Of a stretch of 64,000 nt of DNA, positions 1 through 64,000 are shown piece by piece (position 1 is the stretch's first letter; the number at the start of each line of letters is the position of its first letter). Under the pieces are notes generated by a model. It saw nothing but the letters and a program-made list of their open reading frames with translations. It had not been told where the DNA came from and made no database searches. The DNA is taken from the NCBI GenBank assembly GCA_964016885.1, contig OZ024743.1:117862001-117926000 (forward strand), given 5' to 3'. This DNA is from Eledone cirrhosa (Eukaryota). A program made the position numbers and the translations under genes.

Positions 1-105
1 AATACTGTACTATATATTTTCAATAGTAATACTATATCATATATTTTTAACAGTAATACTATACTATATGTTTTCAACAGTAACATTATACTATATATTT
101 TCAAC
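1..105. repeat. Minisatellite, ~25-30 bp unit (tatattttcaacagtaatactatac)
   Basis: Several degenerate tandem units; the same unit recurs at 11679-11985. Confidence 0.8.
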
Positions 106-1596
106 ACACACAATATATATATTACTAAATCTCTGTGATTGTGTGCTGTAATTTAATACAGCCAAAAGGGCGCATAATGGTAAAATACTTTGAAAGAAAG
201 TTGCCCCTGAAATGGGAATGTAAAGGGAATAAAATAAGTTTCGCGTAATTCGGAGTGCGTGTTCACGAGATAAGGGCTTTTTCCGGGTACCTTCATAAAT
301 AGAGAGAGAGAACGATAGAGAGAAAAAGATAGTGGTTATGAGAGAGTAACTTGAAAGAGAGCATAAAGAGAGATAGAGAAGGAGACAGAGAATGAAAATG
401 GAAGAGAGACACACACATATACAGTGTATATATTGGCCTTCCAATTTCATTTTACATCATATACATGTCTGTATATTTTAATTATTTAAAAATAATTTTT
501 AAGTGAACATGATTTTCACGGGTGTCTAATATATATATATATGAAATTGAGGATCGGTTGAAAGCTTCATTGATTGAACAATATACAATTCATGGACTAA
601 AGGAGGTTTCATGACTAAATGAGGTTTATTCCTCAACATAGTCTCTGAACTGAATCAATGCAGTTATTAATAAGAAAATTTGAAATTAATGCATACAAGA
701 TTTCACAGCCCTAGCATAAATCCTTCATAGTCAGCAAATGTAATTCTCAGCCTATACTCGTATATTGTATTCTTGTTTTTATTTTCCATTTGCTAATATC
801 TATTTCAAGGGAGTGAGAGATAAGAATGAGGTTGGAAGTATTGGCACAAAAATAGGAATTATATATCGTCGTCAATATTTATATTTATCAGCTTTTGATG
901 AATAGACAGAGCGTCAATATATATATATCCACATTAATATACATATGTTTGCTTGTGTGTGTGTGCGTGTGTGTGTGTGTATGTTGTGTGTGTGTGAATG
1001 TGTGTCAGCGTTTGTGGTTGTGCATGTGTGTGTGAAAAAGAGAGATAGAGAGTATATATGCGTTGCATATTACCATTATTATATTTACATATTCTTTTCA
1101 GCCGATTAAGAATACGGTTTACTGATGGGTGTTTAATGTGGTATGGTCTGTTTCACAGCAGACATGTTTGACCAAACCAGTTTACTGATATCGGATGTTA
1201 CCTTGATCGAAACGAATAGGTCAGACCTACTAATTCTTTAGGATGGAGTCTCTTGTATGAAGTACACTGCTGGTAATGAAAAATATAGCATTACTTCAAA
1301 TTCAGTTCTGTAAACTTACCAAGGACACATTTAATACCATGGTTGCTGTCTTGCGAAGGTTGATGTCTTTGGCGGCTTCAAGATCGATGCTCTTTCATCA
1401 CTTAATTAAAAAGGAATGGCGGTGCCCATGCATATTTTCAGATCCTCCGGTATTTGAGTTTGTGTGGGTGTGCATCTGGGTATATATACACACACACACT
1501 TATACACCCAGGTTTATATTTGTCGAACCGTTAAGTTACGATATATAAACAAATTAGAAAACTTACACGCACGCATACGCACACGCACACACACAG

Positions 1597-1693
<97 letters not shown>

Positions 1694-1715
1694 TATATAT
1701 ATATATATATATATA

Positions 1716-1870
1716 GGAAAATATTCAAGTCCAGAAACAGCCGTCGAAACGGCTTGAGCTCTACCGTCGGGGTCTTGAATATGTTTCTATTACCCACTCT
1801 ACTACCCTAAGTATCGAGTACTCTGGTGCGTTATGGTCCACCTGGTTCCTTACCACACTTCCTTCGTTAT
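1716..1870. repeat. Dispersed repeat between (TA)n tracts, probable Penelope-like terminal repeat fragment
   Basis: Diverged reverse complement of ~40971-41100 (e.g. ggtgcgttatggtccacctggttccttaccac vs gtggtaaggaaccaggtggaccataacgcacc). The Penelope assignment is inference from context. Confidence 0.55.
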
Positions 1871-2125
1871 ATATATATAGTTGTATATATATATATTTTA
1901 AAAAATAGAGGTGTGACACACGAGTTGTGATATATTAGTAAAAAGGAAATGAAAATATGATAAATTTTTCCCAGTGAAAAATAGGTTAATTAGGAATAAG
2001 TATAAATTAGTAATAAGTATTAGTTTGTATTCAGTTTTAGCTTTAAGTTGTTATCGGTTGCGCAGTTCTTATGCGTTTCAAAAATAATTTTGAGATAGTG
2101 TGCTCGTGATTTTTGCTCTAATCTA

Positions 2126-2313
<188 letters not shown>

Positions 2314-2632
2314 ATACATAGAGAAAGAGAGTGACAGAGAAAGGAAATTGATAGAAACAAAGGAACTGACAGCGAGAAAATCTGGAGAATGAGATGTGGA
2401 TGGACTAATGGTTGTATGGGTGGAAGGATGGAAGAATGCAGGCGTATATGCATGGATGGTTATAATTTGCATACCTATGTATGAAAACTATATGCGTTTC
2501 TACGTGCATATATATATATACATAAGTCATAAGTATTTATCAAAGCGACTGTAAAGATAGCTGCCATTTGCCGTCATTTCTACACGTATGCGCCATTAAT
2601 AAAGGCAGATATACTCTTATAATATCTCTGCA

Positions 2633-2711
<79 letters not shown>

Positions 2712-3393
2712 TTAATAATAATAATACTAGAACTGCTGCTACTGTACTACAACTATTAATTCTTCTCCATCATTTTTCTCTCTTACATGAAATTGCACTT
2801 ATAAACACTCAGATGAAAGATGCCCTTTCAACTAATATTCATGAAGGCAAAAGAGTTTGAGACAAGACCATTCCACAGCCGGAAGGACAAGGCAGAATGA
2901 GATTTCATTACGGTAGTGGTGATGGCAGCAGCGATGGTGTTGTTGCGGATTAGTTCTGGTAGTAGTGGTGTTGTTGGTATAAGCTGGCGTTGATATGTGG
3001 TGACATGTTCAAGTTAAGCATTTTAAATTTGATACCGGCTCATGTTACTAACGAAACTGAAAATTCTCTTAATATCTTATTTAAAACGATTGCCTTACCA
3101 TTGAAGTAAGCTGATATCTTTAAATCGATAACTGCATATCACATACATACATATTTATATACATGCATACACAAATACATCCATACATATATGCATATAT
3201 ACATACATGCATACATACATGCATGCATACATACACATACATACATACACACACACATACATACATACATACATGCATGCATTCATACATACATGAATAT
3301 AAACATATAAAGTCACAGATATATGATATATATACATTTCCTCAAAATGGCAGACAGATTACACACGCATTTCTTTCTAAAAAATGTGTTTCG

Positions 3394-5545
3394 TTCTTCT
3401 TCTTCTTCTTCTTCTTCTTCTTCTTCTTCTTCTTCTTCTTCTTCTTCTTCTTCTTCTTCTTCTTCTTTCTTCTTCTTCTTCTTCTTCTTCTTCTTCTTCT
3501 TCTTCTTCTTCTTCTTCTTCTTCTTCTTCTTCTTCTTCTTCTTCTTCTTCTTCTTCTTCTTCTTCTTCTTCTTCTTCTTCTTCTTCTTCCAACAGGTCCT
3601 ACGAGAAGAAACCCTTTCCAAACAACCCGACTTGATCTCCAAACGAGACCAGCCAAACTCGCAGATGTTATCTAACGAACGCTCTTGAGTTCTCCCTATG
3701 GGTCACCTGCCGGATGGCTTTGCCCAATAAATCTGTCCAGTGATTCTTTCCTGAGACATTCTAACCACATGCCCATAGTATCAATGTTGTTATCTCTCAA
3801 TTCGGAGAAGTAGCGGCACTGAATTGAGTAATTCTCTTATCTCCAAGCTGCACACTCTATCGAAAAACGTTACTCCAAAACCCTTTGGAGAAACGTCATT
3901 TCGGTCGCTTGTATTCACGATCGTACTCTTCCGTTATTACTCAAGATTCATGACCATAGGAAAAGGCTGTCACGAATAGCGAATTGAAGAGAGCGAGTCA
4001 AGCTTTTACATGACCTCTCTTCTTCTGATTACCAAACTCTGAAGCTGGCGCATTATTGCAAAACCTCCTGCAATTCTGAACACGACCCCATGATACTTGA
4101 AACCCTCCAGCTGTTTCAGTGGAACTCCATTCACATGTAGAGTGCGCTGCACAGGCTTCTAGAGAGAACGAGTGTATAAGTTTTTGTAGCACTGATTTTC
4201 ATTCCAGTCATGCATTAGTCGGCATCAAACCTATCAAATGTAAGTCGGAGATACCCTTCTGTAGAGTTAAATAACACTATGTCTTCAAATTCCAGCTGAC
4301 TGATTTTACTGCCGCCAGTCGTGATTCCACTTTCAAACCGCATTTCAATCCTATTTATGAAAATATTAAACAGGAGATGTGTGAGTACGCACTATTGGCG
4401 AAGTCCGACTCCGATGTTGAATAGTTTCGATTTAGCACCATTTATCCGAACACAAATAATCGGGCATTCATATAGAAACATCAGGGCAGCAAGGTGACCA
4501 TCGATCCCATGCTCCTGCTCAAACTTCCACATCAGGTCCCGAGGAACGTGGTCATATACCTTTTCGATGGTTACAAAACATGAATATACCTCTTGGCGGG
4601 CCAGCTACGATTTCGTGTGAAGACATGCCGTAGTGTGAATATTTGGTCGGCTGTGCTGCGACCGTGGTAAATATCACACAGTTCATCAGCTAGCTTGTAC
4701 TCCACAATTTATCTGTAATTGGAATTCTTTCTTTTGTCTCCTTTTTTGAAAATTGCCATTGTTTAGCTGCCTTTCCAGAGATTCAGGCCACCCGGCACAC
4801 ACGAGTGGGCCAGAGAATACCTTCTCTATTTAAGGCTTATAACATCTCTGACCTGATTTCATCTTCGCCAGCGGCCTTGCTACATTTGCACTCTTTAACT
4901 GCTCTTGTGACCTCAGCATCTGAGAGATTAGTCACTGCTCCCAGGTGTAACTCGTACATTGTGTACATCAGAAAATGCTCTTGTTATTGGGTTAAGGAAA
5001 TCAGCAAAGTATTCTCGTCACCTCACGAGGATTTACCTCTCTCAAGACGGTGGAGGATGACTTCTTATTACGAAGTCGGCTGATTATCTGCACGAACACT
5101 TTATTTGCTGATCTGAAATCGGATTTCAACTTAAAACCTAAGTCCTCCGATGCCTTAACTTTGGACGCCTGCTTGTACCGAACGTGCGAGCAGGATTATT
5201 TATTTCCAAGCCAAGCTTCGAAGCTCTCCGCCTTTGCTCGGATGGTATATTTAACCTCTTGATTGAACCTGCCGCCACACCAGGCCTCTTTCAACCGTGG
5301 CATTTATGAGCTGAAGCAGAAACTGCGAGCTGAACAATCTCCGTTCTGTCTCAACGTCCTGGGTTTGCTCATGAAGTTCTTTGAATTTGGATGCAATAGT
5401 ATCTGAACAACTGATCCTGACTTCCTTATCCACCAACGGTAACCACTTCATCCTGTAGTTCGTCCTGGACCTGCCAATTTTGTGGGCTTCTTTGGCTTTA
5501 GGTAGCCTCAAGTTGTAAACGACGAGATGGTAATCAGTTCAGATC
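3394..5545 (-). mobile_element. Degenerate 5'-truncated RTE-clade LINE with (GAA)n 3' tail
   Basis: Minus-strand translation gives disrupted RTE-type C-terminal motifs (PLLLRIER, YYGHVVRM, GR.Q.R.LDNI..FGWSRL). The (TTC)n at 3394-3589 lies where the 3' tail is expected. Many stops and frameshifts. Confidence 0.7.
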
Positions 5546-7842
5546 TCAGAGTGTGTGCGTATGTGTATGTGTGTGTGTGTATGGTTGTGTGTGTGTGTGT
5601 ATGTGTGTGTGTTTCTTGAGTGTTAACCTATTTTTCAGACTAAAAATGACATTAACGTAAGGTGAACTCATGTATATTTTTATATTAAAGCCACGTGTCG
5701 CTGGATAGGCATATTGATATATTTCTGAACCTGTCTGTGCGAGCGGTTGTGTATCAGAACGCTCGTGTGCTTTCACTCTATAACTCTATATGTTCGTCAA
5801 TGCGATATATATAATCAATGTATATAAATTTACATTGACATAGCAGATAAATTTGAGTGCATGTTTCTGAACTGTTTACCGTGAAATAATATATGTGTAT
5901 ACAAATAAAAGTACAATATAATGTGTACATAGATAACAATACAGCCATATAACACCCCAGGAAGTAATAGAGAACATCTACTCTTTCATCCTATATGATA
6001 GAAATAACAGAAAATGAAAACAATTAGATGATATAATCCCTAATACACACAAAGACAGGATGATCTAGACTGGATCACAGGTCTGTTCTATCGGGAGCAA
6101 CAACCGAAATATTATATGTCCGTGCCAATGAGGCGGTCACTATGCAATAGATTCTTCCTCAATTCAGATTGTCTTAGAAAATCAATCGATACATTAGTTA
6201 ATATAGTATTACATACTCTAAAAATGGGAAGATGATCGATGTTGAATCTCGTATGTTGGTCGGCTTGCTCGATGAAGTTAGACTAACATATAACATAAAC
6301 TAGTATAGTGTAACATCTATCTGATTGCTCAATCAGTAAAAAATGAAACCTACACTCTTAAAAGCTGACTTTAATGAAGTTCTACATAGATTCTGTTTCA
6401 GTATAATGCATGGTAGTGAAGGCTAGAATGACTTTCACTATACCTTTGCGAGATTAGAGATGACCTCGGATTAAACAATAACAAAAAACAGAAAAACGTC
6501 AAGTACTATAATGACATATAGTTAGAAGTTATCCTGCATTGTTCTGTGTTCGATCCCATTGTAGCATACCTGAACAACTGCTGTTCCATAATTTTCCTAT
6601 GCCTGCAAACAGATATCAGATATTCCTTTAGACATGGAAAGTAACATGGAAAGAGTAATTCTTAATCTGATATTTACATTATTTCTCACGTTCTTTGTGA
6701 GCTATAGTTTCTTCTTTTCTTTTTATTTTGCCTATGGCATTCAGTAACAATCCCTTAACTTGCATATTCAAATTCATGTGATTGGTTCATTTGAGTTATT
6801 TTCTTTGGCTATTGTAAATTAGTTATACAAGTACATCTCATCTGAAACCCTATATCATCTAGATCTATAACACAAGCTTTACACTAATCTAAGACCTTAT
6901 TTGATATGAAACGTTGAACCTATTTTTAAAGTCTTATACTTTTCTAGTCATGGGACTATGAACATTCTAGGGCACTACCTTCTAACATATAAACGAATAG
7001 ATCAATCATATTTCTTGAACAGGTACTGATCTGATTTCATCAATCTTGTGTGGATTAAAAGACAAATGGACCTGGATGAGATTTGATTTCGGAACTTAAA
7101 GCGTCCTAAAGAAATACAAGTTATTGTCCGACAGTCTAACGATTCTGCAATGGAGATTGGGGGGGGGGGGGGCAAACAGAAAAAGAGACAGACAGATGCA
7201 GGTACGAGGGAAACGAGAAGCATACATGCTTGATTTTATTGGATGATGGGTTAAATTGTTCACATGCATTACAAAAGTTGTTATATTTGTTACTATATAT
7301 TCTTTGTTAGATTTATATTCACACACGCACACACACACACACAAACAAACACATTCACACACACACATAAATAGTGGTCTTGTGTGTAATGTATAGGATT
7401 ATCTCGATATTAAATCTAAGAAAATATTATTTCTATGTCCTACTATAAACTGTTACTTTTTCTGTGTATTATATATTACTGTAGGCATATAAAGAAAGCA
7501 GCATTTGTTCTACGGAACCAGTATCAAGTATTGGCATTGCTATGAAATACATATATCTGATTCTGCTATGCGCAACTTTCAATGTCCATTGTAAATTAAG
7601 TTAGTAACATTTATGTAATAAACAGATACACATGCTCATACATACATCCAACCTTCAAACACACACAAACACACACAAACACACACAAACACACACAAAA
7701 ACGCACAAGCATACACACACACACATTCACACACAGACACACACACACACACATATATATATATACATACAAATACATACATACATATACATACATATAT
7801 ACATACATATATATACATAGATAATTATAAATATACATATAT

Positions 7843-7924
<82 letters not shown>

Positions 7925-8604
7925 ATGTGTATATATCGTTTTTAAATGCATCTGTCATTTATTTTATATATATATACACGTAAGAAGATTAACAAAGAGA
8001 GGAAACAAAACAAAACGAAAGTCAATTTTTTAAGGAGAAAACCTTAAAAATCATTCTAAAAAAATAAAAATACAACGAAGGACACGGAACTCCATTGTTA
8101 CCGACTGTTTTAGTGGACTTTGGTAGTTTCGACCCCTACCAACGGTTCTGTTGGTCCATTCGGGGTGACAGCATCTGGCATAAGCCAAACGCTCTCCAGT
8201 GGAGTAACGAATGAGAGACAAAACGTTAATTTGTAGTAATTAACCTACAAAACGCATAGAATTTTGTGTGACATCAGAGAAAAGGTATGGTGCCTCTCAT
8301 AGCACGGAAGACATGAATGAAACAAAAAAGGGGAAAAAAGCAAGGAAGATAAAACAAGAAGATGCCTTAAAAATTGTAGGCCATTACAATAAATGGAGTG
8401 CAGGAAGAGATAAACACTTTCGTCTCATGAGTAGATAAACTTAAGAAAATTAAAAAAGAGAGGACAAGACAACGAATGAAGCGAAAAACAATTGTTTAAG
8501 GGGAACTCTTTAAAAAATTATTTTAAAATAACTTGAAAACATCAATTTGTGAAGGAAGTAATACTTAAAACTATTGAATTACTGCATATACATGTAATGA
8601 CAGT

Positions 8605-8752
8605 CATTACTACCACAGAGGTCCGACGAGCTTTTGATTCCAGAGTCGGGTCAGATCGATACAGATCGAAACTTAAACTGATCAGTAGTGAAACGCGCGT
8701 CACCATCCAATAAATAAAAATAAGGAGTAACCATTCGTCCTTGTATTATTAT
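8605..8752 (+). repeat. Dispersed repeat with hammerhead-like core (probable Penelope-like terminal repeat)
   Basis: Reverse-complement copy at ~44905-45050. Contains GGT-CCGACGA...GAAA-CGCGCG-TC-ACC followed by AATAAA. Confidence 0.55.
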
Positions 8753-8753
8753 A

Positions 8754-9500
8754 CTAGCAGTGGTACCCGGCGTTGCACAGTATAAGGTACTTTGGAACCC
8801 GGGCCGCCAACAGACCTAATCGTGGAAAAACTGCATGCTTGGATAATATGTAAAGAAAATAAACTGAATACTCTGATGTCTGGACAATCTTTAAGATTTT
8901 CCTCGATGAAGCAGGAAAAATGCAGGTTTTCAAATAATGCGGGCCCTAGGGTCTCAAGAAAATGATTTTTTTTTATGCGCATAATATGCCTTGAAATTTC
9001 GGGAAAATCGGCTAGATGTAACGCCTCAAAAAAGCCCTAAAAAGTTGAAAGATGAAGTTTTTCACCTAATGCGACCCTAGGCCATACAAATGTTGGATTT
9101 TCTTTGCTCACGGTATGAAGAAGAGACTGGCTAATACATAGTTACAATTTCAAGGAAATCTGATATATGTGGTGACATCTCTCCTGCTGACTCATGCAAC
9201 TTTATTAAAGTACAAAAGCACCAAGCCAATTTTCTCCACGTGGAAGGAGAAGCATACCTAATACTAATTGCATCAGAGCATTCGGTTTATTTTCTTTACA
9301 TATTGTTCAGTGATGCAGTTTTTCCACGATTAGGTCTGTTGGCGGCCCGCGTTATGTTTCAGGGAGTGTTATGCACATAACAAATTCAACTTTTTGATAC
9401 CCCAGGGCCCGCATTAGATGAAAGACTCCGCTTTTTCAGCTTTTTAGGGGTATTTTGAGGCGTTACGTCAGACGGATTTCCTTGAAATTGTAACTACTTC
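8754..9500 (-). mobile_element. Possible Helitron-like 3' end with internally repeated and inverted body
   Basis: Minus strand reads ...gcaacgccgggtaccactgCTAG|T at 8754-8780. Block 8800-8836 is the exact reverse complement of 9313-9349, with further diverged inverted blocks. Confidence 0.4.
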
Positions 9501-9654
9501 ATTTAACACCGCAACTTGAGAGGACACATGACAAAGGCGCTTTGCAATGGGTTAGAACTGGACACCTCATAAATGTGAATTTTTTTTTATTTACCATCGC
9601 CATTACCACCACCACTACCACTGTCGTCGTTGCTGTTATTCCTGCTGTTGCTGT

Positions 9655-9687
<33 letters not shown>

Positions 9688-10393
9688 TGCTACTGCTCCA
9701 TGTTACCCTTCTTGTTGCTTGCTATTCTTTCAAACAGCTTTACGTGGGAAATGTAGGTTATTATCATCGTACTGAATCTGACGCCAGTCAGTCTGGAAAA
9801 TATAACAAAGTGCTACAATACAGAAAGGCACGTTACAATAAAGCTGTTAATCGACCTATTCATTCGAAAGTAACTATATTCGCCACCTACCTATGTCTTA
9901 ACAACACTGCCAACTACGATATTTTGATAAAGAAGAAAAGGAAAAAAATGGGCAAAAAGGAAACACATTTTTATTTGTAGATGTATATACATTGTAGATT
10001 AAAATGAACATTGTTATAGAATCAATTGGCCATGAGTCGTTGAACATGTAAATTTTTAGTAAACAGTGGTAATAACATATTGTCATTCATAGCCATATGT
10101 TCAAAACGAACACATACATACACATATGTGTGTACCTGTATGTACGTACGTATGTATGTATGTATGTATGTATGTATGTATGTATGTATGTATGTATGTA
10201 TGTATGTATGTATGTATGTATGTATGCATGTATGTTTGTATATACGTACGTATGTATGTATGTATGTATGTATGCATGTATGGAAGTATGTATATATGTA
10301 TGCATGTATGCATATATATGTATCTATATTTATGCATACACACACATGTATATATATTTATATATATATATTCTCCGTTTTTTAATTTATTTT

Positions 10394-10677
10394 GCAAGAT
10401 TTCTTATCTGAAAACGTGTGTTGAAACAGATATTGTTATATTTGGGAGCGTCATACTGCCAATAAAAAGACATACCTGTTGGTTTTCATTTCAATTTATT
10501 ACAAACTTTCGGTTGGTTGTTTCAATAACCGGGTGGTTGTTTATTTGTTGTCAAAGCTCTTTCGTTACACATTCTCTGACCTCTTCAGTGACTGTCTTGT
10601 TATTTTGCGTCTTTCATTTGTTCTGTCCTGCACCATCTTTTTTTTGTGTGTTGACAACACACAAAAACAAGATGGTG
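10394..10677. repeat. Dispersed repeat, inverted copy at ~39670-39967
   Basis: gcaagatttcttatctgaaaacgtgtgttgaaac and ttctgtcctgcaccatctt match the reverse complement of 39670-39967. Terminal hairpin at 10631-10677. Confidence 0.7.
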
Positions 10678-10842
10678 TCGTTTCAAAGGTTTTGATTGAA
10701 GATATCAAGGCCACTACATATTACCGTCTTGTACTTATTTTCCATGTTATACAATAAAGGATCATTTATACGATATTACATTCTTGCTAAAGATATGTTT
10801 CCTTAGATTATATTATAATCCAGATTCTCCACTGCTATTTGA

Positions 10843-12101
<1,259 letters not shown>

Positions 12102-12983
12102 TCACAGTATATAAAACCTCAACTTTAAGGTAATTTACATGTCATCTTTTTCTGTTCCGACAAGATTTTCCATGTCATCCACCTACATTTTATTTTCGAA
12201 GGCCATCAACGAATTCTCTAAGGGCTTAGAAAGCTTGACATAACAACCAGAAAAGCAGTACCGATGGCTTTCACAGATTCTCCGAAATAGTAATGCTTAT
12301 CAACAAAGAAAATTCTATAATACATAAAGGTATATGGGCTACTACAAATTAACTTCAATATGGTCTATTTATTTTACAACAATATTAACAAAAATATTCT
12401 TATGCTCGGAACTTTAATCCGCCTAAATCTTGTGGCTGATGCAAATTCGTATGCTTTTCAATATTGGACTAAATTATTGTTCGTGACAAAGATCACCTCT
12501 CCTAACAATACATCTCCTTGATGAAACAATTCAATAGAGTATAAAATGAGCAGAGCAATGGCATGAAGCGTCTTCCTTAGGGAAATGGAGATTTATTTGT
12601 AATTTCTCTATACTTGATAAATTACATTGCCGCGTATGAATCTTACTTGAGCTGTTCCACAACTCTGTATCACAATATAGGTTTTCCATCAATTTAATGT
12701 CTTCATCAGCTGCATTTAACAGAAATCGATGCCACACTCCTGGAATGCTGGTCTCTAGTAAGTTACTGACACTAACATTTATAACAGCGTAAAAATGTTT
12801 CAAATGCTCAACACACAGAGGACCTTGACCATCTTAAATTATAGTGTAAACGGTAGCAAAAGTCGAAACCTGCACTTACTTACGAGGTTCTTTAGTTTTT
12901 TGTATTACTCTGAGTACAGCAATCTGGAAGCTGGGTAAAATTATATATATTCTGACGTCAAAATTTAAATGAAGTAATATAAT

Positions 12984-13198
12984 GATTTCTACTATAGGCA
13001 CAAGGTCAGTAATTTGAGGGGATGGCAAAGTCGATTAAATCGATCCCAGTGCGTGATCGGTACTTTATTTTATGGACTCCTTAAGGATGAAAGGCAAAGT
13101 TAACGTCACCGGAATTTGAACTCAGATCATAAAGGGCCGTATCTCTATACTGCAAAGCATGGCCTCCGACCCTCTACCGATACTGCCAATCTACCTCC
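12984..13198 (-). mobile_element. tRNA-derived SINE with 17-bp TSD
   Basis: TSD aaatgaagtaatataat at 12967-12983 and 13199-13215. Minus strand has A-box-like tggcagtatcgg and B-box gagttcaaattcc. Homologous to 47335-47530. Confidence 0.85.
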
Positions 13199-13698
13199 AA
13201 ATGAAGTAATATAATACACCGAAATGTCATCAATGACCACCCTTACCAATTCTACAAAGGATAATCCTTGGCATATATTTCCCCCTTTGGATCATAACAC
13301 GGATTCAGATTATTATACTTAACAAACATACAAACCTACCAGAGAAAATACAGGATAGCTTAAACAACAAAAAAATCTCCCATGCATATCATACTAACAT
13401 CAATAAACAACATCAACAACATCAATAACATATCTACCACTAATCATCAATACACACTTAACCAAATATTATTTAACACACGCTTAAGAAATAAAACGAA
13501 ATTCTGGCTAATATCTTACCTGTGAGGCCCGCAAACTATGCAGTTCAGAAGAGCAACATTTCCAGTAAATGCGTTTTCCCTAATGGAATATAACAGGGAA
13601 CCGTCCTTTTGCCGTCTCTGTCTCTTTTTCATCGATACCTATGAACCCTTCCCAATACACCTCAAAAACTCCAGCCATAATTAAATCAACTAGAAATG

Positions 13699-13804
13699 TC
13701 TTCTTCTTCTTCTTCTTCTTCTTCTTCTTCTTCTTCTTCTTCTTCTTCTTCTTCTTCTTCTTCTTCTTCTTCTTCTTCTTCTTCTTCTTCTTCTTCTTCT
13801 TCTT

Positions 13805-13834
<30 letters not shown>
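13699..13834. repeat. (TTC)n microsatellite at the left edge of the LINE array
   Basis: Pure (TTC)n directly abutting the 5'-truncated LINE. Confidence 0.95.
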
Positions 13835-13836
<2 letters not shown>

Positions 13837-15134
13837 GTCTAATGCAACTGGCAGCAGAACGGGAGAATTCCCAGTTTTGTGAGACGGGGAGCGATGACGC
13901 TGCTGAGAAAAGACCCGAACAAGGGGGATATTATCGATAACTTCAGGCCCATAACCATGCTAAACGCAGAGTTCAAGATTTTGGCCAAGGTGTTAGCGAC
14001 GAGGTTGGCGCTTGTCGTCAAAGGTCTGGTGGTAGAGGCGCAGACATGCGCCATTCCGGACAGATCCATACACGACAACCTCCACCTCATGCGATACATC
14101 ATAGAGAGGGTGGTTAAGGAACCTGGCAAGAGTGGGGCCCTGATCAACTTGGATCAATCCAAAGCATTCGATAGGGTCGACCATCGGTACCTGGCGGCGG
14201 TCCTCGAGGCAGCCGGTTTCGAGCCCGCTTTCAGGGGTTGGATCGCTGCGATGTACAGCGACATCTCCTCAGTTGTGAGGGTGAATGGTCACCTGTCGCA
14301 GCCGTTCAGCATCATGCGCTCGGTCCGCCAGGGTTGTCCCCTCTCGTCCCTCTTGTACGTATTGGCTCTCGATCCGTTACTGCACAAACTGGGTCGAAGA
14401 GGGGCGTCCCACGCGAACTAGGATACGGGAAATCCGAATCGGCTTACGCCGACGACTTCACCGTGGTGGTGTCGAGCACCAGACATGTCCAGATGCTCGG
14501 CACCGCTCTCAAGGAATACAAAGCGATAACAGGAGCAAAGATAAACCAGGAAAAGTCGGTGGGCTTGCAGCTCGGCACCTGGATAGGCAAGTCCATGCCG
14601 TCCGACAGCGTCGTGGGGCGTTGGACAGACCGGTTAAATTGCTCGGGGTCTGGTTCGGAACGGACGTCCAGATGGAGAAAAACTGGAGCGAGGTGACAAG
14701 CAAGGTGGCCTCCCTCACCCATAAATGGGCCGAGAGGAAGCTGTACCTGAAAGGCCGGGCGGAGGTGGCGAATGCGTACATCGCATCCGTCATCTGCTAC
14801 CGCCTCACCGTCGTCCCTGCCCCGGCCCAACTCTCACCAAAATAGAGCACCTCCTCTTCCGCTTTTTGTGGAAAAAACGCGCTACCATGGTCAGACGATC
14901 CTCGGAGGTTTCCCCCCTATTGGGGAATTTTTCATTGTTTAAATTTTCATTTTTATTGTTTATATATATATATATGTTTCTATGTATTTTTCTTTTTCTT
15001 TTCTTATATAAATAATAAAAATCTTTACACGAACAAAACTCACATCGTACCGTCCTGTGCCGTCTGTAATGTTTTTCTTGATGTCAGCCCTTGTGGCCAA
15101 TAAAGAAATAATAATAATTATTATTATTATTATT
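13835..15134 (+). mobile_element. 5'-truncated, internally deleted Tx1-type LINE (diverged subfamily)
   Basis: RT motifs RPITMLNAEFKIL, LDQSKAFDRVDH, QGCPLS, YADD with frameshifts. Jumps at ~14901 from the RT thumb to the 3' UTR. Ends AATAAA plus an (AAT)/(ATT)n tail. Confidence 0.9.
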
Positions 15135-16749
15135 GGCGACCTACGTAGGAAATCGTATCATCGTGAATTCCGCAGAGGTTTGTTGTTTTCGTTTGTTTAA
15201 AATTGCCATTTATGTAAAATTTTTGTTATTAACTATTTATAAGGTCACAAAATTTGCTTTTGGAAAAGAACACTCAAAAAGATTGGGGCCTTGAGCCCAA
15301 AATTTAAACTTTTATAATTATCAAATAAAAAAATTTCTTTGAAAAATCATGGACGATTGCAGGTGTTGAAGCCGCCACCCCACCACCACCACAGCGACAA
15401 CAGAAACAAAAGAAAAAAATAAATTATCTCGTGACATCGAAATGGATTCACCCAGAATGGATTCTTCCACACCGAACGCCACTGACGCCACCACCACCAC
15501 CACAACTGAAACTAAAAATAACAATAACAAAAATAACGATAACAACAACAATGAGAATAAGAAAACCAGCGTGTCTTTTGCCGGAGCAGCAAAAGAGTGC
15601 GAAAAAATCCAGGTAACTCAGGAGGAATTAGATGAAGCCAAGAGAATAGTAAAGAAAGATGGGTACAGGGTCAGCCCCCCCCCCCCCCCCACACACACAC
15701 CTAATAAAATGGAGCATCGGCGCCTATGCACCGTGTCTTATCGGACGTTAAACATAAAATCGCGCCGAGTGGAACGGGCATCCAGTCCCAAATCCAAAAA
15801 GCTTTCGGAAATGTGTGGGCAAAAAAACCCACATCCGACGTGGGCAGAAATATGGAACCGTGGACGTGTTCTTTGGAACACCACAGGAGGCCAGAGAACA
15901 TTCTATGGCCCCATTAAGAAGTGACGACTTCACACTCGTCCGAAGCTACTGTGGCCAGAGACTTGTGAAGATCAGGGTCAGCACGTTCCACCGGCCATCG
16001 AAATTCCCTGGCTAATGGCTGCCTTCCTCGCCGGCATCGAGGCCAAAACCAAGATAATCGAAATAGCAAAATAAAAGCTGGAGAACTGGTCCCGATCTGG
16101 GATGGAGCTCCTGATCCAAGCAGAACAAAAAAGCATTGAGGAGATGCCAGAGGTAATAGACCTCACTGGCTGAAGCCACCTCACCGTAATCACCAGCAGC
16201 AGAGATGGAAGCAACAACTGTAGCAGCAACAACAGAAGCAACTGGAACAGCAACAACTCCGGCAAGAGTAGCAAAACCAACACCACCACCACCCAACGCG
16301 CCAGAACTAGCACCAGCGCCTACAGCATCCAGCAAGCCACAACCAAAACCAACGCCTGTGGAGGATTTTCCACTCCCCGACCTATCGCAACTGGAAAGAA
16401 ATTGTAACGACGAGGAGTGGGAAACGGTATCAGGAAAAAAGAAAAAAAGAAAATGAAGCCAAAAAAGAAAAAAATCCTCTTCCTTCCCCCTCCAAAAATA
16501 AAATACAGAGGGAAACAAATAAACTATCAAACAAAAAAGGTAGGACAGCTATGCCACCATCCACACCAGCATCACCGACCCCATCACCACAAACACCAAC
16601 ACCATCACTATCATTAACCCCAACACCACCATCACCAACACCACAAAAGTCACCAAAAAGCGAAACAGAAACAAACCCACAACAAACGCAAACAAAACAA
16701 AACAACCAAAACGATACACAATACACAGCATTACATTTGAACAACAACC

Positions 16750-16854
16750 GTAAGGATGAGAGGTTGACTTTGCCTTTCATCCTTACGGGGTCGATAAAAC
16801 AAAGTACCAGTAATGCACTGGGTAATTGCTGGCCTTGTGCCTAAAGTAGAAACA
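16750..16854 (+). mobile_element. 5'-truncated SINE inserted in ORF1 of copy B1, 20-bp TSD
   Basis: TSD attacatttgaacaacaacc at 16730-16749 and 16855-16874. Body matches the 3' half of the SINE at 47335-47530. The empty site is visible in copy B2 near 63328. Confidence 0.85.
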
Positions 16855-17171
16855 ATTACATTTGAACAACAACCAATTATTACACTGCATCCAACACAAC
16901 ACCAGCATCACAGAAAAAGACTACACAACAACCCAAAAGTTTACACCACCTCAGTACATACAAATCACTCGCATCACACAGAAAACGTACTCGACACTAA
17001 AACAAAAATTCCCCAAAGACATCGGAGACTTCCGACAAGCACTCTCCAGGAGGATTTATAAAGCCATTGTTCCGGAGGAGGCCACAAGCAGTGAGAAGGA
17101 TGGATAAACCATCCTTCCTCTACGAGAAGTAAGGTAACTGGTCTTTCCCATCTTTTCCACTCCTTTTAAAC

Positions 17172-20100
17172 ATGACCTCACTCAGAATAGGCAGCATAAA
17201 TGCGCGTGGCTTGCGGTCGTCATGGAAGCAGAGCGACCTGCTCAACGACCTCAGGTCACTAAACATATATGTAGTGGCCATCAGCGAGACCAGAATCTCC
17301 GAAGCACGGGCCTTCACACCGATCTTCGGCGGCTACGATCTGTACGCATCTTCCAGCCGTCCGGGATCGGGGGGGGGGGTGCTATACTTTTTTGGAGAGG
17401 TTTGGATCTCGCCATACTGGCCATCTTCCTGGAACCAGAAGGTAAGTTGGTGGTGCTGGGCGGGCCCAGCAGAGACGGGCAGGCTTTCAGGCTAGTGGCC
17501 GTCTATGCCCAGACAGGAGCAGGGCGGCCTGATTTCTTCCGGCGTCTGGAGACCTTTCTTGGAACGTCCCGCTCTTTACTGTTAGTGGACGACAGGAACG
17601 GGATCTTAGATGCACGCTGGGATTGTGTGGGATTAGCGGATAGGAGAGGAGGGTGAAAGAGCCTCACCAACCTTCTCAGGCGTTTCGAACTGTCTGACAG
17701 GTATCGATTGGATTTCCCGAATGTGCCAATGTGGACTTGGACAAACCGCATAGGGTCATCCAGATCATATCTAGATAGAGTATTTTGTAAGGAAATAGAT
17801 AAGTATAGCATAGGCTGTCCACAATTCAAGATAGTCAGCTGCACGGAACAAATGCATCCTTACCAGCACGCAAGGCCTACAGAGACCGGATTAGCGAACT
17901 AGTTAAGCGGGCGTTGACGGGGGCCATCGTCAACAACAAGTCGTGGTTTGCTCTGAAAAGAGCGATTAGAATAGAGTCCATTAGGTTTAGTAAGGCTTTA
18001 GCAATAGAGAAAAATAGAGCAGAAGGAGAACTAGTTAGAAAATTAGACGAGGCGCTTAGCAAAGTTTTTGCAGCCGACGTACTAGCGGCGAAATTGGCCC
18101 TTGACCAATTCTTCGAAGCTAAGCACGAAGGCTGCGTTGTCAGAGCTAGAGTGCGTGCTCTCAGACACGAGGGGACGTAGCCGATCAATGGGCCCGAGTG
18201 GCGGAGGCGCGTCGTGGAAACAAAGCCACGATCCGGTCTTTGGTGGATCACGACGGGTGCATGCTACTCGATCCCGGGAAAATGTGTGAAGCTTTTCAGC
18301 GACACTTCGCTCATCTGTTCGGGGGCAGCGGCGGGCCGGATCGAGGGATGGACTTTAGTGTCTACCTCGACGGACTGCCGCGGCTCTCGGCCACTGAGGC
18401 AGAGTGTTGCTAAAAGCCGATAACAGCCGCTGAAGTACGGGAGGCAATGACTGGCTGCACAAGGGTAAATCGCCTCGTTGGATGGTCTGCCCTATGAACT
18501 TTACGTACAAATGCCAGACTTGTTCGGAGGCCTCTTGGCGGACGTCTACTGAAACTGGCAACAGAACGGGACGATTCCAAGCTCTGTGAGCCGAGGAGCA
18601 GTGGCGCTGCTGAGAAAGGATCCGAACAAGTGGTGTTACATAGATAATTTCAGACCCATAACTCTGCTAAACACAGAGTTCAAGATTTTGCCCAAAGGTG
18701 CTAGCAAAGAGGTTGGCGCTTGTCGTTGGTGGTCTGGTGGGAGAGGCGCAGACGTGCGCCATTCCCGACAGATCCATCCACGACAACCTCCACCTCATGC
18801 GATAGATCGTAGAGAGGGAAGCTAGGGAAAGTGGCACGGGTGGATCAGTGATCGATTTATATCTGTCGAAACTTTCGATAGGTTCGACCATCGTTACCTA
18901 GCCGCAATCCTGAGGGCGGCTGGCTTTGAGCCCGTATTCAGAGGCTGGACCGCTGCCATGCACAGCGACGTCTGCACTGTGGTGAGATTGAACGGTCACC
19001 TTTCGGAACCGTTCAATATCATGCGCTCGGGCCTCCAAAGATGTCCCCTCTCGTCCCTCTTGTACGTATTGACTCTCGAGCCATTACTGCACAAACTGGA
19101 GACGTTGAGGTGTGTCCCGCGCGAACTAGGATGCGGAAGATCCGTGTCAGCATATGAGGACGACGTCACCGTAGTGGTGTCGAACGCCAAACACATCGAG
19201 GCGATCGGCACTACACTAAGAGCATACGAAGCGGTGACAGGAGCAATGATCAACCAGGAAAAGTCACTGGGCCTGCAGCTAGGCACCTGGAGAGGCATGT
19301 CCATGCCGTCCAACAGCGTCGTCGGGCGCTGGACGGACGGACCGGTTAAATTGCTAGAGGTCTGGTTCGGTCCGGACCTCCAGACGGACAAAAACTGAGA
19401 CGAGTTGACGAGCAGGGTGGCTTCTCTCACCCAGAAATGGGCGGAGAGGAAGCTATGCCTGAAATGTCGAGCGGAGGTGGCTAATGCGTACATCGCGTCC
19501 GTCATCTACTACCGCCTGACCGTCGTACCCTGTCCTAAGCACCACCTGACTGCGCAGGAGCGTTTGCTCTTTCGCTTTTTGTGGAAGGGACGCGCTCCGA
19601 TGGTCACGCGGTCCATCTGCTGTCAACACCCGCTACGTGGAGGGCTGGGAATGCCGTGGCTGATGATGCGCAGACACGCGCTCAGGCTACGACATCTCCA
19701 CCTCTTCCTCGACGGTGATCAGGTGTGGTCGCTGTTTGCTAGACACGTATTTCCCTAGCTCGTTTCCTTGACGGAGCTGCAGTCCTGGGTCAAGCGAAGA
19801 CAGAGAGGGAGCCCCTGGAGACTGGAATGTCTTCAGGCGCTCACAGCACTCGACCAATCGGGCAATGTGATCGGTGGAAACTCCACCTCGGCGTTCTATA
19901 GAGGATTAGTGGAGGGGAAGAGCGACGACGTACTTGGAGAAACTCTAGGCGTCGACGAAAATCAAATAGCCAATCTCTTCCGAAGAACTTTCGGGCCGGG
20001 ACCTATGGACAACTTCCAGAAATCTCTGGCCTGACAGTGCTACCGAGGAGCCTTGCCAGTTCGGGATAAACTCTACAGGCATGGAGGTGCCGTCAAGCGG

Positions 20101-20519
20101 GCATGTCCGAGATGCGCGCAGGCGACGAAACCATCCTGCACGCTCTCGTCCAGTGTCCGAAAATTGCTGACTTGTGGGTTTATGTCGAACACCTGCTGTC
20201 ACGTGTGGGACGGATCCGGCTATCATCTGAGTCCATCGTGAGTATTGCCCCGCCCTCTTCCTTTATCCGGGAAGGGCAGGCAGTTTTTATCTGTCTGGTG
20301 GCCATGGCGAAAGAGATAGTATGGTGGACACGTTTGAAAGGGCTGAAGTCGAGCACTTACCTCTTCGGTGATGCTCTGATTGACTTTTTCAAATTTCATT
20401 TGAAAAGGAAAATCAGAGTAGAGAGGGAAGTACTCTCTTCGCAGCATTTTGTTGAAAGATGGGTGAGAGAAGCAAGAATGGCCCTAGTGAATGGGCCTAC
20501 TCTGAGTATATATCTGTAA
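17172..20519 (+). pseudogene. Disrupted ORF2 (APE endonuclease-RT-CCHC) of copy B1
   Basis: Fragments colinear with the intact 1139-aa ORF2; multiple stops and frameshifts, YADD changed to YEDD. Confidence 0.9.
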
Positions 20520-20802
20520 ATTAAAGTTGGAAAACATGGAGAGGGCACCTGCCTTGGTGGTCAGGGTCACTGTGGCCTTTTACTGGGCTTTCTCCACAAA
20601 TGTCCCTCCGAAGTCTCCCCCCTATTGGGGAATTTTTCATTGTTATTTTTTTTTACATCCTCTGTTTTTGTTTTTTACACGCAGAAATGCCCATTTGTAC
20701 CGTCCTGTATTGTCCTGCACTGTCCTTAATGTCTACTTTATGTAAACCCTTGTGGTTAATAAAGAAATCATTATTATTATTTTTATTATTATTATTATTA
20801 TT

Positions 20803-23800
20803 GAATGCTATGGTTGACGGAGGCTCGGCTCTGTAAGTTATTGTAAATTTTGAACGCTATAACAATTGTAAATTGTTTAAAACTTTACCAACTTGTAGAC
20901 AAAAACACCCTCCTCCTCGTGAGAGAGGTCTTTCTGCCCGTTATTTGGCCCATCGGGGTTAAATAACTGCTTATTGAGGTTTTGTGCCCAATATTTATTT
21001 TAAACAAAAGAAAACAACATGGCTACGAAAAAGAATTTTCATAGGTCACTCCCACTCATTCCGTCTTCTTCTTCCTCAATCGTCACTACAGCAGAGAGAA
21101 GATTGTCTCTCTCCCTCCCTTCTTTAAATGTGTCTCTCTCCCTCCCTTCTCTTTCGCAAGCGACGACAGAAAAGAAAAGTCTCATGCAAAGCGTGCAAGA
21201 TTTCTCCACGACGACGACGACAACGACGACGAAACAGGTGTGCGGGAAATACGAAAACCCATTTCATTCGTCTGACGTCATGAATAATAGCAGTAGCAGC
21301 CGTAATAACAACAGCAACAGTGACAATGAAAACAACAGTAGCAGCCGCAACAGCATCAGCAGCAGCATAAACAACAACAGCATTAGCAGCAGCAACAACA
21401 ACAACAACCACAGCAACAGTGGGGGCGGCAGTAGTCGTAGTACCTGCAGCAACAACAAAAGTAACAGCAGCTCTGACGACAACAACAACAACAACAGCAG
21501 CAAAGAAAAACCAATCTCGTTTGCAGGTATCGCGAAGAACCTGGAAACAATCCTCATAACAAATGAGGAATTAGAGGAAGCGAAGAAGAGGGTGACAAAA
21601 ATTGGACACCGAGCAATCTCCAAGGCAGCTGAAACATTTTTCGAAACCCAAGAGCACTGTACGGTCACGTACCGTACAGTAAGTACAAAATCCCGTAGGG
21701 TTGAAAGAGCCACAGAGGCTCAAATACAAAAAGCCTTGGGATCTGTGTGGTAGCGGAAAACGCACATCACCCGAGGCAAAAAATATGCCACCGTAGACGT
21801 ACTTTTTGCCACACCCCAGGAGGCAAAGGCTCAATCCGTAGTGACCCTAAGGAGCGAGAAAATGGTGTTGGTGCCCTCCTACTGCGGGCAAATAATTGTG
21901 AGGGTCAAACTGACCCACGTCCCCCCCCCACCACCACCACCCCCGGATGGCCCCTTCTTGGCTGACCGCGTCTGTCCTCGTCGGAATCGAGGACAAAACA
22001 ACTGTACTGCAAGTACAGACAAAAGTAAGAGAGGATTGGGTCGGCACCTCCATTGAGATGCTAATCCAAACCAACCAGGAGTGCATCGAAGCTATCCCGG
22101 ATGTGATAGACTTCGATAACGGCACTCAACTGCCCATAAGTGTTGAGGGCAAACGCCCGAAATGCTTTCGCTGTGGATCGAAGACTCACCTCAGGGCCTT
22201 CTGCAACGAGAAGACCCTGAGAAAGGAGAAAACCCCCTCCTTCCGAAACCGGCTCCACGGCTACCAGCAACATGATAGGCGGCAAGCAGGAACGATAGGT
22301 CCGTGGCACCCATACCCACGCCACGGAAATCAAAGACAGCAGCAGCAGTGGAAGTATTAACAACAACAACAACAGCAATACCAAATGCAGCTGCAACAGA
22401 GACTCCAGTGCAAACATCACCAACAACAACAAGTGAAAGAGTGGAGCTGGTACCCCTCCCCGACCTCACAGAATCAGACATGGAGTGTGAGGTGGGAGAG
22501 GGATGGCAAAAGGTCGTAAGAAGGCACAAACGCAGAAGCAGCGCATCGTCGCCTTTGAAAGGGGAGGAAAGAAATGAATAAAGGGTAAAGTCTACTGCAA
22601 AGAGACTCACAGCAGCAACACCACCAACACCATCACCACCCACACTAGCACCACCATCACCACCGGCGACAACCCCACCGCCAACAACAACAACACCTTG
22701 AACACCACCACCACAAGCACCAACATCGCAAACACAACAACAAAACACACACACCCAGCAAAAACGACAAGAAAATAGCAGAACCACACCCCACCCCCAG
22801 AAAAAGAAATGCACGTCAATAAATACACACAACAAGAAACTAATGACTTACATAATTGAACACACAGACATTTCACAACACGACTACATAATACCAGCAC
22901 CAATCAAAACGCCAACTAACATAAGACTGATAAAAATAGCACAGAAACAATACACAAACATTAAAACGTAATTCCCCAACGCAGTGGGTGATTTCAGAGA
23001 CCTAGGAGGAACTATCAATCGAAGAGTATATTCGGACATACTCATAGAAAAGCCGATGACCAGCCGAAAGGACGATTCAACGGTCCCTTCACCGACGATC
23101 AAGTGAAAAGGGATGTAAAAACCATCCCTCCTCTACGAAAAGTACGGTAAGTGGTCTTTCCCATCTTTTCCACTCTATTTTAAACATGACCTCACTCAGA
23201 ATAGGCAGCATAAATGCGCGTGGCTTGGGGTCGTCATTGAAGCAGGGTCACCTGCTCAACGACCTCAGGTCACTAAACATAGATGTAGTGGCCATCAGCG
23301 AGACCAGAATCTCCGAAGCACGGGCCTTCGCACCGATCTTCGGCGGCTACAATGTGTACGCATCTCCCAGCCGTCCTGGATCGGGGGGAGGAGTTGCTGT
23401 GCTTTTTCGGAGAGGTTTGGATCTCGCCATACGGGCCATCTTCCTGGACCCAGAGGGTAAGTTGGTGGTGCTGGACGTGGCCAGCGGAGACGGGCAAGCT
23501 TTCAGGCTAGTGGCTGTTTATGCCCCGACAGGAGCAGGGCGGCCTGATTTCTTCCGGCGTCTGGAGACCTTTCTTGCAACGTCCCGCTCTTTAGTGTTAG
23601 TGGGCGAATGGAACGGGATATTCGATGCCCGCTGGGACTGTGTGGGATTAGCGGATAGGGGTGGGGTGTGCAAGAGCCTCACCAACCTGTCAGGCGTTTT
23701 GAACTGTCTGACAGGTACGGATTGGATTTCCCGAATGTGCCAATGTGGACTTGGACAAATCGCATGGGGTCATCCAGATCATATCTAGATAGAGTATTTT

Positions 23801-26800
23801 GTAGGGAAATAGATAGGTCTAGCATAGGCTGTCCACAATTCAAGATAGTCAGCTACACGGACCACAAATTCGTGATCTGTGTGCTTGACTTAAATAGGCT
23901 TCATAGAGGAGGACCCGGCTACTGGAAGCTAAACGCGTCCTTACCAGCACGCAAGGCCTACAGAGACCGGATTAGCGAACTAGTTAAGCGGGCGTTGACG
24001 GGGTCCATCGTCAACAAGAAGTGGTGGTTTGCTCTGAAAAGAGCGATTAGAATAGAATCCATTAGGTTTAGTAAGGCTTTAGCAATAGAGAAAAATAGAG
24101 TAGAGGGAGAACTAGTTAGAAAATTAGGCGAGGCGATTAGCAAAGGCAATGCGACCGACGTGTTTGCGGCGAAATTGGCCCTTGACCAATTCTTCAATGC
24201 AAAGCACGAAGGCTGAGTTGTCAGAGAAAGGGTGCGTGCTCTCAGACACGAGGGGACGAAAGCCGTTCAATAGGCCCGAGTGGCGGAGGCGCGTCGTGGC
24301 AACAAAGCCACGATCCGGTCTTTGGTGGACCACGACGGGTGCATGCTACTCGATCCCGGGCAAATGTGTGAAGCTTTTCAGCGACACTTCGCTCAGCTGT
24401 TCGGGGGCAGCGGTGGGCCGGGTCGAGGGATGAACTCTAGTGTCTACCTCGACGGACTGCCGCGGCTCTCGGCCACTGAGGCGAAGTGTTGCGAAAAGCC
24501 GATAACAGCCGCTGAAGTAAGGGAGGCAATGACTGGCTGCACAAGGGGTAAATCGCCTGATTTGGATGGTCTGCCCTATGAACTTTACGTACAGATGCCA
24601 GACTTGTTAGGAGGCCTCTTGGCGGATGTCTACTGCAACTGCCAACAGAATGGGAGAATTCCCAGTTCTGTGAGCCGAGGAGCGGTGGCACTGCTGAGAA
24701 AGGATCCGAACAAGGGGGATAACATAGATAATTTCCGGCCCATAACTCTGCTAAACACAGAGTTTAAGATGTTGCCCAAGGTGCTAGCAAAGAGGTTGGC
24801 GTTTGTCGTTGGTGGTCTGGTGGGAGAGGCGCAGACGTGCGCCATTCCCGACAGATCCATCCACGACAACCTCCCCCTTATGCGATACATCGTAGAGAGG
24901 GTAGCTAGGGAACCTGGAACGGGTGGGTCTTTGATCAATTTAGATCAGTCGAAATCTTTCGATAGGGTCGACCATCGTTACCTAGCGGCAGTCCTGAGGG
25001 CGGCTGGCTTTGGGCCCGTCTTCAGAGGCTGGAACGCTACCATGCACAGCGACATCTGCTCTGTCGTGAGAGTGAACGGTCACCTGTCGGAACCGTTCAA
25101 CATCATGCGCTCGGTCCGCCAAGGATGTCCCCTCTCGTCCCTCTTGTACGTATTGACTCTCGAGCCATTACTGCACAAACTGGAGACGTTGAGGGGCATG
25201 CCGCGCGAACTAGCATGCGGAAGATCCGTGTCAGCATATGCGGACGATGTCACCGTAGTGGTGTCGAACGCCAAACACTACGAGGCGATCGGCACTACAC
25301 TAAGAGAATACGAAACGGTGACAGGAGCAATGATCAACCAGGAAAAGTCAGTGGGCCTGCAGCTCAGCACCTGGAGAGGCAGGTCCATGCCGTCCAACAG
25401 CCTCGTCGGACGCACGACGGACGGACCGGTTAAATTGCTAGGGGTCTGGTACTGTCCGGACCTCCAGACGGACACAAACTGGGACGAGGTGACGAGCAGG
25501 GTGGCTTCTCTCACCCAGAAATGGGCGGAGAGGAAGCTATCCCTGAAAGGTCGAGCGGAGGTGGCTAACGCGTACATCGCGTCTGTCATCTGCTACCGCC
25601 TGACCGTCGTACCTTGTCCTAAGCCTCGCCTGACTGCGCTGGAGCGTTTGCTCTTTCGCTTTTTGTGGAAGGGACGCGCTCCGATCGTCAGGCGGTCCAT
25701 CTGTTGTCAACACCCGCTACGTGGAGGGCTGGGCATGCCGTGGCTGATGATGCGCAGGCCCGCGCTCAAGCTACGACATCTCTACCTCTTCCTCGACGGT
25801 GATCATGTGTGGTCGCCGTTTGCTAGACACGTATTTCCCTAGCTCGTTTCCTTGACGGAGCTGCAGTCCTGGGTCAAGCGAAGACCGAGAGGGAGCGCCT
25901 GGAGACTGGAATGTCTTCAGGCGCTCACAGCCCTCGACCAATCGGGCAATGTGATCGGTGGAAACTCCACCTCGGCGTTCTATAGAGGATTAGTGGAGGG
26001 GAAGAGCGACGACGTACTTGGGGAAACTCTAGGCGTCGACGAAAATCAACTAGCCAATCTCTTCGGAAGAACTTTCGGGCCAGGGCCTATGGACAACTTC
26101 CAGAAATCTCTGGCCTGGCAGTGCTACCGAGGAGCCTTGCTAGTTCTGGATAAACTCTACAGGCATGGAGGTGCCGTCAGCCGGGCATGTCCGAGATGCG
26201 CGCAGGCGACGAAACCGTCCTGCACGCACTTGTCCAGTGTCCGAAAATTGCTGACTTGTGGGTTTATGTCGAACACCTGCTGTCGCGTGTAGGACGGATC
26301 CAGCTATGATCCGAGTCCATGGTGAGGATTGCCCCGCCCTCCTCCTTTAGCCGGGAAGGGCAGGCAGTTTTTATCTGTCTGGTGGCCATGGCGAAAGAGA
26401 TAGTATGGTGGACACGTTTGAAAGGGCTGAAGACGAGCACTTACCTCTTCGGTGATGCTCTGATTTACTTTTTCAACTTTCATTTGAAAAGGAAAATCGG
26501 AGTAGAGAGGGAAGTGCTCTATTCCCAGCATTTTGTTGAAAGATGGGTGAGAGGAGCAAGAATGGCCCGAGTGAATGGGCCTACTCTGAGTATATATCTG
26601 TAAATTAAAGGTGGAAAACTGGGAGAGGGCACTTGCCTTGGTGGTCAGGGTCATTGTGGCCTTTTACTGGGCTTTCTCCACAAATGTCCCTCCGAAGTCT
26701 CCCCCCTATTGGGGAATTTTTCATTGTTATTTTTTTTTACATCCTCTGTTTTTGTTTTTACACGCAGAAATGCCCATTTGTACCGTCCTGTATTGTCCTG

Positions 26801-26882
26801 CACTGTCCTTAATGTCTACTTTATGTAAACCCTTGTGGTTAATAAAGAAATCATTATTATTATTTTTATTATTATTATTATT
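20803..26882 (+). mobile_element. Tx1-type LINE copy A1, full length, inactivated
   Basis: Starts gaatgctatggttgacggaggctcgg after (ATT)n. ORF1 21019-23150 and ORF2 23186-26603 both broken by stops and frameshifts. Tail 26853-26882. Confidence 0.92.
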
Positions 26883-27095
26883 GAATGCCATGGTTGACGG
26901 AGGCTCGGCTCTGTAAGGTATAGTAATTTTTAACCGTTAAAACAATTGTAAATTGTTTAAAACTTGAACCAAATTGTTGATAAAGACACCCTCCTCCTCG
27001 TGAGAGGGGTCTTTCTGTCCGTTATTTGGCCCTTCGGGGTTAAATAACCAGTTATTGGGGTTTTGTACCCAAAATTTCATTTTAAACAAAAAAAC

Positions 27096-29189
27096 ATGGC
27101 TACCAAAAAGAAATTTCATACGTCACTCCCACTCATTCCGTCTTCTTCTTCCTCAATCATCACTACAGCAGAGAGAAGATTGTCTCTCTCCCTCCCTTCT
27201 TCAAATGTGTCTCTCTCCCTCCCTTCTCTTTCGCAAGCGACGAAAGAAAAGAAAAGTCTCGTGCAAAGCGTGCAAGGTTTCTCCACGACGACGACGACAG
27301 CGACGAAACAGGTGTGCGGGAAATACGAAAACCCAGTCCATTCGTCTGACGTCAGGAATAATAGCAGTAGCAGCCGTAATAACAACAGCAACAGTGACAA
27401 TGAAAACAACAGTAGCAGCCGCAACAGCATCACCAGCAGCATAAACAACAACAGCATTAGCAGCAGCAACACCAACAACAACCACAGCAACAGCGGCGGA
27501 GGCAGTAGTCGTAGTACCTGCAGCAACAAAAGTACCAGCAGCTCTGACGACAACAACAACAGCAGAGAAAAACCAATCTCATTTGCAGGTATTGCGAAAA
27601 ACTTGGAAACAATCCTCATAACAAATGAGGAATTAGAGGAAGCGAAGAAGATGCTGACAAAGAACGGACACCGAGCAATCTGCAAGGCAGCGGAAAAGTT
27701 TTTCGAGACCCAAGAGCACTGTACGGTCACGTACCGTACAGTAAGTACAAAATCCCGTAGGGTGGAAAGAGCCACAGAGGCCCAAATACAAAAAGCCTTG
27801 GGGTCTGTGTGGCAGCGGAAAACGCACATCACCCGAGGCAAAAAATATGCCACCATAGACGTACTTTTTGCCACACCCCAGGAGGCAAAGGCCCAATCAG
27901 TAGTGACCCTAAGGAGCGAGGAAATGGTGTTGGTGCCCTCCTACTGCGGGCAAAAAATTGTGAGGGTCAAACTGACCCACGTCCCACCCGGAATGACCCC
28001 TTCTTGGCTGGCCGCGTCTGTCCTCGTCGGAATCGAGGACAAAACAACTGTACTGCAAGTACAGAAAAAAGTAAGAGAAGATTGGGTCGGCTCCTCCATT
28101 GAGATGCTAATCCAAACCAACCAGGAGTGCATCGAAGCTATCCCGGATGTGATAGACTTCGATAACGGCATTCAACTGCCCATAAGTGTTGAGGGCAAAC
28201 GCCCGAAATGCTTTCGCTGTGGATCGAAGACTCACCTCAGGGCCTTCTGCAACGAGAAGACCCTGAGAAAGGAGAAAACCCCCCTCCTTCCGAATCCGGC
28301 TCCACGGCTACCAGCAACAGGACAAGCGGCAACCAGGAACGATAGGTCCGTGGCACCCATACCCACTCCACGGAAATCAAAGACAGCAGCAGCAGTGGAA
28401 ATATTAACAACAACAACAGCAATACCAAATGCAGCTGCAACAGAGACTCCAGTGCAAACATCACCAACAACAACAAGTGAAAGAGTGGAGCTGGTACCCC
28501 TCCCCGACCTTACAGAATCAGACATGGAGTGTGAGGTGGGAGAGGGATGGCAAAAGGTCTCAAGAAGGCACAAACGCAGAAGCAGCGCATCGTCGCCTTT
28601 GAAAAGGGAGGAAAGAAATGAGAAAAGGGTAAAGTCTACTGCAAAGAGACCCACAGCAGCAACACCACCAACACCATCACCACCCACACCAGCACCACCA
28701 TCACCACCGGCGACAACCCCACCGCCAACAACACCTGCAACACCACCACCACAAGCACCAACATCGCAAACACAACAACAAAACACACACACCCAGCAAC
28801 AACGACAAGAAAATAGCAGAACCACACCCCACCCCCAGAAAAACAAATGCACGGCAATAAACACACACAACAAGAAACTAATGACTTACATAATTGAACA
28901 CACAGACATTTCACAACAGGACTACATAATACCAGCACCAATCAAAACGCCAACTAACATAAGACTGCTAAAAATAGCACAGAAACAATACACAAACATT
29001 AAAACGAAATTCCCCAACGCAGTTGGTGATTTCAGGGACCTAGGAGGAACCATTAATCGAAGAGTATATTCAGACATTCTCTTAGAAGAGCCGACGACCA
29101 GCCGAAGGGACGATTCAACGGTCCCTTCACCAGACGATCAAGTGAAAAGGGATGTAAAAACCATCCCTCCTCTACGAAAAGTACGGTAA
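27096..29189 (+). CDS. LINE ORF1p, 697 aa, nucleic-acid binding (gag-like zinc knuckle)
   Basis: ATG in aaaacATGgct context shared by all A copies. CX2CX4HX4C knuckle CFRCGSKTHLRAFC; N/S-rich N-terminal and P/T-rich C-terminal low-complexity regions. Confidence 0.9.
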   Translation: MATKKKFHTSLPLIPSSSSSIITTAERRLSLSLPSSNVSLSLPSLSQATKEKKSLVQSVQGFSTTTTTATKQVCGKYENPVHSSDVRNNSSSSRNNNSNSDNENNSSSRNSITSSINNNSISSSNTNNNHSNSGGGSSRSTCSNKSTSSSDDNNNSREKPISFAGIAKNLETILITNEELEEAKKMLTKNGHRAICKAAEKFFETQEHCTVTYRTVSTKSRRVERATEAQIQKALGSVWQRKTHITRGKKYATIDVLFATPQEAKAQSVVTLRSEEMVLVPSYCGQKIVRVKLTHVPPGMTPSWLAASVLVGIEDKTTVLQVQKKVREDWVGSSIEMLIQTNQECIEAIPDVIDFDNGIQLPISVEGKRPKCFRCGSKTHLRAFCNEKTLRKEKTPLLPNPAPRLPATGQAATRNDRSVAPIPTPRKSKTAAAVEILTTTTAIPNAAATETPVQTSPTTTSERVELVPLPDLTESDMECEVGEGWQKVSRRHKRRSSASSPLKREERNEKRVKSTAKRPTAATPPTPSPPTPAPPSPPATTPPPTTPATPPPQAPTSQTQQQNTHTQQQRQENSRTTPHPQKNKCTAINTHNKKLMTYIIEHTDISQQDYIIPAPIKTPTNIRLLKIAQKQYTNIKTKFPNAVGDFRDLGGTINRRVYSDILLEEPTTSRRDDSTVPSPDDQVKRDVKTIPPLRKVR

Positions 29190-29224
29190 GTGGTCTTTCC
29201 CATCTTTTCCACTCTATTTTAAAC

Positions 29225-32200
29225 ATGACCTCACTCAGAATAGGCAGCATAAATGCGCGTGGCTTGGGGTCGACATGGAAGCAGGGTCACCTGCTCAACG
29301 ACCTCAGGTCACTAAACATAGATGTAGTGGCCATCAGCGAGACCAGAATCTCCGAAGCACGGGCCTTCGCACCGATCTTCGGCGGCTACGATGTGTACGC
29401 ATCTCCCAGCCGTCCTGGATCGGGTGGAGGAGTTGCTGTGCTTTTTCGGAGAGGTTTGGATCTCGCCATACGGGCCATCTTCCTGGACCCAGAGGGTAAG
29501 CTGGTGGTGCTGGACGTGACCAGCGGAGACGGGCAAGCTTTCAGGCTAGTGGCCGTCTATGCCCCGACAGGAGCAGGGCGGCCTGATTTCTTCCGGCGTC
29601 TGGAGACCTTTCTTGGAACGTCCCGCTCTTTAGTGTTAGTGGGCGACTGGAACGGGATCTTAGATGCACGCTGGGACTGTGTGGGATTAGCGGATAGGGG
29701 TGGAGGGTGCAAGAGCCTCACCAACCTGCTCAGGCGTTTTGAACTGTCTGACAGGTACCGATTGGATTTCCCGAATGTGCCAATGTGGACTTGGACAAAC
29801 CGCATAGGGTCATCCAGATCATATCTAGATAGAGTATTTTGTAGGGAAATAGATAGGTCTAGCATAGGCTGTCCACAATTCAAGATAGTCAGCTACACGG
29901 ACCACAAATTCGTGACCTGTGTGCTTGACTTAGATAGGCTTCATAGACGAGGACCTGGCTACTGGAAGCTAAACGCGTCCTTACCAGCGCGCAAGGCCTA
30001 CAGAGACCGGATTAGCGAACTAGTTAAGCGGGCGTTGACGGGGGCCATCGTCAACAACAAGTGGTGGTTTGCTCTGAAAAGAGCGATTAGAATAGAATCG
30101 ATTAGGTTTAGTAAGGCTTTAGCAATAGAGAAAAATAGAGCAGAGGGAGAACTAGTTAGAAAATTAGACGAGGCGCTTAGCAAAGGCATTGCGACCGACG
30201 TGCTTGCGGCGAAATTGGCCCTTGACCAATTCTTCAATGCAAAGCACGAAGGCTGCGTTGTCAGAGCTAGGGTGCGTGCTCTCAGACACGAGGGGACGAA
30301 AGCCGTTCAATGGGCCCGAGTGGCGGAGGCGCGTCGTGGCAACAAAGCCACGATCCGGTCTTTGGTGGATCACGACGGGCGCATGCTACTCGATCCCGGG
30401 CAAATGTGTGAAGCTTTTCAGCGACACTTCGCTCAGCTGTTCGGGGGCAGCGGGGGGCCGGGTAGAGGGATGGACTTTAGTGTCTACCTCGACGGACTGC
30501 CGCGGCTCTCGGCCACTGAGGCGAAGTGTTGCGAAAAGCCGATAACAGCCGCTGAAGTACGGGAGGCAATGACTGGCTGCACAAGGGGTAAATCGCCTGG
30601 TTTGGATGGTCTGCCCTATGAACTTTACGTACAGATGCCAGACTTGTTCGGAGGCCTCTTGGCGGACGTCTACTGCAACTGGCAACAGAACGGGAGAATT
30701 CCCAGTTCTGTGAGCCGAGGAGCGGTGGCACTGCTGAGAAAGGATCCGAACAAGGGGGATAACATAGACAATTTCCGGCCCATAACTCTGCTAAACACAG
30801 AGTTTAAGATTTTGGCCAAGGTGCTAGCAAAGAGGTTGGCGCTTGTCGTTGGTGGTCTGGTGGGAGAGGCGCAGACATGCGCCATTCCCGACAGATCCAT
30901 CCACGACAACCTCCACCTCATGCGATACATCGTAGAGAGGGTAGCTAGGGAACCTGGCACGGGTGGGTCCTTGATCAATTTAGATCAGTCGAAAGCTTTC
31001 GATAGGGTCGACCATCGTTACCTAGCGGCAGTCCTGAGGGCGGCTGGCTTTGGGCCCGTCTTCAGAGGCTGGATCGCTGCCATGCACAGCGACATCTGCT
31101 CTGTAGTGAGAGTGAACGGTCACCTGTCGGAACCGTTCAAAATCATGCGCTCGGTCCGCCAAGGATGTCCCCTCTCGTCCCTCTTGTACGTATTGACTCT
31201 CGAGCCATTACTGCACAAACTGGAGACGTTGAGGGGAGTCCCGCGCGAACTAGGATGCGGAAGATCCGTGTCAGCATATGCGGACGATGTCACCGTAGTG
31301 GTGTCGAACGCCAAACACATCGAGGCGATCGGCACTACACTAAGAGAATACGAAGCGGTGACAGGAGCAATGATCAACCAGGAAAAGTCAGTGGGCCTGC
31401 AGCTCGGCACCTGGAGAGGCAGGTCCATGCCGTCCAACAGCGTCGTCGGGCGCTGGACGGACGGACCGGTTAAATTGCTAGGGGTCTGGTTCGGTCCGGA
31501 CCTCCAGACGGACAAAAACTGGGACGAGGTGACGAGCAGGGTGGCTTCTCTCACCCAGAAATGGGCGGAGAGGAAGCTATCCCTGAAAGGTCGAGCGGAG
31601 GTGGCTAACGCGTACATCGCGTCTGTCATCTGCTACCGCCTAACCGTCGTACCTTGTCCTAAGCCTCGTCTGACTGCGCTGGAGCGTTTGCTCTTTCGCT
31701 TTTTGTGGAAGGGACGTGCTCCGATGGTCAGGCGGTCCATCTGTTGTCAACACCCGCTACGTGGAGGGCTGGGCATGCCGTGGCTGATGATGCGCAGGCA
31801 CGCGCTCAGGCTACGACATCTCCACCTCTTCCTCGACGGTGATCAGGTGTGGTCGCCGTTTGCTAGACGCGTTTTTCCCCAGCTCGTTTCCTTGACGGAG
31901 CTGCCGTCCTGGGTCAAGCGAAGACCGAGAGGGAGCGCCTGGAGACTGGAATGTCTTCAGGCGCTCACAGCCCTCGACCAATCGGGCAATGTGATCGGTG
32001 GAAACTCCACCTCGGCGTTCTATAGAGGATTAGTGGAGGGGAAGAGCGACGACGTACTTGGGGAAACTCTAGGCGTCGACGAAAATCAACTAGCCAATCT
32101 CTTCGGAAGAACTTTCGGGCCAGGGCCTATGGACAACTTCCAGAAATCTCTGGCCTGGCAGTGCTACCGAGGAGCCTTGCCAGTTCGGGATAAACTCTAC

Positions 32201-32644
32201 AGGCATGGAGGTGCCGTCAGCCGGGCATGTCCGAGATGCGCGCAGGGCGACGAAACCGTCCTGCACGCACTCGTCCAGTGTCCGAAAATTGCTGACTTGT
32301 GGGTTTATGTCGAACACCTGCTGTCGCGTTTAGGACGGATCCAGCTATCATCTGAGTCTATCGTGAGGATTGCCCCGCCCTCCTCCTTTAGCCGGGAAGG
32401 GCAGGCAGTTTTTATCTGTCTGGTGGCCATGGCGAAAGAGATAGTATGGTGGACACGTTTGAAAGGGCTGAAGACGAGCACTTACCTCTTCGGTGATGCT
32501 CTGATTGACTTTTTCAAATTTCATTTGAAAAGGAAAATCAGAGTAGAGAAGGAAGTGCTCTCTTCCCAGCATTTTGTTGAAAGATGGGTGAGAGAAGCAA
32601 GAATGGCCCGAGTGAATGGGCCGACTCTGAGTATATATCTGTAA
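29225..32644 (+). CDS. LINE ORF2p, 1139 aa: APE endonuclease + reverse transcriptase + C-terminal CCHC (L1/Tx1 group)
   Basis: APE motifs SINARG, ISET, VYAP, GDWN, LDR, TDH; L1/Tx1 linker GPGYWKLN; RT motifs KSPGLDG, RPITLLN, DQSKAFDRVDH, RQGCPLS, YADD, LLG; CPRC..ETVLHALVQC. Confidence 0.95.
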   Translation: MTSLRIGSINARGLGSTWKQGHLLNDLRSLNIDVVAISETRISEARAFAPIFGGYDVYASPSRPGSGGGVAVLFRRGLDLAIRAIFLDPEGKLVVLDVTSGDGQAFRLVAVYAPTGAGRPDFFRRLETFLGTSRSLVLVGDWNGILDARWDCVGLADRGGGCKSLTNLLRRFELSDRYRLDFPNVPMWTWTNRIGSSRSYLDRVFCREIDRSSIGCPQFKIVSYTDHKFVTCVLDLDRLHRRGPGYWKLNASLPARKAYRDRISELVKRALTGAIVNNKWWFALKRAIRIESIRFSKALAIEKNRAEGELVRKLDEALSKGIATDVLAAKLALDQFFNAKHEGCVVRARVRALRHEGTKAVQWARVAEARRGNKATIRSLVDHDGRMLLDPGQMCEAFQRHFAQLFGGSGGPGRGMDFSVYLDGLPRLSATEAKCCEKPITAAEVREAMTGCTRGKSPGLDGLPYELYVQMPDLFGGLLADVYCNWQQNGRIPSSVSRGAVALLRKDPNKGDNIDNFRPITLLNTEFKILAKVLAKRLALVVGGLVGEAQTCAIPDRSIHDNLHLMRYIVERVAREPGTGGSLINLDQSKAFDRVDHRYLAAVLRAAGFGPVFRGWIAAMHSDICSVVRVNGHLSEPFKIMRSVRQGCPLSSLLYVLTLEPLLHKLETLRGVPRELGCGRSVSAYADDVTVVVSNAKHIEAIGTTLREYEAVTGAMINQEKSVGLQLGTWRGRSMPSNSVVGRWTDGPVKLLGVWFGPDLQTDKNWDEVTSRVASLTQKWAERKLSLKGRAEVANAYIASVICYRLTVVPCPKPRLTALERLLFRFLWKGRAPMVRRSICCQHPLRGGLGMPWLMMRRHALRLRHLHLFLDGDQVWSPFARRVFPQLVSLTELPSWVKRRPRGSAWRLECLQALTALDQSGNVIGGNSTSAFYRGLVEGKSDDVLGETLGVDENQLANLFGRTFGPGPMDNFQKSLAWQCYRGALPVRDKLYRHGGAVSRACPRCAQGDETVLHALVQCPKIADLWVYVEHLLSRLGRIQLSSESIVRIAPPSSFSREGQAVFICLVAMAKEIVWWTRLKGLKTSTYLFGDALIDFFKFHLKRKIRVEKEVLSSQHFVERWVREARMARVNGPTLSIYL

Positions 32645-33159
32645 ACTAAAGGTGGAAAACTGGGAGAGGGCACTTGCCTTGGTGGTCAGGGTCATTGTGG
32701 CTTTTTACTGGGCTTTCTCCACAAATGTCCCTCCGAAGTCTCTCCCCTATTGGGGAATTTTTCATTGTTATTTTCATTGTTATTTTTGTTACATCCTCTG
32801 TTTTTGTTTTTTTACACGCAGAAATGCCCATTTGTACCGTCCTGCATTGTCCTGCACTGTCCTTAATGTCTACTTTATGTAAACCCTTGTGGTTAATAAA
32901 GAAATCATTATTATTATTTTTATTATTATTATTATTATTATTATTGAATGCCATGGTTGACGGAGGCTCGGCTCTGTAAGGTATAGTAATTTTTAACCGT
33001 TAAAACAATTGTAAATTGTTTAAAACTTGAACCAAATTGTTGATAAAGACACCCTCCTCCTCGTGAGAGGGGTCTTTCTGTCCGTTATTTGGCCCTTCGG
33101 GGCTAAATAACCAGTTATTGGGGTTTTGAACCCAATATTCATTTTAAACAAAAAACAAC

Positions 33160-35255
33160 ATGGCTACGAAAAAGAAATTTCATACGTCACTCCCACTCAT
33201 TCCGTCTTCTTCTTCCTCAATCATCACTACAGCAGAGAGAAGATTGTCTCTCTCCCTCCCTTCTTTAAATGTGTCTCTCTCCCTCCCTTCTCTTTCGCAA
33301 GTGACGAAAGAAAAGAAAAGTCTCGTGCAAAGCGTGCAAAGTTTTTCCACGACGACGACGACAGCGACGAAACAGGTGTGCGAGAAATACGAAAACCCAG
33401 TTCATTCGTCTGACGTCAGGAATAATAGCAGTAGCAGCCGTAATAACAACAGCAACAGTGACAATGAAAACAACAGTAGCAGCCGCAACAGCATCACCAG
33501 CAGCATAAACAACAACAGCATTAGCAGCAGCAACACCAACAACAACCACAGCAACAGCGGCGGAGGCAGTAGTCGTAGTACCTGCAGCAACAACAAAAGT
33601 ACCAGCAGCTCTGACGACAACAACAACAGCAGAGACAAACCAATCTCATTTGCAGGTATTGCGAAAAACTTGGAAACAATCCTCATAACAAATGAGGAAT
33701 TAGAGGAAGCGAAGAAGATGGTGACAAAGAACGGACACCGAGCAATCTGCAAGGCAGCGAAAAATTTTTTCGAAACCCAAGAGCACTGTACGGTCACGTA
33801 CCGCACAGTAAGTACAAAATCCCGTAGGGTGGAAAGAGCCACAGAGGCCCAAATACAAAAAGCCTTGGGGTCTGTGTGGCAGAGGAAAACGCACATCACC
33901 CGAGGCAAAAAATACGCCACCGTAGACGTACTTTTTGCCACACCCCAGGAGGCAAAGGCCCAATCAGTAGTGACCCTAAGGAGCGAGGAAATGGTGTTGG
34001 TGCCCTCCTACTGCGGGCAAAAAATTGTGAGGGTCAAACTGACCCACGTCCCCCCGGAATGACCCCTTCTTGGCTGGCCGCGTCTGTCCTCGTCGGAATC
34101 GAGGACAAAACAACTGTACTGCAAGTACAGAAAAAAGTAAGAGAAGATTGGGTCGGCTCCTCCATTGAGATGCTAATCCAAACCAACCAGGAGTGCATCG
34201 AAGCTATCCCGGATGTGATAGACTTCGATAACGGCACTCAACTGCCCATAAGTGTTGAGGGCAAACGCCCGAAATGCTTTCGCTGTGGATCGAAGACTCA
34301 CCTCAGGGCCTTCTGCAACGAGAAGACCCTGAGAAAGGAGAAAACCCCCCTCCTTCCGAATCCGGCTCCACGGCTACCAGCAACAGGACAAGCGGCAACC
34401 AGGAACGATATGTCCGTGGCACCCATACCCACTCCACGGAAATCAAAGACAGCAGCAGCAGTGGAAATATTAACAACAACAACAGCAATACCAAATGCAG
34501 CTGCAACAGAGACTCCAGTGCAAACATCACCAACAACAACAAGTGAAAGAGTGGAGCTGGTACCCCTCCCCGACCTTACAGAATCAGACATGGAGTGTGA
34601 GGTGGGAGAGGGATGGCAAAAGGTCGCAAGAAGGCACAAACGCAGAAGCAGCGCATCGTCGCCTTTGAAAAGGGAGGAAAGAAATGAGAAAAGGGTAAAG
34701 TCTACTGCAAAGAGACCCACAGCAGCAACACCACCAACACCATCACCACCCACACCAGCACCACCATCACCACCGGCGACAACCCCACCGCCAACAACAC
34801 CTTCAACACCACCACCACAAGCACCAACATCGCAAACACAACAACAAAACACACACACCCAGCAACAACGACAAGAAAATAGCAGAACCACACCCCACCC
34901 CCAGAAAAACAAATGCACGGCAATAAACACACACAACAAGAAACTAATGACTTACATAATTGAACACACAGACATTTCACAACAGGACTACATAATACCA
35001 GCACCAATCAAAACGCCAACTAACATAAGACTGCTAAAAATAGCACAGAAACAATACACAAACATTAAAACGAAATTCCCCAACGCAGTTGGTGATTTCA
35101 GGGACCTAGGAGGAACCATCAATCGAAGAGTATATTCAGACATTCTCTTAGAAGAGCCGACGACCAGCCGAAGGGACGATTCAACGGTCCCTTCACCAGA
35201 CGATCAAGTGAAAAGGGATGTAAAAACCATCCCTCCTCTACCAAAAGCACGGTAA
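33160..35255 (+). pseudogene. ORF1 of copy A3, split by a 1-bp deletion in a C run near 34052
   Basis: gtccccccgga vs gtcccacccgga in A2; could also be a sequencing or assembly error. Confidence 0.75.
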
Positions 35256-35290
35256 GTGGTCTTTCCCATCTTTTCCACTCTATTTTAAAC

Positions 35291-38200
35291 ATGACCTCAC
35301 TCAGAATAGGCAGCATAAATGCGCGTGGCTTGGGGTCGTCATGGAAGCAGGGTCACCTGCTCAACGACCTCAGGTCACTAAACATAGATGTAGTGGCCAT
35401 CAGCGAGACCAGAATCTCCGAAGCACGGGCCTTCGCACCGATCTTCGGCGGCTACGATGTGTACGCATCTCCCAGCCGTCCTGGATCGGGTGGAGGAGTT
35501 GCTGTGCTTTTTCGGAGAGGTTTGGATCTCGCCATACGGGCCATCTTCCTGGACCCAGAGGGTAAGCTGGTGGTGCTGGACGTGACCAGCGGAGACGGGC
35601 AAGCTTTCAGGCTAGTGGCCGTCTATGACCCGACAGGAGCAGGGCGGCCTGATTTCTTCCGGCGTCTGGAGACCTTTCTTGGAACGTCCCGCTCTTTAGT
35701 GTTAGTGGGCGACTGGAACGGGATCTTAGATGCACGCTGGGACTGTGTGGGATTAGCGGATAGGGGTGGAGGGTGCAAGAGCCTCACCAACCTGCTCAGG
35801 CGTTTTGAACTGTCTGACAGGTACCGATTGGATTTCCCGAATGTGCCAATGTGGACTTGGACAAACCGCATAGGGTCATCCAGATCATATCTAGATAGAG
35901 TATTTTGTAGGGAAATAGATAGGTCTAGCATAGGCTGTCCACAATTCAAGATAGTCAGCTACACGGACCACAAATTCGTGACCTGTGTGCTTGACTTAGA
36001 TAGGCTTCATAGACAAGGACCCGGCTACTGGAAGCTAAACGCGTCCTTACTAGCGCGCAAGGCCTACAGAGACCGGATTAGCGAACTAGTTAAGCGGGCG
36101 TTGACGGGGGCCATCGTCAACAAGAAGTGGTGGTTTGCTCTGAAAAGAGCGATTAGAATAGAATCGATTAGGTTTAGTAAGGCTTTAGCAATAGAGAAAA
36201 ATAGAGCAGAGGGAGAACTAGTTAGAAAATTAGACGAGGCGCTTAGCAAAGGCATTGCGACCGACGTGCTTGCGGCGAAATTGGCCCTTGACCAATTCTT
36301 CAATGCAAAGCACGAAGGCTGCGTTGTCAGAGCTAGGGTGCGTGCTCTCAGACACGAGTGGACGAAAGCCGTTCAATGGGCCCGAGTGGCGGAGGCGCGT
36401 CGTGGCAACAAAGCCACGATCCGGTCTTTGGTGGACCACGACGGGCGCATGCTACTCGATCCCGGGCAAATGTGTGAAGCTTTTCAGCGACACTTCGCTC
36501 AGCTGTTCGGGGGCAGCGGGGGGCCGGGTAGAGGGATGGACTTTAGTGTCTACCTCGACGGACTGCCGCGGCTCTCGGCCACTGAGGCGAAGTGTTGCGA
36601 AAAGCCGATAACAGCCGCTGAAGTAAGGGAGGCAATGACTGGCTGCACAAGGGGTAAATCGCCTGGTTTAGATGGTCTGCCCTATGAACTTTACGTACAG
36701 ATGCCAGACTTGTTCGGAGGCCTCTTAGCGGACGTCTACTGCAACTGGCAACAGAACGGGAGAATTCCCAGTTCTGTGAGCCGAGGAGCGGTGGCACTGC
36801 TGAGAAAGGATCCGAACAAGGGGGATAACATAGACAATTTCCGGCCCATAACTCTGCTAAACACAGAGTTTAAGATTTTGGCCAAGGTGCTAGCAAAGAG
36901 GTTGGCGCTTGTCGTTGGTGGTCTGGTGGGAGAGGCGCAGACATGCGCCATTCCCGACAGATCCATCCACGACAACCTCCACCTCATGCGATACATCGTA
37001 GAGAGGGTAGCTAGGGAACCTGGCACGGGTGGGTCCTTGATCAATTTAGATCAGTCGAAAGCTTTCGATAGGGTCGACCATCGTTACCTAGCGGCAGTCC
37101 TGAGGGCGGCTGGCTTTGGGCCCGTCTTCAGAGGCTGGATCGCTGCCATGCACAGCGACATCTGCTCTGTGGTGAGAGTGAACGGTCACCTGTCGGAACC
37201 GTTCAACATCATGCGCTCGGTCCGCCAAGGATGTCCCCTCTCGTCCCTCTTGTACGTATTGACTCTCGAGCCATTACTGCACAAACTGGAGACGTTGAGG
37301 GGAGTCCCGCGCGAACTAGGATGCGGAAGATCCGTGTCAGCATATGCGGACGATGTCACCGTAGTGGTGTCGAACGCCAAACACATCGAGGCGATCGGCA
37401 CTACACTAAGAGAATACGAAGCGGTGACAGGAGCAATGATCAACCAGGAAAAGTCAGTGGGCCTGCAGCTCGGCACCTGGAGAGGCAGGTCCATGCCGTC
37501 CAACAGCGTCGTCGGGCGCTGGACGGACGGACCGGTTAAATTGCTAGGGGTCTGGTTCGGTCCGGACCTCCAGACGGACAAAAACTGGGACGAGGTGACG
37601 AGCAGGGTGGCTTCTCTCACCCAGAAATGGGCGGAGAGGAAGCTATCCCTGAAAGGTCGAGCGGAGGTGGCTAACGCGTACATCGCGTCTGTCATCTGCT
37701 ACCGCCTAACCGTCGTACCTTGTCCTAAGCCTCGCCTGACTGCGCTGGAGCGTTTGCTCTTTCGCTTTTTGTGGAAGGGACGTGCTCCGATGGTCAGGCG
37801 GTCCATCTGTTGTCAACACCCGCTACGTGGAGGGCTGGGCATGCCGTGGCTGATGATGCGCAGGCACGCGCTCAGGCTACGACATCTCCACCTCTTCCTC
37901 GACGGTGATCAGGTGTGGTCGCCGTTTGCTAGACGCGTTTTTCCCCAGCTCGTTTCCTTGACGGAGCTGCAGTCCTGGGTCAAGCGAAGACCGAGAGGGA
38001 GCGCCTGGAGACTGGAATGTCTTCAGGCGCTCACAGCCCTCGACCAATCGGGCAATGTGATCGGTGGAAACTCCACCTCGGCGTTCTATAGAGGATTAGT
38101 GGAGGGGAAGAGCGACGACGTACTTGGGGAAACTCTAGGCGTCGACGAAAATCAACTAGCCAATCTCTTCGGAAGAACTTTCGGGCCAGGGCCTATGGAC

Positions 38201-38710
38201 AACTTCCAGAAATCTCTGGCCTGGCAGTGCTACCGAGCAGCCTTGCCAGTTCGGGATAAACTCTACAGGCATGGAGGTGCCGTCAGCCGGGCATGTCCGA
38301 GATGCGCGCAGGGCGACGAAACCGTCCTGCACGCACTCGTCCAGTGTCCGAAAATTGCTGACTTGTGGGTTTATGTCGAACACCTGCTGTCGCGTTTAGG
38401 ACGGATCCAGCTATCATCTGAGTCTATCGTGAGGATTGCCCCGCCCTCCTCCTTTAGCCGGGAAGGGCAGGCAGTTTTTTTCTGTCTGGTGGCCATGGCG
38501 AAAGAGATAGTATGGTGGACACGTTTGAAAGGGCTGAAGACGAGCACTTACCTCTTCGGTGATGCTCTGATTGACTTTTTCAAATTTCATTTGAAAAGGA
38601 AAATCAGAGTAGAGAGGGAAGTGCTCTCTTCCCAGCATTTTGTTGAAAGATGGGTGAGAGAAGCAAGAATGGCCCGAGTGAATGGGCCGACTCTGAGTAT
38701 ATATCTGTAA
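35291..38710 (+). CDS. LINE ORF2p, 1139 aa (APE-RT-CCHC)
   Basis: About 11 amino-acid differences from the A2 ORF2 by eye, including VYAP to VYDP in the endonuclease. Confidence 0.93.
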   Translation: MTSLRIGSINARGLGSSWKQGHLLNDLRSLNIDVVAISETRISEARAFAPIFGGYDVYASPSRPGSGGGVAVLFRRGLDLAIRAIFLDPEGKLVVLDVTSGDGQAFRLVAVYDPTGAGRPDFFRRLETFLGTSRSLVLVGDWNGILDARWDCVGLADRGGGCKSLTNLLRRFELSDRYRLDFPNVPMWTWTNRIGSSRSYLDRVFCREIDRSSIGCPQFKIVSYTDHKFVTCVLDLDRLHRQGPGYWKLNASLLARKAYRDRISELVKRALTGAIVNKKWWFALKRAIRIESIRFSKALAIEKNRAEGELVRKLDEALSKGIATDVLAAKLALDQFFNAKHEGCVVRARVRALRHEWTKAVQWARVAEARRGNKATIRSLVDHDGRMLLDPGQMCEAFQRHFAQLFGGSGGPGRGMDFSVYLDGLPRLSATEAKCCEKPITAAEVREAMTGCTRGKSPGLDGLPYELYVQMPDLFGGLLADVYCNWQQNGRIPSSVSRGAVALLRKDPNKGDNIDNFRPITLLNTEFKILAKVLAKRLALVVGGLVGEAQTCAIPDRSIHDNLHLMRYIVERVAREPGTGGSLINLDQSKAFDRVDHRYLAAVLRAAGFGPVFRGWIAAMHSDICSVVRVNGHLSEPFNIMRSVRQGCPLSSLLYVLTLEPLLHKLETLRGVPRELGCGRSVSAYADDVTVVVSNAKHIEAIGTTLREYEAVTGAMINQEKSVGLQLGTWRGRSMPSNSVVGRWTDGPVKLLGVWFGPDLQTDKNWDEVTSRVASLTQKWAERKLSLKGRAEVANAYIASVICYRLTVVPCPKPRLTALERLLFRFLWKGRAPMVRRSICCQHPLRGGLGMPWLMMRRHALRLRHLHLFLDGDQVWSPFARRVFPQLVSLTELQSWVKRRPRGSAWRLECLQALTALDQSGNVIGGNSTSAFYRGLVEGKSDDVLGETLGVDENQLANLFGRTFGPGPMDNFQKSLAWQCYRAALPVRDKLYRHGGAVSRACPRCAQGDETVLHALVQCPKIADLWVYVEHLLSRLGRIQLSSESIVRIAPPSSFSREGQAVFFCLVAMAKEIVWWTRLKGLKTSTYLFGDALIDFFKFHLKRKIRVEREVLSSQHFVERWVREARMARVNGPTLSIYL

Positions 38711-38969
38711 ACTAAAGGTGGAAAACTGGGAGAGGGCACTTGCCTTGGTGGTCAGGGTCATTGTGGCTTTTTACTGGGCTTTCTCCACAAATGTCCCTCC
38801 GAAGTCTCCCCCCTATTGGGGAATTTTTCATTGTTATTTTCATTGTTATTTTTGTTACATCCTCTGTTTTTGTTTTTTACACGCAGAAATGCCCATTTGT
38901 ACCGTCCTGCATTGTCCTGCACTGTCCTTAATGTCTACTTTATGTAAACCCTTGTGGTTAATAAAGAAA

Positions 38970-39052
<83 letters not shown>

Positions 39053-39055
<3 letters not shown>

Positions 39056-39665
39056 TCTGAACGGACGTCTTTTTGCTCGCCCTCATAAGTTTATTTATTT
39101 ATCAGTCAAAAGTTATTTATTGAATTTTTTGTTCTTGTGTAAGGCATGCAAGCTCTTGGACTCTGCCCTGCGCAAGGGATAGAATAATATTTGGGCCTTT
39201 TGGCCCAAATATTTGAACTTTTTTACATTTTAAAAAATTATCGAAGAAAAAAAAACAAAAAAAACATGGCTGAGCCACGCCTCCCAGCGATATGTCTGCT
39301 GTCGTGCGACAACGATGTAGAAGTTAAGAGGAGAGCTACGGTGAAATTAACAGAAATTGATACAACAAACACCACTACAAACAATGTGAACAAAGACAGC
39401 AATGATAACAACACTGAGAACTCTGATTTTGAAAAAAAAGGACAGTAATAACGACAACGAAAATACAGATAACAGAAATAATGACAAATGCAACAACAAT
39501 ATCAACAACACTAACATGAAAACAAATAGCGACAACACCAACAGCAACAGTACCAACTGCACCGAGAACAACGGCGGCACCAAAGACTACAATGATAACA
39601 GCGACAGTGATAACAACAACACCAACAAGAACATTCGGATGTAACACATGCGCAAACTAAGCACG
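39053..39665 (+). mobile_element. Probable 5' end of a third related LINE (type-C 5' module), 3'-truncated
   Basis: Begins right after (ATT)n; ~210-nt T-rich leader with a ttgggcc/ggcccaa hairpin; aaaacATGgct at 39266 followed by an Asn-rich (aac) region, as in modules A and B. Confidence 0.55.
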
Positions 39666-39976
39666 CATCACACACAAAAACAAGATGGCGTAGGACAGAA
39701 TAAAGGAGAGGCACAAAAACAAAGAAAATAATCCCCAGTCACTGAAATGGTCACATAATGTGTGACGAAAAAATGTTGACAATATATGAACAAACGCCCG
39801 GTTATGGAACCAACCAACCGGAAATTTATAAATTCTTAAATTTATAAATTTAATTTATAATAAATTGGAGTGAAAGTAACTGGTGCGTGTGTTTCTTATT
39901 GGTAACATGGCCCCCCAAAGCATAACAATAACGGTTTCAACACACGTTTTCAGATAAAGAATCTTGCTATCAGAAA

Positions 39977-40029
<53 letters not shown>

Positions 40030-40970
40030 GGCTCATCAAGTATGAAATTTGTGCCAATTTGAAGAAAACAAGCAAATTTCATAATTGACGACCACCCAAT
40101 ATATATATCAAATAGATATACATAGACAGATATGTTGTAAACTCCGCATTTCTGACGACGATTGCAGCATTTTATACAATCAACAGAACTAATTGTTGCT
40201 AAAATTAATGCGTAGGTGACTGTATTCCACTGACACATTGAAGATTCAGAGAGATTCAGCGTGACAAATGGTGTGACAAAGCTGTCCTCTCGAGTGCAAA
40301 TTATTTTTGCCAGCGGTGTTGACTGATACAGCACGAAATAATGTGTCTCACCCAAGTATACAAAGTGCTGTCTTGTCCGTGAATTGAACTCTAGACCTTA
40401 CGATTTTGAGCAGATCACGCACTTTCATATATATATATGTGTGTATGTGTGTATGTGTGTGTGTGTGTGGGGGGGGGTCTGTGTCTGTGTGTTTGTTTAT
40501 CATACACTTATATAAATATTTTTACAAAGAACATCCCAATGACGTCGTACCTTGACCTACTTTGATACAAGTTTGAAAGTAGTCAACTATGCATGACTTA
40601 CAATTTTAGACGCCACGAAAATATCAAAGATAACGAAACGTCAGGCCTTGATGAAGAGAGAAAACCGAGGCATTGATTTAAAAACTGACAAACGCATACA
40701 CACGCACATATTCACAATTCTACATATATGTTCGTATAATACAAATACACCTTGTAAACGAGCACATACATACATTTTAAACTAAAAGTACATAGCAAAG
40801 GAATGAAGAATGATTAGTTGTTAATATATTGAAAAACTGTAGATTATTAAGTTAATTTGAATAGTTATAAAATTGTTTTTACATGTGACACAAGACGCCA
40901 TACAATAATATGAGCCGTAATACAAAGAGATTATAGAATGTATGGGATATATATATATATATATATATAT

Positions 40971-41167
40971 ATAACGAAGGAAATGTGGTAAGGAACCAGG
41001 TGGACCATAACGCACCAAAGTACTCAATACTTGAGGTAGTAGAGTGGGTAATAGGAACCAGTAAGACCCCGGCAGCTGAGCTCAAGCCGTTTCGACGGCT
41101 AATTCTCAGAATTCTCAGAATTAGCCGTCGAAACGGCTTGAGCTCAGCTGCCGGGGTCTTACTGGTT

Positions 41168-41172
<5 letters not shown>
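40971..41172. repeat. (TA)n-embedded element with perfect 56-bp inverted repeat
   Basis: Arms 41051-41106 and 41117-41172, 10-nt spacer; related to 1716-1870. Confidence 0.85.
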
Positions 41173-41220
<48 letters not shown>

Positions 41221-41241
41221 AATATATATGTATTATGTATG

Positions 41242-41332
<91 letters not shown>

Positions 41333-42810
41333 GTGTTTGTGTGTGTGTGTGTATAATTACATTATAGAGTAAAATGACAGGCGCCGGACAGGTTGAATTC
41401 TTTCAAATTTATATTTCTGCAAATGATATGTACATTTCAGTTGCCAGGTTACGTATGAAACTGGTGACATCATCAGGTGCATATTGCATAATAATAATAT
41501 ACCAAAGGAATGATGGTAATCGCATTTCAAGTGTCTTTAAGAAGGCAAAACAAAGAATAAAAATACAGAGAAGGAAGAATGTGTTTTTTGTTTTTGACAC
41601 AAAGGTGATCATGGTAGCCCAGACTTACGGTAATCATTTTCAGGGAGGTTTATCGTGATCACAATTACGAATCGTGTAAGGATTGGAACAATGTGAAATA
41701 AAGTGACTATGTGTGCTTGCATATTCCACATTCATCGTAAACTTAAAGTACCGTAATTCTCGGGCGGAATTATTATGACACTATATGTGTCAACGCTCGA
41801 TCATCGAATTAAAGGTACAATCCATCCGATGGGTTTCTACAGTCTACATATATTCAACTTTACTCTCTATGCTTGGCTCATCGCCCCAAGTTGCCATATA
41901 GTAGCATCGAGCCCAAGGCCTCAGTATTAATAAATGGCCCTCTTTACCACTCAGCCATGTCTATGTCCATATCATTCTTTTTCGTTTTTTTTTCCCTTTC
42001 TAAAAACAGTAAGTCTTGGTTAGAGGAAGTTTTGTTTATTGTTTGGTGCAAGTCAAGGGACCATCTAGAGGCTTTTTCGCTGTTTTAATTTGAGAACTCG
42101 ACTTGAATCAGCGTAGAAGCTCTTACGTGCAAGAAATAGCAAAAGCTATTCTCTCTAAAAGCATACTCTACTATATTAAAGGAGATTTCCAATATTGTAA
42201 TCCAGGATATGCTATAGTGTGGAAAACAATTATGGTGATAACAATATTCACTTGACAATAACCGGCTATAACATTACGAAGATGATATAACAATATTCTG
42301 AATGTGTTTAGTCCAGAAAATATTGATAGCAATCGCCATTATAAAAATAAAATTATAAACTATATTGCCACGGCGAGGATGCCTTTCCTGATAGATCTGT
42401 CAGCTAGATTAGGTCTAACATGGGATTAGTAATACAGCATGTGGAAATTATGTGAAGAGTCAGTTTCTGGACAATATTTTTACTTCTATACTACTACAAA
42501 ATAAAACAAAATTGGATCTAGAAACTCAAAATTCTTCAAGGTAAATTATAAAAGTTATACTGAAATATTTCCGACACTCACTCATCTTATCTCACAATCA
42601 CGCATCGCATCACATCATATTATGCGCCTGTGTGTATGAGTATGCCTTTATATATCCGTATGAGTGCGTATGTTCCGTAAAGGAAGTATATTTGCATTTT
42701 GACTTATTTGCCGTTTTGCAAAATATATAGAGAGTAATATAGGTATATGATTCTATCTACATATGTGTTTAATTGGAGTGCATACGTACATACATACGTA
42801 TATATATATG

Positions 42811-42976
<166 letters not shown>

Positions 42977-43318
42977 CATATATATAAGTATACATCGGTG
43001 TATATATGTTTATCACATGAGTATAAATTCAGATGTATGTGGTTGCGAGTTTGCATATCAAGCAATTTACTTTGTCAAATTATACTTCAAATGATAAGAA
43101 TAGGAATATATACATTTCTAAATCACTGCAATGAATTTCCATGCATTTACAAGCGTTTCAATTGATGCATATATAAACACTTATAAAAGAAGTAACATGC
43201 ATAAATGCATAACAAGTATTCACACATATCAGTAGTGACATGCACATTCATGCCTTTATGCAAATAAAAATATCTATGAATTATTTATATATACACACAC
43301 ATATAATCACACAGATCC

Positions 43319-43372
<54 letters not shown>

Positions 43373-43374
43373 AT

Positions 43375-43412
<38 letters not shown>

Positions 43413-44232
43413 ACAAACAAGATACACACACATACACGCATGCACACAAACATATACATATATATATCAGTATATACCTTCGTCCTCAAACATGCATTCT
43501 TTCATGAATATATATTCAAATATAAGTTAAGTCAATCAACGCGCAAACACGTGCGAACACGCTCGCACGTGTACGAACACATACGAAGAGAAACTTGCTA
43601 ATATTCACATATATTCATACACAGAGACGAAAATGGAGGGATCCATCTATATATACCTGCAAAAACAAATCACCTGCCCAGTCAGAAACGCAATCAAACA
43701 CTCACATATAGTCACGCACACAGACACAGACAAAGACACACGCACGCACAAACACATCTGCACACCATACACACAGACACACATACATACACGCACGCAC
43801 ACACACACAAACATTTAGATAAAACAAATTCCACATAGAAATGTGGTGTAGAGAAAGAACAGAGCCCGATAGGTCTATATTCCTATAAAAGAAAAGCATT
43901 CTCATAATAATACATTACTCACATTTTCAGAAAGTCATGCAGCCAGGATAAAAGAGAAATCCAAATGCAGACAAGCTACTAAACCTCCACATATACACTG
44001 TTGTGCAATTCTTATATACATTCATACATACAACACGGACGCACATACACGAAAATCACAAGCGTCCGCACATACATATATACAAAAGTAAAGTAAATGG
44101 ATTCTCCATTACTTTCAAGGATCAGAAGATAACTTGCGGTTGTTTAGACTGCGGTCAATAATGATTAAAGGTCGCGTGTTCAATCACACAGCGAGGACAG
44201 ATGTCGAATAGACTGTGGCTTTAATTCAAAAT

Positions 44233-44264
<32 letters not shown>

Positions 44265-44269
<5 letters not shown>

Positions 44270-44791
44270 GTGGTTACACAACAGTTAGTTCACCATACCG
44301 AGAACATCACTAAGTCCAAACCATACGCAAGGGGAAATCCGACGTGTGGCTTATGTATTGACGAACGAATAACTATTCTAAAGAGATTACGCAATAGTGA
44401 TTGCCTAAACACGAGAAGTGAATTTGTCACACGTTGTCCACACGTCGCCAAACACCTATTACATAACTACAAGGCTCCAGACTGATTCTTTGTAATTTTA
44501 TTTTATTTTCAACCTAAAAACTTTTCGGACTTTGGCAGATATCTCCCTTACACCTCTCGCACGCAGTCTAGTGTTACTTGTGTGAAGTGACCGGTTTTCT
44601 GCGCATGCGCGTTTGTACGGATGTCGTTCCTGTTCCAATAACCATGCCCATCTCGAGCTGAAGATCCGCTAAGGTGAAACAATTGTTCTCGGTATGGTGA
44701 ACTAACTGTTGTGTAACCACTTCTACCTAACTCGTCCCTTGGACCGAGTGCTCTACCACTACGGATATTACCTTCCAGAGTTCCACCACTA
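44265..44791 (+). mobile_element. Penelope-like retroelement 3' fragment with inverted terminal segment
   Basis: ORF end KPY..CGLCIDE..I....LNTRSEFVTRCPH resembles the Cys/His-containing C-terminus of GIY-YIG Penelope-like elements. 42-bp inverted repeat 44265-44306 / 44684-44725; flanked by (TA)n. Confidence 0.75.
44653..44692 (+). ncRNA. Minimal type I hammerhead ribozyme motif
   Basis: TCGAG-CTGAAGA-tccgctaaggt-GAAA-CAATTG-TT-CTCGG: stem I, canonical core, palindromic stem III, GUU triplet. Confidence 0.7.
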
Positions 44792-44904
44792 TATATATAT
44801 ATATATATCCAGCAAGTGTAACTTGAAGTTACTGTAGGTTCCCCTAGGTGAGCACTTGATGTTTGGGTTCATGTCAGTGGGTAGAGGTTAAAACTAAACA
44901 GAGT

Positions 44905-45180
44905 GTAATATAATAATACAAGGACGATTCGTTAAGCCTTCATTACATTTATTGATTGGTGACGCGCGTTTCGCTATTGATCAGCTCAAACTTCGATCTG
45001 TATCGATCTGGTCCGATTCAGGAATCAAAAGCTTGTCGGACCTCCGTAGTCAGACCAGAACTGGCTGGTGACCCTGTGAAACTCCATAATAAAAAGACTC
45101 ACTATTTAGCCATAATAAATGATTATTTAAACCCTACTTCGCTATTGAGTACTCTTTTCGCTCGGTCATCAACTAGATAC
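44905..45180 (-). repeat. Second copy of the 8605-8752 repeat
   Basis: Reverse-complement similarity across ~150 bp (ggtgacgcgcgtttc, ttcgatctgtatcgatctg, gaatcaaaagct). Confidence 0.7.
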
Positions 45181-45379
45181 GGATATATGTATATATATAT
45201 ATATGTATATATTGGAAAATTTGTGAGATCCTTGGTACAGTTAGGTATATTTGAAAAAAAGGAAAAGAATGACTTCACTAGTAGTGCTAAATAATTTGAT
45301 TTAATTTTATAATATTATAATATAAAATTAAATCAAATGATTTAGCACAAGTGAAGTCATTCTTTTCCTTTTTTTCAAA

Positions 45380-45464
<85 letters not shown>

Positions 45465-45473
45465 GTGTGGGCG

Positions 45474-45617
<144 letters not shown>

Positions 45618-45803
45618 CATATGTAAATATGTGTACGTGTGTAATATAAAAAGCAAATAGATCTCCGTTCGTTTTGACGGTGAGCACTCGTTTGCACATT
45701 CAAATGAGCTACCTACTTATTAATTTACCAAGTGACTAAGTCTTCCACTGGCGCTGTAGCCCTAACAAAAGTATCATGTAGAATAGTGTGACAGTGTATA
45801 GAG

Positions 45804-46079
45804 CAGTCATTGGCAACCTGCGGCTTTCTAAATGACTCGCCTAAGTCACGTAAGTGAAATCTTTCTGATTTTTTTACCCCAAATTTTCAGTCGTAATTTA
45901 TCGTTCTATCATTTTTACGATCAAGGAAAACAACGTGTACGGATTCTGAAGAAACAAATCAAAACAAACTGAGTCACCACCTTTTTTTAATGTGGGCACG
46001 AATGTAAATTAGCGCTTGCGGCCTGATGATGATCCATATCACATGCAGCCCGCTTCTAGAAAAAGGTTGCCCATGCCTG
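45804..46079. mobile_element. hAT-superfamily (Charlie-like) MITE
   Basis: Imperfect TIRs cagtcattggcaacct / aggttgcccatgcctg; 8-bp TSD gtatagag / gtatagat (7 of 8 match). Confidence 0.75.
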
Positions 46080-46871
46080 GTATAGATAATCATTTGAATT
46101 ACAGATACAGTCCATACGATGTGCTTTTACAGACTTCCATTCCTCCCAATTTTACTAGGAAAACTTGGGTCGCCCAATGGTAGATGAAATACAGTGCAGT
46201 GGCATCGAACCCTAATTCTCATTATAAGAGAAGAGCATCAAAATTCGTCATGCCTTCTCACACACACAAATACATATATAGATACATACATCCATTAAAA
46301 ATAATCATAAAAATCTTCACACACACATATGAGCTTACAGATAATATGGACAGACATATCTAATCCAGTGGGAAAGAAAATATAACTTTATACAATGATT
46401 ATACCACATCCAACGGCAAAATAATGGAGGTTAAGCTCATTTAACTAGAATATTATCACGCCCAAACATGTATCTCACACCTCACACACTTTTTTCTCAG
46501 ACCTATATATTTTGTTTCTCACGTTCTTTTTTCCCTTTAGTTTTCCAGTTTTCCTGTTGTTCTCTTTTTTTCTCCTTTTGTTGTTGAGGCTTACGAAACC
46601 GTGAAAAATAAATAGATAGATAAATAATAGCAACAATATCAAACAATAAGTACAAAAAAGTAAATAAATAGATACATAAACGTGAATCGTATGTTTACCT
46701 TCATAAATAAATAAACCCAATTTCTTAAGCAAATCTCTGGTGACTTCGAAATGTTTCGTGTCACCTGTAATTCATGTACAAACACGAAACACAAAAGACA
46801 AGAAAAAAGGGAAACAAAACACCTAACATATATTGACTTATACAGATACACACCCACATCCACACACACAC

Positions 46872-46925
<54 letters not shown>

Positions 46926-47334
46926 ATATACACATACATACATTCTCACACATGTATATACACACATACACACATCTATGCGTGTACACAATACTTGTTA
47001 ACATGATCGCTCACTTACTATCGCACTAAATTAATCATCTGAAATGAAATATAGTGTTATGTCCCGCGTATAACCATTCACGTCATGGTGGCTAAAGTCA
47101 TGTTTTCAATATACCCCTTTCTGTCTATATCCCGGCTCATTCTGTATATATCTTAATCCAAGTATGGTGCCTTTACATGTTAGCACTAACTACTAGAAAT
47201 AGTTACCACTTCTTACTTCATTCTAAATTATTATGTTGATTATTTTTTTGTTTAATCTCATGTTTTTGGTCTTGATGATGCAAATATATGACCCAAATCA
47301 TCAACCCTGTGAATAACTCATTATTTTGCTTTGG

Positions 47335-47530
47335 CAAGGGCGGTGGATTGGCAGTATCGGTAGAGGGTCGGACACCATGCTTTGCAGCATAGACTTATGG
47401 CCCATTATGGTCTGAGTTCAAATCCCGCCGAGGTTAACTTTGCTTTTATCCTTACGGGGTCGATGAAATAAAGCACCAGTAATGCACTGGGATAATTGCT
47501 GGCTTGTGCCAAAGGTAGAAACAATTATTT
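47335..47530 (+). mobile_element. tRNA-derived SINE
   Basis: A-box-like tggcagtatcgg, B box gagttcaaatcc, body and 3' end shared with 12984-13198, 16750-16854 and a fragment at ~11432-11490. Confidence 0.8.
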
Positions 47531-48332
47531 TTCATGTATGATTGATTATGTGACGATTTCGGCGATAGACATTCAGCTGCTCGATCAACTAAAAGTTGAT
47601 GGCATAACATTAACATTTTCCTGACTAAGTTTCGGAATGACACATGTTTCTTAACATAATTCTAAATCTGAAGCAGATGATACGACATGTGACGAAAGCT
47701 ATGTTTGTTTACGTAGAACCAATTTCATTCACTAGGCTAGGGTTGGCACTTGTTCAAGATTCTATGCAATAAAATGTAACCCGAAACTTCATGATTTCGA
47801 ATAGAACTTAACCACTTAGCTATGCCTGATTCCTGGATTATCAAACAGGATGTACCCTATACATTGTCATAAAAAAAATTAGGGCGTTCTCTGAGAGAGA
47901 TTTGGCTATCTTTCCTAGCATATCAAGAGACCTCACCGGATTGTTCTGGTTCATTTGCTCCCGTTTTTATATTTTAAATATGCATATAATAAATATGTGT
48001 ATCAGTGTATGTATGGTCCAGTATATCCTGATGGAGACGTATGGATGCCGTCGCGGCATAAAGCGTTCCCTTGATTGAATAATAAAAACAATCGCCTGCG
48101 AAACTGGCGAGCGTCCATTCCATACACTACATATCCTTCGTTGTAACTAATCCGATGTGGGTGTATCATTTCATGTTGTGTTTACTTTCTATCTAGTAAT
48201 CTACGATAATAATCTCGTAATTTACTTAGCCAACGATTTACTATTCTAGCCATACATACAATATATACACATCCACCCACCAACTCACCAACGTGTGATT
48301 ATCAATCCTTTCATAATATATTTATATATATA

Positions 48333-48674
48333 TATAATAGAAAACAAAAAATCAGTGATGCATCTGAACTCAATTTATTGTGTGTTACAATTGTTCACCG
48401 GCAGACAGCTCGAGACATGATCAGTGTGTGAATCTGTCTGATTCTGGACCCGCAGGTTCGACAAACACCTCTAATGATTTCGGAGCATATTCTCTCATAT
48501 TCTTTCTTGTGAGAGAATATGCTCCGAAATCATTATACGTGTCCGTCGAACCTGCGGGTCCAGAATCAGACAGATCCACACAATGATCATGTCTCGAGCT
48601 GTCTGCCGGCGAAACAATTGTAACACACAATAAATGAGTTCAGATGCATCACTGATTTTTGGTTTTCTATTATA
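48333..48674. repeat. Long palindrome, ~165-bp arms, ~12-nt loop
   Basis: 48333-48497 is the near-perfect reverse complement of 48510-48674. Confidence 0.92.
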
Positions 48675-48757
48675 TCATACCCTGCTCTGTAAGAGCATAG
48701 AGTGCTCAACCGGCATACGGCCTATGGAAGCATCTTAGATACCATCAGACACACACG

Positions 48758-48875
<118 letters not shown>

Positions 48876-48943
48876 ACGATAAATTAACGGAGGCATAGGC
48901 CGTCGTCACTATATATCTCTCTCTGGTGTGTTACCTTCTCAAC

Positions 48944-49021
<78 letters not shown>

Positions 49022-49218
49022 CATATATCTATATACATATACACACACACATTCATATATACATACACACACACACATATATATATATATAAAAGATAAC
49101 AAGATATCGTTTAAGGTTTTATTATCATTAATCTTATTATTATTATAGATTTGTTTTCATTTATGTTATTCTCCCATGTATCTATAAATACTAACGCACT
49201 GTATCATGGACACAAATC

Positions 49219-49329
49219 AGTATTCTGACGATTTGGTCAGGAATCGACTATAATCAAAGTCAAGTGACGTGACTTCTAACGATTAGCGACTTTTAGACAC
49301 ACCGGACTAATGAAACAATTGTTAATACT
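49219..49329 (+). ncRNA. Type I hammerhead ribozyme motif with extended stem II
   Basis: AGTATT-CTGACGA-[80 nt closed by tttggtc/gactaat]-GAAA-CAATTG-TT-AATACT, then AATAAA. Confidence 0.65.
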
Positions 49330-49378
49330 TTAAATAAACCCTATTGAACAGATGAGCATGTTATTCCTCATTCGTTTA

Positions 49379-49442
<64 letters not shown>

Positions 49443-49569
49443 ATATATAAATTATTTAGGTTTGTTGATTCACCACTGGACAGAACTGGTCATTCCGTAC
49501 GTTCAAGCTCGATGTAATATTATGGAGAGCACTCAACGTTTGTGTAGTTGGTGGTGCGAGTACGGAGTT

Positions 49570-49818
49570 AATTATTATAAAATAACAGGAGGCTGGTCTG
49601 GTGTAATTCCTTAAAAGGTTTATTATACCTTGTGGGCGGCCGACCGAGGTAGAAGCTGCTAAATGTTCGGTCGCCCTCATATTTGTGATTTTCAGTCCCA
49701 TGGATTTTGTCTATTATATACCTTTTTTTATATTTGGAATACCTGATGATGTCACCAGATGTCATACAGAACCCGGTCATTGAAATTCCTTTTAAGGAAT
49801 TATAGCAGTCCTGTTATC

Positions 49819-49826
<8 letters not shown>
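49570..49826. repeat. Probable Penelope-like terminal fragment with short inverted ends and degenerate hammerhead core
   Basis: aataacagga..aattccttaaaagg (49581-49618) inverted against ccttttaaggaatt..cctgttat (49788-49817); CTGATGA at 49743 and GAAA at 49782. Confidence 0.4.
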
Positions 49827-49855
<29 letters not shown>

Positions 49856-50312
49856 ACAGTATACACACAAAGAGGTATGTGTTCAATTATAAGGGATAGA
49901 ATACCGCTAGATTGAAAACCATATTGCCTACGAATGAAATGGAGAATATATCTCAATTAAAAGAATAAATTAAAATGTACAAACCATCCGTTTATAAGTA
50001 TAACACCTGGAAACGCTCAAATAAGAGAATGTTTCACCATAAAAAGTGAAGATTCTATATTGCAGAGGACTTATCAACAGGTGGACTACAGTATGGTCCA
50101 CACATCTAAAAATATATCAGATAACTAAAATAAAGCATATGGTATAAAAAGAAGAAAGCAACCGCGTTATATAGCCCATGGTGGTGTGAATGGCCTAAAA
50201 GACAACTAGAACCATTCAAAGTATACTGTCTTATAAAGGGCCCGGATTCTAGTCCTTGAGCGCATTAAATTATACGGGATTAACATGAGTCTTTAACTCC
50301 GTTTCATAATTT

Positions 50313-50344
<32 letters not shown>

Positions 50345-50541
50345 TGTATGTATGTATGTATGTATGTATGTATGTATACATACATACATACATACATACA
50401 TACATAATTGCACACATGCATTCATAACAACTAGTCACACATACAGATGTACAGACAAGTATAAAAAGTTATAGCAAAAAAGTGGACAATAAATTATTCA
50501 TAAATTTCAAAATTACAAATATGATTTGCTATGTGCGGTGT

Positions 50542-50813
<272 letters not shown>

Positions 50814-51514
50814 TTTTATATATATTGTGTATATATATATATATATATATATATACAAACACATACACACAAACATATAAACACACAAGCACAAACACAC
50901 AAGTATATACATCTGCTTGTGGTTTTTTGTAATAAGACACTAAGCCTGCTCTGAATGAAAGAGTCACATACTGTTTATAGAATCAATATATATGTTAATA
51001 ATAGTGATCGTTTACTATATACACTTATACATATACTCGAATGTACCGATACATATAATTATAAGCGAACTGCCAGTCTGCATACTCAGAACCCCATTCA
51101 TGAATTAAGGAAGCATTCAGATATTCTTCCATCGATCAAGTCGTTAAATATTAAGTCATCTGCCTATCATTCCATGTATATACATAGATATCTTGACATA
51201 AAACCCACTATTATTCTAATGTGTTGTTCTCTGTAGTTCTTCCCTGACATGAATTGACATATGTATATATCTTTCTCTATATATACGGGTGTGTGTGTGT
51301 GAGCGTGTCTGTGTGTTTGTGCGTCTGTATTGGTTTTATTTCTGAAAAATTAGCATAAGGTATGATAGACTATGTGAACTAATTCGACATTAGGTTTCAC
51401 TTTCGATAATAAATTCTAGTGTGGTCATTATAACTATTCATACGGCAATTGTACCATGTATAAGTTTGTGAATTCTGAAATATATTTATCTATCTACCTA
51501 TCAATGTCTCGGTC

Positions 51515-52945
51515 AAATTTCCCGGCGTTTGGTTCGGTCCAGACCTACAGGTGGAGTAAAACTGTGACGAGTTCACGGCAAATGTATTTGCGCTCATCCA
51601 GAAGTTGGTTGTGTGCAAATAATCCTTAAATGGTCGAGCGGAGGTGGCGAAAACTTACATAGAACCCGTCTTCTACTGCCGCTGGACTGTCGTGCCTTGT
51701 CCCCGTGATCACCTCGCCAAAATGGAACGCCTACGCTTCAAGTTCCTTTGGAAGAAACAGGTTCCATTGGTGAGGAGATCCATCTTCTGCCCACGACCTT
51801 CCAACGGAGAGTTGGGCATGGCCATGGCTGATGATGCGAAAAAATGTGCTGAGGCAACGCAATCTCCATGTATTCCTGACCGGTGAACCAGTGTGGTCGT
51901 AGTTAGTGAGACAAGCTTTTCCGCAACTCGTCTCGCTAACGGAGCTACAGTCCTGGGTCAAGCGAAGACTGAAAATGGGCGACTGGCAGCTCCTGTGCCT
52001 TCAGGCGCTCACAGTCCTTTATCAGGCGGACACGGCAATCAGCGGGGACTCCATGTCAACATTCTATAGAAGTTTAGAGGAGGATAAGTGTGATGACGTT
52101 GTTGGGGAGAGTTTAGGCGTAGAGGAGGACGAACTGGCTAGTCTGTTCGGGAGGACTTGCCATCCAATACCTATGGATAACTTCAGAGGTCGCTGGCCAG
52201 ACAATGCTACCGAGAAGCTCTACCAATTCGAGACAAGATCTACAGGCCCGGGTGCCCTGGCAGCGATCCTGCCAAAAGGGCCTGTCCAAATGCGACCGGG
52301 ACATTGAAACCGCTCAGCACGCAATTGTACAGTGCCCAGGTGTGGCCAGCCTGTGGAACTATGTCGAACAACTACTATCGTATGTGGGACAAATCCAGTT
52401 AGTTGACAGCCGAGTTTATCGTGAGGATCACGCTGCCGCCTTCATTTAAAAACGAAGGAGAGGCGGTTTTCCTGTCTGGTGGCTATGACGAAAGAGGTAA
52501 TATGGTGGATGAGATTAAAAGGAGGACAGACACCTTCCTCTCCGGACAACAACTCTTCGCCTTCTTTAAATACCACTTCAGAAGGAAAATGAGAGTGGAG
52601 AGAGAGAGATGCTTCACCACAGTAAATTCGCTGAAAGGTGGGTGAATGTGGGGAAAATGGCCCGAGTGATAGAGCCTTCTCTCTATATAAACCTGTAGGT
52701 TGAAGAAGACAAAAGAGAGAAGACAGGAGCTCTTACAAAACATGCGCCTGAAGTTGAGGGCTGTTCTATCTACGGGGTGTAAAACAACCCAATTGTAACG
52801 TTCCCCCTATTGCGGATTTCGATTGTTATTTATTATTTTATAACTGTTAGAACTTGTTTTACATGCTTAAATGTTAAATCAGCGTCATACGTCCTGTAAT
52901 GTCCAATTTCTTCTGCGCTCTTGTGGCAAATAGAAAAAATCTGTC
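51515..52945 (+). mobile_element. Old, diverged 3' fragment of a Tx1-type LINE
   Basis: Disrupted ORF2 C-terminus (FPQLVSLTELQSWVKRR, ETAQHAIVQCP) and recognisable 3' UTR motifs (ttccccctattg, cttgtggcaaatagaaa). Confidence 0.85.
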
Positions 52946-52961
52946 TATCATTCTCTCTCTC

Positions 52962-54625
52962 TCTGTTGTGCAGGTTGTTTTTCTCCATCTCTACACAGTC
53001 CTCTATGCTGATAAGACATCTTCCACCTTCAGATCTCTTTAAGTAGAGTCTATCGACATCACTCCTCTTGTGGAACATGTTGTAGAAAGTCAATAGCTTC
53101 CTAGTCTTCCTATCCATTTCTTTTTGTTCAGCAACATTCCATTTCAGAATTCCCGCACTGTACCTAATAATAGACACAGCTCGGGAATTCACTGCACTTA
53201 TGACATTCCTACTGTTTAGGTGTGATTTTAATACGCTCCTTACTCTCCTAATGCACTCAGATCTTATCAATTCCTTCATATTTTTTGTTCTTGATGTCAT
53301 CTACCTCCAGAACACCTAAATATTTGTATACTTCTTCAGTGTCAATTTCCTTTATCATCTCACCTGTTGGTACCTGGATTCCGTTGCTTCTGCTCAATTT
53401 ACCTCTATCCATCACTAGGACTCCACACTTATTAATACCAAATTCCATACATATATCATTGCTGAAAATACGGACAGTGTCAACAAGTACATCTAACTCC
53501 TTCTCACTCTTCCCAAAGAGTTTAAGATCGTCCATGAAGAGGAGGTGGTTGATGGTAAGCTCTCCTTTTCCCAACTTGTATCCTGCTCTCACTTTTCGCA
53601 GTATAATGGTCATGGGTATCAGGGTAAGGACAAACAACAGACGGGACAGACTGTCTCCCTGGAAGATACTTCTCTTGATCTTCACGCCTCCCAAGGGTCC
53701 TCCACCCGATGTTAACTCTGTTTTCCAGGACTTCATACTTTTGCTCAACAACTGTCTGATGTTATCTGCCATCTTGAAAATCTCTAAGCTTTTGGTTATC
53801 CAAGAATGAGGTACCATGTCCAATGTCTTTTTGTAGTCTATCCATCCCATGGCAAGACCAGTGTGTCTCCTCTTGCAATTCCTCATTACAATCTTATAAA
53901 TAAGTAGCTGGTCTTTTGTACCACGGGACTTCTTTCGGCATTATTTCTGTTCGTCCGTTAACAAGTTGTTTGTGTAGAGGTGATGGTCGATTTCCTCAGA
54001 CACAATGCTTATCAACAGTTTCCACATTACGGACAGACATGTGATAGGTCTATGGTTAGTAACATCATTACCCTTGATTCGGTCTATCATTACCAGGACT
54101 GTGGTACCTTTTGTCAACCACTCTGGTACCTCACCCGACATCAAGCAGTCATTGAACATGGTTGTCAGTTTCGGGTGGAGGGATGTTATATTTTTAATCC
54201 AATACTCCTGCACACCATCTGGGCCTGGTGATTTCCAGTCGGTTAGTTTTTTGGCCTGCCCTTTAAGAGTTTCGACTGTGATACTTAAATCAGTTTGTTG
54301 GTGTGCTTGTCCACTAACCTCCTTTTGTACTGTCTCAATCCACACTGCCTGATGATTATATTCAACATCCTGCTCCCATATTCCTCTCCAGAATGTCTTA
54401 GTCTGTTCCGCCTCAGGGATCAAGTCGTTGTCTCTTTCTTTCCCTTCAAGCTGCCCCAAAAACATCTTCTGGTTGTTGTCAAACATGCGGTTCTGTCTAT
54501 ACTGACTTACTCTGCTCTCATACCGCCTAATCGTTGCACTCTTTGCTACGATGCGTTGCTTCAGTTCCTCTATGATAATATTTAGCTTTTTTCTCCTAGA
54601 TTTGTTCTTTTATTTCCAGTCTATT
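52962..54625 (-). mobile_element. Dong/R4-clade LINE fragment (RT region), disrupted
   Basis: [66 protein letters not shown]. Confidence 0.85.
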
Positions 54626-54684
54626 TTTAGTGTCTATGTTTTGTAGTGTCTATGTTTTGTAGTGTGCCATTCAGTATTATTATT

Positions 54685-57600
54685 TTGGAAACAATCCTCA
54701 TAACAAATGAGGAATTAGAGGAAGCGAAGAAGATGGTGACAAAGAACGGACACCGAGCAATCTGCAAGGCAGCGGAAATATTTTTCGAAACCCAAGAGCA
54801 CTGTACGGTCACGTACCGTACAGTAAGTACAAAATCCCGTAGGGTGGAAAGAGCCACAGAGGCCCAAATACAAAAAGCCTTGGGGTCTGTGTGGCAGCGG
54901 AAAACGCACATCACCCGAGGCAAAAAATATGCCACCGTAGACGTACTTTTTGCCACACCCCAGGAGGCAAAGGCCCAATCAGTAGTGACCCTAAGGAGCG
55001 AGGAAATGGTGTTGGTGCCCTCCTACTGTGGGCAAAAAATTGTGAGGGTCATTTCGCCCTCATTTCGCTGTGGATCGAAGACTCACCTCAGGGCCTTCTG
55101 CAACGAGAAGACCCTGAGAAAGGAGAAAACCCCCCTCCTTCCGAATCCGGCTCCACGGCTACCAGCAACAGGACAAGCGGCAACCAGGAACGATAGGCCC
55201 GTGGCACCCATACCCACTCCACGGAAATCAAAAACAGCAGCAGCAGTGGAAGTACTAACAACAACAACAGCAATACCAAATGCAGCTGCAACAGAGACTC
55301 CAGTGCAAACATCACCAACAACAACAAGTGAAAGCGTGGAGCTGGTACCCCACCCCGACCTCACAGAATCAGACATGGAGTGTGAGGTGGGAGAGAGATG
55401 GCAAAAGATCGTAAGAAGGCACAAACGCAGAAGCAGCGCATCGTCGCCTTTGAAAAGGGAGGAAAGAAATGAGAAAAGGGTAAAGTCTACTGCAAAGAGA
55501 CCCACAGCAGCAACAACACCAACACCATCACCACCCACACTAGCACCACCATAACCACCGGCGACAACCCCACCGCCAACAACACCTTCAACACCACCAC
55601 CACAAGCACCAACATCGCAAACACAACAACAAAACACACACACCCAGCAACAACGACAAAAAAATAGCAGAACCACACCCCACCCCCAGAAAAACAAATG
55701 CACGGCAATAAATACACACAACAAGAAACTAATGACTTACATAATTGAACACACAGACATTTCATAACAGGACTACATAATACCAGCACCAATCAAAACG
55801 CCAACTAACATAAGACTGCTAAAAATAGCACAGAAACAATACAGAAATATTAAAACGAAATTCCCCAACGCAGTTGGTGATTTCAGGGACCTAGGAGGAA
55901 CCATCAATCGAAGAGTATACTCAGACATTCTCTTAGAAGAGCCGACGACCAGCCGAAGGGACGATTCAACGGTCCCTTCACCAGACGATCAAGTGAAAAG
56001 GGATGTAAAAACCATCCCTCCTCTACCAAAAGTACGGTAAGTGGTCTTTCCATCTTTTCCACTCTATTTTAAACATGACCTCACTGAGAATAGGCAGCAT
56101 AAATGCGCGAGGCTTGGGGTCGTCATGGAAGCAGGGTCACCTGCTCAACTACCTCAGGTCACTAAACATAGATGTAGTGGCCATCAGCGAGACCAGAATC
56201 TCCGAAGCACGGGCCTTCGCACCGATCTTCGGCGGCTACGATGTGTACGCATCTCCCAGCCGTCGTGGATCCGGTGGAGGAGTTGCTGTGCTTTTTCGGA
56301 GAGCTTTGGATCTCGCCATACGGGCCATCTTCCTGGACCCAGAGGGTAAGCTGGTGGTGCTGGATGTGACCAGCGGAGACGGGCAAGCTTTCAGGCTAGT
56401 GGCCGTCTATGCCCCGACAGGAGCAGGGCGGCCTGATTTCTTCCGGCGTCTGGAGACCTTTCTTGGAACGTCCCGCTCTTAGTGTTAGTGGGCGACTGGA
56501 ACGGGATCTTAGATGCACGCTGGGACTGTGTGGGATTAGCGGATAGGGGTGGAGGGTGCAAGAGCCTCACCAACCTGCTCAGGCGTTTTGAACTGTCTGA
56601 CAGGTACCGAATGGATTTCCCGAATGTGCCAATGTGGACTTGGACAAACCGTATAGGGTCATCCAGATCATATCTAGATAGAGTATTTTGTAGGGAAATG
56701 GATAGGTCTAGCATAGGCTGTCCACAATTCAAGATAGTCAGCTACACGGACAACAAATTCGGGATCTGTGTGCTTGACTTAGATAGGCTTCATAGACGAG
56801 GACCCGGCTACTGGAAGCTAAACGCGTCCTTACCAGCGCGCAAGGCCTACAGAGACCGGATTAGCGAACTAGTTAAGCGGGCGTTGACGGGGGCCATCGT
56901 CAACAACAAGTGGTGGTTTGCTCTGAAAAGAGCGATTAGAATAGAATCGATTAGGTTTAGTAAGGCTTTAGCAATAGAGAAAAATAGAGCAGAGGGAGAA
57001 CTAGTTAGAAAATTAGACGAGGCGCTTAGCAAAGGCATTGCGACCGACGTGCTTGCGGCGAAATTGGCCCTTGACCAATTCTTCAATGCAAAGCACGAAG
57101 GCTGCGTTGTCAGAGCAAGGGTGAGTGCTCTCAGACACGAGGGGACGAAAGCCGTTCAATGGGCCCGAGGGGCGGAGGCGCGTCGTGGCAACAAAGCCAC
57201 GATCCGGTCTTTGGTGGACCACGACGGGCGCATGCTACTCGATCCCGGGCAAATGTGTGAAGCTTTTCAGCGACACTTCGCTCAGCTGTTCGGGGGCAGC
57301 GGTGGGCCGGGTAGAGGGATGGACTTTAGTGTCTACCTCGACGGACTGCCGCGGCTCTCGGCCACTGAGGCGAAGTGTTGCGAAAAGCCGATAACAGCCG
57401 CTGAAGTAAGGGAGGCAATGACTGGCTGCACAAGGGGTAAATCGCCTGGTTTGGATGGTCTGCCCTATGAACTTTACGTACAGATGCCAGACTTGTTCGG
57501 AGGCCTCTTGGCGGACGTCTACTGCAACTGGCAACAGAACGGGAGAATTCCCAGTTCTGTGAGCCGAGGAGCGGTGGCACTGCTGAGAAAGGATCCGAAC

Positions 57601-59734
57601 AAGGGGGATAACATAGAAAGTTTCCGGCCCATAACTCTGCTAAACACAGAGTTTAAGATTTTGGCCAATGTGCTAGCAAAGAGGTTGGCGTTTGTCGTTG
57701 GTGGTCTGGTGGGAGAGGCGCAGACATGCGCCATTCCCGACAGATCCATCCACGACAACCTCCACCTCATGCGATACATCGTAGAGAGGGTAGCTAAGGA
57801 ACCTGGCACGGGTGGGTCCTTGATCAATTTAGATCAGTCGAAAACTTTCGATAGGGTCGACCATCGTTACCTAGCGGCAGTCCTGAGGGCGGCTGGCTTT
57901 GGGCCCGTCTTCAGAGGCTGGATCGCTGCCATGCACAGCGACATCTGCTCTGTGGTGAGAGTGAACGGTCACCTGTCGGAACCGTTCAAGATCATGCGCT
58001 CGGTCCGCCAAGGATCTCCCCTCTCGTCCCTCTTGTACGTATTGACTCTCGAGCCATTACTGCATAAACTGGAGACGTTGAGGGGAGTCCCGCGCGAACT
58101 AGGATGCGGAAGATCCGTGTCAGCATATGCGGACGATGTCACCGTAGTGGTGTCGAACGCCAAACACATCGAGGCGATCGGCACTACACTAAGAGAATAC
58201 GAAACGGTGACAGGAGCAATGATCAACCAGGAAAAGTCAGTGGGCCTGCAGCTCGGCACCTGGAGAGGCAGGTCCATGCTGTCCAACAGCGTCGTCGGGC
58301 GCTGGACGGACGGACCGGTTAAATTTCTAGGGGTCTGGTTCGGTCCGGATCTCCAGACGGACAAAAACTGGGACGAGGTGACGAGCAGGGTGGCTTCTCT
58401 CACCCAGAAATGGGAGGAGAGGAAGCTATCCCTGAAAGGTGGAGAGGAGGTGGCTAACGCGTACATCGCGTCTGTCATCTGCTACCGCCTAACCGTCGTA
58501 CCTTGTCCTAAGCCTCCCATGACTGCGCTGGAGCGTTTGCTCTTTCGCTTTTTGTGGAAGGGACGTGCTCCGATGGTCAGGCGGTCCATCTGTTGTCAAC
58601 ACCCGCTACGTGGAGGGCTGGGCATGCCGTCGCTGATGATGCGCAGGCACGCGCTCAGGCTACGACATCTCCACCTCTTCCTCGACGGTGATCAGGTGTG
58701 GTCGCCGTTTGCTAGACGCGTTTTTCCCCAGCTCGTTTCCTTGACGGAGCTGCAGTCCTGGGTCAAGCGAAGACCGAGAGGGAGCGCCTGGAGACTGGAA
58801 TGTCTTCAGGCGCTCACAGCCCTCGACCAATCGGGCAATGTGATCGGTGGAAACTCCACCTCGGCGTTCTATAGAGGATTAGTGGAGGGGAAGAGCGACG
58901 ACGTACTTGGGGAAACTCTAGGCGTCGACGAAAATCAACTAGCCAATCTCTTCGGAAGAACTTTCGGGCCAGGGCCTATGGACAACTTCCAGAAATCTCT
59001 GGCCTGGCAGTGCTACCGAGGAGCCTTGCCAGTTCGGGATAAACTCTACAGGCATGGAGGTGCCGTCAGCCGGGCATGTCCGAGATGCGCGCAGGGCGAC
59101 GAAACCGTCCTGCACGCACTCGTCCAGTGTCCGAGCATTGCTGACTTGTGGGTTTATGTCGAACACCTGCTGTCACGTGTAGGACGGATCCAGCTATCAG
59201 CTGAGTCCATCGTGAGGATTGCCCCGCCCCCTTCCTTTAGCCTGGAAGGGCAGGCAGTTTTTATCTGTCTGGTGGCCATGGCGAAAGAGATAGTATGGTG
59301 GACACGTTTGAAAGGGCTGAAGACGAGCACTTACCTCTTCGGTAATGCCCTGATTAACTTTTTCAAATTTCATTTGAAAAGGAAAATCAGGGTAGAGAGG
59401 AAGTGCTCTCTTCCCAGCATTTTGTTGAAAGATGGGTGAGAGAAGCAAGTATGGCCCGAATGAATGGGCCTTCTCTGAGTATGTGTCTGTAAATTAAAGG
59501 TGGAAGACTGGGAGATGGCACTTGCCCTGGTGGTCAGGGCCACTGTGGTCTTTTAATGGGCTTTCTCCACAAATGTCCCTTGGAAGTCTCCCCCCTATTA
59601 GGGAATTTTTCTTTGTTATTTTATTTCAACCTCTGTTTTTTTACACGCAGAAATGCCCATTTGTACCGTCCTGTATTGCCCTGTACTGTCCTTAATGTCT
59701 ACTTTATGTGAACCCTTGTGGTTAATAAAGAAAA

Positions 59735-59784
<50 letters not shown>
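54685..59784 (+). mobile_element. 5'-truncated Tx1-type LINE copy A4
   Basis: Begins mid-ORF1 directly after tattattatt (54675-54684). ORF1 has a deletion and stops; ORF2 56075-59491 is frameshifted at ~56480 and ~59400. (ATT)n tail 59736-59784. Confidence 0.92.
56075..59491 (+). pseudogene. ORF2 of copy A4, two frameshifts
   Basis: 135-aa and 985-aa pieces colinear with the intact ORF2. Confidence 0.88.
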
Positions 59785-59785
<1 letters not shown>

Positions 59786-61409
59786 AGTTGCATTTATCTT
59801 GCTTTATGTTCATACGAGTTATCACCAAGTCACAACCAGTGACCTCAAGAGACAACAAGGTCCGCCATGTTCAAGAAAGAACATACATACTCACACATGC
59901 ATCTTTAGTGTTTAGACTTGTGATGTACTTATATTGACAAAATCTTCCTTAGTATATGGGCAGTTCCCATTAGTACTATCTTTTGTATTTCTCCTATACG
60001 CGGGTTTCCTGGGATTTGCGATAAGTAATCATTAGACCCCTTAGGTATCATTCCCAGAGCGCCTACAATCACTGGTATTGTTTTAGTTCTCAATTTCCAC
60101 ATTTTTCCAATTTCTATCTCCAGGTCCTTATACTTGCTCAATTTTTCAAATGTTTTTATAGATACATTCTTGTCTATTGGAACAGACATATCAATTAGCA
60201 GGCATACCCTCTTTTTAAAGTCCTTCAATATTATATCAGGTCTATTTGCATCTATTTTTCGGTCTGTTTGGATGCTAAAGTTCCACAAGATTGAGATGTG
60301 ATCTTTTTCAAGTATGGGAGGTGGTTGATGCTCCCACCAATTCTTTTGATGGGGCAGGTCAAAATGCTTACACATTATCCAATGTATGTATTGTGCAGCT
60401 CTGTCATGCCTGTTTATGTATTCGGTTGGAGCTATAGGACTGCACATTGAAATTATATGGTCAATGGTCTCTGGTTGTTTTTTTGCATACACGGCATAAT
60501 GGGCTGCACCCATTTTTTATTATGTTGGCTTGGTAATTTTTTGTTGGCAGACACTGATCTTGTGCTGATATAATCAGTCCTTCAGTCTCCGATTTCAGTC
60601 CAGAGGATGCCAACCACTGATGGGTTAAAGTTTTGTCAACATCAGGATTGTTAGCTCGCTCTGGGTATTTTCCATACAGAGGCTTTTCTTGCCATTTCTT
60701 AGCCAGTTTCTGTAGCAGTTCTTTCTTTGCAGTTACTTTTACCTGCTTTGCTTTTTCTGTGTTTTTCATTTCAGCAGTAAATGGAACTTCTGAAATTTGT
60801 AGTCCATTACAGTATCTTTGTGCATCTTTTGTAATTGAATATGATCTTTTGATGCTTTCGTGTTTCAAAACGAGTTTGATCATCCAATCATGTGATTCCC
60901 TTAGATATGTAGATAATCCAATTGTTGCAGTTTTCAACGCAATGTCTAACTGGATTAACCCACATCCTCCTTCTTTCCTAGGGAGATATATTCTATCTAT
61001 ATCTGCCTTAGGGTGATGCATTCTGTGCATGGTTAAGAATTTTCGAATTTTTGCATCGAGCCTACGGATCTATGTGCTTGACCAGTTGATGACATTGTAA
61101 CTGTAGGTTACTACTGGTATGGCAAGCGTGTTTATGGCATCGATCCTATTCCTTGCATTCAATTCCGTTCTTAAGATTGCTCTTACTCTGCGGTAACATT
61201 CCTTCCTTATCCTTTCCCTCATTGTCGAGTGCTTGATTCCGTCTCCTTCACAAACACCTAGATATTTGTAAGTTTTTTCTTGATCAAGTTCTCTTATCAC
61301 GTTCCCCCGATCAAGATTAATGTCTGAACTCTTCAGCAGCTTTCCTCTGGTGAACGTTGCTTTGGCGCATCTATCTAGTCCAAACTCCATTTTAATGTCA
61401 TCACTGAAC
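59785..61409 (-). mobile_element. 5'-truncated Dong/R4-clade LINE (RT end, CCHC, restriction-like endonuclease) flanked by (TAA)n on both sides
   Basis: MEFGLDRCA, YKYLG, CRVC..ETIDHIISMC, RHD, RPDII, LIDMSVP, EKLSKYKDL, GALG; frameshifted. Microsatellite at 59736-59784 and 61410-61462. Confidence 0.9.
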
Positions 61410-61428
61410 TTATTATTATTATTATTAA

Positions 61429-61462
<34 letters not shown>

Positions 61463-64000
61463 GGCGACCTACGTAGGAAATCGTATTATCGTGAGCTCCG
61501 CAAAGGTTTGTTGTTTTCAGTTGTTTCAAATTGCCATTTATGGAAAATTTTTGTTGTTAAGTGTTTATAAGGTCACAAAATTTGCTTTCGGAAAAGGACA
61601 GTGAAAATGATTGGGGCCTTGAGACCAAAATTTTAACTTTTAAAATTATCAAACAAAAAATTTCTTTGAAAAAATCATGGACTACTCACAGCTTTACCAG
61701 GCTGAGAGCCTTCCTCAAAACTAATACCTCACACCAACACCACCATTGTAAATATTACTACATTTGCCAACACTAAAAATATAAGCAGTAGCAATAATTT
61801 AAATGTGTCTCATGCAGAGATTCATTTCCCGCCATTACCAAAAATAACAGGTGTTAAATCCGCCACCCCCACCACCACCACAGCGACAACAGAAACAAAA
61901 GAAAAAATAAATGGATTCACCCAGAATCGACTCTTCCACACCGAACACAAGTGACGCCACCACCACCACAACTGAAACTAAAAATAACAATAACAAAAAT
62001 AGCAATAATAACAACAGCAATAACAACAATGAGCATAACAACAAAAACATCAACACCACCGCAAATGTGTCTTTTGCCAAAGCAGCCAAGAAATGCGAAA
62101 CAATCGAGGTGACTCAGGAGGAATTAAATGAAGCCAAGAGAATGGTAAAGAAAGATGGGTACAGGGTCAGCTTCACCCCACACCTAATAAAATGGAGCAT
62201 CGGCGCCTATGCACCGTGTCTTATCGGACGATAAACATAAAATCGCGCCGAGTGGAGCGGGCATCCGAGTCCCAAATCCAAAAACTTTGGGACATGTGTG
62301 GGCAAAAAAACCCCACATCAGACGTGGGCAGAAATATGGAACCGTGGACGTGTTCTTTGAAACACCACAGGAGGCCAGAGAACACTCAATGGCCCCATTA
62401 AGAAGTGATGACTTCACACTCGTCCGAAGCTCTTGTGGCCAGAGACTCGTGAAGATCAGGGTGACCCACGTTCCACCGGCCATCGAAATTCCCTGGCTAA
62501 TAGCTGCCGTCCTCGGCGGCATCGAAACCAACACCAAGGTAATCGAAATAACGAAAGAAAAGCAGGAGAACTCGTCCGGATCTGGGATGGAGCTCCTGAT
62601 CCAAGCGGACCAAAAAAGATTTGAGGAGATCCCAGAGGTAATAGACCTCACTGACGGCAGCCACCTCACGGTAATTGTCGAGGGCAGAAGGCCAATGTGT
62701 GTCCTTTGTGGTGAAGGAACCCACCTAAGGGCTTTCTGCCCTCAGGCTAAAAGGTTGAGGCCACCTCTCTTAAACATCCCAGTGACTCAACCATCAACAC
62801 AACCAGCAGCAGAGATTGCAGCAACAACTGTAGCAGCAACAACAGAAACAACTGTAACAGCAACAACCTCAGCAATAGTAGCAAAACCCACACAACCACC
62901 ACCCAACGCGCCAGAATTAGCACCAGCGCCTACACCATCCACCACGCCACAACCAAAACCAACGCCTGTGGAGGATTTTCCACTCCCCGGCCTATCACAA
63001 CTGGAGACAGATTGTGACGACGAGGAATGGGAAACGGTATCAGGAAAAAAGAAAAAAGAAACCAAAAAAGAAAAAATTCTCTTCCCTCCCCCTCCAAAAA
63101 CAAAATACAGAGGGAAACAAGTAAACTATCAAACAAAAAAGTTAGGACAGATATGCCACCATCCACACCAGCATCACGAACGCCATCACCACAAACACCA
63201 ACACCTTCACCATCATTAACCCCAACACCACCATCACCAACACCACAAAAGTTACCAAAAAAGCGAAACAGAAACAAACCCAAAACAAGCGCAAACAAGA
63301 CCACCAAAACGATACACACTACACAGCATTAAATTTGAACAACAACCAATTATTATACTACATCCAACACAACACCAGCATCACAGAAAAAGACTACACA
63401 ACAACCCAAAAGTTCACACCACCTCCACACATACAAATCACTCGCATCACACAGAAAACGTACACGACACTAGAACAAAAATTCCCGAAAGACATCGGAG
63501 AATTCCGACAAGCACTCTCCAGGAGGATTTATAAGCACATCCTTCCGGAGGTGGCCACATGAATTGAAAAGGATGGATAAACCATCCTTCCTCTACGAGA
63601 AGTAAGGTAAGTGGTCTTTCCCATATTTTCCACTCCTTTTCAACATGACCTCACTCAGAATAGGCAGCATAAATGCGCGTGGCTTGGGTCGTCATGGAAG
63701 CAGGGCCACCTGCTCAACGACCTCAGGTCACTAAACATAGATGTAGTGGCCATCAGCGAGACCAGATTCTCCGAAGCACGGGCCTTCGCACCGATCTTCG
63801 GCGGCTACGATGTGTACGCATCTCCCAGCCGTCCTGGATCGGGAGGAGGGGAAGTTGCTGTGCTTTTTCGGAGAGGTTTGGATCTCGCCATACTGGCCAT
63901 CTTCCTGGACCCAGAGGGTAAGTTGGTGGTGCTGGACGTGACCAGCGGAGACGGGCAAGCTTTCAGGCTAGTGGCCGTCTATGCCCCGACAGGAGCAGGG
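61463..64000 (+). mobile_element. Tx1-type LINE copy B2 (5' part; runs off the window)
   Basis: Same 5' start as B1 after (ATT)n. Frameshifted ORF1 ~61677-63610 with knuckle CVLCGEGTHLRAFC; ORF2 starts at 63645 and is frameshifted near 63686. Confidence 0.9.

Follow-up and report, generated by a model that had tools for sequence, protein, structure and literature searches.

We have found that positions 13835-39665 of the window (the whole stretch of 64,000 nucleotides analysed) hold six units, all on the same strand and separated by five (ATT)n tracts, and we think it likely that Tx1/L1-type LINEs insert into (ATT)n, that the array grew by repeated insertion and that recombination later overwrote some of its 3' ends. 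Five of the six units are Tx1/L1-type LINEs; the remaining one, unit D, is a head of 613 bp only, without RT and interrupted by another repeat, and presumably belongs to the array family too (Table 1). The earlier note on this DNA had described just such an arrangement, and the tracts do end at 15134, 20802, 26882, 32945 and 39052, with the next unit beginning directly after each. Its claim that every internal junction is an (ATT)n tract followed by a precise 5' end holds at these five; the start of unit A adjoins (TTC)45 rather than ATT. Outside the array, E at 54685 does start after (ATT)3 and B2 after the ATT tract at 61410-61462, as had been described. B1 and B2, which lie 46 kb apart, start at the identical base (GGCGACCTACG), and so do C1, C2 and C3 (GAATGCYATGG). 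The ATT repeats and (AAT)4 at the end of unit A are preceded by AATAAAG. A TTT interruption after four ATT units, which DNA-level copying explains equally well, is common to the tails of B1, C1 and C2, and the tails of C3 and E are pure.

Table 1. Coordinates of the array, the second cluster and their parts in the window
Feature	Positions	Strand	Description
(TTC)45 tract	13699..13834	+	perfect; directly 5' of unit A
Unit A	13835..15106	+	RT part and 3' UTR; 5'-truncated, internally deleted; distinct related family
A tail, A-B1 junction	15107..15134	+	(AAT)4 then ATT repeats
Unit B1	15135..20769	+	full length; B-type head and ORF1; ORF2 decayed
B1 tail	20770..20802	+	(ATT)4 TTT (ATT)6
Unit C1	20803..26852	+	full length; C-type head; ~2% private decay, neutral
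C1 tail	26853..26882	+	(ATT)4 TTT (ATT)5
Unit C2	26883..32906	+	full length; ORF1 and ORF2 both open
C2 ORF1	27096..29189	+	697 aa; single CCHC knuckle; both ends of low complexity
C2 ORF2	29225..32644	+	1139 aa; APE endonuclease, RT (YADD), zf-RVT
C2 tail	32907..32945	+	(ATT)4 TTT (ATT)8
Unit C3	32946..38971	+	full length; ORF2 open, ORF1 with 1-base deletion
C3 tail	38972..39052	+	pure (ATT)27
Unit D	39053..39665	+	third head type; strong pre-ATG hairpin; Asn-rich ORF start
Unit F	51510..52941	+	old 5'-truncated relative, ~68%; flanks degraded TCTA/TC-like, without ATT
R4/Dong-type element 1	52968..54675	-	RT region; 3' part lost
(ATT)3	54676..54684	+	separates Dong-type 1 from E
Unit E	54685..59735	+	5'-truncated C-type copy; internal deletion; last ~400 nt discordant
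(ATT)16	59736..59783	+	E tail; in minus-strand reading (AAT)16, following the Dong-type 2 3' end
R4/Dong-type element 2	59784..61409	-	5'-truncated; motifs of a CCHC finger and a restriction-like endonuclease at the C terminus
ATT tract before B2	61410..61462	+	interrupted (ATT)n
Unit B2	61463..64000	+	B-type head, ORF1, ORF2 start; runs past window edge

Judged by their sequence, the array LINEs belong to the L1/Tx1 group of APE-type LINEs: ORF2 joins an APE endonuclease, an RT and a C-terminal zinc finger, and a separate ORF1 carries a CCHC knuckle. ORF2 of C2 matches Pfam PF03372, PF00078 and PF13966, all above cut-off, and its best solved match is human L1 ORF2p (E 1.5e-52), with N, E, Y, D, N, D and H aligned at what we take to be the catalytic positions. 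No Pfam match was obtained for ORF1 of C2; Atlas gives domain leads to zf-CCHC and ZCCHC3-type at 0.90-0.93, so that the core may resemble ZCCHC3-type RNA-binding domains. Among named relatives the closest (69%) comes from Argonauta, which makes an octopod host likely, and no row labelled Kibi or Koshi is among the matches listed. In a quick RT tree of 69 rows, which left out 52 of the 120 listed matches (close unnamed rows were thinned and short matches dropped), the window element, Argonauta and an unnamed group cluster with support 99, as does the group holding Xenopus Tx1; the two are joined, together with one long row, at 87 only, under a midpoint root and with no named L1 reference. In this tree the window element falls outside the vertebrate group holding Xenopus Tx1. 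Of the earlier description, the Tx1/L1-type anatomy and the (ATT)n tails are borne out.

Contig records matching positions 30200-36150 number 58,301 (X1), 1,170 (X4), 32 (X5) and 8,407 (X6), which points to an abundant family with near-identical copies under three organism codes, although such depth should not be read as copy number, nor the 3' bias of depth in X4 as a sign of expression. Twenty of the 24 sequencing runs listed, all of them contigs and none RNA, hold part of the stretch. No ATT flank is seen in the 24 listed of 4,823 loose ends, where the tail is skipped as repeat. Related metagenome loci (n = 54) have a best-segment identity of only 22-48%, a repeat scan detected no ATT tract in any of them, and the viral contigs searched held no related loci.

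Three head types occur in the array. Since the B and C heads cannot be aligned and the ORF1 cores of B and C are only 48% identical, neighbouring units are not copies of each other. Stable hairpins are predicted in the C and D heads (z -3.5 to -4.2), with none such in the B heads, and the 91 Rfam matches (up to E 5) include no ribozyme family and no credible Rfam family. Unit A is 80-84% identical to the other units and differs from C2 by 82 synonymous and 42 non-synonymous single-base codon changes, 1 stop and 3 gaps; we dropped the idea that it is a decayed copy of one family, as its differences are mostly synonymous. Divergence from C2/C3 is 2.3% for E, outside the array, versus 2.9% for the neighbouring C1. 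The ORF2 changes that set B1 and C1 apart from the rest (8 synonymous, 4 non-synonymous including one stop; P = 0.002) and those shared by C2 and C3 (4 synonymous, 1 non-synonymous; P = 0.014) are mostly synonymous, whereas the private ones are neutral (52 non-synonymous to 17 synonymous in C1 and 34 to 9 in E, with a neutral ratio of 3.1), which suggests that an active lineage under selection gave off the individual copies at separate times. ORF1 changes shared by C2 and C3 number 2 synonymous and 3 non-synonymous. The tree of copies is weakly supported (66, 72), and the stop codon common to B1 and C1 lies where three of their shared changes cluster (C2 31869-31880), so that conversion contaminates the branch test. 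The three heads, the unequal decay and the mostly synonymous changes between copies together favour repeated insertion, in keeping with the earlier view that the units differ in age and 5' module beyond what simple duplication would give.

In the window, seven of nine unit starts are preceded by at least three ATT units; in non-element DNA the position just after such a tract makes up 10 of 25,680 positions on the plus strand and 46 of 25,680 on the minus strand (0.04-0.18%). Five of the seven sit within one array and so are not independent. The two starts without (ATT)n belong to the diverged, truncated relatives A and F, both from other families, and E is the only one of the three truncated copies to start at ATT; its tract has no more than three units and adjoins the end of a Dong-type element as well. 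Of the earlier proposal of an (ATT)n-specific family that makes its own target, stacking by repeated insertion is supported, and specificity throughout the family is putative. An alternative that we consider unlikely is that nicking is not sequence-specific: insertion would take place at breaks, or wherever DNA is A/T-rich or a simple repeat, with pairing of the (AUU)n RNA end alone picking out the tracts and copies building up under weak selection. Unit A after (TTC)45 and unit F in a TCTA-like stretch would fit this, and in the alignment the endonuclease loop, which sets target choice, has the same length as that of human L1. Passive accumulation has been proposed for Waldo-A/B (PMC3812793). 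Against it, the window has numerous tracts, (TA)n and (TG)n among them, with no Tx1-like unit next to them, and every B, C and D start is at ATT and in a single orientation.

The second cluster, at 51.5-64 kb, brings a further type of element into these tracts, a point lacking in the earlier note. Its two minus-strand elements (52968-54675 and 59784-61409) we take to be of the R4/Dong clade, although neither name appears in their protein matches; the translation of the second has CRVC...H...C, RHD, RPD...D and K..KY..L, presumably the motifs of a CCHC finger and a restriction-like endonuclease. Element 2 is flanked left and right by (AAT)n and sits within E's tail tract, and element 1 has (AAT)3 on its 5' side, where some 50-90 bases give no protein match; the tracts before E and B2 thus also border minus-strand Dong-type elements. 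We dropped an ATT tract as the join between F and element 1, since that join is TC/TCTA-like. Dong targets TAA repeats (PMC3812793), and this, together with the position of element 2, argues that these tracts are insertion targets.

Recombination has also shaped the array. The last ~220 nt of B1 carry no private substitution, and the discordant end of E has 7 non-synonymous and 2 synonymous changes in its coding part, unlike a selected donor, and a 5-base deletion that recurs in X1, X4 and X6. The 3' ends of B1 and E are overwritten; that of C1 probably is, its clean 3' stretch (291 columns, P 0.003) being weaker than it appears, given an internal gap of 335 columns elsewhere in C1. The earlier account did not include these overwritten ends, nor a possible local duplication of C2/C3. 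It is improbable that the whole array goes back to a chance tandem insertion or two, multiplied by unequal exchange or local duplication, with ATT tracts that are mere co-copied tails. Such expansion has a precedent in R1 arrays (PMC5932611) and would suit the identity of B1 and C1 over their last 198 aligned bases and a TTT interruption found at three junctions and absent in the last tail, which has a non-homologous right flank; it leaves unexplained A-B1, B1-C1, C3-D and the starts of E and B2, each of which joins unlike partners. For C2 and C3 alone, duplication is far more plausible, and we regard a local duplicate as a real possibility though not our first choice: the two differ by 45 substitutions in 6021 aligned bases (0.75%) and 5 gaps and share a 12-bp 3' UTR duplication, but within 3.8 kb of homology the exchange point would be confined to the final ~70 bases, bounded by the last difference of C2 = C3 from C1 at column 3706. 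That faulty assembly produced part of the array, for instance by setting the two haplotypes of a single insertion in tandem as C2 and C3, is very improbable: in our judgement 0.75% is plausible between alleles, and no listed contig bridges the C2-C3 junction, whose repeat is skipped in the contig comparison, but the differences are unlike an error pattern, the other units differ by 3-20% and in head type, and a false loop requires a join through ~70 identical bases.

We therefore return to repeated insertion. The anatomy of the units, their junctions, differing heads, unequal decay and mosaic 3' ends are observed directly; beyond these, the (ATT)n tail of each copy would be the likely target for the next, and insertions of at least four subfamilies would probably have built the array. 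We infer that the A-rich strand, (AAT)n, would be the one cut by the APE domain, and that the RNA, ending a few AUU units beyond the AAUAAA signal, would pair with the nicked strand and prime reverse transcription, so placing the new copy between the old tail and the former downstream sequence. Pairing of the RNA end with the target for priming has been reported for R1Bm and SART1Bm (PMC7265360). Dong-type elements use the same tracts from the opposite strand. More speculatively, and with rather less confidence, the resident tail may be both landing pad and trap, octopod Tx1-like families having radiated over microsatellites (ATT, TTC, TCTA). Short tail-primed cDNAs would then, rather than add a truncated unit, pair with the homologous resident immediately 5' of the tail and replace the 3' end of that resident. 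If so, only full-length or foreign-headed copies would enlarge an array, old copies would gain young 3' ends, families could swap heads onto a common ORF2, and Tx1-like families and Dong would divide the (ATT)n/(AAT)n tract by strand.

That site-specific LINEs stack in a regenerated target is not new as a basic behaviour; there is precedent both for Tx1 families that target microsatellites and for site-specific LINEs in tandem (for R1, PMC5932611, PMC2718515). Among Tx1 relatives, (TC)n, (TTC)n, (TTCC)n and (TTTC)n serve as targets (PMC4494074). Kibi, Koshi and crocodilian Tx1 families (PMC4494074, PMC3812793) are likewise two-ORF APE LINEs of the Tx1/L1 group in microsatellites, and Koshi's (TTC)n is one base from (TTA)n, that is (ATT)n, but the array units have ATT as likely target, a likely octopod host and a place outside the vertebrate group of the tree; B, C and D follow (ATT)n and not a pyrimidine (TC)n or (TTC)n tract, which only A does. 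Dong (R4 clade; PMC3812793) shares the microsatellite, (TAA)n, and Dong-type copies occupy these very tracts, with a C-terminal restriction-like endonuclease, followed by (AAT)n and on the opposite strand, whereas the array units have an N-terminal APE. Drosophila R1 arrays (PMC2718515, PMC5932611) also arise by head-to-tail re-insertion into a regenerated target followed by unequal exchange, but there the target is a duplication of 28S rDNA and here a microsatellite tail used by several families and a second clade. HeT-A/TART/TAHRE and SART1/TRAS (PMC5932611, PMC7265360) form similar same-orientation, mixed-family, head-to-tail stacks, with priming helped by a target-like RNA end. The safe harbour and telomere likeness proposed earlier extends to layout only: the array is interstitial, flanked by ordinary repeat-rich DNA on both sides, and no telomeric repeat is among the 98 tandem-repeat rows of the window. 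Octopus vulgaris has 80 L1-Tx1 families, 13 of them recently active, and Dong-R4 is listed as active there (PMC13282606); the array lineage may well be among those families, and the available part of that source, with one supplementary file, gave no target preference or tandem arrangement for them.

Our literature searches turned up no (ATT)n-targeting octopod Tx1-like lineage, and (ATT)n is likely an undescribed target for a known site-choosing habit of LINEs. If this is true, the (ATT)n target and a mollusc host join the short list of microsatellite-specific APE LINEs. The young, intact copies allow testing of the way in which a triplet repeat is recognised by an endonuclease of L1-like type, and two unrelated endonuclease types acting on opposite strands of one tract offer a natural comparison. 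Polar overwriting of 3' ends, if general, would provide a testable route to the homogenisation of LINE-family 3' ends and the exchange of 5' modules, and also a route from transposable element to satellite.

We delimited the units by self-comparison of the window and find that the array, with six same-strand units (A, B1, C1, C2, C3 and D, the letters B, C and D denoting three types of head, or 5' module), is real. Its five internal junctions lie where the earlier note had placed them: at each, an AATAAAG signal followed by an ATT tract closes one unit, and the base right after the tract opens the next. B1 and B2, which are separated by 46 kb, have an identical start base, as do C1, C2 and C3, and the three head types, B, C and D, are mutually unalignable. 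At least three ATT units directly precede seven of the nine unit starts in the window, while in non-element DNA this is true of 10 positions in 25,680 on the plus strand and 46 in 25,680 on the minus strand; five of the seven starts belong to one array and are thus not independent. Unit A is preceded by (TTC)45 and unit F by a degraded TCTA-like stretch. Triplet units interconvert where (ACT)16 passes straight into (AAT)15, so the (TTC)45 could derive from an ATT tract. The repeats on both sides of F, an old relative, hint that it represents a sister family with a different microsatellite target.

Features of the window, with positions or sizes
Feature	Position or size	Strand	Remarks
Unit A	13835-15134		truncated and internally deleted; self-comparison
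Units B1, C1, C2, C3	5.7-6.1 kb each		self-comparison
Unit D	613 bp		interrupted by another repeat; self-comparison
Unit F	51510-52941		relative beyond the array first described
Unit E	54685-59783		relative beyond the array first described
Unit B2	61463 to window end		relative beyond the array first described
C2 ORF1	27096-29189		697 aa, open; single CCHC knuckle
C2 ORF2	29225-32644		1139 aa, open
Hairpin regions, C heads	26950-27099; 20870-21019
Hairpin region, D head	39120-39269
Putative R4/Dong-type element	~52968-54675	-	(AAT)3 on 5' side; 3' part lost
Putative R4/Dong-type element	59784-61409	-	CCHC finger and restriction-like endonuclease motifs at end
Repeats flanking F	51480-51509; 52940-52965		degraded, TCTA/TC-like
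(ACT)16-(AAT)15	2633-2726		no LINE adjoining; AAT tract unoccupied
Dispersed repeat	39670-40025; 10325-10651		inverted, 69% alike; interrupts unit D
27-bp minisatellite	1-119; 11675-11985
Short dispersed repeat	13043-13198; 16760-16858; 47339-47528		likely a SINE; one copy within B1 ORF1

In the mechanism that we consider probable from the sequence, the APE domain would nick the (AAT)n strand, an RNA end with AUU units would pair with the nicked strand, and reverse transcription would set the new copy within the tract; with ATT then flanking the copy at either end, the target would be renewed. Pairing of target-like RNA ends with the target is described for SART1Bm and R1Bm (PMC7265360). It is unlikely that the copies arose through pairing only, or accumulated passively, without a specific nuclease. 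In C2 ORF2 we identify an endonuclease, an RT and a zf-RVT domain; among solved structures, it matches human L1 ORF2p best. Among the matches listed, the nearest named protein to ORF2 is from Argonauta hians (69%), followed by unnamed proteins at about 40% and then fish and Xenopus Tx1 at about 30%, which makes an octopod host likely. The element, the Argonauta protein and unnamed proteins form a supported group in a quick tree of 69 RT rows; it adjoins one with Xenopus Tx1, with support for the join of only 87. The earlier label of Tx1-type is fair in the looser form "Tx1-like". The B and C units have a common ORF2 at the DNA level, beginning just before the ORF2 start, and their ORF1 cores are only 48% identical. 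Stable hairpins (z -3.5 to -4.2), with no match in Rfam, lie just before the ORF1 start in the C and D heads; the B heads retain a similar short motif that folds no better than shuffles.

Over the 3.7 kb common to the copies, divergence is 5.3-6.5% between B1 and the others, 2.9% between C1 and C2/C3, 2.3% between E and C2/C3 and 0.6% between C2 and C3. Changes private to C1 and E are neutral (52 non-synonymous to 17 synonymous in C1, 34 to 9 in E; neutral ratio 3.1), and common changes are mostly synonymous (8 to 4 for B1 and C1 versus the rest; 4 to 1 in ORF2 for C2 and C3), indicating that the copies departed from a selected lineage at different times and decayed afterwards, which is what separate retrotransposition would predict. 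Against this count the ORF1 changes common to C2 and C3 (2 synonymous, 3 non-synonymous), the copy-tree supports of 66 and 72 and a stop codon common to B1 and C1, a sign of conversion. Expansion of the array via unequal exchange appears improbable, and a partial assembly artefact very improbable. Simple duplication, as the earlier note had argued, is insufficient to explain the different heads and ages. Unit A (82 synonymous and 42 non-synonymous differences from C2) is, judged by these changes, a separate family. Decay drops from B1 through C1 to C2/C3, which is consistent with new copies having entered from the D side. C2 and C3 differ by 45 substitutions in 6021 bases and both carry a 12-bp duplication. 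Two insertions from one source would fit this; so would a local duplication, in our judgement possible but less likely than not, and, with lower probability, two haplotypes.

Some 3' ends have probably been overwritten. In B1 the final 212 ungapped columns are free of private substitutions (10.2 expected, P = 4e-5), and the final 198 are identical to C1; C1, which also has a 335-column internal gap, has none in its final 291 (5.9 expected, P = 0.003); and in E the final 406 columns contain 25 private changes, versus 34 in the preceding 3261 (P = 5e-10, with a breakpoint chosen by eye). A TTT interruption follows four ATT units in the tails of B1, C1 and C2 and is absent from C3 and E. Ordinary gene conversion among homologous junctions explains this pattern. 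Alternatively, cDNA primed in a resident's tail would anneal upstream to the resident and replace its end, which would also account for an array without internal truncated units; for the 5' junctions of R1 and R2 it has been proposed that cDNA ends anneal to homologous sequence upstream (PMC2718515).

Contigs of four sequencing runs, aligned to the C2/C3 permutation (window 30200-36150) with the tail left out, show that the family is abundant and occurs under three organism codes; none of the listed pieces spans the junction. In runs X5 and X6, which carry two other organism codes, long contigs match C2/C3 at about 99% identity, which may reflect close relatives, contamination or transfer; relatives in metagenomes are too distant to bear on the target.

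Known microsatellite-specific Tx1 families target (TC)n, (TTC)n, (TTCC)n and (TTTC)n (PMC4494074), and 80 L1-Tx1 families are annotated in Octopus vulgaris, with no target noted in the text examined (PMC13282606). Full-text searches of a collection without most subscription papers gave neither an (ATT)n-targeting Tx1-like family nor such LINE arrays in cephalopods; judged against that collection, target and host are new relative to known microsatellite LINEs. Re-insertion into a regenerated target followed by expansion is already known, with R1 as the model (PMC5932611, PMC2718515), so that both the double insertion and the later expansion have precedent. Of the (ATT)n-specific self-stacking proposed earlier, the array and junctions thus stand, the specificity is based on a single window, and the stacking principle is not new.

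The second cluster (51.5-64 kb) contains, among F, E and B2, two minus-strand RT elements. The one between E and B2 ends in CCHC and restriction-like endonuclease motifs, which we take to be R4/Dong marks, and has (AAT)n flanks on both sides, read on its own strand. We apply the R4/Dong label because of these motifs and the flanks, Dong's target and Dong-R4 activity in Octopus vulgaris. The target is reported to be TAA (PMC3812793), and Dong-R4 is listed among the active elements of that species (PMC13282606). Relatives of both elements are 55-73% identical and unnamed or uninformatively named. The two fragments differ from each other and sit in ATT tracts of the Tx1-like cluster in opposite orientation to it. 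Without the second Dong-type element, E-(ATT)n-B2 remains, a head-to-tail pair as in the main array; two clades thus share one tract, on opposite strands.
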